A stretch of DNA of 55,350 bases from Chiloscyllium plagiosum. Lineage: Eukaryota. The stretch is taken from NCBI RefSeq assembly GCF_004010195.1, contig NC_057757.1:4037498-4092847 (forward strand), written 5' to 3'. Each line of letters starts with the position of its first letter. Within the stretch, counting starts at the first letter, position 1. A program made the position numbers and the translations under genes. The notes beneath the pieces are model-generated. The model was not told where the DNA came from and did no database searches. It saw only the letters and a list, made by a program, of their open reading frames with translations. Below are positions 1 through 55,350 of this stretch, one piece after another.

Positions 1-267
1 CACCCCTGCACACCTCATTCATAAACACTCATACACACATACACCCACACACACTCTTGCACACACATCCGCAAACACACATTCACTCATACTCACACTC
101 TCACATTCACACACACATCTACATGCAACCTTATATTCTCACTCATACACACACTCACTCACACACATCCTCATTCACACACACAATCCACACAAACACA
201 CACACATACATACATACACAAGTACATACAAACACAGACAGACAGACACACACACACAGACAGACAG
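1..267. repeat. CA-rich low-complexity tract; other simple repeats at 15651-15724 (TG), 22403-22445 (CT), 27660-27754, 28985-29163 and 55128-55350 (CT-rich)
   Basis: Directly visible dinucleotide-rich sequence. Confidence 0.9.
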
Positions 268-762
268 CAATCCCATTTTCTGAAATTATTCAATAATCTC
301 TTGATATCTTCAATGTTCAGATATCCATTGACATCTGTCTTGAATCTGGACATAGTTGAGAGTGCGATGCTGGAAAAGCACAGCAGGTCAGGCAGCATCC
401 AAGGAGCAGGAGAATAGACATTTTGGGCCGGAGTATTTTACCGGCCTACCATCCTGATGAAGGGCTCTGGCCCAAAATGTCGATTTTCCTGCTCCTCGGT
501 TGCTGCCTGATCTGCTGTGCTTTTCCAGCATCACACTCTCAACTCTGACCTCCAGCATCTGAAGACCTCACTGGACCGTGACTGTCCCTCCAGAGTAGAG
601 AATTCCAAGGATTCACCCACCCTCACCACCTCTCAGAGAGGAAATTCCTCTTCATCTCAATCCCAAATGGCTTGCCATTTATCCTGAGGATGTGTCCCCT
701 GGCTGGAGACTGCTCCACAGGGTCAAGAAGGATATTCCATTTCTATTATTTGGCAATGTATT

Positions 763-2340
763 GAATTGAATTTATTGTCACGTGTACCGAGGCACAGTGA
801 AAAGCTCTGTCTTGTGAGCAATCCAGGTAGATCACAGAGTTAAGTAACATAGATAAGTAAATAATAGGTAAACAGTGGCGAAAACAAAAACACAGGTACA
901 GGCGAATGTTAAGGGTTTGTGAGTCCATTCAGTATTCTAACAACAGCAGGGTAGAAACTGTTTTGAAAATGTCTGGTGCGTGTGTTTAGGCTTCTGTACC
1001 TTCTCCCCGATGGTAGAGGTTGTAGAAAACCATTGCCAGGGTGGGATGGATCTTTGAGAATGCTGGCGGCCTTTCCTTGACAGCGGGCCTGGGAGATGGA
1101 TTCTACAGATGGGAGGTTTGGCCTTTGTGATTGTCCGGGCTGAGTTCACCGCGCTCTGTATCCGTCTGCGATCTTGAATGGTACAGTTGCCATACCAGGT
1201 AGTGATACATCCAGCCAGAATGCTCTCGATGGTGCACCCATAAAAGTTGGCAAGGGTTTTCGCCTTCTTGCCAAATTTCCTCAGCTGCTTGAGGAAGAAG
1301 AGACGTTGGGCCTTTGTAACCAGTGCGGCCACATGAAGAGTCCAAGAAAGCTTGCTGTGGATGACCAAACCCAGGAGCTTGACACTCTCCACTCGTTCCA
1401 CCTCTGCACTGTTAATGTGTAGGGGGGGCATGAGTAACATCCCGCCGAAAGTCAATAACGAGTTCCTTGGTTTTGCCGGCATTGAGAGCTAGGTTATTCT
1501 CAGTGCACCATTTTTCCAGGTCTGTAGTCTGTTTCATCACCATCTGAGATTCGAACAACTATGGTGATGTCATCAGCAAACATGTGAGTGGCATTAGTCT
1601 GGTATTTGGCGATGCAGTCATGGGTATACAGTGAGTACAGTAAGGGGCTGAGTATGTACCTCTGTGGGGGGGGAGGGGGGAGGGGGGCTCCAGTGTTGAG
1701 TATTAGTGACGATGAAATATTGTCTCTAATCTTCATTGATTGTGGCCTGTGGGTCAGGAAACTGAGAATCCAGTTGCAGAGAATGGGGCTTAGTCCGAGA
1801 TCACTAAGTTTCGTCATCAGTCTCAAGGGGATAATAGTGTTGACAGCTGAACTGTTGTCAATGAGTAGGATTCTTAAGTAGTTATTTTTGATGTCAAGAT
1901 GTTCTAGGGAGGAGTGAAGGGCAAGTGATAAGTCATCTGACATGGGTCTGTTGGTCCGATAGGCAGATTGGAGTAGGACAAGAGTAATGGGGAGGCTGGA
2001 GTTGATTAATGCCATGACCAGCCTTTCCAAGCACCTCATGACCACCAAGGTTAGGGCTGCTGGACGGTAATCATTGAGACATGCTGCATGAACCGCCTTA
2101 GGCACAGGGATGATGTTGGCTCTCCTGAAACAGGCAGGGACAGTGGCCTGCTGCAGGGAGAGGTTGAAGATGTCCGAGAAGACCTCTGCCAGTTGATCTA
2201 CGCATGCTCTGGGTGCACGGCCTGGTACTCCGTCTGGTCCCATCGCTTCCCTTGGATTCACATGAAGGAAAACTGATCTGACCTCTGATGCAGTGACTGT
2301 TAGGATTGGTATGTCAGTAACTAGCAGGGAGGGGGTCACA
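763..2340 (-). mobile_element. 5'-truncated non-LTR retrotransposon, Rex1/Babar-like reverse transcriptase, frameshifted
   Basis: ORFs 1500-2384 and 937-1482 contain GPDGVPGR, FSDIFNLSL, IIPVPK, LNDYRP, LSPLLYSLYTHDC, FADD and KAQRLFFLKQLRKF. The 3' end terminates in AATAAA plus an (ATTCA)n tail. Confidence 0.88.
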
Positions 2341-4216
2341 ATTTCAAGAGAGCTAGGACTGAGATGAGGAGAAGCGTTCTTCACTCAGAAAGTTGTTAGG
2401 AGTTGGTTTGTGTTACCTGGGAGATTGATGAAAGGGGATTCCACAGGAAGTTTCAAAAGCTATATAATTAAAAGTGATGGAGTTAGAAGGCGATGGAGGT
2501 TGGGCTGAAGAATGGGACCAGCTGGATAACTCTTTCGAGAGCCAGTACAGACACAATGGGCTGAATAGACTCCTTGTGTACTGTAACATTTGATGAGTTC
2601 AAATTTCACCACCTACAGGATTTATAGAAACACAGAAAATAGTTGCATGAGTAGGCCATTCGGCTCTTTGACCCTGCCCCACCATTCAATATGATCACAG
2701 CTGATCATGCAATCTCAATATCCCATTCCCACCCTCTCTCCATTACCCTTTGATCCCTTTAGCTGCAAGAGCTACTTCCAGCTCCCTCTTGAATATATCG
2801 AATGAACTGGCCCCAAAAGCCTCCTGTGGGAGAGAATTCCACAGGTTCCCAACTCTCCGAGTGAAGAAATTCTTCCTCATCTCAGTCCTGAATGGCTTAA
2901 CCCCTTATTCTTAGACCGTGACCCCAAGTTCTGGACTTCCCCCAACATCGGGAACATTCTTCCTACATCTAGTCTGCATCAGGATTTTATATCTTTCTAC
3001 GAGATCCTCCCCTCATCCTTCTAAATTCCAGTGAGCACAAGCCCAGTCGATCCAGTCTTTCCTCATACATCAGTCCTGCCATCCCGGGAATCAGTCTGGA
3101 GAACCTTCACGGGAATCCCTCAATAGCAAGAATGTTCTTCCTTAGACTACGAGACCAAAACTGGTCTCAATACTTCAGGTGTGGCCTCACCAAGGCCCTG
3201 TATAACTGCAGCAAGACATCCTCACTCCTAAACTCAAATCCTCTCACTATGAAGGCGAGCACACCAATAGCTTTCCTCATTGCCTGCTGTCCCTGCATGC
3301 CAGCCGACTGCTCTACCATGACTCCCAGGTCTCGTTGCACTTCACCTTTTCCTAAACTGCCACCATCCAGATGAGAATGAATTCAGATTCAAGACCTTGG
3401 GTCTCCAGAACATTGTTTATTAGTATTATTCATTCCTGATGAAGGGCTTTTGCCCGAAATGTTGATTTTGCTGCTCCTCGGATGCTGCCTGAACTGCTGT
3501 GCTCTTCCAGCACCACTAATTCAAAATTGTTTATTAGTAATCAAACGATAGGACCATTAGGTAGTGCCTCACTTTGCAAGTTCTTTCTTCCTGACGAGGC
3601 ATCGGTGGTCGAGTCCTTGATATTTTCGAAGCCAACTTGGAGAGATTTACGATAAGCAATGGGGTGGGGGGTGGGAAAGGTTAATCGGCGATGGGGGGGA
3701 GGTAGGGAAAATGCAACTGAATGAGTCCCCCACCACCAAAATCACCGTGACCTTTCAAATAAAAATTCCTTTTTAAACACGAATCGCCTCCAGTAGAACA
3801 CACCCATGTAGTCAATCAGATATTTATATGCAGTTACAGACAATGCAGACCATCAAGAGTGAGGGGAAGGCAGGCAGGGAGGGAAGGGTTAAATCAATTT
3901 GGAGTTGGAGGGGGGAAATAAAGCGCTGTTTTCCCTGTGGTGCCCACCTCTCTAAAGACGCTGAGAGGGTTAATGGACACTGTGTGCTCCCTCTCCAAGG
4001 ACAACTGAGCTTGAACCTAACCGTGGAAGAGGGTCAGTTAGTCTGGACCGGTGTACAACCAGACTGGCCAGATCCAGGAGCAGATCCACATGGATGTCCT
4101 CCAATCAGCCCACACCCATCCCACTCCACACCAAAGGTCAGGAGTGTAGGGCTGGATTGCAACCAAAAACACAACAGAAGATTTTTAAAAAATAACTGAA
4201 AAGAAGGGGTGGAATC

Positions 4217-4953
4217 TGTCACGAAGCTGGTTTCTTCTTTATAAAAGCTCTTCCTTTTCTCAAGGATGCTACATCCTTGGTTTTTCTTCAGAGGGGTAAT
4301 AAACCGCTCTTGGTTCCAATCAGTCTGGTCTGTTACAGAGATTAAAGGGTATTGAGAGGCCTTTTTGTTTATATGTAAACAGATGAGACTTCAGGCCAAA
4401 GTGGTCATGTTTTAGAAGTGACCTGTATAATGAAAGGGGAGTGGTTAGCTCTCGAGCCGAACAGTGAGTTGAGAGTGTGGTGCTGGAAAAGCACAGCAGA
4501 CCTGGCAGCATCTGAGGAGAAGGAAAATCAACGTTTCAGGCAAAAGCCTTTCAGTTCAGAACTAGTTGGGGGTTCAAAAGTGAGCTGTGTGGAAACAAAA
4601 TATGTCTCTCTCTCTCTCTCTCTGCCCTTCTAACTTCAACCTGTAAGCATCTGTTCAATTTGTTTAACTGTATTTCAAGAGGGTTTGCTTATTAGGACTA
4701 TTGTGTATATTCGGAACAGCATAGTTAAGTCTAGTTTGGATAGACTGAGTTCTGTAGAGGTTCTTTATTCTGTTCTTTGCGTTTCATTGTGTAATCTTGT
4801 GAATAAATTTTTGTCTGTTTTAAAACCTGACAGTCAACCTAGCTAACTTACTCCGGGTAATTTTCACTGTACACTTACTGAAACAAATTGAAAAGTTATG
4901 GTCTGGCCTGCCTGCTTAAGAATGTTCTGAGTGGTGAGGCCTAGTCCATAACA
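4217..4953 (+). mobile_element. Solo LTR with 4-bp target-site duplication
   Basis: Starts TGTCACGAA and ends CATAACA. Flanked by AATC at 4213-4216 and 4954-4957. Internal AATAAA at about 4802. A short repeat is inserted at about 4465-4550. Confidence 0.8.
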
Positions 4954-5089
4954 AATCACTCAAAATCAACAAACACACAGTCCACAGCGGCCATTAAGGA
5001 GTTGGACTTGGAGTCTGTGAAGCACTGCAATTTGTGGTTATATGGGAGCACTGCATTCAACACACTCCACATAGACAGCCCTCCACTGG

Positions 5090-6070
5090 GGAAGTCAAAC
5101 TCTTGCTGAATGATAGGCCCAACCCATCTTTAGCTGCTTCATCAATGGCCTTCCCTCCACCAAAAGGTCAGAAATGAGGATGTTCGCCAATGATTGCACA
5201 ATGTTCAGCACCATTCGCACGGTGCTTACATACTGAAGCAGTCCGTGCCCAAATGCATCAAGATCTGGACAATATCCAGGCTTGGGCAGGCAAGTGGCAA
5301 GTAACATTCATGCCACACAAATGCCAGGCTATGACATTCACCAATAAGAGACAATCTAACCACTGTCCCTTCAATGACGTTACCATTACTGAATTCCCTC
5401 TCTATCAACATTCTAGGTGTTACCATTGACCAGAAACTCCACTGGACTCACTATATAAACACTGTGGCTACAAGATAGGTCAGAGGGTGGGAACACTGCA
5501 CCTCCTGACTCGACAAGGTCTGTCCGCCATCTACAAGGCACAAGTCAGGAGTGTGAGGGAATACTGCCTATTTGCCCTGGATGGGGGCAGCACCAACAGC
5601 ACTCAAGAAGCTCAATATCATCCAGGGACAAAGCAGCCCCTGCCTAAGTGGCACCACATCCGCAAACATCCACTCCCTTCACCACCAACACTCAGTAGCA
5701 GCAATGTGTACCATCTACAGGATGCACTGCAGCAAATCATCAAAGATCCTTAGACAGCACCTTCCACACCCATGACCACTTCCATCAAGAAGGACAAGGG
5801 CAGCAGATACATGGGAATGCCACCTCCCTGCATGTTCCGCTCCGAGCCCTTCACCATCCCGACTTGGAAATATATCGGTTGTTCCTTCAGTGTCGCTGGG
5901 CCCCTAACTCCCTCCCTAATGACACTGTGTGGGTGTCCCTGCTACATGGACTGCAGTGGCTCCAGAAGGCAGCTCATCCCCACCTTCCCAAGAGGACAAC
6001 TAGGGACAGGCATTAAATACTGGGCCCAGCCAGCAACGCTCATGATCCCATGTGTGAATAATGTTTTAAA
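5090..6070 (+). mobile_element. Degenerate LINE of a second CR1/L2-group family; related pieces at about 17590-18050(+) and 48430-49250(-)
   Basis: RT remnants (FSCFIN.LPS; QDLDNIQAWAGKWQVTF; IYKAQVRS) with many frameshifts. Its 3' tail is shared with short elements at about 15096-15550 and 39420-39755. Confidence 0.7.
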
Positions 6071-6111
6071 AAGGAGCAGGCCCAAGGCCATGATTAGCCT
6101 ACTCTGGCCCT

Positions 6112-6435
6112 GAGTGTGGCTCAGTGGTTAGTACTGCTGCCTCATAGCACCAGGGACCTGGGTTCAATTCCAGCCTCGGGCGACCATCTGCATGGAGTTT
6201 GCACATTCTCCCCGTGTCTGCGTGGGTTTCCTCCGGGTGCTCCGGTTTCCTCCCACAGTCCGCTGACGAGCAGGTTAGGGTGGGCTGGGCCTTGCTAAGT
6301 TGGCCCTGCAGTGTGCAGGCGAGGTGGATTAGCCACCGGAAATGCAGGGGTTACAGGAGGTGGGCAGCTCTTCAGAGGGTCGGTGTGGACTCGATGGGCT
6401 GAACGGCCTGTTTGCACAATGTCAGGATTCTGCGA
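6112..6435 (+). mobile_element. tRNA-derived HE1/V-SINE-type SINE, representative copy; others at about 9565-9875(+), 11010-11322(-), 13761-13982(-), 16800-17190(-), 23230-23512(-), 24308-24715(+), 40003-40310(+), 42178-42772(+), 44895-45250(+), 45841-46150(+), 52460-52735(-), 52757-53055(+)
   Basis: A box TGGCTCAGTGG and B box GGTTCAATTCC. Conserved core GGAGTTTGCACATTCTCCCCGTGTCTGCGTGGGTTTCCTCCGGGTGCTCCGGTTTCCTCCCACA. CR1-like 3' tail. Confidence 0.88.
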
Positions 6436-7407
6436 GCTTTCTGCTTAAATGTTGTGTCTTCTGAGCGGCGAGTCCATGTTTAATAAAACAAAGAAGGCAA
6501 ATTTTGCACACAATATTTCAAGCACAGTCTTACCAAGATTCGACAATTGCCCCCAGAACATTGACCAGGATCCCTGAATGTTTGATTTGATTTCTTTATT
6601 ATCACATGTAAAATAGGGTGAAAAGTGTTGTATAGCATCGCCACTCTTCAGCGCCATCTTAAAACACAGAAAAATAAAACTGAAACGCAGGGTATAAAAG
6701 GCAAAAGAATAAAGAAATAAAGTGTCTGATTTTACAGTCCTTCTGGGTTAAGACCCCTATCAGGGGCCTGGTTACCAGGTAACGGGTGCCCATCGTGGCA
6801 AAATTCGCCAGTCTTCGCCGCCAACCTGCCTCCACCGATGCCCTCGCCACTTTAAGCCCACCCCAATGCTGCCGGGTACCGAACTGAACCAAACCCAACT
6901 CCGCCACCCACCCTGAGTCTGCTTCATGCCCACCTCACCAATTCAGGCCTCTGCCAATGTCGCCTGGTCTCAAAAACAATGAAACAGAGTACAACACAGG
7001 AACAGGTCCTTCGGCCTTCTGAGCCAGTGCCAATTATTGTGCTCTAACTAGAAAAACCTTCTGCCCACGTTTGGCTTGTATCCCTCTAATCCCTCGCTCT
7101 GCATTTAACCATCCAGATGCCTCTTCCAATGTTGCCAACGTACCTGCGTCCACCACCCTCCTCTGGCAATACGTTCCAGGCTCCTACCACTCTCTGCGTT
7201 GAAAAATGACCCTCGCACATCTCCCTTAAACTCTCCAGCTCTCACCTTGAACCTGTGTGCCCCCTTATAATTGAAATTTCAACCCCGGGAACAGTCCCTA
7301 ACTACTGGCCGCAAACTTAACCCTGTCACCAAGAGACAACTCTAGGACCGCCTCATCAAACTTAGCTCTCGCAGGTGAAAGGAACAACTCTTACACAACA
7401 AATTAAT

Positions 7408-7609
7408 GATTTGGAGATGCCGGTGTTGGACTGGGGTGGACAAAGTTAAAAATCACACAACACCAGGTTATAGTCCAACAGGTTTAATTGGAAGCACACT
7501 AGCTTTCGGAGCGACAATCACCTGATGGAGGAGCGTCGCTCCGAGAGCTAGTGTGCTTCCAATTAAACCTGTTGGACTATAACCTGGTGTTGTGTGATTT
7601 TTAACTTTG
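7408..7609. repeat. Second palindromic short element with a degenerate hammerhead-like centre
   Basis: 7441-7515 and 7535-7609 are near-perfect inverted repeats. The centre reads CTGATGGAGGAGCGTCGCTCCGAGAGCTA. Confidence 0.75.
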
Positions 7610-10195
7610 AACAACAAATTAAGTTAACGTTTGGCCAAACTGGGCTGACGATCTGACAAACACCTATACTACCCGCTCTGGTGAACTTGATTGGGCCGTT
7701 GCATTCAATTCTCTGAATTCCATCAAGGGCGCTTCTGTGTAGGAACGTCTACTCCAATTCGACGCCAGTCTCTCCCTGCAACTGTGTCCGAACTGCAACG
7801 TCAGAAAGATAAGAGTTGACTGAGCCTCTGTCTTCAACGATTCAAGGACAGCTCAGTCAGAACGAATTGTTCAAGGAAGGTCGCAACTGTTTCTGTGAAA
7901 ATATTCCCAAGCTGATAAATCAGCCGACCTGACATACACCCTTTGGTATATAAGAGAGAGTTTTCAATAGACTGTTGGAGGTGCTGCTTTATAGAGGAAC
8001 AAAGAGGCTGTTTTGTGTTCAGTTTGACAGCTGAATGGAGATTGTAAGGAGAGTGGAAAAATTCTAAAGAGCTCTTAATGATTCAGTGAATCAGCAAAAC
8101 TATAGTGAATGGGACTTGACTGTAGCAACTGAGCTCAAACAAGAGGATAGATTGGGATGCTTCCTGAAAATTTAATTCAACGTACATCTGAAGAGAATTG
8201 AGTTTTCAGGTCTAATGATCATTAAAATGTCACAAAATGATCCAAAAAACATAGGAGTCTTACCAGACTCGAGATGTTAACTGTGTTTTTCTCTCTCTGC
8301 ACACGCGCAGTTTCTCCAGCAATATCTGCCTTAGCTTTCTGACACCCTCAGTATTTCGCTTTTAATCCAAACGTCTAACGGAAGAGGAAGGGAATCAGTT
8401 ACAAGGTTTTGGGACGCCATTGCTTCGTCACTAGATGATTAAGTCAGAGAGACCCAGGTAAAGTCCCAGGTGCATTCTGTACATAGTAAGCAGGCCAAAT
8501 CCAACATGGTCAATTACCATCCCATCAGTGTGCTCTCAATTGTCATTAAAGTGATGGAGGCAACATCAACAGTGCCAACAGACACTGTTCTGATTGCCCC
8601 CTGTTACAGGAAGGATATTATTAAACTGAAGAGGGTCCAGAAAAGATTTAGATTAGATTAGATTAGGTTAGATTAGATTAGATTCCCTACAGTGTGGAAA
8701 CAAGCCCTTCGGCCCAACAAGTCCACACCGACCCTCTGAAGAGTAACCCACCCAGACCCATTTCCCTCTGACTTATGCACCTAACACCGTGGGCAATTTA
8801 GCATGGCCAATTGCACACCTTTGGACTGTGGGAGGAAACCCACGCAGACACAGGGAGAATGTGCAAACTCCACGCAGACAGTCACCCAAGGGTGTTTCCG
8901 GAACTTGAGGTTTTGAGTTGTGCGGATAGGCTGGGACTTTTTTCACTGGAGCATAGGAGGTTGAGGGGTGACCTTTTAGAGGTTTATAAGGTGAATAGAC
9001 AAGGTCTTTTCGCTGGGGAGTGGGAGTCCAAAGCTAGAGGGCATAAGTTTAAGGTGAGAGGGGAAAGATTTAAAAGGGACCGAAGGGGCAACTTTTTCAC
9101 ACAGAGGGCGGTGCGTGTATGGAATGAGCTGCCAGAGGAAGTGGTAGAGGCTGCTACAATCACAGCTAAAAGGCATCTGGATGGGTATATGAATAGGAAG
9201 GGTTTAGAGGGATATGGGCCACATACTGGCAAATGGGACTAGTTTAGTTTGGGGAACTTGGTGAGCATGTTCGAGTTGGATAGAAATCTTTCTGCTCCCA
9301 CCTTAAAAATAGTCTTGAAATCCCCCCCACCCCAGGGAAAAGACACACGCCATTAACCTTTTCTATAAATTTCATGATTTTATGAATCTCTATAAGGTAA
9401 CTCCTTAACATTCCAGTGAATTGGTTCTGGTCTACCCAGTTTCTCCTTCTAACTTAAACCCTCCATTCCTGGCAACATCCCGGGAAATCCTTTCTGAACC
9501 CTCTCCAGCTTAATAATATCCTTCCTATAACTGTGTGACCAGAACTGGAGAGGGCACTGCAGCAGGGCAGCATGGTGGCTCAGTGGTTAGCACTGCTGCC
9601 TCACAGTGCCAGGGATCTGGGTTCAATTCCAGGCTTGATGACTGTCTGTGTGGAGTTTGCCTGTGTCTCCTCCCACAATTCAAAGATATGCAGGTTAGGG
9701 TGAATTGGCCATGCTAAATTCCCCACGGAGTTCAGGGATGTGTGGGTTAGGTGCATTAGTCAGGGGTAAATGTAGGATGATAGGGTAGAGGAATGGGTCT
9801 GATGGGTACTCTTCGAAGGATTGGTGTGGACTTGTTGGGTCAGAGGGCTATTTCCCCACTGTAGGGATTCTGTGATTGTCTCAGGCCTCACTGGCAGCCT
9901 GTAGAACTTCAACATAACATCCCAACCTTATAACTTCTTGATTCTTAGTTGTAAAAATATACACTGACCGCACCCTCACTGTTGGGTTGCCAGGTTCAAA
10001 TCCCACTCGAGATCCTGAGAACCACAAATCTCAGGGGATATCCTGGTGTGTGTGGGAATGATGTTAGGAGAACCGTCTTGCAAAGAGGTATTGAACTGAG
10101 GTCCCAGTTTCCTGATCCAAGGCAATACTTCAATGAAGAACAGTGGGGGAGTTCTCCCTCCCCCGATATCTTGGGTCAATATTTACCCCTCGATT

Positions 10196-10870
10196 ACCTC
10201 TCCAATCGCCACCAGGGCAGAACCCCACTGGTCCTCACCTACCACCCCACCAACCTCCATATACATCGTATCATCTGTTGTCATTTCCGCCACCTCCAAA
10301 CGGACCCCACCACCAGGAATATATTTCCCTCCCCTCCCCTATCAGCGTTCCGAAAAGACCACTCCCTCTGTGACTCCCTNNNNNNNNNNNNNNNNNNNNN
10401 NNNNNNNNNNNNNNNNNNNNNNNNNNNNNNNNNNNNNNNNNNNNNNNNNNNNNNNNNNNNNNNNNNNNNNNNNNNNNNNNNNNNNNNNNNNNNNNNNNNN
10501 NNNNNNNNNNNNNNNNNNNNNNNNNNNNNNNNNNNNNNNNNNNNNNNNNNNNNNNNNNNNNNNNNNNNNNNNNNNNNNNNNNNNNNNNNNNNNNNNNNNN
10601 NNNNNNNNNNNNNNNNNNNNNNNNNNNNNNNNNNNNNNNNNNNNNNNNNNNNNNNNNNNNNNNNNNNNNNNNNNNNNNNNNNNNNNNNNNNNNNNNNNNT
10701 CGCATTTCCAACGCCCCTCCCCCAAGTCCCTCCTCCCTACCTTTTATCTTAGCCTGTTTGGCACACTTTCCTCATTCCTGAAGAAGGGCTCATGCCTGAA
10801 ATGTCGATTCTCCTGCTCCTTGGATGCTGCCTGACCTTCTGTGCTTTTCCAGCAACACATTTTCAACCCT
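10196..10870 (+). mobile_element. Penelope-like element fragment spanning an N gap
   Basis: Peptide RTPLVLTYHPTNLHIHRIICCHFRHLQTDPTTRNIFPSPPLSAFRKDHSL matches the PLE region upstream of GIY-YIG. After the gap comes the CTGAAGAAGGGC..GCCTGAAA terminal repeat that recurs across the window. Confidence 0.75.
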
Positions 10871-11349
10871 TGATTATCATCCCAAGAATAGCTGACCTGG
10901 TCACTATCACACTGCTTTGGATGTGGAATTGGCTTGACTGTAGGGGAGAGAGGGTGGTGTTGAAAGGTTATTCTGGAGGCCTGTGATCAGCAGTGGCTGA
11001 GTCTATTCCAGATGAGATTCCCTACAGTGTGGAAACAGGCCCTTCAGCCCAACAAGTCCACACCGACCCTCCGAAGAGTAACCCACCCAGTCCCATTTCC
11101 CTCTGACTAATGCATCTACATTATGGGCAATTTAACATGGCCAATTCACCCGACCTGCACATCTTTGGAGTGTGGGAGGAAACCGGAGCACCTGGAGGAA
11201 ACCCACGCAGACACGGGGAGTATGTGCACACTCCACACAGACAGTCACCTGAGGCAGGGATCGAACCTGGGTCCCTGGTGCTGTGAAGCAGCAGTGCTAA
11301 CCATTGAGCCACCGTGCCGCCCTCATCAGTTATTTGAACGATTTAGGTG

Positions 11350-12230
11350 AGAGTATAGGAGGCGTGGTTAGTAGGTTTGCAGATGACACCAAAATTAATG
11401 GCAGTGTGGACAGTGAAAAGATTATCTCAAGAGTACAAAATCCTTGATCAATTGGGCCTGTGAGCCAAGGAGTGACAGATGGAGTTTAATTTGGATAAAT
11501 ATGAGATGTTGAATTTTGGTGAGGCAAACCAGGGTATGACTTACACAGTTAATGATAGGACCCTGGGCAGTGTGGTCCAATAGAACAACCAGGGGCTGCA
11601 GGTACATAGTTTCTTGAAAGTGACATCCCAAGACGACAGGGTGGTGAAGAAGGCATTTGGCATGCTTGCTTTTATTGGTCAGAGCACTGAATATAGGAGT
11701 TAGGACATCATGTTGCAGCTGTACAGGATGTTGGTAAGGCCACATTTGGAGTACTGCTTAGAATTCTGGTCACCCTCCCAGAGGAAGGATGTTATTAAAC
11801 TAGAAAGGGTTCAGAAACGATTTGCAAGGATGTTATCGGGTTTGGAGCATTTGAGTTATAAGGAAAAGCTGAATAGGCTGGGGCTACTCTCGCTGGAGAT
11901 TCGGAGGCTGAGGGGTGTCCTTACAGACATTCATGTAATCACGAGAGGCGTAGATAGTCCAAAATTAGAGGCAATTGGTTTAAGGTGAGAGGGGAAAGAT
12001 TTAAAAAGGGACCCGAGGGGCAACGTCTTCACACAGAGGGTGGTGCATGCATGGAATGAGCTGCCAGAGAAAGTGGTTACAACATTTCAGAGGGATTGGA
12101 CAGGTGCATGGATAGAAAAGGGATATGGGCCATTTGCAGGCAAACAGGACTAGTTTAGTTCAGGAAACCAGGTTGACTTAGACTAGTAGGGCCGAATGGC
12201 CTCTTTCTGTGCTGTACACCTTCTATGACT
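11350..12230 (+). mobile_element. CR1-clade LINE 3' fragment, representative; others at about 2625-3370(-), 8597-9290(+), 18290-19030(-), 20520-22222(+), 22710-24210(-), 25260-26750(+), 32207-32860, 33710-34290(-), 36335-36750(+), 40760-41240(+), 43790-44890, 47030-48430(+), 49258-49695(+), 50855-52460(-)
   Basis: Degenerate ORF2 C-terminal motifs FADDTK, LYRMLVRPHLEYC.EFWSP, LERVQKRF, RRLRGDL, FFTQRVV..WN.LP. Microsatellite 3' tails such as (CTATGA)n and (TTCTATG)n. Confidence 0.9.
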
Positions 12231-13059
12231 CAATGCTTCTGTGCGATCTTGCCGCAAGCAAATTGACTGCCGCATGACTACAGTCCCGCAAGGCGACTTT
12301 GAGGTGTCTGGCGGTTGGGTGAGGTGCTACGTAAATGCAACTACTTCTTCTTTGCTCGGAATGCACTCTCTCCAATTGCAGGATGGGAAATGCAGGAATG
12401 AAAGAGCAAGAGGATGACTCTAGAGACTGTCCCCCTGGAGAGTGGGGAAGGAGGTGAGGAGAGGAGGGGACGCAAGACGCTATCCCCAATGATTGGCGCT
12501 GGTTGATGGGCAGCTAGGCCTGAGCCTAACTCTAGAGCAGTAGCTCACCTACCTCGTTCCTGTCAGCCTGCTCACCCTGAGGACAACGTCACACATTGCG
12601 ACTGCATCTCTGGCCATATCAAAGTTGCCGCTCAGTTGAGGAGTTGGAAAGTGTCACCTTCCAGCCGAGCGCGGAAACCAATTTTGCTTCGGTTGACACA
12701 AAATATCTTTGTGGCTGCGGACTTTAGGAACAGCCACGGAACCCCTCCCTAGCCTTTTGAGAGTATGTACCCCTCGCTGACATCAAAATAGAACATTGCT
12801 GTTGGTCAGATGCCTCGACGGTGTGCAAATTTCCGACATGACGTTACACTCTAAAAGGATCTTCATTGGGGGCGCTCTCCGACGTTCATAAGGGTTGCTA
12901 CATAAATGCAGGACTTCCTTTCGAAATCGTTTTGAAGCGGCGAGGGAATGCGGGATTCGTGAGGATGATTCCCGGGATGGAGGGATTGCCTTACGAGCAA
13001 AGGTTAAACAGGTCGGGACCCTACTCCCTGGAATTGAGAAGACTGAGAAGGGGATCCGA

Positions 13060-14683
13060 CTGGGACATATCAGATTCTTAAGGGAGAGATCCGAGAGGAT
13101 GATTCCCCCTTCATGGGAGAGTCTAGGACAGAGGTGGGGAACCTTTTCCTGTTGGAAGGCCGCATTATGTTAGTTGTAATCTAATAAGGCCGCATCCAAG
13201 AAATTTCAATTATATAAATGTTGATACGGTTAGACTGTGTAACTATTCTCAAATTTCACTTCAAATGGAAAGCCACGTGCCCTGTTGTCATAAGTTGATA
13301 AACACTGGCGTACTGGATACCCATAGCCTCTCGCCAACCAGCCTCGGGCAATAGTGGCGCCAGTCAGGCAGGGAAGATAACGTACATTCTAGAGTCGCAT
13401 TATAACTAAATCATGAGCATAGCAGGTATCGAAATAGCCCTTATGACAGACCGATTTTTTAATTGTGGTGGTCAGTCTGTGAGGATTATTTCGTTGAATT
13501 TTCTTTTACTCTCTGGCATTTTAAATACATTCGTTTTAAGATTAAAATAAAAGTAATAAAGGACGAGAAAAACGTATTAATAAAAATAAAAGATTTGTTC
13601 TGCAAAATTTGGATTCATTCAAAAGACCACACACAATGGCCTTAAGGCTGGAGGTTCCCCACCCGTGGCCTAGGACGAGAGGGCACAGTCTCAGAATAAA
13701 GAGGGGGTGGGGGGAGCTGAGTTAAGATTGAGATGAGGAGGAATTTCTCCTGTCAGAGTCATTTAGATTTAGATTAGATTACAGTGTGGAAACGGGCCCT
13801 TCGGCCCAACAAGTCCACACCGACCTGCTGAAGCGAAACCCACCCATACATCTACATTTACCCCTTACCTAACACTACAGGCAATTTAGCATGGCCAATT
13901 CACCTGACCCTGCACATCTTTGGATGGTGGGAGGAAACCGGAGCACCCGGAGGAAACCCACGCAGACACGGGGAGAACGTGCCTGGGACATATCAGATTC
14001 TTAAGGGAGAGATCTGAGAGGATGATTCCCCCTTCATGGGAGAGTCTAGGACAGAGGTGGGGAACCTTTTCCTGTTGGAAGGCCGCATTATGTTAGTTGT
14101 AATCTAATAAGGCCGCATCCAAGAAATTTCAATTATATAAATGTTGATACGGTTAGACTGTGTAACTATTCTCAAATTTCACTTCAAATGGAAAGCCACG
14201 TGCCCTGTTGTCATAAGTTGATAAACACTGGCGTACTGGATACCCATAGCCTCTCGCCAACCAGCCTCGGGCAATAGTGGCGCCAGTCAGGCAGGGAAGA
14301 TAACGTACATTCTAGAGTCGCATTATAACTAAATCATGAGCATAGCAGGTGTCGAAATAGCCCTTATGACAGACCGATTTTTTAATTATGGTGGTCAGTC
14401 TGTGAGGATTATTTTGTTGAATTTTCTTTTACTCTCTGGTATTTTAAATACATTCGTTTTAAGATTAAAATAAAAGTAATAAAGGACGAGAAAAACGTAT
14501 TAATTAAAATAAAAGATTTGTTCTGCAAAATTTGGATTCATTCAAAAGACCACACACAATGGCCTTAAGGCTGGAGGTTCCCCACCCGTTGCCTAGGACC
14601 AGAGGGCACAGTCTCAGAATAAAGAGGGGGTGGGGGGAGCCGAGTTAAGATTGAGATGAGGAGGAATTTCTCCTGTCAGAGTC
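13060..14683 (+). repeat. 701-bp direct duplication (13060-13760 and 13983-14683) separated by a truncated SINE
   Basis: Constant offset of 923 nt; about nine substitutions seen by eye. Confidence 0.92.
13129..13667. mobile_element. Non-autonomous hAT (Charlie-like) DNA transposon, 539 bp, inserted in a CR1 fragment; duplicate at 14052-14590
   Basis: TIRs CAGAGGTGGGGAACCT / AGGTTCCCCACCCGTG. 8-bp TSD GTCTAGGA / GCCTAGGA. Confidence 0.85.
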
Positions 14684-17304
14684 TTTGGGATTCCTCACAA
14701 CAGAGAGCTGTAGGTGCAGGTGTAGGGGGGCAGGTTCCTTGTGCATATCAACGGGTGAGTCAAAAACTGTGGAAAAGCACAGCAGGTCAGGCAGCATCCG
14801 AGGAGCCAGAGAGTGGAAGTTTCAGGTCAGGAGTGCGATGAGGGGCTCATACCCGAAACGGCGACTCTCCTGCTCCTCGGATGCTGCCTGACCTGCTGTG
14901 CTTTTCCAGCGCCACACTCTCAACTCTGAGTCTCCAGGGTCTGCAGTCCAAACTTTCTCCCATACTGAAGGGTGAGACAGATTCTTGATCAGTCGGGGAA
15001 TCGAGGGTCACAGTGAAAGTGGACGTGAGGGATGGCAGTGGCTTGAGAGGCCGAATGGCCTACTCTTGTTCATATTTCTTAAAGCCATACTGGTTGAGGG
15101 AGGCAGCGACGTAGTGCTATTACCGCCCGGCTATTAATCAAGAAACCCAGAATACTGTGCTGGGGACCTGGGTTCAACTCCCACCATCGCAGATGTTGGA
15201 ATTTGAATTCAATAAAAAATCTGAAATTAAGATTCGACTGATGGCTATGAAACCGATTGTTGGAAAAACCCATCTGGTTCACTACTGCCCTTCTGGGAAG
15301 GAAATCTGCCATCCTTACCTGATATGGCCTACATGTGACTCCAGACCCACAGCCAATGTGGTTGACTCTGAACTGCCCTCTGATAATGGCCGAGCAAGCC
15401 GCTCAGTTGTACCAATCACGAGAAAGTCACAATAAAACAACCCACAGCAAGTGGACCGCAGCTCACCACCACCTTCTCAAGGGCAAATAGGGATGGGCTA
15501 TCAATGCTGGCCAGCCAGCGAAACCCAAGTCCCACAAGTGAATAAATAAAAAAACAAACAAACCCCGGGTAGATCTCCTGTCATTCTCCTAAACTCTGCT
15601 GAGGTACAGGCCTGACCTGCTTGATCTCTCCTCATGAATTTGTTTGCTTAAGTGTGTCTGTGTCTGTGTGTCTGTGTGTGTGTTGTGGGTGTGTATGTGT
15701 GTCTGTGTGTGTTGTGGGTGTGTGGAAGTGGCTGAATTAAAATTATACTGGGCCCAGTTCTCATCCCTGAGAAATTTGCCTGCACTCTCCCCAATTGAAC
15801 CCATCCTAACAAGTTGAAACCTACCAAAATGTCTCTTCAGATTCAGTAGATTTTGTAAATCTCTTGGTAATGGTATGTTTGCAGTGCCAATTTACTTGTC
15901 TACACAGTTAACACATAAGCTGCTGAATATCTGGGGTGAGCTGCTGAGGAAAGTGGAGGGATTTGATAAGATAGGAGACAGCCTTTGTAGTACAGTGAAA
16001 GAATAGAAACAATCTTCATTTACATAGCACCTTTCATGATCTCAGATCATCCTAAAGCACCTTGCAGCCCAGGAAGAACATTTAAAGAGTAGTCACTGTT
16101 GTAATGAAGGTAACACGAAAGAAAACTCCAGGAGATCTGCATGAAAATAATCTCGAGTATAAACTCCACTGTTTCCAACTAAAACTCACAGGAGACTGAT
16201 CTTCAATAGCTCTATCTGNNNNNNNNNNNNNNNNNNNNNNNNNNNNNNNNNNNNNNNNNNNNNNNNNNNNNNNNNNNNNNNNNNNNNNNNNNNNNNNNNN
16301 NNNNNNNNNNNNNNNNNNNNNNNNNNNNNNNNNNNNNNNNNNNNNNNNNNNNNNNNNNNNNNNNNNNNNNNNNNNNNNNNNNNNNNNNNNNNNNNNNNNN
16401 NNNNNNNNNNNNNNNNNNNNNNNNNNNNNNNNNNNNNNNNNNNNNNNNNNNNNNNNNNNNNNNNNNNNNNNNNNNNNNAAGGACAAATCGCTGTGATCTT
16501 CCCAGACCATAGGGCTGCTCTGTCTTGCCTTTGTGCTCCCCCTGTCTTCGAGTCTTCCTTGCCTTCAGAGAGGAGAGGAGAGGGGTTCTGACAGCAGTGG
16601 TGACCAGCAGGTGGCCCAAAATACAGAAAACAGTAGCAGGAGTAGGCCATTCAGCCCTTTGAGCCTGCTCCACCATTCAATAGGATCATGGGTTGATCAT
16701 CCAACTCAGTCCCCTTTTTCCACTTTCTCTTCTATACCCTTTGATCCCTTTTGGCAGATCTTCTTCCCAAAAGGACATTAGCGAACTACATTAGCTTACA
16801 TAGAATCCCAAGTGTGGAAGCAGATCATTTGCCCCACTGAGTCCACACTGACCCTCCAAAGAGCATCCCATTCAGACCCACCCTATATTCCTGTATTTGG
16901 CATGGCCAATCTACCCTAACCTACACATCTTCAAACTGTGGGGGGAAACTGGAGCAAACCCACGCACATACAGGAGAGAATGTATGTGCAAGGCAATTTA
17001 GCACGACCAATCCACCTAAACCTGCCAATCTTTGGACTGTGGAAGGAACCCAGAGCACATAAAAGCAACCCATGCAGACACAGGGAGAATGTGCAAACTC
17101 CACATAGGCAGTTGCCTGAGGGTGGAATCGCACCCAGGTCCCTAGCGTTATGAGGCAGCAGTGTTAACCACTGAGCCACCATGCCGCCCACATCTTGGGG
17201 ATATCAGGGATAACTGACCTTCCAGATGAGAAGATGGTGTTCCGTTAGCTTCTTGTTTCCAGGGACGGACATGGACGGGTGAAAGACGGGTGGCTACATA
17301 AATG

Positions 17305-17475
17305 CTAGGAGTGCTCTGAAGTTCTGCCAAGGATTCGCGAGTAGATCTCCCCGTCCTCCGATGGGTAAGGGAGTTGAAACGATGTCGATGCTGCCACTGG
17401 GACTGTGATCACACTGTACAAAACCGTGTCAGCCTCTCCCGCCTCTTCAGCTCGGACCCGAGACACCTCGGAGGG
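17305..17475 (-). CDS. Gene A exon 5: terminal coding exon with ITIM and ITSM-like motifs
   Basis: Acceptor catgacctttccag|CCC, phase 0. Encodes PSEVSRVRAEEAGEADTVLYSVITVPVAASTSFQLPYPSEDGEIYSRILGRTSEHS*, ending at TAG (17307-17305). VLYSVI is at 17424-17407 and EIYSRI at 17349-17332. Unique sequence between repeats. Confidence 0.85.
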   Translation of the reverse strand, partial: PSEVSRVRAEEAGEADTVLYSVITVPVAASTSFQLPYPSEDGEIYSRILGRTSEHS

Positions 17476-19451
17476 CTGGAAAGGTCATGCAGATATGAAA
17501 CAGTCAGTCAATCACTCGGTTGCATGGGTTCACTTTAACTCAGAGGCCAGTCAGCCCATCTATCCTGCCCCGCCATACTACATGATGATTCCTCGATGGC
17601 CCACCATCCACAAGGCACAAGTCTAGGAGTGTGAGGGGATATTCCCCACTTGCCCTGGGTGGGGAAGCTCCAACAACACTCGAAGAAGCTCAACACTATC
17701 CAGGGACAAAGCAGCCCTTGCTTGACTGGAACCACAGCCACAAGCATCCCCTCCCTCCCCCATTGACCCTCAGTAGCAGCAGTGTGTACCATCTACAAGG
17801 TGCACTGCAGTAGATCACCAAAGATCCTTAGACAGCACCTTCCAAACCCACGGCCACCTCTATCTAGGAGAACATGGGGAAGCAGATACATGGGAACACT
17901 ATCACGTTCAAGTTCTCCTCTGAACCACTCACCATCCCGACTTGGAAATATGTTGGCTGTTCCTTTGGTGTTGCTGGGTCAGAATCCTGGAACTCCCTCC
18001 TTAATGGTGCTGTGTGGGTGTCCCTACAGCACACAGACTGCAGTGGTTCATCAAACAGAGATAGCTGTGGGGGGGTGGGGGTGGGGGGGTTCAAGTACAT
18101 AGTTCTTTGAAAGTTGTGTTACATGTAGACAGGGTGGTTAAGGAGGCATTTATTATGCTTGTCTTCATTGCTCAGACCAATGAATATAGGAGTTGGGAAG
18201 TCATGTTGTGTTGTGCTCTATGGCACATTATCACCTCAATAAAACTGGCAAAATGTAGATGTCTTAAATATTGTGATGTCCAAACTTTTACAGTCATAGA
18301 ATTGTACAGCATGAAAATAGACCCTTCAGTCCAATTCATCCATGCTGACCATGTGTCCTAAATTAACTTTGTCCCATTTGCCAGTATTTGGCCCTATTTT
18401 CATATACCCATCCAGATGCCTTTTAAATGCTGTAATTGTATCAGCCTCTATCAGTTCCTCTGGCAGCTCATTCCATTCACGCACCACCCTCTGCGTGAAA
18501 AGGTTGCTCCTTAGGTCCCTTTTAAATCTTTCCTCTCTCAACTTAAACCTATGCCCTCTAGTTCTGGAATCCCCCACCTCAGAGAAAAGACTTTGTCCAT
18601 TTATCCTATCCATGCCGCTCATGAATTTATAAACCTCTTTTAAGGTCACCCCTCAGCCTTCGACGCTCCAGGAAAAACAGCTCCAGCCTATTCAACCTCT
18701 CCCTGTAGCTCAAATCCTCCAACCCTGGTAACATCCTTGTAAACCGTTTCTGAACCCTTTCAAGTTTCACAACATCTTTACCGTAGCAGGGTGACCAGCA
18801 TCGCATGCAGTATTCCAAACGTGGTCTAACCAATGTCCTGTATGGTCACAACACGGCCTCCCAACTGCTCGACTCACTGCACTGGCCAATGAAGGCAAGC
18901 ATACCAAACACCTTCATCACTGTCCAGTCTACCTGTGACTCCACTGTCGAGGTACTGTAAACCTGCACTCCAAGGTCACTTTGCTCGGCAACACTCTCAG
19001 GACCTTACCATTAGGTGTATAAGTGCTGCCCTGTGTATTTCTGTTTCTGTCAGTCTATTTTCAATCTTCAATTAAGCGTTGGCATATTGCTATCAATGAC
19101 ATGTTTGATGAGGTTCAGTGTGTGTTCCTCTTCGGCCATTGACTCAGAGAACCTCAGACCAAACCTTGCAGAAACAGAGCAGGTCTGGCAACATCGGTGG
19201 AAAGAAAAATAGAGATCACGTTTCATCTCGATCCAACATCATAATCTTAGACTGTGACGCCTCGCACCCCGCTCCGCCATGCCAGGTTTTGAACTCTATC
19301 GTCCATTGGCAACGTCCTTCCTGCTTTATGTTTCCTCATGTGTCCTCTTTTGAGAACCTCCGCCTGGACAGCAATTTTGGAAAGAGGAACATGGCTAACA
19401 GTTTGAGGTCGGTATGACTTAACTAATCACAAGTATTCTGGCCCTGAATGC

Positions 19452-20459
19452 TGTGACAATGTTGCCCTTTAACAAGGTTATGTTGTCCTTAGTTTCTTTT
19501 ACAAAGAAGTAAGAAAAGATGCAGACTGCAAAACGTCTATGTTGAAGAGTTTTCGGGACAATTTGATTTTAGCTAACAGATACTGCCTGAGGCAAAAAGG
19601 CTTTTAAGTTTAAATGAACACAACACTTGTACAAAGAAAAGTGAGTGGCCAGTTCTCTTAGTTCAGCATTTCTCTAGTTTTGTTCTGTTTTAGCACAGTA
19701 GAGTTGAAACAGCTGATGGACTCTAAACAAGAAGGTGCTCTGTCTCTGGCCTAACTCATGTTAGACCCTACGTTTCATTTTGATTTTCGCAGTGCTAAGC
19801 GTTGTTTATGGGGATTTTTGCAAGTATTTGGAACACCATCATTAATTTGGGACATTCTGCTGAGTTTTCGTATAGGTTCCGTTATTCTGTATTCTGTTCT
19901 CAATTGTTTGTGTTTCGATTGGTAATTTTGTAAATAAATTCCGCTTTGTTTTAAACGAAATAGCTGGTCCAACTGCATCTCTCCTGGAATATCCTCGTTA
20001 CACCTGCATGATGCATAGAGTCTGGGCTACATTTTTGAAATGTTTTCAGCGTTTCTGGCTTGGCCTATAATAGGTTGGGATATCTTCGATAATTCCAATT
20101 TCGGATTAGGTTTGTCAGACTGTAATGCTGCGAATGTTAGGTTCTGTTCCTGGTATTCAGTTTATTTGCTTTAAATGGTCTTTGGGATAAAAATGCCTCT
20201 TTTCATCAACAAGAGGTTTCTGTGTGTGGAAAAAATGGCTTTGGGGGTTTTGCAAAAAGTGGTTAAGGCCAAGCTGCTGGAATTAGCAGGCAATTTGGAG
20301 TTGAAGCTGACCTCTTCCCTGAGGAAAGGTGAGTTAATTATAGCAATAATCCAGCAATTACATTTGCTGGAAGCGTCACCAGAATTTTTAGAGACGGCCA
20401 AAATTCAACTAAAAATAAAGCAACTTGAAAAAGAGGAAAACAGTAATGAATTACCCTAA
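19452..20459 (+). mobile_element. LTR plus start of gag from a truncated Gypsy-type LTR retrotransposon
   Basis: TGTGACAA...GCCTATAATA (19452 to about 20072) resembles the 4217 LTR in its ends and layout. It is followed by ORF 20175-20459 (LQKVVKAKLLELAGNLELKLTSSLRKGELIIAIIQQL plus coiled coil), resembling a gag N-terminus. Cut off by CR1 sequence. Confidence 0.6.
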
Positions 20460-22399
20460 AATGAAAAGTTCAGAAATGGACTGAGGAGATTTGGGAGGGG
20501 AAACGAAAAAAACTTGGGGGGAAGGGTTATGGAAAACCCAAAGGCGTTCTAAGCATACATGGGGAATAACAGAATGACCAGACAGAGGGTAGGGTTGAAC
20601 AAGGATAGTGGAGAGAACTTGCGCCTGGAGATTGAAAAGTTAGGGCAGGTGTTAAATGAGGTTTTTGTTTTGCTTCAGTATTCACTCGACAGAGTGAGAC
20701 CACCATGGACCAGTTTAATAGGCTTGAACAGGTTAATGTTAATTAACTCGATATGTTGGATTTTTTTGGAAGCAACAAGGCAGATAAGTCCCCAGGACAG
20801 GACCAAAGGTACTAAGGAAAGCAAATAATGAGAATGTTGCACTTCTGGCGATGATCTTTGTATCCTCACTCTCCACGGGCGTAGTACTAGATGACCGAGG
20901 GAAGGCGGATGTTATTTTTCTGTCCAAGAAAGCGAATACGAAAGTCCCCGGTAATTACAGACCAGTCAGTCGCACTTCTGCGATAAGCAATGTAAAGGAA
21001 AGGGTCCTGAGGGATGGAATTTATGACTATTGGGAAAAAGATAGTTTTATTAAAGATAGTAAGCATGGCTTTGCGAGGGGTAGTTCATGCCTCACAAGCC
21101 TTATTGAGTTCTTACAAGGGGGCATAGCTTTAAATTAAGGGGGGGGGGGTAGGTATAGGACAGATGGTACGGGTATGTTCTTTACTCAGCGAGTCGTGAG
21201 TTCATGGAATGCTCTGCCAGTAGCAGTGGTGGACTCTCCCTCATTATGGGCATTTAAGCGGGCATTGGATAGGCATATGGAGGATAGTGGGCTAGTGTAG
21301 GTTAGGTGGGCTTGGATCGGTGCAACATCGAGGGCTGAAGGGCCTGTACTGCGCTGTATTCTTCTATGTTCTATGTTCTATGAAACAGGCTTGAGGGACT
21401 GAATGGCCTACTCCTGGTCCTAGTAACGAATTTGGAACCACTAATTGGCCCCACATTCACCCCCCACACCCCAATTAATTGCCCCTCCCTCCAAACTGAT
21501 GGTTTAAATTGAGTTTGTTTTAAACCAATAGCATGCAAGAGACAATCAGAACAGGAGGGTGCACCAGAATATATTTACCTGAAGTGAAGAAGGCGTTTGG
21601 CATACTGTCCTTTATTGGTCAGAGCATTGAGTGTAGGAGTTGGGATGTCATGTTGCGGCTGTACAGGATATCGGTTCAGCCACTGTTGGAATATCGAATG
21701 CAATTCTGGTCTCCTTCCTATCAGAAGGATGTTGTGAAACTTGAAAGGGTTCAGAAAAGATTTACAAGGATGTTGCCAGGGTTGGAGCGCTTGACCTATA
21801 GAGAGAGGCTGTACAGGCTGGGGCTGTTTTCCCTGGAGCGTCGGAGGCTGAGGGGTGACCTTATAGAGGTTTATAAAATCATGAGGGGCCTGGATAGGAT
21901 AATTAGACAAGGTCTTTTCTCCCTGGGGTGGGGGAGTCCAGAACTAGAGGGCATAGGTTTAGGGTGAGAGAGGAAAGATATAAAAGGCAACTTTTTCATA
22001 CAGAGGGTGGTCCGCGTATGGAATGAGCTACCAGAGGAAGTGGTGGAGGCTGGTGCAATAACAGCATTTAAAAGGCATCTGGGTGGGGATATGGATAGGA
22101 AGGGTTCAGAGGGATATGGATCAAATGCTGGCAAATGGGACTAGTTTACGTTAGGATATCTGGTCGGCATGGACGAGTTAGACCGAAGGGTCTTTTTCCG
22201 AGCTGTACATCTCTATGACTCTAAATATATACATGCATCGAGGAGAGACACAGGCACAGACTGGGGGAATTGGGATTGAGGGTGGGGCGGAGGTCGATCA
22301 GAAAATGGACAGGCCCTGAAAGGGGAGAGGGGAAACCTCTTTCGTATGGATTCTGAATCACCCCTGCATATTTTACGACAAATTCTGCTTGTTAACTCA

Positions 22400-22444
<45 letters not shown>

Positions 22445-22959
22445 TAAATCTCCCTCTTGTGAATGTGAACAATTTTCAAATCATCAATATTTATTTTCCT
22501 GACTTCTCCAGCTTCTATTCCTTTCTCCACAGTAAAAAACTGATGCAAAATATTCACTTAATATTTGATTTTGAAGTACCCGACAATTTTCTCACACCCT
22601 TCGTGTACTTGTAGAATCTCTTTGGATTATTGTTAACCTTATCTGTGAATGCTATCCCATAAACCCTCTTTGCTTTCCTGATTTCCTTCTTAAGAATGCT
22701 CTATGTTATAGTCATGGAGTCATACAGCATGGAAATTGATCCTTTGGCCCAACCAGTCCATGCTGAAAGAAATCCCGAACTAAACTAGTCCCACCTCCCT
22801 GTTCCTGGCCCATATCCCTCCAAACCTTTCCTATTCATCAACTTGTCCAAATGTCTGTTAAACATTGTAACTGTACCCACATCCACCACTTCCTCAGGAA
22901 GTTCATTCCACACACAAACCACCCTCTGTGTTGAGAATTTGCCTCTCCTGTCTTATTTA

Positions 22960-23656
22960 CTGTATATACTTGAGTAAAGGTCGATCTCCTGTCAAAGCTG
23001 ACCCCCTATTTTTGGCCAAATAATCTGGAATTGTCCATATATCTCGTGTAAAAGTCGACCCTAGTTCTTCACAGATAACAGGTCAACGTTTATGAGTCAG
23101 TGTGCTGGTCGTCACATCCCGCTGCAGCTTTGGCTCTGCTCCTGGTCTTCCAGTCTGCTGGCTGTTGAGATCTGCTCTGGGTTTTTGGAATTTCCACAAT
23201 TCATTTTCTGCTTCTTCAACAGAGATCATTTAGATTAGATTCCCTACAGTGCGGAAACAGGCCCTTCGGCCCAACAAGTCCACACCAACCCTCGGAAGAG
23301 GAAACCACCCAGTCCCATTCCTCGCTGACTGCTGCGCCTAACACTATGGGCAACTTAGCATGGCCAACTCACCTGACCTGCACATCTTTGGACTGTGGGA
23401 GGAAACCGGAGCACCCGGAGGAAACCCGGGCAGACAGTCACCTGAGGCTGGAATTGAACCTGGGACCCTGATGCTGTAAGGCAGCAGTGCTAACCACTGA
23501 GCCACCGTGCCGTGGGCTTCTGCTGATCACATGGTATGAATTTTGACGAGCATGAATTTCAGCCCCTCAAAAGTAGTATCATGTAATCATCGACCCCATA
23601 AATTTAACCTTTAAAAAGTAGTCAAAACAATTTCTCTATTACTTGAGAATATACGG
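22960..23656. mobile_element. Tc1/mariner-superfamily (pogo/Tigger-like) MITE with a nested SINE, inserted in a CR1 copy
   Basis: TA|CTGTATATACTTGAGTAA ... TTACTTGAGAATATACGG|TA: imperfect TIRs and a TA TSD. SINE at about 23230-23512. CR1 sequence resumes on both sides. Confidence 0.72.
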
Positions 23657-24873
23657 TAAATCTTTCTTCATCAACTGGAAAATATGCCCTCTTATCTTGA
23701 AATCCTGCACCCTAGGGGAAAGATACCTGCTATTTATCTTATCCACACGCTTCATTACTTTACAAAGCTCTTTAAGGTCACCTCTCAACTTCCTGCACTC
23801 CAGTGAAAGAAGTCCCAGCCTATTCAGCCTATATTGATAATTCAGAACTCCTGTTCCCAGCAATGTCCTGGTAAATCTTTTCTCAACACTGTCGAGCTTA
23901 ATAACATTTCTCCTACAACAGGGTGACCAGAACCACACACAGTACTCCAGAAAAGGCCTCACCAATGTCCTGTAACAGCGTCACTGTGACGGCCCAATTC
24001 CTATACTCAAAGGGCTGGATAATGAAGGCAACATCCAGCGTGTGATGCTGGAAAAGCACAGCAGGTCAGGCAGCATCTGAGTAGCAAAAGAATCGACATT
24101 CCGGGCAAAAGCCCTCCGTCAGGAATGCCTGCTGTGCTTTTCCAGCACCACACTCTCCACTTGGATCTCCGACATCTGCAGTCCTCACTTTCTCCCAATG
24201 AAGGCAAGCGCCTTTTCAACCACCAATATGTGATTGTTTTAGAGATTCATCTGAACCCAGCTGACTATATCTTATATAAGATTCACTTTATTCTTAACTT
24301 GCACCTGGGTGGCATGGTGGCTCAGTGGTTAGCACTGCTGTGTCACAGTACCAGGGACCCCGGTTTGATTCCGGCCTCAGATGACTGTCTGTATGGCATT
24401 TGTATGTTCTCCCCATGTCTGGGGACTAATGCACCTAACCTCCACAGCCCTGAACTCTATGGGCAATTTAGCATGGATAATTCACCTAATGTGCACGTCT
24501 TTGGACTGGTTTCCTCCCACAGTCCAAAGGTGTGCACGTTAGGTCAATTGGCCATGCTAAATTGCCCATAGTGTTCAGGGATGTTTAGGTTAGGTGCATA
24601 AGTCAGGGGCAAATGTGGAGTAATAGAGTAGGGGAATGGGTCTGGGTGGGTTCTTCTTCAGAGGGTCGGTTTGGGCTGAAGGGCCTGTTTCCACACTGTA
24701 GGGATTCTATGATTCTCAATATCTTTATTCACCCATTGCTTCTTAATCTTACCTGCCTCACTCTAACAGGAACAGAACTACTCTCAACTCTCATCATCAC
24801 AATCTTGACAACCTCTCTCCCCAGACCTTGCTGAGTTTCCCCAGCAACTTTCCATCTTTGGCTTTCGGCATAC

Positions 24874-24956
24874 TTGCCTCATGCTCCAACGGTAGATCAC
24901 CGGTCTCGTCTCTTCCTCTGGCTTCCTGTGATTCCGATTCCAATCCTGCAAGAGAC
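24874..24956 (-). CDS. Gene A exon 4: short cytoplasmic exon, two possible boundary pairs
   Basis: Model A: 24945-24878, 68 nt, tcttgcag| ... GAG|gcaagt (GC donor), encodes (G)LESESQEARGRDETGDLPLEHE. Model B: 24956-24874, 83 nt, ttgacag| ... CAA|gtatgc, encodes (G)LLQDWNRNHRKPEEETRPVIYRWSMRQ. Both convert phase 1 to phase 0, which is what joining exon 3 to exon 5 requires. Confidence 0.68.
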
Positions 24957-27282
24957 CTGTCAACATTAGGAGAGGAGACCAGGCCAACAGGAGGAGGTGT
25001 GACAGCTGACTGGAGTTGGCCTAACTGCCTGCCTCTTAATAATACAGGAGTCCTTTGATCAGATCCCGAACCAGAGCCCGAGGGTTGAAGGAGCTGGGAA
25101 AGCAGAACACCGTGGCTCAGTGGTTAGCATTGCTGCCTCATAACACCAGGGACACGGGTTCAATTCCACCCTTGGGTGACTCCACTCTGTGGAGTTTGCA
25201 CGTTCCCCCTGTATGTGCATGAGTTCCCTCCAGGTTCTCTGGTTTTCTCCCACGGTCCAAAGAAAAGATTTGCAAGGATATTGCCAGGGTTGGAGGACTT
25301 GAGCTACAGGGAGAGGTTGAATAGGCTAGGGCTGTTTTCCCTGGATCGTCAGAAGCTGAGGGGTGACTTTATAGAGGTTTTATAAAATCACGAGGGGCAT
25401 GAGTAGGATAAATAGACAAAGCCTTTTCCCTGGGGTGTGGAGTCCAGAACTAGAGGGCATAGGTTTAGGATGAGAGGGTAAAGATATAAAAGAGACCCAA
25501 GGGACAACATTTTCAAGCAGAGGGTGGTACGTGTATGGAATGAGCTGCCAGAGAAAGTGGTGGAGGCTGGTACAATTACAACATTTAAAAGGCATCTGGA
25601 TGGGTATATGAAGAGGAAGGATGTGGAGGGATATGGGCCAGGTGCTGGCAGGTGGGACTAGATTCGGTTGGGATATTTGGTCAGCATGGACGAGTTGGGC
25701 TGAAGGGTCTGTTTCCATGCTTAACATCTCTATGACTCTATGTGCAGGTTAGGGTGGATTGGCCATGCTAAATTGTCCAAGTCAGGTGGGTCAACTATGG
25801 TAAATGTAGGGCGGGTGGGATGCTCTTCAGAGAGTCAGTACACACTCAAGAGACCCAATGGCCTCTCTCTGCATGGATTCTATGAAGGTTTGGCTGGAGG
25901 AATAAAGGCTTCAACTATTTTCTCAATAGCAAGGGTTTGGAAAGCTGAAACACAAAGGGACATGGGAGTCCTAGTTCAGGATTCTCTTAAGATTGACATG
26001 TAGGTTCAGGTGGCAGTTATAAAGGCAAATGCAATATAGGCGTTCATTTCAAAAGGGCTAGAATACAAGTGCAGAGATGTTCTGAGGCTGTATAAGGCTC
26101 TGGTCAGATCACATTTGGAATACCGTGAGCAGTTTCGGGCCCCGTATCTAAGGAAGGCTGTGCGGGCCTTGGAAGGGAGGGTCCAGACGAGGTTTACAAG
26201 CAAGATCCCAGGGATGAAGGGCTTGTCATTTGGGAGCGGTTGAGGACTCTGGGTCTGTACTCGATGGGGTTTGGAAGGATGGGGGTGGGTGGAATCTGAT
26301 TGAGAAGGGGTTTCCACCGGTTGGAGAGACTAGGACCAGAGGGCACAGCCTCAGGAGTGAAGGGATGGACTGAGATGAGGAGGAATTTCTTCAACCAGAG
26401 GGTGGCGACTCTGTGGAACTCATTGTCACAGAGAGCTGTGGAGGGCAAGTCATTAAGGCAGAGGTAAATAGATTCTGAGGAGGGTCACTACACCAGAAAC
26501 TTTAACTGTTTCTCTCTCTATAGCCCCTGTTAGACCCTGCTGTGCTTATCCAGCAATTTCTGGTTTTTGTTTCTGATTTCCAGCATCCAGAGTTTTTTGA
26601 CATTTCAGATACGTTCTCGATTGGTAAGGGGGATCAAGGATTACAGGGAGAGGGCGGGATAATGGGGTTGGAAAACATATCAGCCATGATCGAATGGTGG
26701 AGTTGATTTGGTGGACCAAGTGGGGCCAATTCTGCTCCTATATCTTGTGGTCAGAAGGTAGCAATGACTCCAGGGATTAGTGGAGACCATTCAGTCCCTA
26801 AGATCCATTCTATCATTGAGGTAGATTTCTGCTAGTGATGCCCAGAGTGAGGAAGAGGACACGGATTGGCATGTCGAAAGTCCTGCTCAGTTGAGATTTC
26901 TTTCAACACCCTGAGGTTTTCAAGGAGAATGGAAAGGCTGGTTGATAGAATTTTCCAAGGAGTGGGAATCCCTTGCTGAGAGATTCCCTGAGCAACCATC
27001 TACCTAACAGCAGTGGGACTGTTCGAACTCCCCGATTTTAAAGGATCCTCTCGGAGGGTGAGAGACAGACGGGGTGTTGGATGCATTGTCTGGAGGAATG
27101 CTCAATTCTCAGGGAATTGTCTTGGAGTTCACAACATCAGGTGAAATGGCAACCAGAAATCCCAGTCTAATGTTCCAGACCAGGATTTGACATGGAGATG
27201 TTCAGAAACCCCTCCTACCACCACTCCAATGCCCGCAAAATACATGAATTGGCTGCAATGATTGATTCATGAACACACACAC

Positions 27283-27411
27283 CAGTCAGTCTCCTGCCTC
27301 TGACCAAGAGGAGTGAAGTAACCAGTGTGCACAGGAAGATCCCAGAGAGCAGCCAAGCTGCCATCGACGCCAGCCATTTCCCATTGCTGTAAAATTCAGG
27401 AGGTCCTTCAC
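27283..27411 (-). CDS. Gene A exon 3: stalk, transmembrane helix and basic stop-transfer sequence
   Basis: Acceptor cttcctcctttccag|GT, donor CTG|gtgtgt, 129 nt, phase 1-1. Encodes (G)EGPPEFYSNGK-WLASMAAWLLSGIFLCTLVTSLLLV-RGRRLT. No charged residue in the helix. Confidence 0.88.
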
Positions 27412-29504
27412 CTGGAAAGGAGGAAGAGCCATCAGATTAGACACAAACCGGCTCCGGGAAAAGGCTTTCTCCCAGCCTCTCTTTGCACATTGATGCCCTG
27501 AACTGGATTCAAATCCTGCTCGAGGTTTTGTTCCAGCGAGTGCGCTGAGGGAGGATTTGGAGGAGCAGAGAGACGTTGAAAGAAAGACAGTTATGTTTCC
27601 TACCTGTGAACCCCCATCTCTCTGTTCCCTTCCCCTCCAACCCTGACTTCAACCATCATCCTCTCTGTTTCTCTCTGTCTGTCTCTCTGTCTCCCTGTCT
27701 CTCACTCTCTCTCTGTTGCTCTCTTTCTCTCTATCTCCCTGCCTCACTGTCTCTNNNNNNNNNNNNNNNNNNNNNNNNNNNNNNNNNNNNNNNNNNNNNN
27801 NNNNNNNNNNNNNNNNNNNNNNNNNNNNNNNNNNNNNNNNNNNNNNNNNNNNNNNNNNNNNNNNNNNNNNNNNNNNNNNNNNNGTCATACAGTACGGAAA
27901 TAGACCCTTCGGTCCAACCAGACCATGCAGACCAGATATCCCAAACTAAACCAGTCCCACCTGCCTGCTACTGGCCCATATCTCTCTAAACCTTTCCTAT
28001 TCAGGTACTTATCCAAATGTCTTTAAAATGTTGTAAATGTACCCACTTCCACCATTTCCTCAGGAGGTTTGTTCCACACATGAACACCCCGTGTAAAAAA
28101 GTTACCCCTCGTGTCTTTTTAAAATCTATCTCCGCTCTCCTTAAACATATGCCCCTTCGTCTTGAAATCCCTTACCCTAGCAAAAAGACACACACTCTCT
28201 CTCTATCTTACTCTTGTCTCTCTCTTTCTTTCTGCATCTCTGTTTTTCTTTCTTCCTGTCTCGTTCTCTGTCTGTCTCTCTATCTCTGTCTTTCTCTGTC
28301 ATAGAGTCATACAACACGGAAACAGACCCTTCGGTCCAACCAGTCCGTGCTGAACATAATCCCAAACCAAACTAGTCCCACCTACCTGCTCCTGGCCCAT
28401 AAACCTCTAAACCTTTCCCAATCATGTACTTATCTAAATGGCTTTTAAGTGCTGTAACTGTACCCGCATCCACCACTTCCTCTGGACGTTCATTCCACAT
28501 CCGAACCACTCTCGGTCTAAAAAAGTTACCGTTTACGTCTTTTTAAAATCTTTCTCCTATCACCTTAAAAATATGATAGGATTAGGATATTGGGCTGAAT
28601 GGGCCTTTTCCCATGCTGTAGACCCTCACAGATGGGCTGAAGGGTCTCTTCCTCTGCTGCTGACCTGCACAGATGGGCCAAAAAGCCTCTCCTTATGTTG
28701 CAGATCTCCACAGTTGGGCCAAAAGGCACCTTCCTATGTTGTAGACCTCCATAGATGGGCCGAAGGGCCCCTTCCTTTGCTGTAGACCACCACAGATGGG
28801 CCTCTCCCTATACTGTACACCACAGATGGGCCAAAGGGCCCCTTCCTTTGCTGTAGACCACCACAGATGGGCCTCTCCCCATGCTGTAGACCACCACAGA
28901 TGGACCGAAGGGCCTCTTCCTGTGCTGTCATCCTCCACAGATAGCCCCTAGTCTTGAAATACCTCACGTTAGGGAAAAGGCACACACTCTCTCTCTCTCT
29001 CTCTCTCTCTCTNNNNNNNNNNNNNNNNNNNNNNNNNNNNNNNNNNNNNNNNNNNNNNNNNNNNNNNNNNNNNNNNNNNNNNNNNNNNNNNNNNNNNNNN
29101 NNNNNNNNNNNNNNNNNNNNNNNNCTCTCTCCCTCTCTCTCCCTCTCTCTCTCTCTCTCTCTCAAGACTGGCACTCAGTGCATTCCTAAGGGAATCCTAC
29201 TCTATTAGACCCGTCTTTCAGTCTGTAACAATCTCCATTCACGACCTGCCTGCTGTCCTTACCTGGTCTGGTCTACACATGACTCTAGACTTCACAGCCA
29301 ATGTGGTTGACTTTTAAGTGTCCCTCTGAAAGATTTTCCATTCGGGGCAAACAGGAATGGCCAATAAATGCTGGCCCAGCCAGTGACACCCCCACCCTAT
29401 GAATAAATTAAAACAGAATCTAATTCACTCCTGAGTAATTGCTTGTAGAAGTTTCTCCACCACTGAATTTAAACTGATTGGGTTTGAGGGAATTGACTAG
29501 AGTT

Positions 29505-30121
29505 GTGGAGGTCAGCAGCACAGAAAGAGACCCTTCGGCCCATCTGAGGAGGGCTACAGCACAGAAAGAGACCCTTTGGCCTATCTGTGGAAGGCTACCG
29601 TATAGGGAAAGGCCCTTCAGTCCATCTGTGGAGGGCTACAGCACAGCAAGAGACCCTTCAGCTCATCTGTGGAGGGCTACAGTATAGGAAGAGGCCCTTC
29701 GGCACATCTGTGAAAGGCTACCATATAGGGAGAGGCCCTTTGGCCCATCTGTGGAGGGTTACAGCACAGCAAGAGACCCTTTGGCTATCTGTGGTGATCT
29801 AGAGAACAGGAAGACACCCTTCGGCCCATCTGTGTAGTCTACACAAAACTAGACTTGCCGGCCATCTGTGGAGGACAACAGCACAGGAAGAGGGCCTTCA
29901 GCCCGTCTGTGGTGGTCTACAGCATTGGGAGAGACCCATCAGCCCATCTGCAGAGGGCTATAGCATAGGAAGAGACCTTTTGGCCAATCTGAGGAGGTCT
30001 ACAAAATAAGGAGAGGCCTTTCAGCCCATCTGTGCAGGTTGACAGCAGAGAAAGAGACCCTTCGGTCCATCTGTGCAGCTATACAGCATAGGAAAAGGCC
30101 TCAGCTCAATATCCTAATCCC
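29505..30121 (+). repeat. About 40-bp diverged tandem array; inverted partial copy at 28577-28942
   Basis: Unit approximately ACAGCATAGGAAGAGGCCCTTCGGCCCATCTGTGGAGGGCT. The reverse complement starting at 30121 (GGATTAGGATATTG...) matches 28579 onward unit by unit. Confidence 0.85.
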
Positions 30122-30368
30122 ATTTTGCAGCACACTTGGCCCACAGCCTTGGCCTCACAAGTGCACATCTCAACACTTCCTCAAGGCCTCTCCCACCCTC
30201 ACAGGCAGCGAGTTCCAGACTCCCCCCTGTCCTCCCAACACCCTCTGGGCGAATCCCACCACCTTTTCTTCGGCGTTCGGGGATAACTGAAACATCATCA
30301 AATCCACCCTCACTTCCTTCAAAACCCTCGGACGCGTCCCAACGGGTCCCGGACTCCAAAAGGTGTAC

Positions 30369-30731
30369 CTGACGCCTCAACGATCAAAACAGTTCCGTTC
30401 CCCCGTCCTGTCTTAATCGGGACCGGTCGCTCAATCTGAAGGTGACAGTAATATGTCCCGTTGTCCTTCAGCTGGGCGCTGTTGATGTGCAACATGAAGA
30501 GTCCCGAGTTCCATTTGATGGAGGCGCTGATCCTGTGGTGCCTACAGTTTTCAGTATGACTGTAGTTTTGCATCTTACAGGAGAGGATGGTGTCGTCCTC
30601 ATTTGCCCATTCAAAGAACGCTTCAGAGATCTGCTGTGGGGTGTCAAGGCTGCAGTTTACATGGGCATCAGCTCCTTCTTTCACAGTGAGAATTGAGGGA
30701 GTTTGGGAAATCAAGATGTCAGTATAGGCAC
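30369..30731 (-). CDS. Gene A exon 2: VJ-type IgV domain resembling the CD28/CTLA-4 family
   Basis: Acceptor ttttcag|GT, donor TCAG|gtacac, 363 nt, phase 1-1, open frame. Has B-strand Cys (HVNC), C-strand Trp (FFEW), DNGTYYC and a J-like GRGNGTVLIV. Extra Cys pair SCKMQNYSHTENC. F-G loop CHLQIERPVPIKTGRGNGT has the same length and P-x-P/G positions as CTLA-4 CKVELMYPPPYYLGIGNGT. Confidence 0.93.
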
Positions 30732-30959
30732 CTGAAAACATAAGAACATTAGAATGTAAGAACTAGGAGCAGGAGTAGGCTGTCTGGCCAATCGATGCTG
30801 CTCGGACATTCAGTAAGGTCAGGGCTGATCTTTTTTGTGGACCCAGCTCCACTTACCCATCCACTCACCCTAACACACCAGACACATGCACAGACCAGCT
30901 ATTCAACAACAATCATCCTAACACCCACAAACGGAGCTGCATCAGGACATTATTTAAAC

Positions 30960-31320
30960 GAGCCACAACGCAATCACAAAGGCCAACCTCCCATCTATAG
31001 AATCCATCTCTCAGGCCCGCTGTCAAGGAAAGGCCCTAGCATTCTCAAAGATCCATCCCACCCTGGCAATGTTTTTCTACAACCTCTACCATCGGGGAGA
31101 AGGTACAGAAGCCTGAACACACGCACCAGCCGGTTTCGAAACAGTTTCTACCCTACTGTTGTTAGAATACTGAATGGACTCTGTGTTTTTGTTTTTGCCA
31201 CTGTTTACCTATTATTTACTTATCTATGTTACTTAACTCTGTGATCTGCCTGGATTGCTCGCAAGACAGAGCTTTTCACTGTGCCTCGGTACACGTGACA
31301 ATAAATTCAATTCAATTCCA
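30960..31320 (+). mobile_element. 3' fragment of the same Rex1-like family, inside gene A intron 1
   Basis: Near reverse complement of 763-1135 (aaagatccatcccaccctggcaat...cggtacacgtgacaataaattcaattcaat). Confidence 0.8.
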
Positions 31321-31519
31321 ATACACTGCAGCACCCAGGAACAATGAGATGAATTATAAAGTGTGTTTTGCTTCAAGCCTGGTAGTTTAACCAATTGATT
31401 TACATCTGGAACACAATGCCTTAATACTTGAAATTAAAATTTTAAGAAGTTAGAGTCTTGGCCACCTTCTTAATATGTTTTGAAAGGGTTTAGTCTGGTC
31501 TTTAACAGTGGTGAGAATG

Positions 31520-32207
31520 TGTAACTCCCTATCCAAAAAAACCTATACAACGTATTCAGGAACAACGGGTATGCGACAAGCACAGTCCAAATCTAAACAA
31601 GACACAACACTCCCAGAGACTCTAGCCACACTCTCATACATTAAAAACATCTCAGAGATGATGACAAGACTACTGCAACCCATATGCATCGTGGTAGCCC
31701 ACAAACCTACCGGCACACTGAGACAGCTCCTGATTAATCTAAAGGACCCCTTACCAACAACCAGCAGAATGAACATCATATACAAAATACCCTGCAAGGA
31801 CTGCAACAAACATTACACTGGACAGACAGGCAGGAAACTAGCCATCAGGATACATGAGCACCGACTAGCCACCAAAAGACACGATCAACTATCATTAGTA
31901 TCCTTACACACAGAGGATGAGGGACACCAGTTCGACTGGGACAATATATCCATCCTGACATAGGCTAGACAGAGACACGCACGGGAATTCCTAGAGGCCT
32001 GGCATTCAAACTGGAACTCCATCAACAATATATCGATTTGGACGCCATTTACCAACCATTCAGGAAAGCGATATCACCCACCACAACAGACCAAGACACA
32101 TAAACAGAAAGCGGGACAGAACACCAGCATTTCACTTATAATGTCACTGAGCATGGTGACCAAATGTCTGAGAACAAACCTACCAGCTCAGCGAACAAAC
32201 TTACAAC
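31520..32207 (+). mobile_element. Penelope-like element fragment (GIY-YIG endonuclease region)
   Basis: ORF 31508-31963 contains VAHKP, LKDP and NIIYKIPCKDCNKHYTGQTGRKLAIRIHEH, a GIY-YIG signature of PLEs. Premature stop present. Confidence 0.88.
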
Positions 32208-33058
32208 CCCGCCCTAACCCTTAATTCGTTACTGTTCCAAAATCTATCTATCAACAGTCAACCGGGTAGCTTCAACTGTTTCCCTTGGCAGGGAATTCCA
32301 CAGGTTCACAACCCTTTGGGGGAAGAAATTCCTCCTTAACTCAGTCCTGAATATGCTCTCCACTATTTTGAGGCTATGCTGCCTAGTTCTAGTTCCACCC
32401 ACCAGTGGAAACAACCTCCCTGCTTCTATCTTATCTACTCCCTTCATCATTTGATATGTTTGTATAAGATATCCCCTCATTCTTCTAGATTCTAATGAGC
32501 ATGATCTTACAGAGTGATCTTATAGAGGTTTATAAAATCATGAGGAGCATGGAAAGAGAATAGGCAAGGTCTTGTCCCCAGGGTCCAAAACTAGAGGGGG
32601 TGCAGGTTTAAGGTGAGAGGGAAAAGGTTTAAAAGGGACCCGAGAGGCAACTTTTTCATGCAGAGGGTGGTGCCTGTATGGAACGAGCTGCCAGAGGAAG
32701 TGGTGGAGCCTGGTACAATTACAACATTTAAAAGGCATTTGGATGGGTACATGAATAGGAAAGGTTTGGAAGGGTATGGACCAAGTGCTGGCAAATAGGA
32801 CTGGATTAATTTAAGATATCTGCTCTGTTTCTGTGCTGTACAACTCTGAGACTCTATGTGTATAGTCTAGTTTACTCAATCTCTCCAGATTGTAAACTTT
32901 ATGGTGTTTGAAAGGGTCTTTGTGAGTGTGTGAGCCGAAAGGGAGAGAGCCAGCCCCTTCCCCCATTGCAGTTCTTTACCCATAGGGACCTTTATGTCTT
33001 CTAAAATGTTCCTGTTCCTCAAAAGACCTTTTGGATATGGAGTTACACATCCTCACAA

Positions 33059-33515
33059 CTGTTAAAACCAGACCAAACCCTCTCAAAACATATTAAGAAG
33101 GTGGCTGAGACTTTAACGTTTTTTTATTTTAAACGCAAGTGTTAAGGCATTGTGTTCCGGATGCAAATCAATTGGTTAAACTACCAGGCTCGAAGTAAAA
33201 CACACTTTATTCAAACCCTTTAGTTAAAATACAACAAGAGAAAGCAGAAATTGGAATAACTTTACTGGAAAACTTAATAGAATAACAGATTATTGAACTA
33301 TTCAACAGTAACTGTCCCAATATAGTAATATCCCATGAACACACCCTTGGCAAAGGCAAATTCAGTAAAATAGGTTATCTCACAGGCAATTCTCCAATAC
33401 AGGAGGGAAAAATAACGCATCAAGAGAAAACTCTGATAGAGAGAGGAACAGGGAGAGATGTACTGCAGTGTTCAAACCCAGCTTCAAGACCCAAGCAAGT
33501 GCTGCTGATTTAAAG
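33059..33515 (-). mobile_element. LTR-like fragment; partial inverted copy at 31345-31508
   Basis: 33059-33215 is a diverged reverse complement of 31345-31508. On this strand it ends ...TTTAACA with AATAAA upstream, like the other LTR 3' ends. Confidence 0.5.
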
Positions 33516-34738
33516 AAATTGGTACATTGCAGAAATAAAATCACTGTTTTCCCACTCTCTCATAAAAGAGAGATAACTGGTGGTCGGTCCAAGTTGAGAG
33601 TCACCATGTCTCATGCCCTCATGGCAACCTTAGCTGCTGTGGGAATTGAACCCACACTGTCGGGGTGAGACTACGTTGCAAATCAGCCAACTGAGCCAAG
33701 ACAGATTAGAGTAATAGAGTCATACAGCACAGAAACAGACCATTCGGCCCAACATGTCCATGCTGACCAAGATTCCCATACTAAACTAGCACATTTGCCC
33801 ACATTTTGCCCATATCCCTCTAAATTCTTCCAAATAATGTACCCGTCTAAATGTCTTCTCAATGTCGTGATTGTCCCTGTCTCTACCACTTCCTATAGTA
33901 GCTTGTTCCATACACATATCATTTCCTCTGTGTGAAAAAGTTGCCCCTCAGGTCACATTTATATCTTTTCTCTCTCACTTTAAATCTCTGGTTTTTGGGC
34001 TCCCCTCCTCCAGGGAAATGACCTTGACCATTCACCTTGTCCATGCCCCTCATGACTTTATAAATCTCTGTAAGGTCACTCCTCAGTCTTCGACGTCCAA
34101 GGAAAAAGTCCCCGCCTCTCCTTGTAACTGAAACCCTCCTGTCTCAGTAACATCCCTGTCAAATCTTTTTGGCACCCATTCCAGTTTACAACATCATTCC
34201 TGTAGCAGGGCAACCCAGGCTTGTACGCAGTGCTCCAGATGTGGCCTCACCAATGTTTTGCACAGCCCCAACATGATGTCCCAACTCCTGGACGGTTCTC
34301 CCCATTTCCCCCAGTTCCAAAAAAAAACAAAGATCTGTCTATCTCAGCTGTAAATGTACTCAAGCACTGGAGCTTCCTCAAGTGAAGATGGATTAGAGTC
34401 ACAGGGTCATACAGACACAGACCCTTCGGTACAACTTGTCCATGCAAACCAGACATCCCAATCTGACCTAGTCACATTTAGTTTAGATTAGATTCCCTAC
34501 AGTATGGAAACAGGCCCTTCAGCCCAACAAGTCCACACCGACCCTCCAAAGAGCAACACAACCAGACCCATTCACGTACGCTATAATTAAACATGACTAA
34601 TGCACCTAACATTATGGGCAATTTAGCATGGCCAATTCACCTGACCTGGTCATATTTGCCAGCATTTGCCCCATATCTGTGTAAATGTTCATCTGAAGCA
34701 CTGGGCACTTCTAGTCATTGTCTGCCACTAGGAAAAAG

Positions 34739-35240
34739 TTGTTGTGGTTCTGTTCGCCGAGCTGGGAATTTGTGTTGCAGACGTTTCGTCCCCTGTCTAG
34801 GTGACATCCTCAGAGCTTGGGAGCCTCCTGTGAAGCGCTTCTGTGATCTTTCCTCCGGTATTTGTAGTGGTTTGAATCTGCCGCTTCCGGTTGTCAGTTC
34901 CAGCTGTCCGTTGCTATTATAGGACAAGCCAAACAGAGAACAGCCAGGGAATTCCTAGAGGCATGGCACTCATCCACAGATTCAATCAATAAGCAAATCG
35001 ATCTGGACCCAATATACCGACCACTGCAGCGGACAGCTGGAACTGACAACCGGAAGCAGCAGGGACAAATCACTACAAATGCCGGAGGAAAGATCACAGA
35101 AGCGCTTCACAGGAGGCTTCCAAGTACTGAGGATGTCACCTAGACAGGGGACGAAATGTCTGCAACACAAATTCCCGGCTCGGTGAACAGAACCACAACA
35201 ACGAGCACCCGAGCTACAAATCTTCTCACAAACTTTGAAC
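34739..35240. mobile_element. Penelope-like element 3' end with inverted pseudo-LTR copy and hammerhead cores
   Basis: 34739-34914 is the reverse complement of about 35026-35200. 34920-35025 encodes the PLE C-terminus (REFLEAWHS). CTGAGGA-stem-GAAA is present in both arms. Confidence 0.85.
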
Positions 35241-35494
35241 TCAGAAAAAGACCTGTTTAATCCTACTGTTTGCTTACTGTCTGCCAACCAGTTCTCTATC
35301 CATTTCAACAGATTATCCCTAATCCCGTGCCATCTAATTGTGCATACAATATCCAAAATCTGAGTAAGGTGAGGGGTGGAGGGGTGACTATTTCATGCAG
35401 AGGGTGGTGCATGTTTGGAATGAGCTGCCAGAGGAAGTGGTGGAGACTGGTACAATTACAATATTTAAAAGGCACCTGGATGGGTATATGAATA

Positions 35495-35717
35495 GGGGAA
35501 AGTGAGGACTGCAGATGCTGGAGATCAGAGCTGAAAAATGTGTTGCTGGAAAGGCGCAGCAAGTCAGGCAGCATCCAAGGAGCAGGAGAATCGATGTTTC
35601 AGGTATAAGCCCTTCTTCAGGATTCCTGAAGAAGGGCTAATGCCCGAAACGTCGATTCTCCTGCTCCTTGGATGCTGCCTGACCTGTTGCGCTTTTCCAA
35701 CAACACATTTTTCAGCA
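35495..35717. repeat. Palindromic PLE-derived short repeat; related copies at about 354-570, 3435-3520, 4465-4550, 14770-14960, 24040-24195, 42900-43010, 46160-46285, 48841-49030
   Basis: Arms ...GCAGCATCCAAGGAGCAGGAGAATCGATGTTTCAGG... and ...CCTGAAGAAGGGCTAATGCCCGAAACGTCGATTCTCCTGCTCCTTGGATGCTGCC... form an inverted repeat. The sequence matches the 3' end of the PLE at 10777-10865. Confidence 0.8.
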
Positions 35718-36893
35718 GGGTATATGAATAGGAAGGATTTAGAGGGATAGGGGTCGGGTGCTGGCTAGATTAATTTCAGATATCTGATTGGCATGGATTA
35801 GTTGGACCGAAGGATCTGTATCTGTGCTGTACAGCTCCACGACTCTGAATTTCAGATTTAAATTCAGGTAATGGTGGGATTTGAACCTGCAAACCCTCAA
35901 ATTGAAGATTAAAGGCTAATGGCATTTCTTAAAATCCAGATTAAAAGCAGTGTTTGATTTATTGTTATCACATGTACCTGAGTACACAGAAAAGTTTTGT
36001 TTTGTGAGCAGTACAGGCAGATTATAGCAAACAAGGACATTCAGATCATCAGGGGTTCAGACAGAGTGAGGCATACAAGTTTACACCTGCACAGAAAGTG
36101 TACAAAGGTCAGTGTTAGTTGAAGTTAAGAAGCTCCATATAGAAGCCTAATAAGAGGCTGTTCTTGAACTGTTGGTAGATGTGCTCAAGCTTCTGTTGCA
36201 ACATGCAACCATTTAAGGATAGCTATCTTTTTGCAGACAGTTCAGGATTGGCCATACACACTGACTTAGCCGGTGACACCCGCATCCTGTGACTGACTGA
36301 GAAGCCAAAAGCTCAACACAAGGATTTGATAACACAGGAGAGATTGATTAGACTGGGACGATACTCATTGGAACTTTGTGGAGTGAGGGGGTAGTCTTCA
36401 CGAAACATGTTAAATTATGAAGGGAACAGAGAAGATAGAAGCAGGGAGGTTGTTTCCACAGGGGGTGAAACTAGAACGAGGGGGGTGTAGCCTCAAAATA
36501 AGGGGGAGCAGATTTGGGACTGAGTTGAGGAGGACCTTCTACACCCAGAGGCTTGTGAATCTGTGGAATTCCCTGCCAAGGGAAGCAGTTGAGGCCAACT
36601 CGTTGAATGTTGACAGATAGATTTTGGAACAGGAAAGGAATTAAGGGTGAGCAAGCAGAGCTGAGTCCACAAGAAAGATCTAGCCATGATCTTATTGAAT
36701 GGCAGGGCAGCGACAAGGTGGCCTCCTCCTGCTCCTAGGTCTCATGTTCTGAGACCGGCTTTCGATTGAAATCGATTGCAATAAAAATCCGCCAGCGACT
36801 TTGATAGGGTTTGAAACTCAATCGGCACAGCAATTGAACTGGGTATTATCCACCCAACAGAGTGCAACTGGAACTTCCTTACAGCGTTCTTAC

Positions 36894-36960
36894 CTTGAAG
36901 ATCCAAGGCCAGAAAGATGAGCAGGGCGGTGAAAGTATTTAAGACGGCTTCAAATCCCAT
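36894..36960 (-). CDS. Gene A exon 1: signal peptide of a CD28/PD-1-family-like inhibitory receptor
   Basis: ATG in good context (gccgaaATGG). Encodes MGFEAVLNTFTALLIFLALDLQ with a hydrophobic core. Ends at a strong phase-1 donor CAAG|gtaaga; 67 nt. Joins in frame to the 30731 acceptor, giving ...LQGAYT/DILISQTP, a typical V-domain N-terminus. Confidence 0.85.
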
Positions 36961-37004
36961 TTCGGCTGAGTTGGAGGGTTATCTGCCTCTGTTATTGCCA
37001 TTCT

Positions 37005-37120
37005 GCAGCTTTTTAAATGCTGCGCTGCATCCTCCCAGCGACTGAGTTTGGACAGGATGTGGGTAGGTACCCTCAACTGAGTGTTGCCTAGACATTAAAC
37101 GTGAGATTTCACAATAACTG
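37005..37120 (-). promoter_or_regulatory. Putative proximal promoter of gene A
   Basis: Unique sequence upstream of the ATG. TATA-like TTTAAAAA (37017-37010), ETS:RUNX composite-like ACAGGATGTGGG (37052-37063) and C/EBP-like ATTGTGAAAT (37115-37106). Motif matches only. Confidence 0.45.
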
Positions 37121-37751
37121 CGCTTATGTTATTGTGTTCAGTAAGGTTGGGACATTGCATCTCATGAACTTTACATCTGACAGCACACACAGTGTGAGTT
37201 GGCAGTCACACAGCTTGCTTGCAAAACTGTGAGAATGCATTCCCAAAACAGCCCGTCCAGCTCAAACTTTCCTTGGTCTTATACCTCATCCCCAATTGCA
37301 CACACCTTCCCCCCACACCCTCAAGTAGGTGGGGGTGAGCTGGTACACTCTGTACAATGTAGGGGACACTTCCACGGTGTTGTTAGTGAGAGAGATCCCA
37401 GACTTGAATGACAGTACATTGCTCTGGGGGGGGAACTGTGAAGGAGGATGCAGAGGGCGCTCAGCGCGATTCGGACAAATTGAGTGAGCCGGCAAAAGCA
37501 CAGCAGACGCCATGCAATGTGAATCACCCGTGAGGCTATCCACTTTGGTGGCAAAACAGGAGAAGGCAGATTATTACCTGAATGGGGATAGATCAGGAAG
37601 GGGAGACGGGTGACGAGACCTGGGTATCTCTGAAAGTGAACATTACAAATACAGCAGGCGGTGAAGGAGGTAAATGGGATGTTGGCCTTCGTAGGTACGA
37701 ATACAGAAGCAGATATGTCTTGCTGCAATTGTACAGGGTCTTGACTATTGT

Positions 37752-39122
37752 CCAGTGTGTACAGTCCGGTCTCTATATCACACTGGGAGCACTGTGTCCA
37801 ATCTGGTCTCTATATCACACTGGGAGCACTGTGTACAGTCTGGTCTCTATATCACACTGGGAGCACTGTGTCCAGTCCGGTCTCTATATTGCACTGTGTA
37901 CAGTCCGGTCTCTATACCACACTGGGAGCACTATGTACAGTCCGGTCTCTATATCATACTGGGAGCACTGTGTACAGTCCGGTCTCTATATCAAACTGGG
38001 AACACTGTATACAGTCCGGTCTCTATATCACACTGGGAGCACTGTGTACAGTCCGGTCTCTATATCAGACTGGGAGCACTGTGTACAGTCCGGTCTCTAT
38101 ACCACACTGGGAGCACTGTATACAGTCCGGTCTCTATATCACACTGGGAGCACTGTGTACAGTCCGGTCTCTATATCACACTGGGAACACTGTATACAGT
38201 CCGGTCTCTATACCACACTGGGAGCACTATGTACAGTCCGGTCTCTATATCACACTGGGAACACTGTATACAGTTCCGGTCTCTATATCACACTGGGAGC
38301 ACTGTGTACAGTCCGGTCTCTATACCACACTGGGAACACTGTATACAGTCCGGTCTCTATATCACACTGGGAGCACTGTGTACAGTCCGGTCTCTATACC
38401 ACACTGGGAGCACTGTGTCCAGTCTGGTCTCTATATCACACTGTGTACAGTCTGGTCTCTATACCACACTGGGAGCACTGTGTCCAGTCTGGTCTCTATA
38501 TCACACTGTGTTCAGTCTGGTCTCTATATCACACTGGGAGCACTGTGTACAGTCCGGTCTCTACATTACACTGTGTACAGTCCGGTCTCTATACCACACT
38601 GGGAGCACTGTGTCCAGTCCGGTCTGTATATTGCACTGTGTACAGTCCGGTCTCTATACCACACTGGGAGCACTGTGTCCAGTCTGGTTTCTATATCACA
38701 CTGTGTACAGTCCGGTCTCTACATTACACTGTGTACAGTCCGGTCTCTATACCACACTGGGAGCATTGGGCACAGGCCAGTCTCTATACTACACTGGGAG
38801 CACAATGTCCAGTCTGGTCTCTATATCACACTGAGAGCACTGTGTACAGTCCAGTGTCTATATTACACTGAAGGCACTGTGTACAGTCCGGTCTCTATAT
38901 TACACTGAGAGCACTGTGTACAGTCCAGTGTCTATATTATACTGTGTACAGTCTGATCTGTATACTAAACTGTGTACAGTCCGATCTCAATACCACACTG
39001 GGAACACTGTATACAGTCTGGTCTCTATATCACACTGGGAGCACAGTGTACAGTCCGGTCTCGATACCACACTGGGAACACTGTGTGCAGTCAGGTCTCT
39101 ATACCACACTGGGAACACTGCA
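37752..39122 (+). repeat. Minisatellite, 37-bp unit with a 28-bp variant
   Basis: Unit CACTGGGAGCACTGTGTACAGTCCGGTCTCTATATCA repeated over about 1.37 kb, directly following CR1 ORF2 sequence. Confidence 0.95.
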
Positions 39123-42100
39123 TATATTCGACATTATAGAGGTGGTGGACCTGAGGATTGTGACACACTTGCATGAACTGAGTTGTTAAGCTGATTAAAA
39201 AATGATTGACTAGACTGGCGCTCTGTCCTCTTGTTACCGGGATTGCTGGGGGGCTCCCGATGGATTTTAAACTGGTTCAATCAAGAATCAGGGCCAGACT
39301 ATTCAGGTGAGACGTTAGGCAGTACGTCTACACACAGAGGGTGGGAGAGGTTTGGGACTCTCTTCCACAAACACCAATGGATGCTGAGTCAGTTGTTCAT
39401 TCAATGATCGCATTCGTTGGGGAGGTATCAGTCTTGTCTTATTATCGTTGGATTGTTAATCCAAAAACCCAGGGAATGTTCTGGTTCAACTGCACCACAA
39501 AGAGTGGAGTTTGAATTCAGTAACTAAAAAAGATCTGGAATTAATAGGTCAATGATGATCATGTGTTGATTATCAGGGTAAAACCCCTTCACTAATATCC
39601 TTTAGGAAAGGAAACAGACATCCTTACCTGGTCTGGCCTACACGTGACTCCAGACCCACAGCAATACAGTTGACTCTTAACTGCCCTTTGGGCAATTAGG
39701 GATGGGCAATAAATTCTGGGCGTAGCCAGTGATGCCCTGTGAATGAATAAAAAATATTAAATCAGAGATTGATAATTTTGTGTTAAACTAAGGGGATATG
39801 GACCAAAAAGTGGAGTTAGGCCAGGGATCAGCTGGTGAATGTTGGAACAGGCTTAAGGGGCTAAATGCTCCCTCCTTCAAATCATGCCAGACCTGCTGAG
39901 TTTCTCCAGCAGCTCTCCATTTATGTTCCCGATCCCCCGCAGTGTTTTGCTTCTGGGAGAAGGGGTGAGATGAAGAGGAGGTGAGGAGAGACTGGACCAG
40001 GGGTGGGCACAGTGGCTCAGCGGTTAACACCCCTGCCTCACAGTGCCAGGGACTCAGGTTCAGTCGACTGTTGGTGTGGAGTTTGCACGTTCTCCCCGTG
40101 TCTGCATGAGTAACCTCCGGGTACTCCGGTTTCCTCCCACACTCCAAAGATATGCAGGTTAGGGCGGATTGACCATGGGAAATTGCCCATATGTCCAGGG
40201 ATATATTGGTGTATTAGTTAGGGTAGGGGAATGGATCTGGCTGGGTTACTGTTCAGAAGGTTGGTGTGGACTTGTTGGGCCGAATGGCCTGTTCCCATAC
40301 TGGAGGGATTCAGATGGTGGAATGGCCTCTTTCTTGAGCTGCACAGTCCTTGCGGAGGGAGATCATGCAGATTCTATCAGCAGTGGACTGCTTTTACACC
40401 CACAACCAAAGGTACTGTCACCAAAGGTCTGGTCAGATGCAACTTTCAGTAAACCTTACAACAGGGTTTTAACACATGCAAGGTGTGAGTTCTGATTAAT
40501 ACCGACTAGAGAGTGGGAAGCAGTCTCATGTAGAATTGTTCCATTCGCAAACTGTAAACTTCTCAACCACTGTTGAAGTGTGAGTGCTGGTTGCAAAGAA
40601 AAATAACTGGTAAATGAAAAAGCCACAGATTAGGCAAAACGACTTGAACATGATACTGTTCACAGGGTCGGTGTGGACTAGATAGTCCAAAAATGGCTTG
40701 CTCTCACATTGCTGGCTCTATCCAGCAAGACTGGGAGGACTAGCCATTAACAGTTCACACATTGGAGGCAACTCAGAGCAGATTCACCAGATTGATTCCA
40801 GAGACAAAGAATGTCTTATGAACAGAGATGGAGTGCTGTATACTGCCTGGTGTTTAGAAGGAGAGAAGATATAACTGAGGTCTATAAGATGCGAAAGGGG
40901 ATTGACAAAATTGATGTAGAGAGGGTGATTCCCTGTGTAGGGCGATCTGGAACGAGAGGTCACAGTTTTGGGACAAGGGATGGCAGATTTAAAACAGAGA
41001 TGGGGAAGAATTACTTCTCTCAAAGGGTGAGGAATCTGTGCAATTCACTCGTCCAGAGTGCTATGGAAGCTGGGTAAACGTAAGGAGGAGACAGATTTTT
41101 AATTAGTAACAGGTTAAAGGGGCTGTGGAGAGCAGGCAGCAGAGTGGAATTGAGGCCAAGATAAGATCAGTACTGATGGTGTTCGAGGCAGAGCAGATTC
41201 GAGGGGGTGAATGGCCTCCCCCTGTTCTTACTTCTTAATGTTCCTCCTGAAAGCTTAACCCTTGAACCCTCTGATTATCATCAGTTCCTAGTGTAGCTGA
41301 GAATTAAAACTCAGTGGACACAATCCAGAGACTTCCTGAGGGGAAGAGAAAGGAAATAGAGAGGAGAAAAGACTTTGAATTGGTATAGCGCCCTTCCGGA
41401 ACTTTGTTTTGTCAACCATTCCATGCGATTGCTGTCAAGACCCCTATCCCTAACTGCAGCCCCTTGGAACCGAGTGGACCATCTTAGAGGGCAGTTACGT
41501 GTTAACGCCTTCAGGTCTGGAGTCACGTGTAGGCCCTGAGCAGGTGAGGGAGAGTGGATTTGCCTCCTGAATGGGAGGGCCTGAAGGTGGGGGGGGCGAC
41601 TTTTACGAACATCGACAGTGCAGTCGCTGTCAGGTTGGGTTTTAATTCCGGGTCCTACGCTCCAGAAAGAGTCAGGAACCAGATCCGAAGTCTTGGCGCT
41701 GCCGCGGCACTGGGAACCGTCGTCATCTGCACAGCAAGATCCCACAGAGGAGTAATGTGACAATGGCCAGATCGTTAACTCTTGCGTTCTCCCTCCTTCT
41801 GGAGAGAGGTAGCTATTGGCGGGGGGGGGGGGAGGGCGTTAATTCCCTTGTCCATCCTTGACATTTTCCCATGCTCCTCTGAGCCAAGTTGATCTTGCCC
41901 AGGGAATGCCCTGTGTGCCTCTGTCTGAGTGTATTTCATCTGTGCATCCTTTGCTCACTGTGGTCTGCTCATAAACAATTCTTGTCACTGTACTTTGGTA
42001 TGCGTGACAATCAATCAATCAAGTTTACCTTCTTGCACCCCCATCCCCCCACCCCCAAGCTCTGCCACAGAGAGGGATTCGAACCTGCGACTCTGAAGCA

Positions 42101-43075
42101 GGAGTAGCTGAAATGGCAGAAAATGTCACGAGGGGCAAGGAGACCCTGGGGGCAAGGACAATCTTCCCAGCGCGGGATGGCATGGTGGCTCTGTGGTTAG
42201 CACTGTTGTCTCACAGTGTCAGGGACCTGGGTTCGATTCCAACCTTGGGGTATCTGTCTGTGGAGTTTCACATTCTCCCCGTGTCTGCGTGGGTTTCCTC
42301 TGGGTGCTCTGGTTTCCTCCCACAATTCAAAGATGTGCAGGTTAGGGTGGATTGGCGGTGCTAGAGTGTGCAGGTTAGGGTGAATTGACCGTGCTATAGT
42401 GTGCAGGTTATGGTGGATTGGCCATGCATTAGTGTCCATGAATGTGCAGGTTATAGTCACAGAGATGTACAACGCAGAAACAGACTCTTCAGTCCAACTT
42501 GTCCATGCTGACCAGATACCCCAACCCAATCTGGTCCCACCTGCCACCACCCAGCCCATATCCCTCCAAACCCTTCCTATTCATATACGCACAGGTTAGG
42601 GTGGATTGGCCATGCTAAATTGCCCATAGTGTCCAGGAATGTGTGAGTTAGGTGCATTAGTCAGGGGTAAATGTAGAGTAACAGGGCAACGGGTCTGGAT
42701 GGGATTCTCTTCAGAGAGTCAGTATGGACTTGTTGGGCTGAAGGGCCTGTTTCTACACTATAGGGACTCTATGAAACTTCCAAGATCTGCGGTATAGCTG
42801 CAGTGGGGTCCGTCGCTGTTCCTTCTCTCGGTGTTGCTCCCAGACTTCAGCTGGAGTTCCTCCAGCCAACCTTCTGCTTTCCCCGAGACAGAAAAAAAAA
42901 CTGCAGATGCTGGGATCCAAGGTAGACAGGCAGGAGGCTGGAAGAACACAGCAAGCCAGGCAGCATCAGGAGGTGCAGAAGTCAACGTTTCTGGTATTGA
43001 CCCGTCTTCGGGACTCCCGAGATGCAGTGCGTGTGTGGCACGGAGCCGTGTCAGAATCAGTTAAAACCTGAAACC

Positions 43076-43081
43076 TTTATT
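43076..43081 (-). terminator. Candidate polyadenylation signal of gene B
   Basis: AATAAA on the minus strand about 205 nt downstream of the TGA, in non-repetitive sequence. Confidence 0.45.
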
Positions 43082-43287
43082 TCGACAACATGGTGATGAT
43101 CAACCTCCTCCGAACGGGCTCAGAACTGGAAACTGCGGAAGGATTGACTGACCTCTTCCTGTGCTGTAAACATCTGACTTATAAGAGAAGGCAGAGGCTG
43201 CTTCCTCTCTCTGACATTTGGGGAAGCAGATTTGCATCCTCATCTGTGCTCAGCTATCACCAGTTCTGCTGAAAAAGTCCCTTATTT

Positions 43288-43376
43288 TCACAAAGTAACC
43301 ATGACGAAGGTCAGCAGCAACAAGGTTAAGAGTTGATGGCGTCCCCGGTGTGTTGAGCCAGTGCTGTTTGTGGACC
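43288..43376 (-). CDS. Gene B terminal coding exon: probable GPI-anchor signal (or tail-less membrane anchor)
   Basis: Acceptor tcttgcgttcttataccgacag|GG, phase 1. Encodes (G)STNSTGSTHRGRHQLLTLLLLTFVMVTL*: small residues, a polar spacer, then 14 hydrophobic residues ending at the stop codon. Confidence 0.75.
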
Positions 43377-46300
43377 CTGTCGGTATAAGAACGCAAGAGA
43401 TCAGAGCAGGCAGAGAACATTCGAGAGTGATAGGAGTCTGGAATGTGCTGCCAGGGGTGGTGATAGAGGCAGATACAATAGGAGCATTTCAGGAGCTTTT
43501 AGATAAGCACTTGAATATGTGAGGAATAGAGGGATATGGACCACGTTCGTGTGTGGAATGAACTTCCAGAGGAAGTGGTGGAGCGGGTACAGTTACAATG
43601 TTTAAAAGATGTTTGGATAAGTAGATGAAAGGGAAATATTTGGAGAGATAAAAGCCAGGAGCAGGCAGAAGGGATTAGTTTAATTCAGCACAATATCGTG
43701 GGCTGAAGGGCCTGATACTGTGCTGTTCTGTTCTAATCCTCACCACCTGGATGAACGCATTTCTCTTCGTCTCTGCTCCTGTCCCCCCGCTGTCATACAG
43801 TCCCACAGCACGGAAACAGACCCTTCGGCCCAACCAGTCCGTGCAGACCAAAATCCCAAACTAAACTAGTCCCCACCTGCCCTGCTCCTGGCCCATATCC
43901 CTCCAAACCTTTCCCGTTCATGAACTTATCCAAATGTCTTTTAAACGTTGTACCCGCATCCCCCACTTCCTCAAGAAGTTCCCTCCACACACGAACCACT
44001 CTCCGTGTAAAACGTCTGCCCCCACGTCCTTTTTTAAATCTTTCTCCCTCGTCTTGAAATTCTCCACCTTAAGGAAAATACACCTGGCATTCACCTTACC
44101 TATACACCTTCCGATTTTATAAATCTCTGTGAAGTCATCTCCTACGTTCTAGTGGAAAAAAAAATCCCAGCCTGCCTAGCCTCTCCTTATAACCAGCAAC
44201 ATCCTGGTAAATCTCTTCTGAACCCTCTCCAATATCCTTCCTACAACAGGGTGACCAGAAGTGCACAGTGCTTCAGAAGACACCTCACCAGCATCTTGTA
44301 CAACTGCAACATAACATCCCACCTCCCACACTCAAAATTCTAAGTAATGAAGGCAAGCGGGCTAAACGCCTTCTGAACCATCCTGTCTACATATGATGCA
44401 AACATCAAAGAATTATGTACCTGAACCCCTTGATCTCTCTATTCTACAACACCAGCCAGGGCCCTCGTTTTAATTGTACAAGCCCTGTCCTTGATTATTT
44501 TACCAAAATAGAAGGCATGGTTAGTAACTTTGTGAATGACACCAACATTGCTGAATAGGGAGGAAGATTATTTAAGATTACAAAGAGATCTTGATCGTTT
44601 GTGTCAATGGGCAGAGTGGCAGATGGAGTTTAATTTGGATAAATGCAAGGTGTTGCATTTTGGTAAAACAAACGAGGGGAGGGCTTGTACGATTAAACGT
44701 AGGGCCCTGGGTAGTGTTGTAGAACAGAGAGGGACCTAGGGGTTCAGGTACATGATTCTTTGATGTTTGCCTCACATGTAGACAGGGTGGTTAAGAAGAT
44801 GTTTAGCACGCTTGCCTTTGTTACTCTGACTTTTGAGTGTAGGAGTTGGGATGTCACGTTGCAGTCGCACACGATGCTGGTGAGGCATCACGTAGGGCGG
44901 CACGGTGGCTCAGTGGTTAGTTAGCACTGCTGCCTCACAGCATCAGGGACCCAGGTTCGATTCCAGCCTCGGGCGACTGACTGTGTGTGGAGTTTGCACA
45001 TTCTCTCTATGTCTGCGTGGGTTTCCTTCGGGCGCTCCAGTTTCCTCCCACAGTGCAAAAATGTGCAGGTTAGGTGAATTGGCCATGCTAAGTTGCCTAT
45101 AGTGTTCAGGCATGTGTAGGTTAGGCGCATTAGTTAGGTGTAAATGTAGAGTAATAGGGTAGTGGAATGGGTTGGGGTGGGCTACCCTTCAGAGGGATGG
45201 TGTGGACTTGTTGGGCCAATTGGCCTGTTTTCATGCTGTCAGGATTCAATTTAAATGACAAACAAAGGTGGACCCAGCACCAATCTCTGTGGCACACTAT
45301 TGGTACCAGGTCTCCAGTTTGGAAAACGATCCTCCACCACTATCCTCTGTCTCTTATTATCGAGCCAATTCTGTATCCAATTGGCAAACTCACCCTGAAT
45401 CCCCTATGATCTAGCTTTTGAACTGGTTGACCGTGCAGAAGCTTGTTGAAGGCTTTACTGAAGTCCAAGTGACCAATACCTACCGCTCTGCCCTCATCTA
45501 TCTTTTCGGTTACTTTTTCAAAAAACTAAATGACAAGAAGTGTCTTTAGGAAGGATTGGTCCTGTCATTTTTCTCCTGAACAGGGCTGCTGTAAATCTGG
45601 TTATGAGATGTCTGCACCATAGAAAGCAAAGTAAATAGCTTTGGAGCTTTTAAAGACAAAAAAAAGCATGAATGGGCAGAGTCAGACTCACACAGACACA
45701 GTGTTTTCATAGAATCATAAAACACCTAAGTGTTGAAACAGGCCATTCAGCCCAACAGCCCACACTGACCCTCCAAACAGTAACCCTCCCAGAACCACTC
45801 CCCTACCCCATTAGTGCATTAGCCATTTACCTCTGACTATGGGCAGCACGGTGGCACAGTGGTTAGCACTGTTACCTCACAGCGCCGGGGACCTGGGTTC
45901 AATTCCCACCTCAGGCAACCGTCTGTGTGGAGTGTGCACATTCTCCCCGTGTCTGTGCGAGTTTCCTGCGGGTGCTCTGGCTTCCTCCCACCGTCCAAAA
46001 AATGTGCAGGTTAGGTGAATTGGCCATGCTATGTTGCCCGTAGTGTTAGGTGAAGGGGTGAATGGATCTGGGTGGATTGCTCTTCGGAGGGTCGGTGTGG
46101 ACTTGTTGGGCCAGAGGGCCTGCTTCCACGCTGTAAGTAATCTGATCTAATGCACCTAACTGATGAAGGACTCCTGCCTGAAACGTCGACTTTACCTGCT
46201 CCTCGGATGCTGCCTGACCTGCTGTGCTTTTCCAGCACCACTCTAATCTTGACTCTAATCTCCAGCAACCGCAGTCCTCACTTTCGCCTAATGCACCTAA

Positions 46301-49300
46301 CCCACACATCCCTGAACAATTTAGCGTGGCCAATCCACCCTAACCTGCACATCTTTATCAACCCTCCCTGAATCATTGGTCCACCTCAATGGCATATGGT
46401 GCCAATGCTTTCAATGGGGGAATGGTTAACATTGGGATAACATCTGCTCATTCTCTCTGCTAATCTCCCAGTCATTGCCACCCTGTCTCTAAACTCCCCC
46501 ACTCTTCTTACGTTTCTTATGTATACACAGGTTGTGAGCAAGCGGAACAGGAGTAGGCCATTCAGCCTCTTGAGCCTGTTCCGCCACTCACTGGTCGTAG
46601 CCTTACTCCCTATACCTGCCTTTGGCCCAGATGCCTTCACACCTTTTGCTAAACAAAACTTTATCTATCTCAGATGTAAAATTAACAACTGATCCACTGC
46701 TGTTTATGGAAGAGAGTTCCAGACCCCTCTGTCCCACTTTGTGTGTGGAATCAGACGTTTTTTTTCCCAACAGTCAGTAATGATTATCATTAGATTTTCA
46801 ATTCCAGGTTTTGTCGCCCAGTCCCTAATTGCCCCTTGAGAAGGCGGGGGGGGATCTGCCTTCTTGAACCGCTGCAGTCCCGTGTGGTGTAGGGATCCCT
46901 AACACAGGGCCAAACAGCAAGGGATGTTGGGTACACTGGCCAAGTGAAACTCTAAAGTCATAAAACCTGCACGCCAGATGCAGCATCCGTTAGGGAGGGA
47001 GTTGCAGGATTTTGGCCGATATATCTCCAAATTATTGTTTGTTATAGACATAAATGATATGGATGAAAATGTGGGGGGAACATTAAGCAAATCTATAGAT
47101 GGCACCAAGATTGGTAAAATGGTGAAAAGCAAAGAACATGGTTGTAGATTATAGGAAGATATGGATAGGTCAGTCAAATGGGCAGACCAATGGCAGATGG
47201 TGTTTAAGCCTGATAATGTTGCCAGGGTTGGAGGATTTGAGCTATAGGGAGAGGCTGAACAGGCTGGGGCTGTTTTCCCTGGAGCGTCGGAGGCTGAGGG
47301 GTGACCTTATAGAGGTTTACAAAATTATGAGGGGCATGGATAGGATAAATAGGCAAAGACTTTTCCCTGGCGTTGGGGAGTCCAGAACTAGAGGGCATAG
47401 TTTAGGGTGAGAGGGGAAAGGTATAAAAGAGACCTAAGAGGCAACGTTTTCAGGCAGAGGGTGGTACGTGTATGGAATGAGCTGCCAGAGGAAGTGGTGG
47501 AGGCTGATACAATTGCAACACTTAAGAGGCATTTGGATGGGTGCATGAATAGGAAGGGTTTGGAGGGATATGGACCGGGTGCTGGCAGGTGGGACTAGAT
47601 TGTGTTGGGATATCTGGTCGGCATGGATAGATTGGACCGAAGGGTCTGTTTCCATGCTGTACATCTCTATGACTATGACTCTAAGTGTGCGGTGTTGCAC
47701 TTTGGACGAAGAAACAAGATGATGGAGTATTTAATGAATGGTAGGACACTGGGTCGGAATAGAGGGCTCTTGGGGTAATTATTCACAGATCCCTGAAGAC
47801 AGCAGAGCACGTGAATCAGATAGTTAAGAAGACGTATGGGACATTTGCTATCCTCAGTTGTGGCATAGAGTATAAGGAGTAAGGAGGTAATATACAGAGT
47901 GTTGGTTAGGCCACAGTTGGAGGACTGTGTGCAGTTCTGGTCACCTCAGAACAGAAAGGATGGGATAGCACTGGAGGGCTTACAGAGGAGGTTCACCAGG
48001 ATGGAGACATTGAGCTACAAGGAGAGACTAGATAGGCTTAGGTTGTTTTCTCTCGAGCAGAGAAAACTGAGGGGAGACATGATTGAGGTGTGTAAGATTC
48101 TGAGGGGTATGGACAGAGTGAATCGAGAGCAGCCGTTCCCCTTGGTTGAGGGGTCAATCATGAGCGGGCGCATTTTTAAGGTAAGGGTCAGGAGATTCAG
48201 AGGGGATTTGGGGAAAACACCTTTACACTCAGTGGGTGGTGGGAATCCGGAATGCATTGCCTAGGAAGGTAACGAAAAAATATTTGGAAGAGTACTTTCT
48301 TCAAATATCACAACATTCAAGGGTATAGGACAAGTGCAGGAAATTGGGATGAGTGCACTTTTAGTGGCGGTTATTGTCAGTGCAGACTTGATAGGCCAAA
48401 GGGCCTTTTTGACGGGCCTTATCTATGATAAGTCGGGATGGTGAGGGGCTCAGAGGGGAACTTGCAGGGGGTGGTGTTCCCAAGTATCTGCTGCTCTTGT
48501 CCTTCTCGATGGAAGTGACCATAGGTTTGGAAGGTGCTGTCTGAGGATTTTTGGTGAGTTTCTGCAGCGCATCTTGCAGACGGTACACACTGCTGCTACT
48601 GAGCGTTGGTGGTGGAGGGAGGGGATGCTTGTGGATTTGATGCAAATCGAGCGGGGGCTGCTTTGTCCCTGGATGGTGTCAAGCTTCTTGAGTGTTGTTG
48701 GAGCTGCCCACTATCCAGGGGCAAGTGGGGAGTATCCCCTCACTCTCCTGAGTTGTGCCTTGTCGATGGTGGACAGGCTTCGGAGAGTCAGGAAATGACC
48801 TACCCGCTGCAGTATTCTAACTTGCATTTGTAGCCGCTGTGGAGAGTGTGGTGCTGGAAAGGCACAGCAGGTCAGACAGCATCAAGGAGCAGGAGAATCA
48901 ACGTTTCGGGCAGAAGTCCTTCATCAGGAATCCTGAATCATCGATTCTCCTGCTCCTGGGATGCTGCCTGACCTGCTGTGCTCTTCCAGCGCCATGCTCT
49001 CGACTCTGATCTGCAGTCCTCACTTTCTCCTTTGTAGCCACTGTGTGCAGTTTCTGGGCAACGGTAGCCCCCAGGATGTTGATATTGGGGAGGTTTCATT
49101 GATGGCAACACCACTAACAGCATGGGCTGATGGTTCGAATCTCTCTTGTTGGGGATGGTCACAACCTGGCATTTATGTGTCATGAATGTTCTTTGCCACT
49201 TGTCTGCCCAAACCTGGATACCGTCCAGAGCTTGTTGCATTTAGACATGAACTAATTAGGGAGAGGTTGAACAGGCTGGGGCTGCTTTCCCTGGAGCATT

Positions 49301-50266
49301 GGAGGCTGAGGGGTGACTTTATAGAGATTTACAAAATTATGAGGGGCCTGGATAGGGTAAATAGGCAAAGTCTTTTCCCTGGAGTTGGGGAGTCCAAAAC
49401 TAGAGGGCATAGGTTTAGGGTGAGAGGGGAAAGATGTAAGAGACCTACGGGACAACTTTTTCACACAGAGGGTGGTGCGTGTATGGAATGAGCTGCCAGA
49501 GGAAGTGGTGGAGGTTGGTACAAATGCAACATTTAAGAGGCATTTGGATGGGTATATGAATAAGAAGGGTTTGGAGGGATATGGGCCGGGTGCTGGCAGG
49601 TGGGCCTAGATCGGGTTGGGATATCTGGTCGGCAAGGATGGATTGGACCGAAGGGTCTGTTTCCATGCTGTACATCTGTATGACTCTATGACTCTAAGTG
49701 GAGAAGTGTTGAATGGCTGGAGGAGGGAGGGGATGGGGTGCTCCAGAATGTATTGCACCCAGTTCACTCAAGGTGGAATGGAAGATCCTTCAAAGCCACA
49801 TGGGTGGAGGAGATTTACTTGGATCAGTTCAGGAAATTGGGAATTCTGATCATACATTGGAAGAACTAGGGTTGGTCTCCTCAGGTAAAAAGGGGCCAAG
49901 GGGAGATTTGATTGAGGCCTGGCCAACATTACGACCTTGCGGAGATATAGCAGAGAAAATAAGATGCTGATTACTGGCCTGAACTCAGAGGAAGGGTTGC
50001 AATGGAGATACAGAGAAGAACTTTCAATCAGTGAGAAATCATGGCCTGGAAGTGAGGCTGGTTGGAGGACTATGGAAGTGAACGTGATGGAGTTTGAGAA
50101 GAAATTGGGAAGGGACACAGGGGAAGGGGACTGACTAGGTCGCTCAGTAGGGGGACAGCCTGGGAATTGATGGGCCAATTGGCCTCTGTTGGCAAATGAT
50201 GGTGCAGTTGGGGTGGGGGTGGGGAGGGGACAGGGCTGATCGTGCAGGCGCTCCGATCCAACGTAC

Positions 50267-50608
50267 CCATGATGTTGACCCTGGCGCGGGCACACACCTC
50301 CTTCCTGCCGTTGTCCAGGCAACACTCGATGGCACCCCCTGGCCGCCCGAAGGAGAAGCCCGGCACGCGGAAGCTGGCCAATCCGCCGGCCTCTTCCAGG
50401 ATCAGGACGGGGAGCTCGGAGCGGGCTCCTCCGGCTGCCCCCACTCTCCGCAGCTCGAAGCGGCGCTGCTCGGTAGAGTTGTGGATCCCGCAGTTCACTC
50501 CCAGGTCGTCAGTGGTGATACAGTGCAGGTTCAAGCCCCAGTGAAAACTCAGCTCTTCCCCATGTTTCGCTCTGACCTCGGAGTGCACTGCCCAGAAAAC
50601 ATCGGCGT
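50267..50608 (-). CDS. Gene B second extracellular exon: atypical Ig-like domain
   Basis: Acceptor ctgtctttgcag|AC, donor ATGG|gtacgt, 342 nt, phase 1-1, open, GC/CpG-rich unique sequence. Encodes (D)ADVFWAVHSEVRAKHGEELSFHWGLNLHCITTDDLGVNCGIHNST...LASFRVPGFS...AIECCLDNGRKEVCARARVNIM. Beta-strand pattern and a G-strand-like end; no canonical B-strand Cys. Confidence 0.78.
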
Positions 50609-53174
50609 CTGCAAAGACAGGAAAACAACAGCGTCACAGCAGGAGGGACTCAATACATCCTCATGTCGGAAGCAGAAGAGAATAGATGGGAGGACCATTC
50701 ATCTCCCTCCGCCATTTTTAATCCTGACATGATCGATCCTGGGCTCCCACATCCCCCCATTCATTCAGATCAATCTGCCAATGGAGCCTCTGGGAGGGAG
50801 AATCCCAAAGAAATTTCCTCCCATTGTGTTCCTTACCTCCTGTCAAAGAATCATACATAAATTCATAAGATAAAGGAATGGAATTAGGCCATTCGGCCCA
50901 TCAAGTCTGCTCAGCCATTCCATCATGGCTGATTCACTCCTCACCCCCATTTTCCTACCTTCTCCCCCTATCTCTTCGACACATTACCAATTAAAAATCT
51001 GTCAAATTCCTCCTTAAATTTACTCGTTGTCCCAGCATCCACTGCACTTTGGGGTAGCGAATTTCACGGATTCACAATCCTTTGGGAGAACTCGCTTCTC
51101 CCCAACTCTGTTTTAAATTTGCTTCCCCTTTATCCTAAGACTGTGACCTCTCGACCCAGAATGTCCCGCAAGAGGAAGCATTCACTCCACGTCTACTTTA
51201 TCCACACCTTTCATCATCTTGAATACCTCCATTTGATATCCCCATATTCATCTAAATCACAGAGAGTATAGGCCTAGTCTGTTCAATCTCTCTCCATACG
51301 ACAAACCCTTCATCTCTGGGATCGATCTAGTGAACCTCCTCCGAAATGCCTCCAATGCCACTGCATCTTTCCTCAAACAAAGAGACCGAAACTGTGCACA
51401 ATACTCCAGGTGTGGTCTCACCAGTTGCTTGTACAGTTGCAACAATGCTTCCTTACCTTTATATTCTATTCCTTTAGCTATAAAAGCAATTCATTTTCTT
51501 TATTATCTGTTTAGCTGCATGCTAGTTTTATGGGACTCATGAATAAAGACAGTCAGAAACCTCTGCACCTGACCACCTTTAAGTCTCTCCCCATTTAGAT
51601 AATAGGTCATCTTCCCATTTAACCAACCGAAATGCACAACCTCACGCTTATCCACATTACACTCCATCTGCCACATTTCCGCCCACTCTCCTAACCAATC
51701 TATATGCATTTGTAAGATTCTTATTTCATCATTGCAATATATTGTCCTGCCTATTTTAGTGTTGTCTGCAAATTTGGCTGTACAGCCTTCTATCCTTGTA
51801 TCCACGTCGGTAACATGGATTGTAAATAGCTGGGGAATCCAAGGACCGAACCCTTTGGCACAGAAACAGACCCTTCAGCCCAACTTGTCCATGCTGACCT
51901 GGTTTACCAAACTAAACTAGTCCCATTTGCCTGTGTTTGGCCTACGTCCCGCTAAAAGCTTTCCTATTCATGTATCCATTCAAATGCCTTTTAAATATTG
52001 CAATTGTACCAGACTCCAGCAGTTCCTCTGGCAGCTCATTCCATGCACACACCACCCACTATAAATTTAGATAAATTTGTCTAAACAATTTATCATTGTT
52101 TCGATAAATGGCAAACGACAGTGGACCCAGAACTGATTCTTGTGACACACTGCTGGTCACAGGCCTCCAGTCTGAAAAACAAGCCTCCTGTCTCCTACCA
52201 TCAAGCCAAGTCAGTATCGAATTGGCTGGCCCTCCCCGGATCCCTGTGACTGATCCTTGCTAACAAGTCTACAATGCGGTATCTTTCTAACGCCCATTTC
52301 CGCCACTCTGCCTTCACCAATTTGCTCACTTCTTCAAAAAAACTCAAATCAAGTTGCTTCCCACGCACAAAGCCATGCTGACCATCCCTAATTAGTCCTT
52401 GCCTTTCCAAATGTCGATTCTGTCCCTCACAGAGCCCTCCAACAAATTACCCACCACTGATGAACCTCCAAAGAATAAGCCACCCAGACTTATTCCCCTA
52501 TTAATCTACATTTACCCCTGATTAATACATATAACCTGCACACATTGGGCAATTTAGCATGGCCAATCCACCCTACACTGCACATGACAGGAGGAAACCA
52601 GAGCACCCAGAGGAAACCCACGCAGATACCAAGGGAACGTGTAAGCTCCACATAGACAGTCACCCGAGGCTGGAATCAAACTGGGGTCCCTGGCACTGTG
52701 AGTCAGCAGGGCTAAGCACTGAGCCACAGTGCCACTCGCAGTAGGGCGAGAGTAGGGAGGTGGCTTGGTGGCTCAGTGATTAGCACTGCTGCCTCACAGC
52801 ATTAGCTTCCCAAGTTCGATTCCAGCCTTGGGTGACTATCTGTGTGGAGTTTGCACATTCTCCCCGTGTCTGCGTGGGTTTCCTCTGGGTGCTCCAGTTT
52901 CCTCCCACAGTCCAAAGATGTGCAGGTCAGGTGAATTGGTCATGCTAAATTGCCCGTAGTGCTAGGTGCATTAGTCAGAGGGAAATGGGTCTGGGTGGGT
53001 TACTCTTTGGAGGGTTGGTGTGGACTGGTTGGGCCGAAGGGCCTGTTTCCACACCGGATGCAATTGAGCTCAACATTCAGCCAAGATCCTATTGAATGGT
53101 GGAGCAAGCTCGAGGGGCCAAATGGCATCCACCTATTCCTATTTCTACGTTTCTATTCTACAAAGGCTGCTTAC

Positions 53175-53513
53175 CTTGACTGACGCCCAGCGAAACCATG
53201 GAGCAAAGTTCACTCTTCTGCTGGGGGTTCGGGCGGATGAAACAAAGGTAGGTGCCACTGTCGTTCAGCTTGGCATTCTGGAGGGTCAGGTTATGGTTGG
53301 GATGCAGCATGGTCCTGTTCTTGTACCAGGCACTTTGGCGATTGCCCATGGAGTCTTCTGGCTGCCCATGCACCACCAAGTCACCGCCAGTCGATTGTTT
53401 CTGCCAGATGATGCTAGTGGGCTCCGCCACACCAGTAGCTTGGCACGGCAGGACGACTGAGTTCCCACATGTAACCGATACGTTGGAGACTACATTCCTG
53501 CACAGTGCCTGTC
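53175..53513 (-). CDS. Gene B IgV exon: B7-family (CD80/CD86/ICOSL/CD276-like) V domain
   Basis: Acceptor ctttgtcccatag|GA, donor CAAG|gtaagc, 339 nt, phase 1-1. Encodes (G)QALCRNVVSNVSVTCGNSVVLPCQATGVAEPTSIIWQKQSTGGDLVVHGQPEDSMGNRQSAWYKNRTMLHPNHNLTLQNAKLNDSGTYLCFIRPNPQQKSELCSMVSLGVSQ. LPC, WQK, LVVH, YKNRT and DSGTYLC are B7-type V-domain motifs. Confidence 0.9.
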
Positions 53514-53794
53514 CTATGGGACAAAGTGACTCCGATTATGACACCCGCCCCCATCACCCCGGTCACCTGCTTCACAGGTAATCTCGTTGAAAAGTAGCAG
53601 ATTCATTAAGGGTCAACGTTGAGCGGATGTTTCCCCCTGCTGGGAGAGCTTAGGGTCAGAGGGCACCATCTCAGAGTAAAGGGGTGCCAACTTCAGACTG
53701 AGCTCAGGAGGAATTTCTTCGCTCAGAGGGTCAAGAGTGTGTGGAGTTGTAGTGAGGACGAACTGCATACTCTAAGGGTCGGTGTTGAGGAGCG

Positions 53795-54392
53795 CTGAGG
53801 AAGTGCCGCACTATCAGGGGGTCAGTGCTGAGGGGGTGCCACACTGTCAGAGTGTCAGTGCTGAGGGAATGGGCACTGTCAGAGGGTCAGTGCTGAGGGA
53901 ATGGGCACTGTCAGAGGGTCAGTGCTGAGGGTGTGCTGCACTGTCAGAGGATTAGTGCTGAGGGAGTGCCGCACTGTCAGAGGGTCAGTGCAGAGGGAGT
54001 GCTGCACTGTCAGGGGGTTAGTGCTGAGGGAGTGCTGCAGGGTCAGAGGGTCATGCTGAGGGAGTGCTGCACTGTCAGAGGGTCAGTGGTGAGGGTGTGC
54101 TGCATTGTCGGAGGGTCAGTGCTGAGGGAGTGCTGGACTGTCAGAGGATCAGTGCTGAGGAAGTGCCACACCATTAGAGGGTCAGTGCTGAGGGAGTGCT
54201 GCACTGTCGGAGGGTCAGTGCTGAGGGAGTGGGCACTATCAGAGGGTCAGTGCTCAGGGAGTGCCGGACTGTCAGAGGCCCAGTGCTGAGGGAGTGCCGG
54301 TCTGTAGGAGGGTCAGTGCTGAGGGAATAGCAGTGTTGGAGGACCATTGCTGAGGGAGCACCACAATGTCGGCAGGTTAGTGCTGATGGAGT
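53795..54392 (+). repeat. Minisatellite, 32-33-bp unit
   Basis: AGAGGGTCAGTGCTGAGGGAGTGCTGCACTGTC repeated about 18 times. Confidence 0.92.
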
Positions 54393-54730
54393 GGTCTATA
54401 AAATTCTAACCAGACTAGACAGCGTAAACAGAGAAAGGCTGCTTCTGATAACAGTGGGCAGGCGAGAGATCACAGTCTAAAGGAGATGGGGTGGGACTAA
54501 GACGAGGAGAGACGTCTTCACCCACAGGGTGGAGACTGTGGAATATCCTGCCATAGAAAGTGGATAGGCCAAAATATTGTGTTTTCTTGAAGGAATTAAA
54601 TATAGTTCCACGGGCTAAAGTGAGAAAAGGTTATTGAGTTTGAGGGTCAGCTGTGATCACATTGAATGGCAGAGCAAGCTCTATGAGTCAACTGACCTTC
54701 TCCTGTTGCTATTTACCCTTCTTCCATCTT

Positions 54731-55090
54731 GTAGAGGGAGCTTTACTCTGTATCTAACACCATGCTGTCCTTGTATTGGGAGTTTTTGATGGGGGACAGT
54801 GTAGGGGGAGCTTTACTCTGTATCTGACCCCATGCTGTCCTCTCCTGGGAGTTTTTAATGGGTGGACAGTGTAGAGAGAGCTTTACTCTGTGTCTAACCC
54901 CGTGCTGTCCCTGTCCTGGGGAGAGTTTGACAGGGGACGATGTAGAGGGAGCCTCACTCTATATCTAACCCCATGCTATCCCTGTCCTGGGGGGTGTTTG
55001 ATGGGGGGATCAGTGTAAAGGGAGCTTTACTCTGTATCTATGCCGATGCTGTCCCTGTCCTGGGAGTGTTTGATGGGGGACAGTGTAGGG
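54731..55090 (+). repeat. Tandem repeat, 70-72-bp unit, about 5 copies
   Basis: GTAGAGGGAGCTTTACTCTGTATCTAACCCC... recurs at 54731, 54801, 54871, 54942 and 55014. Confidence 0.92.
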
Positions 55091-55350
55091 CTACCTCAGC
55101 ACTTGCAGTGAACCCTAAAGAGGAGGACTCTCCCTCTCTCCCTCCATCTCTCTCTCGCCCTCCTCCCAATCTGATTCTCCCATTCTCTCTCTCTCCATAT
55201 TCTGTCCCTGTTTCTCCATCCTCCATTTCTCCCCTTCTCTCTCTCCCTGACCCCATCTCTCTCTCTCTCCCTCTCAATCTCTCTTACAAGTCACCGCAGT
55301 CTCTCTCTCCCTCTCCTTCCTCTCTCTCTCTTCCTCTCTGTCTCTCTCTC

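What the first reader, a model, noticed from the sequence alone, without database searches (positions are those of the whole stretch)
17305..53513. Candidate linked immune-checkpoint pair: B7-like ligand gene directly upstream of a CD28/PD-1-like inhibitory receptor gene
Seen: two IgSF genes on the same strand, with only about 6.3 kb between the gene B stop (43288) and the gene A ATG (36960). Gene B has a B7-type IgV; gene A has a CD28/CTLA-4-type IgV and two inhibitory tyrosine motifs. Known: B7-family proteins are the ligands of CD28-family receptors, and in humans the cognate pairs CD80/86-CD28/CTLA4, PD-L1-PD-1 and HHLA2-TMIGD2 are on different chromosomes. Inference: this may be a co-inherited ligand-receptor module in cartilaginous fish, either lineage-specific or an ancestral arrangement. 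Adjacency alone does not show binding.
Basis: partly seen in the sequence, partly recalled or inferred. Interest (0 to 1): 0.92.

Follow-up and report, generated by a model that had tools for sequence, protein, structure and literature searches.

The report
Shark inhibitory receptor beside B7-like gene
Two real immune-type genes sit head-to-tail in this shark DNA, an expressed inhibitory-looking receptor and a B7/butyrophilin-like surface protein, but nothing yet shows that they bind each other.

Summary
The anatomy is real. On the minus strand lie gene B (three exons in the window: V domain, second V-like domain, GPI-type tail; its signal exon is outside the window) and, 6.3 kb downstream, gene A (5 exons, 265 codons: signal, VJ-type IgV, TM, two tail exons). 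Spliced RNA contigs from two species join gene A's IgV exon directly to its TM exon across both assembly gaps, so the gaps are intronic. Gene B matches a conserved ~280-aa shark and ray family that RefSeq leaves uncharacterised. Both of its domains resemble B7/butyrophilin V domains, and there is no C1 domain, so it is B7-like but not a canonical B7. Gene A's FG loop and G strand resemble CTLA-4 and the published CD28H-like motif, but the whole domain scores best against TCR/Ig V and NKp30. The tail has one canonical ITIM and one non-canonical YxxI. The junction to the ITIM exon is inferred, not seen. First-stage notes list similar "linked modules" on other pieces of this genome (unchecked). 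Verdict: two genuine neighbouring genes, with the receptor-ligand link still speculative.

The parts
36894..36960 (-). Gene A exon 1, coding part: ATG at 36960, signal peptide MGFEAVLNTFTALLIFLALDLQ, donor G|GTAAGA, phase 1
   Evidence: Sequence. The same signal-to-IgV junction stands in the C. punctatum protein P0001. The X5 contig has 131 nt beyond the IgV exon.
30369..30731 (-). Gene A exon 2: germline-joined VJ-type IgV domain (363 nt) with YYCHLQIERPVPIKTGRGNGTVLIV and an extra Cys pair
   Evidence: Pfam V-set 4.2e-10. RNA contigs cover 30367-30733. 93% identical to P0001.
27755..27883 (.). Assembly gap 1, inside intron 2 of gene A
   Evidence: The spliced contigs jump from 30367 to 27409. 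CT-rich flank.
29013..29124 (.). Assembly gap 2, inside intron 2 of gene A
   Evidence: The spliced contigs jump from 30367 to 27409. (CT)n on both flanks.
27283..27411 (-). Gene A exon 3: short stalk plus transmembrane segment (WLASMAAWLLSGIFLCTLVTSLLLV, then RGRR). No stalk Cys and no charged TM residue.
   Evidence: Joined directly to the IgV exon in X5 record 29 and X3 record 23. 51-56% identical to whale shark P0156.
24878..24945 (-). Gene A exon 4: 68-nt cytoplasmic exon (LESESQEARGRDETGDLPLEHE), GC donor GAG|GCAAGT, ends in phase 0
   Evidence: Sequence. Depth in bin 24850-25048 is present only in the two runs that hold the spliced contig, and it equals about 67 nt of that contig. 73-77% identical to P0156.
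17305..17475 (-). Gene A exon 5 (inferred link): tail with ITIM VLYSVI and a second YSRI 25 residues later, stop TAG at 17307-17305
   Evidence: Acceptor TTTCCAG and an open frame in phase 0. The junction with exon 4 was not seen. Of the X5 contig's 324 nt beyond the TM exon, about 257 lie outside the laid stretch.
53175..53513 (-). Gene B V1 exon: B7/butyrophilin-type IgV, phase 1-1
   Evidence: Pfam V-set 2e-11. 59% identical to zebra shark P0009. The family profile hits CD276, BTN, VTCN1.
50267..50608 (-). Gene B second domain exon: divergent V-type Ig domain (Trp where the B-strand Cys stands in relatives, CC in the F strand), phase 1-1
   Evidence: No Pfam hit on its own. 59% identical to P0009. 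The profile of 7 family D2 segments hits the IgV of CD276, MOG and BTN1A1/2A1/3A.
43288..43376 (-). Gene B last exon: STNSTGSTHRGRHQLLTLLLLTFVMVTL then stop, a GPI-signal-type hydrophobic C-terminus without a cytoplasmic tail
   Evidence: Sequence. 68% identical to P0009. 5 of 6 relatives likewise end inside the hydrophobic stretch, and P0055 carries 5 more residues.
36961..43287 (.). Intergenic 6.3 kb between gene B stop and gene A ATG. It holds a 37-nt tandem array at 37756-39120.

Best explanation
The stretch holds two genuine, unrelated IgSF genes that are neighbours on the minus strand.

Gene A (36960 to 17305, 5 exons, 265 codons) encodes a type I membrane receptor. Its parts are a signal peptide, one germline-joined VJ-type IgV domain, an uncharged transmembrane segment and a cytoplasmic tail. 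The FG loop and G strand (YYCHLQIERPVPIKTGRGNGT) resemble CTLA-4 and the CD28H-like motif. The tail most likely carries a canonical ITIM (VLYSVI) and a second YxxI 25 residues further on. By analogy with PD-1, BTLA and other ITIM receptors, phosphorylation of these tyrosines would recruit tandem-SH2 phosphatases (SHP-1/2) and damp activation of the cell that carries it. This step is inferred.

Gene B (its exons in the window run from 53513 to 43288) encodes a member of a conserved elasmobranch family of about 280 residues. It has two B7/butyrophilin-type V domains in tandem and a GPI-signal-type C-terminus, so it is probably a lipid-anchored surface protein that is a ligand or counter-structure for some receptor.

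Shown: the exons, the splice of gene A's IgV exon to its TM exon, expression of gene A, and conservation of both genes in other sharks. Inferred: the exon 4 to exon 5 junction, inhibitory signalling and GPI anchoring. Their adjacency is most simply explained as neighbourhood within an IgSF-rich region. A functional pairing is possible but unsupported.
For: Gene A. Pfam V-set. Spliced contigs X5 record 29 (0 mismatches) and X3 record 23 (a second species, 15 differences in 367 nt) join IgV to TM. Depth at exon 4 equals about 67 nt of those contigs, and only in those two runs. Homologues: P0001 of C. punctatum (93% over the V domain, same signal-to-V junction), P0156 of whale shark (266 aa, 67% to P0001 by BLASTP, with TM and exon 4 conserved) and P0157 of catshark (43-44% to P0156). 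The motif YYCHL..ERP.PIK.G.GNGT and the extra Cys pair stand in 4 of 4 family sequences. For the FG/G stretch, 19 of the 22 best PDB entries are CTLA-4. The nearest Atlas clusters are PD-1 at 0.95 and CTLA-4 at 0.94. The Y-Y spacing of 25 equals PD-1's Y223/Y248 (sequence; PMC12151841 passages).

Gene B. The three exons align in order with six shark and ray proteins, at 59/59/68% identity to P0009. V1 profile: CD276 3.4e-11, BTN2A1 1.9e-9, VTCN1 3.5e-9, PD-L1 4e-7. D2 profile: IgV of CD276, MOG, BTN1A1. No C1-set hit in any of the 5 family proteins or in the window's D2. Atlas: BTN1A1-like 0.94, VTCN1 0.93, Thy-1 0.93.

The two V domains share only a 19/55 local match, so they are not tandem duplicates.
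Against: The exon 4 to exon 5 junction of gene A was not observed, because the single read-laying run did not reach 17475. The whale shark RefSeq model P0156 ends in a different, ITIM-less tail that reads on past the exon 4 donor. The second tyrosine motif is not an ITIM or ITSM by consensus. As a whole domain, gene A's V scores best against TCR Valpha, Ig VL and NKp30, with no CD28-family chain among the best 60. The CTLA-4 matches to the FG stretch have only marginal E-values, 0.02 to 0.3. I obtained no RNA evidence for gene B in this species, and its first exon is outside the window. I ran no GPI predictor or structure model.
Confidence: 0.7

Rival explanations
1. The two genes are a cognate, co-inherited receptor-ligand pair. 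Gene B's GPI-anchored V-V protein would bind gene A's IgV in trans (or in cis) and trigger its ITIM, and linkage would keep matching alleles together.
For: A B7/BTN-like V protein lies beside a CD28-like ITIM receptor, 6.3 kb apart on the same strand. CD28-family receptors mainly bind B7-family proteins (PMC11599192 Discussion). Linked IgSF or lectin receptor-ligand pairs exist elsewhere (CD2-CD58, 2B4-CD48, NKR-P1-Clr; recalled, not checked here). Both genes evolve fast (57-67% identity within one shark order).
Against: I have no binding, co-expression or conserved-adjacency data. Gene B's family was found in sharks and rays, while gene A's was found only in three sharks, although that search was far less sensitive. 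IgSF genes cluster for many reasons. First-stage notes list other such 'modules' in this genome, which fits general clustering as well as it fits pairing.
Confidence: 0.12
2. Gene A is the shark CD28HL2 already described by Quiniou et al. 2024, or the CD28HL3 that they could not find in cartilaginous fish. On this reading it is a member of the CD28H-like branch and the receptor is not new.
For: CD28HL2 motif: Y-x-C-[polar]-xxx-E-I-P-[P/A/L/V]-[P/F/L]. Gene A has Y-Y-C-H-LQI-E-R-P-V-P, which matches 5 of the 6 specified positions after the Cys. [quoted passage not shown] CD28HL3 has an ITIM/ITSM tail (PMC11599192, sections 16-20 read).
Against: Arg replaces the Ile of E-I-P in all 4 family sequences. 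The tail has no Y-x-N-x. None of the published synteny markers (slbp, tacc3, tmem129; prkab1b, pla2g1b, tmem233) is in the window or in the scan's notes; only LECT2 is noted 22 kb away (unchecked). The paper's sequences are in supplements that I could not open.
Confidence: 0.35
3. Gene A is not a CD28-family member. It would be another non-rearranging VJ-type receptor (NKp30-like or NITR-like) that carries an ITIM, and the CTLA-4-like FG loop would be convergence.
For: As a whole domain, the best PDB matches are Ig kappa, TCR Valpha and NKp30 (6yjp, 7.1e-5), with no CD28-family chain in the best 60. The G strand has a near-complete J motif, G-x-G-T-x-L-x-V.
Against: NKp30 signals through a charged TM residue (recalled) and gene A has none. 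The FG/G stretch aligns without gaps to CTLA-4. Atlas features point to PD-1 and CTLA-4. Quiniou et al. themselves link the CD28 family to VJ domains.
Confidence: 0.3
4. Gene A's main transcript lacks the ITIM exon. The tail would end soon after exon 4, as in the whale shark model, so the receptor would not be inhibitory.
For: P0156 ends with an ITIM-less tail that corresponds to read-on sequence after the exon 4 donor. The exon 4 donor is GC, not GT.
Against: Depth in bin 24850-25048 fits 67 nt, not the 96 nt expected for read-on. The X5 contig carries about 257 further nucleotides that lie outside the laid stretch. GAG|GCAAGT is the usual form of a GC donor (recalled). Phase 0 opens the ITIM frame exactly.
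Confidence: 0.2

Closest known systems
CD28H (TMIGD2) and the CD28H-like genes CD28HL1-3 (Quiniou et al. 2024, PMC11599192)
   Same: A single IgV, a TM and a tail with tyrosine motifs. The FG-loop motif is YxC-x-xxx-E-x-P-x-P. GxG in the G strand. CD28HL3 carries ITIM/ITSM, and CD28HL2 is reported in sharks only among cartilaginous fish.
   Different: E-R-P instead of E-I-P. No YxNx. The published synteny markers were not seen. No tree could be built here.
CTLA-4
   Same: The FG hairpin and G strand align without gaps over 30 residues, including GxGNGT. There is an extra Cys pair in the C'-D region (the CTLA-4 side of this is recalled).
   Different: No MYPPPY, no stalk Cys for dimers, no YVKM. 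The whole-domain similarity is weak.
PD-1 / BTLA
   Same: Five-exon layout (recalled). A monomer-type stalk. Two tail tyrosines 25 residues apart, the first a canonical ITIM.
   Different: The tail does not match the PD-1 consensus (I/V)(D/E)YG(E/V)L(D/E)F and (T/V)EYATIx(F/Y). PD-1's FG loop has no conserved prolines.
NKp30 (NCR3) and other non-rearranging VJ receptors
   Same: A germline-joined VJ-type V domain. NKp30 is the best non-antigen-receptor PDB match for the whole domain (7.1e-5).
   Different: No charged TM residue. An ITIM tail instead of adaptor coupling.
B7-H4 (VTCN1), B7-H3 (CD276) and butyrophilins
   Same: Gene B's V domains match their IgV domains best. Size of about 280 aa and a hydrophobic C-terminus with no real tail, as reported for B7-H4 (recalled). 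Atlas lists VTCN1 at 0.93.
   Different: The second domain is V-type, not C1. The GPI-type signal is conserved. There is an N-terminal Cys and a G-strand Cys. The family was found only in sharks and rays.
Linked receptor-ligand gene pairs (CD2-CD58, 2B4-CD48, NKR-P1-Clr)
   Same: Receptor and candidate ligand genes side by side.
   Different: Those pairs have shown binding, and none is shown here.

Membership tests
CD28 family (as defined in PMC11599192) | Single extracellular IgSF V domain, TM, cytoplasmic tail | tested here: met
   Pfam V-set. The IgV-TM splice is seen in RNA contigs. Exon model of 265 codons.
CD28 family (CD28H-like branch) | Proline motif in the FG (CDR3) loop: YxC-x-xxx-E-I-P(-x-P) | tested here: inconclusive
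   Gene A has YYCHLQIERPVP. E, P and PxP are in place, but Arg stands for Ile in 4 of 4 family sequences. The motif is taken from paper sections 15-20.
CD28 family | GxG bulge in the G strand | tested here: met
   GRGNGT, conserved as G-x-G-N-G-T in 4 of 4. It aligns to CTLA-4's GIGNGT.
CD28 family | Conserved synteny block of one of the nine members | not testable with these tools
Only an unchecked LECT2 note exists, 22 kb away.
CD28 family | Clusters with family members in a V-domain tree | not tested
   No reference CD28-family sequences could be fetched, and the supplements are closed. No CD28-family chain stands in the best 60 PDB hits for the whole domain.
PD-1 | Tail consensus (I/V)(D/E)YG(E/V)L(D/E)F and (T/V)EYATIx(F/Y) | tested here: not met
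   Gene A has TVLYSVITV and GEIYSRILG. The consensus is from PMC12151841 passages.
NKp30 | Charged TM residue for adaptor coupling and no ITIM (feature recalled) | tested here: not met
   The TM segment WLASMAAWLLSGIFLCTLVTSLLLV has no charged residue, and an ITIM is present.
ITIM-bearing inhibitory receptors | [quoted passage not shown] | tested here: inconclusive
   VLYSVI fits. The second motif, EIYSRI, does not. The exon carrying both is joined to the transcript by inference only.
B7 family | Membrane-distal B7-type IgV | tested here: met
   The profile of 9 family proteins hits CD276 (3.4e-11), BTN2A1, BTN3A1, VTCN1, MOG and PD-L1, with JAML and pIgR interleaved.
B7 family | Membrane-proximal C1-type Ig domain (V-C1 ectodomain) | tested here: not met
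   No C1-set hit at E<=1 in the 5 family proteins or the window's D2. The D2 profile matches IgV domains of CD276, MOG and BTN.
GPI-anchored proteins | C-terminal hydrophobic signal with no cytoplasmic residues, small residues upstream | tested here: inconclusive
   The pattern is present in the window, and 5 of 6 relatives also end inside the hydrophobic stretch (P0055 carries 5 more residues). I ran no predictor and no biochemistry.

The most novel reading that the evidence does not exclude
Gene B's V-V, GPI-anchored B7/butyrophilin-like protein is the physiological ligand of the neighbouring ITIM receptor. On this reading the pair is an ancient cis-linked checkpoint module of elasmobranchs. 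Gene A would be the CD28H-like inhibitory member (CD28HL3-type) reported as missing from cartilaginous fish, and the pair would give a first ligand assignment for the orphan CD28H-like branch.
Probability: 0.1. Interest if true: 0.8.

Novelty: new variant of a known kind. Interest (0 to 1): 0.5.

Why it matters
The CD28 and B7 families control lymphocyte activation. Quiniou et al. 2024 (PMC11599192) widened the CD28 family to nine members, but ligands for the extra members are unknown and the ITIM-bearing CD28HL3 was not found in cartilaginous fish.

This locus offers an expressed shark receptor with a CD28H/CTLA-4-like loop and an ITIM. Next to it lies a conserved but uncharacterised V-V, GPI-type B7/butyrophilin-like gene. 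That gives a concrete, cheap binding hypothesis to test.

If the two do not bind, the locus still adds two annotated members to shark IgSF immune gene catalogues. It also shows that one RefSeq model (whale shark) probably has a wrong 3' end.

Tried and rejected
Rejected or unproductive.

(1) PD-1 orthology: the tail consensus and the proline-free FG loop of PD-1 are not matched.

(2) NKp30 identity: no charged TM residue.

(3) Canonical B7 (V-C1): the second domain is V-type.

(4) Tandem duplication of one gene: the two V domains share only 19/55 locally. V1 and D2 of gene B show no pairwise similarity.

(5) A signal exon for gene B inside the window: none among the minus-strand frames of 20 aa or more above 53500.

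(6) Extending the CTLA-4 match to the C'-G region: no CTLA-4 in the best 60.

(7) A family profile of gene A against PDB: only TCR and antibody V domains in the best 60.

(8) The first homologue search with the 147-aa exon frame found only P0001, because the length filter (up to 257 aa) excluded 265-266-aa proteins. Repeating it with P0001 and then with a profile found P0156 and P0157.

(9) Literature. The CD28HL names occur in one held paper only. Searches listed no paper on a shark GPI-type B7-like gene or on a linked B7/CD28 pair. These are search listings of the held library only, and supplements were closed. Of PMC11599192 I read sections 14, 15, 16-20, 21 and 23 plus found passages. Of PMC12151841 and PMC10751288 I read found passages only. 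PMC13588502 I saw only as the start of its abstract in a listing.

(10) Conserved adjacency, V-domain trees with reference CD28/B7 sequences, and structure or complex modelling could not be done.

Full report
OBSERVATION. The window is repeat-rich vertebrate DNA. A six-frame regex scan for the Ig F-strand pattern gave four hits, and only two lie in Ig-like frames, at 30465 and 53262, both on the minus strand. Both frames pass Pfam V-set (4.2e-10 with 40.2 bits, and 2e-11 with 44.5 bits, against a cut-off of 26). Gene A runs from the ATG at 36960 to the stop ending at 17305. Gene B runs from the V exon starting at 53513 to the stop ending at 43288. The two are 6328 bases apart.

GENE A MODEL AND THE ASSEMBLY GAPS. 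The exons are 36960..36894 (signal, donor GTAAGA), 30731..30369 (IgV), 27411..27283 (stalk and TM), 24945..24878 (68 nt, donor GCAAGT) and 17475..17305 (tail and stop). Together they make 798 nt, or 265 codons plus stop, with phases 1, 1, 1, 0.

I searched public runs with the IgV exon and laid four runs on 24850-30800. Record 29 of run X5 (950 nt, no mismatches) aligns to 27282-27409 and continues without a break at 30367-30733. Record 23 of run X3 (a different organism label, with 15 differences in 367 nt and 4 in 128 nt) shows the same joint. The one or two extra bases at each end are letters shared by intron and next exon, so the joints agree with the GT-AG borders.

This shows three things:
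- Gene A is transcribed and spliced.
- The splice is conserved in a second species.
- Both N gaps (27755-27883, 29013-29124) lie in intron 2, with correct order and strand across them and no exon of this transcript inside them.

The gaps border CT-rich simple repeats. I did not fill them or look them up.

Exon 4 is supported indirectly. Bin 24850-25048 has depth only in X5 (4.58) and X3 (4.9), the two runs that hold the spliced contig. In both runs this equals about 67 nt at the contig's depth (13.6 and 14.6). That fits a 68-nt exon with one ambiguous base, and does not fit the 96 nt expected if transcription read on past the GC donor.

The X5 contig has 324 nt beyond the TM exon, so about 257 nt lie outside the laid stretch. 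The only call of read laying was used, so the junction to 17475 remains inferred from the acceptor, the phase and the open frame.

GENE A RELATIVES AND FAMILY. The exon frame alone found one protein, C. punctatum chiPu_0019843 (P0001, 159 aa). It has the same signal-to-V junction and then reads into the intron. It is 93% identical over the V domain.

The length filter had hidden longer proteins, so I repeated the search with P0001 and then with a profile. This found whale shark LOC125487770 (P0156, 266 aa, 67% to P0001) and a partial catshark protein (P0157, 43-44% to P0156). P0156 conserves the TM exon (51-56%) and exon 4 (73-77%), but then continues in sequence that corresponds to read-on after the exon 4 donor in another frame, and it has no ITIM. 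All four sequences keep YYCHL..ERP.PIK.G.GNGT and an extra Cys pair between the C' and D regions.

Against solved structures the whole domain scores best with Ig kappa, TCR Valpha and NKp30 (6yjp, 7.1e-5). No CD28-family chain is in the best 60, whether the query is the single sequence, a C'-to-G sub-stretch or the family profile.

The FG loop plus G strand alone gives a different picture. 19 of the 22 best entries are CTLA-4, aligned without gaps over 30 residues, but with marginal E-values of 0.02 to 0.3. The ESM Atlas places P0001 nearest clusters named PD-1 (0.95) and CTLA-4 (0.94, 0.93). This is a lead, not a test.

Quiniou et al. 2024 (PMC11599192; sections 14-16, 21 and 23 read) define nine CD28-family members:
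- The CD28H group has YxC-x-xxx-E-I-P in the FG loop.
- CD28HL2 adds [P/A/L/V]-[P/F/L] to that motif. [quoted passage not shown]
- CD28HL3 has ITIM/ITSM and was not detected in cartilaginous fish.

Gene A's Y-Y-C-H-LQI-E-R-P-V-P fits this pattern except for Arg in place of Ile. Its tail does not match the PD-1 consensus given in PMC12151841 (found passages). Its TM has no charged residue, unlike what I recall for NKp30. I therefore file gene A as a VJ-type ITIM receptor that is probably of the CD28H-like branch, with membership not proven.

TAIL. Exon 5 reads PSEVSRVRAEEAGEADTVLYSVITVPVAASTSFQLPYPSEDGEIYSRILGRTSEHS. VLYSVI fits the ITIM consensus. EIYSRI has Glu at -2, so it is neither an ITIM nor an ITSM. 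The two tyrosines are 25 residues apart, as are Y223 and Y248 of PD-1. Recruitment of SHP phosphatases is inference.

GENE B. A full HMMER search with the V exon found 707 proteins at E<=0.001. The single-domain matches at the top are six proteins of 280-359 aa from zebra shark, horn shark, basking shark, sevengill shark, a stingray and a sawfish. RefSeq names them 'uncharacterized' or 'CXADR homolog'.

The three window exons align in order with these proteins, at 59%, 59% and 68% identity to the zebra shark protein. 5 of the 6 relatives also end inside the hydrophobic stretch, and P0055 carries 5 more residues. That is the pattern of a GPI signal. I ran no predictor. The signal exon is not in the window.

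A profile of nine family proteins hits CD276 (3.4e-11 for the 2-Ig form), JAML, BTN2A1, BTN3A1, VTCN1 (3.5e-9), pIgR, MOG and PD-L1. None of the five family proteins scanned, nor the window's second domain, hits Pfam C1-set at E<=1. In the two ray proteins and one shark protein the second domain hits V-set a second time. A profile of the seven second domains matches the IgV domains of CD276, MOG, BTN1A1, BTN2A1 and BTN3A, apart from a summed titin hit.

Gene B is thus a V-V protein of B7/butyrophilin type. It is not a V-C1 B7. The Atlas lists BTN1A1-like (0.94), VTCN1 (0.93) and Thy-1 (0.93) clusters. More distant sequence relatives carry mixed names such as CXADR homologue, CD276-like and JAM-like.

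THE PAIR. The two V domains share only a 19/55 local match around the E-F strands, so the genes are not recent duplicates. I could gather nothing else that bears on pairing:
- Gene B's family was seen in sharks and rays, and gene A's in three sharks only. The gene A searches were word-limited, so this difference is weak evidence.
- First-stage notes list at least two further 'linked B7-like plus inhibitory receptor' readings on other pieces of this genome, and an NKp30-like gene beside TRIM45. I did not check them. They fit general clustering of IgSF immune genes as well as they fit true pairing.

The held literature that I searched names the CD28HL genes in one paper only. The listings showed no description of this gene B family or of a linked B7/CD28 pair in sharks. 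The supplements of PMC11599192, which hold the shark sequences and synteny maps, were closed. They could show that gene A is already catalogued.

VERDICT. Gene A is an expressed, probably inhibitory, CD28H/CTLA-4-like VJ receptor. Gene B is a conserved but uncharacterised V-V GPI-type B7/butyrophilin-like protein. The receptor-ligand reading remains an untested hypothesis, to which I give about 0.1.

Noticed in passing
window 37756-39120: A tandem array of about 39 copies of a 37-nt unit (79% matches) fills much of the intergenic space just upstream of gene A. It produces long spurious plus-strand ORFs.
   Followed up: partly
window 53794-54393 and 54730-55088: Two further tandem arrays (33-nt unit, about 16 copies; 70-nt unit, about 5 copies) lie just upstream of gene B's V exon, presumably in its first intron.
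   Followed up: no
window 24878 (minus strand): Exon 4 of gene A ends at a GC donor (GAG|GCAAGT). The whale shark RefSeq model P0156 instead continues into sequence matching the window's read-on frame 24732-24878, and it lacks the ITIM exon. That model's 3' end is probably wrong, or it is an alternative isoform.
   Followed up: partly
window 12786-13351 and 13889-14274 (also 13463-13642 and 14386-14565): Identical or near-identical ORF translations recur about 923 bases apart, which indicates a direct duplication of about 1 kb in the region downstream of gene A.
   Followed up: no
window 1503-2384 minus strand: A 294-aa open frame looks like a LINE reverse-transcriptase fragment. SINE-like units (GGTGGCTCAGTGG...) recur through the window, one starting about 120 bases after gene A's stop.
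   Followed up: no
window 10380-10699 and 16219-16478: Two more assembly gaps lie outside the finding, downstream of gene A.
   Followed up: no
gene B family proteins P0009, P0016, P0025, P0055, P0121 and window 53500, 53200: A Cys just before the first V domain (QxxC) and a Cys in its G-strand region (KSExC) are conserved in the shark members and the sawfish. This suggests an extra disulfide that clamps the N-terminus. The stingray protein lacks both.
   Followed up: no

What the first reader, a model, noticed from the sequence alone, without database searches (positions are those of the whole stretch)
17305..36960. Complete 265-aa receptor with a CTLA-4-like ectodomain and a PD-1/BTLA-like tail
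Seen: exons of 67+363+129+68+171 nt join without frameshift, with phases 1,1,1,0. The F-G loop has CTLA-4 spacing but reads ERPVPI instead of MYPPPY. There is a second Cys pair in the V domain and no stalk cysteine. The TM segment SGIFLCTLVT resembles CTLA-4 SGLFFYSFLLT but lacks the Tyr. Tail motifs VLYSVI and EIYSRI have tyrosines 25 residues apart. Known: PD-1 (Y223/Y248) and BTLA (Y257/Y282) have the same spacing, suited to tandem-SH2 phosphatases SHP-1/2, and PD-1 has the same five-exon layout. Inference: this is a mosaic inhibitory CD28-family member, probably not a straightforward orthologue of PD-1 (no TEYATI) or CTLA-4 (no MYPPPY/YVKM).
Basis: partly seen in the sequence, partly recalled or inferred. 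Interest (0 to 1): 0.85.

Follow-up and report, generated by a model that had tools for sequence, protein, structure and literature searches.

The report
Shark V-set receptor with inhibitory-type tail
This is a real, expressed bamboo-shark gene for a small cell-surface receptor with one antibody-like domain and an inhibitory-looking tail; public databases already hold it, unnamed, and its clearest relatives are other shark and ray genes, not PD-1 or CTLA-4.

Summary
The five-exon model is correct. Minus-strand exons of 67+363+129+68+171 nt, phases 1,1,1,0, give 265 residues. Exon by exon these are identical to RefSeq XP_043539443.1, "uncharacterized protein LOC122544332" of Chiloscyllium plagiosum. 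Both N gaps lie in intron 2. Contigs from 3 of 4 runs laid join exon 2 to 3 and exon 3 to 4 exactly. Intron 4 has a GC donor.

The ectodomain is a VJ-type V-set domain. Overall it resembles TCR V-alpha most; CTLA-4, PD-1 and CD28 are lesser matches. Its F-G loop (E-R-P-V-P ... G-x-G-N-G-T) is in register with the published CD28H-type E-I-P motif.

The gene belongs to a supported orthogroup of sharks and rays (98/93). That group nests in neither the CD28H/CD28HL1-type group nor a group of elasmobranch paralogues with 1-3 V domains, but it shares its tail with the latter: an ITIM, then about 17-25 residues, then Y-x-E-I.

It is not PD-1 or CTLA-4. An inhibitory role is inferred, not shown. I rate it a new member of a known kind, of moderate interest. 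The scan also noted this stretch under s1-885744, and has unchecked CD28-like notes on other pieces of this genome.

The parts
36894..36960 (-). Exon 1: ATG and a hydrophobic leader (22 codons plus 1 nt), donor GTAAGA
   Evidence: identical to P0151 residues 1-22
30369..30731 (-). Exon 2: V-set Ig domain (120 full codons)
   Evidence: Pfam V-set E 2.2e-10. AF2 model pLDDT 93.2. Identical to P0151 residues 24-143. RNA contigs cover it.
30391..30453 (-). F strand, F-G loop and G strand: Y-Y-C ... E-R-P-V-P-I-K ... G-R-G-N-G-T
   Evidence: E, both P, G-x-G and T are invariant in the 7-row orthogroup alignment.
30544..30579 (-). Second Cys pair (codons 51 and 62 of the exon-2 translation), in the C' and C'' strands of the model
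   Evidence: A Cys pair 8-11 residues apart is present in 6 of 7 orthogroup rows; Heterodontus differs.
27755..27883 (.). Assembly gap inside intron 2, not coding
   Evidence: The exon 2-3 joint is seen in contigs of X5 and X7.
29013..29124 (.). Assembly gap inside intron 2, not coding
27283..27411 (-). Exon 3: Cys-free stalk, uncharged TM helix with one conserved Cys, basic stop-transfer R-G-R-R
   Evidence: The TM Cys is present in all 6 orthologue rows that reach the TM.
24878..24945 (-). Exon 4: acidic cytoplasmic spacer (68 nt); the intron after it starts GC (24877-24876)
   Evidence: Contigs of X5 and X6 end this piece at 24878 and run on into further transcript.
17305..17475 (-). Exon 5: cytoplasmic tail with both tyrosine motifs and TAG
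   Evidence: identical to P0151 residues 210-265
17407..17424 (-). VLYSVI (Y229): fits the ITIM consensus (S/I/V/L)xYxx(I/V/L)
   Evidence: consensus as quoted in Kondo 2025 section 11. VLYNEI in Heterodontus; degenerate in rays.
17332..17349 (-). EIYSRI (Y254): distal Y-S-x-I motif, 25 residues after Y229
   Evidence: Y-S-E-I in Heterodontus, Pristis, Hypanus and Mobula. Y-[AT]-E-I in paralogues with 1, 2 and 3 V domains.

Best explanation
This is the intact, transcribed gene LOC122544332 of the whitespotted bamboo shark. It encodes a 265-residue type I membrane protein: a leader, one non-rearranging VJ-type V-set domain, a short Cys-free stalk, an uncharged TM helix and a 79-residue tail.

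It belongs to an orthogroup seen in eight elasmobranch species, both sharks and rays. Its clearest relatives are elasmobranch paralogues with one to three V domains. These carry the same tail module: an ITIM-like V-x-Y-x-x-[IVL], then about 17-25 residues, then Y-[SAT]-E-I. The V domain keeps the F-G loop register of the CD28/CTLA-4/CD28H receptors (Glu/x/Pro/x/Pro, then G-x-G-N-G-T). That points to a deeper, unresolved link to that superfamily.

Proposed mechanism (inferred, not shown): the V face that includes the F-G loop binds a cell-surface ligand. Src-family kinases then phosphorylate Y229 and Y254. The two phosphotyrosines dock the tandem SH2 domains of SHP-1, SHP-2 or SHP-2L (or SHIP or Csk at the distal site). 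This dampens activation of the leukocyte that carries the receptor.
For: Gene and model:
- Exon translations are identical to P0151 = XP_043539443.1.
- Splice sites are canonical except for one GC donor.
- Spliced contigs in 3 of 4 runs laid, from 2 studies, join exons 2-3-4 exactly.
- Non-repeat intron bins have depth near 0, so these runs hold RNA.

Fold:
- Pfam V-set E 2.2e-10.
- AF2 model pLDDT 93.2 with nine to ten strands.

Orthogroup:
- A library-wide HMMER search with exon 2 gave 174 proteins at E<=0.001. The best were all elasmobranch.
- The 7-row orthogroup has support 98/93.
- E, P, P, G-x-G and T of the loop are invariant in it.

Link to CD28H-type genes:
- Weaker hits carry Y-x-C-x3-[IV]-E-I-P. 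They include proteins that NCBI names TMIGD2 (E 1.7e-8) and 'CTLA-4-like'.
- That motif is the published CD28H/CD28HL signature (Quiniou 2024, sections 15-16).
- The nearest Atlas clusters are named CTLA-4 and PD-1 family, score 0.95.

Tail:
- The ITIM consensus is met by VLYSVI.
- The distal motif has S at +1 and I at +3. Both are among the SHP-2 C-SH2 preferences quoted by Kondo 2025, section 20.
- The tail module aligns with the paralogues P0061, P0153 and P0004.
- There is no charged TM residue.
- PD-1's tyrosines Y223 and Y248 are also 25 apart (abstract of PMC7078208 in the listing).
Against: - No functional data of any kind.
- EIYSRI has Glu at -2, and orthologues have Q or A there. This fits neither ITIM nor ITSM. 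It also misses the (T/V/I/y) preference of SHP-2 C-SH2 at that position.
- The proximal ITIM is kept in the two sharks with a full tail but not in three rays: P-V-Y-I-S-T in Hypanus and Mobula, no Tyr in Pristis.
- Y-Y spacing varies across the family: 25, 24, 20 and 17.
- Both motifs also fit Y-x-x-hydrophobic sorting signals.
- The whale-shark RefSeq model (P0002) lacks the tail altogether.
- The deep placement is unresolved. The orthogroup is nested in neither the E-I-P group nor the P-L-P-I group. Neither forced union is rejected: p-AU 0.186 and 0.512.
- No named CD28, CTLA-4, ICOS, PD-1, CD28X, CD28HL2 or CD28HL3 sequence could be put in the tree.
- The cell type that expresses the gene is unknown.
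- The exon 4-5 and 1-2 joints were not seen in reads.
Confidence: 0.62

Rival explanations
1. It is a true member of the CD28H branch of the CD28 family. Specifically, it is the cartilaginous-fish counterpart of CD28HL3. That is the only CD28H-like gene described with an ITIM/ITSM tail, and Quiniou et al. could not find it in Chondrichthyes.
For: - The loop is in register with Y-x-C-[polar]-x3-E-I-P-[PALV]-[PFL]; only I is replaced, by R or K.
- The nearest named non-family hits are TMIGD2 and CD28HL1-type proteins.
- A single V domain, TM and tail with an ITIM plus a second Tyr, as described for CD28HL3.
- Holding the orthogroup with the E-I-P group is not rejected: lnL lower by 4.55, p-AU 0.186.
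Against: - The published CD28HL3 motifs are not met literally. Ours has R-P, not [IAVL]-P. It has V-x-Y-x-x-I and E-I-Y-S-R-I, not [IV]xYxxL and V-T-Y-x-x-V.
- By my tail-motif scan of the 150 listed hits, no bony-fish protein has such a tail.
- The best tree does not nest the orthogroup in the E-I-P group.
- The tail is shared with multi-V paralogues, which no CD28-family member has.
- None of the published synteny markers lies in the window.
- I had no CD28HL3 sequence, because supplements are closed.
Confidence: 0.25
2. The tail tyrosines do not mainly recruit phosphatases. They act as Y-x-x-hydrophobic sorting or endocytosis signals, as Y-V-K-M does in CTLA-4 (recalled). Or they dock other SH2 proteins such as Csk, SHIP or SAP-like adaptors. 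The receptor would then be a decoy, an adhesion molecule or a switchable receptor, not a PD-1-like brake.
For: - Y-S-V-I and Y-S-R-I both fit Y-x-x-hydrophobic.
- The distal motif, which is the conserved one, lacks the -2 residue of ITIM and ITSM.
- The proximal ITIM is lost in rays.
Against: - VLYSVI is a textbook ITIM.
- The two-tyrosine module is kept in paralogues.
- The TM is uncharged.
- No Y-x-N or Y-x-x-M motif is present.
Confidence: 0.15
3. It is the shark orthologue of PD-1, CTLA-4 or BTLA, diverged beyond easy recognition.
For: - The five-exon layout and the 25-residue Tyr spacing resemble PD-1.
- The Atlas lists CTLA-4 and PD-1 clusters first.
- CTLA-4 is at Foldseek rank 9.
Against: - Kondo 2025 reports that shark PD-1 is found directly as the top BLASTP hit of known PD-1 (section 9).
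- The PD-1 loop has no conserved Pro (Quiniou section 21); ours has two invariant Pro.
- The PD-1 tail consensus is not met.
- CTLA-4-type genes of sharks sit in a three-gene cluster with P-[P/L]-P and a Y-x4-T TM motif. Here tblastn of the exons finds no second copy in the 55-kb window, and the TM has no Tyr.
- None of the 30 hits I looked up by name is called PD-1 or BTLA.
Confidence: 0.03

Closest known systems
CD28H (TMIGD2) and its paralogues CD28HL1-3 (Quiniou et al. 2024, PMC11599192)
   Same: - One V domain, a TM helix and a tyrosine-bearing tail.
- Loop register Y-x-C-x4-Glu-x-Pro-x-Pro, then G-x-G-N-G-T.
- These are the nearest named hits outside the orthogroup (E about 1e-8).
- CD28HL3 is described with an ITIM/ITSM tail.
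   Different: - E-[RK]-P instead of E-I-P.
- No Y-x-N-x (CD28H, HL2), no Y-[ED]-S-F (HL1) and no V-T-Y-x-x-V (HL3).
- Not nested in the E-I-P group in the tree.
- The same species has a separate E-I-P-P-P / Y-V-N-V gene (P0162).
- The tail is shared with multi-V paralogues.
CTLA-4
   Same: - Same loop length and the same positions of Pro-x-Pro and G-x-G-N-G-T.
- It is the best non-TCR structural match in Foldseek: rank 9, TM 0.78/0.81, rmsd 2.4.
   Different: - No MYPPPY, no Y-V-K-M, no stalk Cys and no Y-x4-T TM motif.
- The extra disulfide lies in C'-C'' instead of the position I recall for CTLA-4.
- 17-18% identity in the structural alignments.
- It is not in a three-gene cluster.
PD-1
   Same: - Five coding exons (for PD-1 this is recalled).
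- An ITIM plus a second Tyr 25 residues on.
- V-set structural match Z 14.1.
   Different: - The tail consensus (I/V)(D/E)YG(E/V)L(D/E)F ... (T/V)EYATIx(F/Y) is not met.
- The PD-1 loop lacks conserved Pro.
- PD-1 is a different gene in sharks (Kondo 2025).
Elasmobranch paralogues with L-[EK]-P-L-P-I loops and one to three V domains (unnamed; e.g. P0061, P0153, P0004, P0157)
   Same: - Same tail module: ITIM, spacer, Y-x-E-I.
- Similar loop (x-P-x-P-I).
- In whale shark and horn shark the recorded longest contig has the same length as for the orthologue, so they are probably on the same contig.
- Union with the orthogroup costs only 0.44 lnL.
   Different: - They form a separate supported group (95/88).
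- Many have tandem V domains.
- They are annotated only as 'uncharacterized', 'turtle homolog B-like' or 'PTGFRN-like'.
TCR V-alpha and other VJ-type V domains
   Same: They are the best overall sequence and structure matches: PDB phmmer E 4e-7, VIA Z 15-17. They share the J-like G-x-G-T-x-L G strand.
   Different: Our domain is encoded by a single unsplit exon, with no C domain. It sits in a receptor with its own signalling tail.

Membership tests
CD28 family as defined by Quiniou 2024 | A single extracellular V domain, a TM helix and a cytoplasmic tail with a tyrosine motif | tested here: met
CD28 family as defined by Quiniou 2024 | Pro motif in the CDR3/F-G loop at the canonical distance from Y-x-C, followed by G-x-G | tested here: met
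   Y-x-C, six residues, P-V-P, three residues, G-R-G, compared with the formulas in sections 14 and 16
CD28 family as defined by Quiniou 2024 | Clusters with named members in a phylogeny | tested here: inconclusive
   The orthogroup is separate. Union with the CD28H/HL1-type group is not rejected (p-AU 0.186). No named CD28, CTLA-4, ICOS, PD-1, CD28X, HL2 or HL3 rows were available.
CD28 family as defined by Quiniou 2024 | Lies in the conserved synteny block of a named member | not testable with these tools
CD28H / CD28HL1 / CD28HL2 | Y-x-C-[polar]-x3-E-I-P in the loop | tested here: not met
   E-R-P in 4 sharks and E-K-P in 3 rays; Ile is never present
CD28H / CD28HL1 / CD28HL2 | Tail motif Y-x-N-x (CD28H, HL2) or Y-[ED]-S-F (HL1) | tested here: not met
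   The tail tyrosines are VLYSVI, LPYPSE and EIYSRI
CD28HL3 | Y-x-C-x5-[IAVL]-P and a tail [IV]xYxxL ... V-T-Y-x-x-V | tested here: not met
   R-P in the loop. The tail has V-x-Y-x-x-I and E-I-Y-S-R-I. Spacing and logic are similar but the letters differ.
PD-1 | Tail consensus (I/V)(D/E)YG(E/V)L(D/E)F and (T/V)EYATIx(F/Y); no conserved Pro in the loop | tested here: not met
CTLA-4 / CD28 | M-Y-P-P-P-Y or P-[P/L]-P loop, Y-x4-T TM motif, and position in a three-gene cluster | tested here: not met
   P-V-P only. No Tyr in the TM. No paralogue in the window.
ITIM-bearing inhibitory receptors (a functional class) | At least one (S/I/V/L)xYxx(I/V/L) in the tail and no charged TM residue | tested here: met
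   VLYSVI, uncharged TM
ITIM-bearing inhibitory receptors (a functional class) | Phosphorylation-dependent recruitment of SHP-1, SHP-2 or SHIP, and inhibition of activation | not testable with these tools
   Needs pull-down and chimeric-receptor assays

The most novel reading that the evidence does not exclude
Sharks and rays carry an undescribed, lineage-wide family of VJ-type receptors. The family is a tenth branch of the CD28/CD28H superfamily that has expanded to forms with one to three V domains. It uses a shared ITIM ... Y-x-E-I tail and fills the inhibitory CD28H-like role that bony fish give to CD28HL3. In this gene it sits directly beside a V-set gene that could encode its ligand.
Probability: 0.3. 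Interest if true: 0.6.

Novelty: new member of a known kind. Interest (0 to 1): 0.4.

Why it matters
Cartilaginous fish are the oldest living lineage with lymphocyte co-signalling receptors. The 2024 survey of the CD28 family found no ITIM-bearing CD28H-like gene in them. This gene and its orthogroup form a concrete, expressed candidate for such an inhibitory receptor. Its linked paralogues show that the same tail is used with one to three V domains. That gives a testable system for asking how checkpoint-type signalling was assembled, including which SH2 proteins bind a Y-S-E-I site that lacks the classical -2 residue. The gain is incremental. The protein is already in RefSeq, the fold is ordinary and the function is only inferred.

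Tried and rejected
1. My own scan for a 68-nt exon 4 required a GT donor. It examined 459 open AG...GT candidates of 30-199 nt, of which 15 were 68 nt long. All were wrong, because the real exon has a GC donor. The exon was found only through P0151.

2. PDB sequence search with exon 2 and with the orthogroup profile A2. The 60 rows shown were almost all antibody or TCR V domains, so they could not rank CD28-family members.

3. The first AF2 run, on 7 rows, gave pLDDT 55.7 and was not used. The 44-row alignment gave 93.2.

4. Structure searches show a generic V-set fold. Z values from rank 16 to rank 50 are tied within 1, so I claim no family from them.

5. The search for homologous proteins returned little: A1 gave 16 proteins, P0160 gave 4 and P0002 gave 3. 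I obtained no CD28HL3, CD28HL2, CD28X, CD28, CTLA-4, ICOS or PD-1 sequence. The tree therefore cannot test membership directly.

6. tblastn of the exon translations against the window found no second copy. The next-best E for exon 2 was 0.57.

7. PD-1, CTLA-4 and BTLA orthology: rejected on motifs and on the papers read.

8. UrIg/UrIg2 (Flajnik 2025, outline and abstract only) and NKp30 or MHC-linked VJ genes (Verissimo 2023, passages only). UrIg proteins are V-C1-C2-C3, not this architecture. Neither text mentions ITIM, LECT2 or CD28.

9. Paper searches found no description of this gene or orthogroup. The supplements of Quiniou 2024, which hold the sequence lists, are closed and may contain it.

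10. Rows dropped before the trees.
- I left out 13 isoform or duplicate ids, all proteins over 600 aa, and domains that covered less than HMM positions 10-115 or scored under 39 bits. That left 86 rows.
- I hand-picked 47 proteins, giving 71 rows.
- The three groups were named after I had seen the motifs and the quick tree, so the AU tests are not a priori tests.

Full report
WHAT IS THERE.

The finding lies on the minus strand. Reading the sequence and translating each exon gives five exons:
- Exon 1: 36960-36894, 67 nt.
- Exon 2: 30731-30369, 363 nt.
- Exon 3: 27411-27283, 129 nt.
- Exon 4: 24945-24878, 68 nt.
- Exon 5: 17475-17305, 171 nt including TAG.

The total is 798 nt and the phases are 1,1,1,0. 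All acceptors are pyrimidine-rich AG sites. Three donors are GT. The donor after exon 4 is GC (GCAAGT). My own scan for exon 4 demanded GT and therefore missed it.

The two N runs named by the scan's program, 27755-27883 and 29013-29124, lie inside intron 2, between exon 2 and exon 3.

IS IT REAL?

A library-wide HMMER search with the exon-2 translation gave 174 proteins at E<=0.001. The best was P0001 from Chiloscyllium punctatum, 93% identical. Its 90% cluster also holds P0151 = XP_043539443.1-445.1, [quoted passage not shown], 265 aa.

Every exon translation is an exact substring of P0151, at residues 1-22, 24-143, 145-186, 188-209 and 210-265. The three split codons give the three Gly residues in between (for exon 4). 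Each exon was handled alone and the joined step was left out.

RNA EVIDENCE.

Of 22 runs listed for exon 2, none is on record as RNA among the holders. I laid four contig runs on 24800-30750 (4 of 4 were laid).
- Run X5 has a 950-nt contig in three abutting pieces: 24878-24944, 27282-27409 and 30367-30733. Record positions 258-324, 325-452 and 453-819 follow each other without a gap, and there are 0 other letters.
- Run X6 has a 457-nt contig that joins 27282-27414 to 24878-24944.
- Run X7 has a 440-nt contig that joins 27282-27409 to 30367-30650.
- Run X1 has only a 245-nt piece inside exon 2.

The offsets of 1-2 nt from my exon ends are letters shared by both sides of each joint. So 3 of 4 runs, from two studies, show the exon 2-3 and/or exon 3-4 joints. 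The 2-3 joint spans both N gaps.

Non-repeat intron bins have depth near 0: 26790-27187 has 0-3.6 and 29775-29973 has 0-1.84. These runs therefore behave as RNA. A processed DNA copy cannot be formally excluded.

Unspliced pieces also exist: 27385-27659, 26898-27291, 24917-25135, 30107-30298 and 30186-30361. These are pre-mRNA or retained introns.

The X5 and X6 contigs each run 257 nt beyond exon 4, which fits exon 5 (171 nt) plus 86 nt. X5 runs 131 nt beyond exon 2, which fits exon 1 plus 64 nt. Those parts lay outside the stretch and were not checked.

THE PROTEIN.

Exon 2 is a V-set domain (Pfam E 2.2e-10). Exons 3 and 5 match no Pfam family.

A model built on a 44-row alignment has pLDDT 93.2; a 7-row try gave only 55.7. 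The second Cys pair, residues 51 and 62 of the exon-2 translation, falls in the C' (46-54) and C'' (60-64) strands.

The stalk has no Cys. The TM helix is uncharged and has one Cys, which is kept in all six orthologue rows that reach it.

The tail tyrosines are VLYSVI (Y229), LPYPSE (Y246) and EIYSRI (Y254).

WHAT IS IT LIKE?

Overall, the domain looks most like TCR V-alpha and antibody VL:
- PDB phmmer: best E 4e-7, with no CD28-family chain among the 60 shown.
- The orthogroup profile gives the same picture.
- Foldseek: TCR V-alpha first. CTLA-4 chains are at ranks 9, 21, 29, 43 and 49 (TM about 0.78-0.81, rmsd 2.1-2.4).
- VIA-align over 48,161 representatives: TCR V at Z 15-17, PD-1 at 14.1 (rank 16), CD28 at 13.9 (rank 19), with many ties.
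- The Atlas feature search lists clusters named CTLA-4 and PD-1 family first, score 0.95. This is a lead only.

The informative part is the F-G loop. It reads Y-Y-C-H-L-Q-I-E-R-P-V-P-I-K-T-G-R-G-N-G-T.

Quiniou et al. 2024 (PMC11599192; I read the abstract, sections 14, 15, 16 and 21, and passages) define nine CD28-family members. They give these motifs:
- CD28H, CD28HL1 and CD28HL2: Y-x-C-[polar]-x3-E-I-P(-[PALV]-[PFL]).
- CD28X: Y-x-C-x6-P-P-P-x4/5-G-x-G.
- CD28HL3: Y-x-C-x5-[IAVL]-P with an ITIM/ITSM tail. They state that they "failed to detect cd28hl3 sequences in Chondrichthyes".

Our loop is in exactly this register, with E-R-P-V-P in place of E-I-P-P-P.

Among the weaker HMMER hits, a looser regular-expression scan (Y-x-C, three to five residues, E or D, any residue, P) marked 21 proteins under 450 aa, the six orthogroup sequences among them. 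Twelve of these read Y-x-C-x4-E-I-P. Of the ones I looked up by name:
- Two are called TMIGD2 or TMIGD2-like (amphibians; P0033 at E 1.7e-8).
- One is called "CTLA-4-like" (great white shark).
- Several carry the CD28HL1-type tail Y-[EQ]-S-[FIC]: sturgeon, Callorhinchus, Pelobates, bichir.

C. plagiosum itself has a separate E-I-P-P-P gene with a Y-V-N-V tail (P0162).

FAMILY AND TREE.

I cut V domains out of the stored hits with a local HMM and built two trees:
- A quick tree of 86 rows.
- A careful tree of 71 rows.

In both, the window groups with whale shark, horn shark, cloudy catshark, sawfish, stingray and devil ray. This orthogroup of 7 rows has support 98/93. With C. punctatum, that makes eight elasmobranch species. 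By the tree and by loop motif, no holocephalan or bony-vertebrate protein belongs to it among the listed hits. Caveats: 150 of the 174 hits were listed, and I looked up names for only 30.

Two other groups appear:
- 15 E-I-P rows of CD28H/HL1 type (support 89/74).
- 18 domains with x-P-L-P-I loops (support 95/88). These come from elasmobranch proteins with one, two or three V domains, plus one frog protein.

The orthogroup nests in neither group. Forcing it together with the E-I-P group costs 4.55 lnL (p-AU 0.186). Forcing it together with the P-L-P-I group costs 0.44 lnL (p-AU 0.512). Neither union is rejected. I named the groups after seeing the motifs and the quick tree.

THE TAIL POINTS TO THE LOCAL PARALOGUES.

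I aligned the cytoplasmic parts. The orthogroup and P-L-P-I proteins with 1, 2 and 3 V domains (P0061, P0153, P0004) share one module:
- V-[LV]-Y-x-x-[IVL]-x-x-P.
- Then a spacer.
- Then E-E-x-[AI]-Y-[SAT]-E-I.

The Tyr-Tyr spacing is 25 here, 24 in the horn shark, 20 in P0153 and 17 in the stingray.

The distal Y-S-E-I is kept in all four orthologues that have a full tail. The proximal ITIM is kept in the horn shark (VLYNEI). It is P-V-Y-I-S-T in two rays and has no Tyr in the sawfish.

In whale shark and horn shark, the paralogues are recorded with a longest contig of the same length as the orthologue's. They are therefore probably on the same contig. An unchecked note of this scan places a LEPLPI-type V gene 40.9 kb before the window.

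MECHANISM.

Shown:
- A transcribed gene and a V-set fold.
- An ITIM consensus at Y229 and an uncharged TM helix.
- A conserved distal Y-S-x-I.

Inferred:
- Ligand binding through the face that carries the invariant loop.
- Phosphorylation of the two tyrosines.
- Docking of tandem-SH2 phosphatases.

Kondo et al. 2025 (PMC12151841; I read the abstract, sections 9, 11 and 20, and passages) quote the SH2 preferences of SHP-2:
- N-SH2: (I/L/V/m)x-pY-(T/V/A)x(I/V/L/f).
- C-SH2: (T/V/I/y)x-pY-(A/s/t/v)..(I/v/l).

VLYSVI fits the N-SH2 pattern at -2 and +3. EIYSRI fits the C-SH2 pattern at +1 and +3 but not at -2.

The PD-1 consensus, (I/V)(D/E)YG(E/V)L(D/E)F ... (T/V)EYATIx(F/Y), is not met.

PD-1's Y223 and Y248 are 25 apart (abstract of PMC7078208, seen only in the search listing). 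Both motifs also fit Y-x-x-hydrophobic sorting signals, which is the main functional rival.

SURROUNDINGS.

tblastn of the exons finds no paralogue in the window.

Upstream of the gene, on the same strand, lies another V-set gene.
- Its V exon is 53513-53175: Pfam V-set E 1.5e-11; best PDB matches ROBO2 at 1.2e-9, CD276/B7-H3 at 1.3e-9 and TIGIT at about 1e-6; Atlas clusters VSIG10L2, TIGIT and CD200R.
- Its second exon is 50608-50267, with no Pfam match and no PDB match below E 1.

"B7-like" is therefore not established by my tests.

Between the two genes there is a 37-bp minisatellite of 39 copies, at 37756-39120.

The region 1-17000 holds retroelement fragments and two more N runs.

NOVELTY.

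The protein is already public but unnamed. Four full-text searches and the papers I read do not describe this gene or its orthogroup. The closed supplements of Quiniou 2024 might.

I rate it a new member of a known kind: an ITIM-bearing V-set receptor with a CD28-type loop. It belongs to an elasmobranch family that deserves a proper phylogeny. Interest is moderate.

LIMITS.

- I could not obtain named sequences for seven of the nine CD28-family members.
- The run kinds are not on record.
- All functional statements are inference.

Noticed in passing
window 24872-24877: Intron 4 of the receptor gene begins GCAAGT, so it is a GC-AG intron. Contigs of runs X5 and X6 use this donor. A scan that requires GT donors misses exon 4.
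   Followed up: yes
window 50267-53513 (minus strand): A second V-set gene lies upstream on the same strand. Its V exon is 53513-53175. Best PDB matches are ROBO2, CD276/B7-H3 and TIGIT; Atlas clusters are VSIG10L2, TIGIT and CD200R. Its next exon, 50608-50267, has no Pfam match and no PDB match below E 1. The earlier label 'B7-like' is not established by these tests.
   Followed up: partly
window 37756-39120: A minisatellite of a 37-bp unit, about 39 copies with 79% matches, lies about 0.8 kb upstream of the receptor's start codon. It produces long false ORFs on the plus strand.
   Followed up: partly
window 30319-30368 and P0001: The 159-aa protein annotated in C. punctatum (GCC21373.1) ends with the read-through of the exon-2 donor into intron 2. 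Contigs at 30107-30298 (X5) and 30186-30361 (X7) lie in that intron, but none listed bridges the donor. Whether a soluble isoform exists is open.
   Followed up: partly
P0002 (Rhincodon typus XP_048475988.1): The whale-shark RefSeq model reads the exon-4 region in another frame and past the donor used here. It ends without the ITIM / Y-S-E-I tail. This is either a different isoform or a mis-prediction.
   Followed up: no
window 25000-25800, 27785-28580, 29178-29575: Intron repeats, including the retroelement tail with ORFs that contain W-N-E-L-P-E-E-V-V, reach word depths of 1e5 to 3e6 in the contig runs. These are highly expressed or very abundant repeats. Both N gaps are flanked by CT-rich simple sequence.
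   Followed up: no
window 27283-27411: A single Cys inside the TM helix is conserved in all six orthologue rows that reach the TM. Rays have up to four. It may be a palmitoylation or dimer contact site.
   Followed up: no
P0048, P0075, P0077, P0040: These elasmobranch proteins are annotated 'immunoglobulin kappa light chain-like'. They carry a V domain with an E-I-P-P-P (or Q-I-P-P-P) loop and form a tight group inside the E-I-P group (support 100/100). Each has one V domain by my HMM in a protein of 299-414 aa.
   Followed up: no
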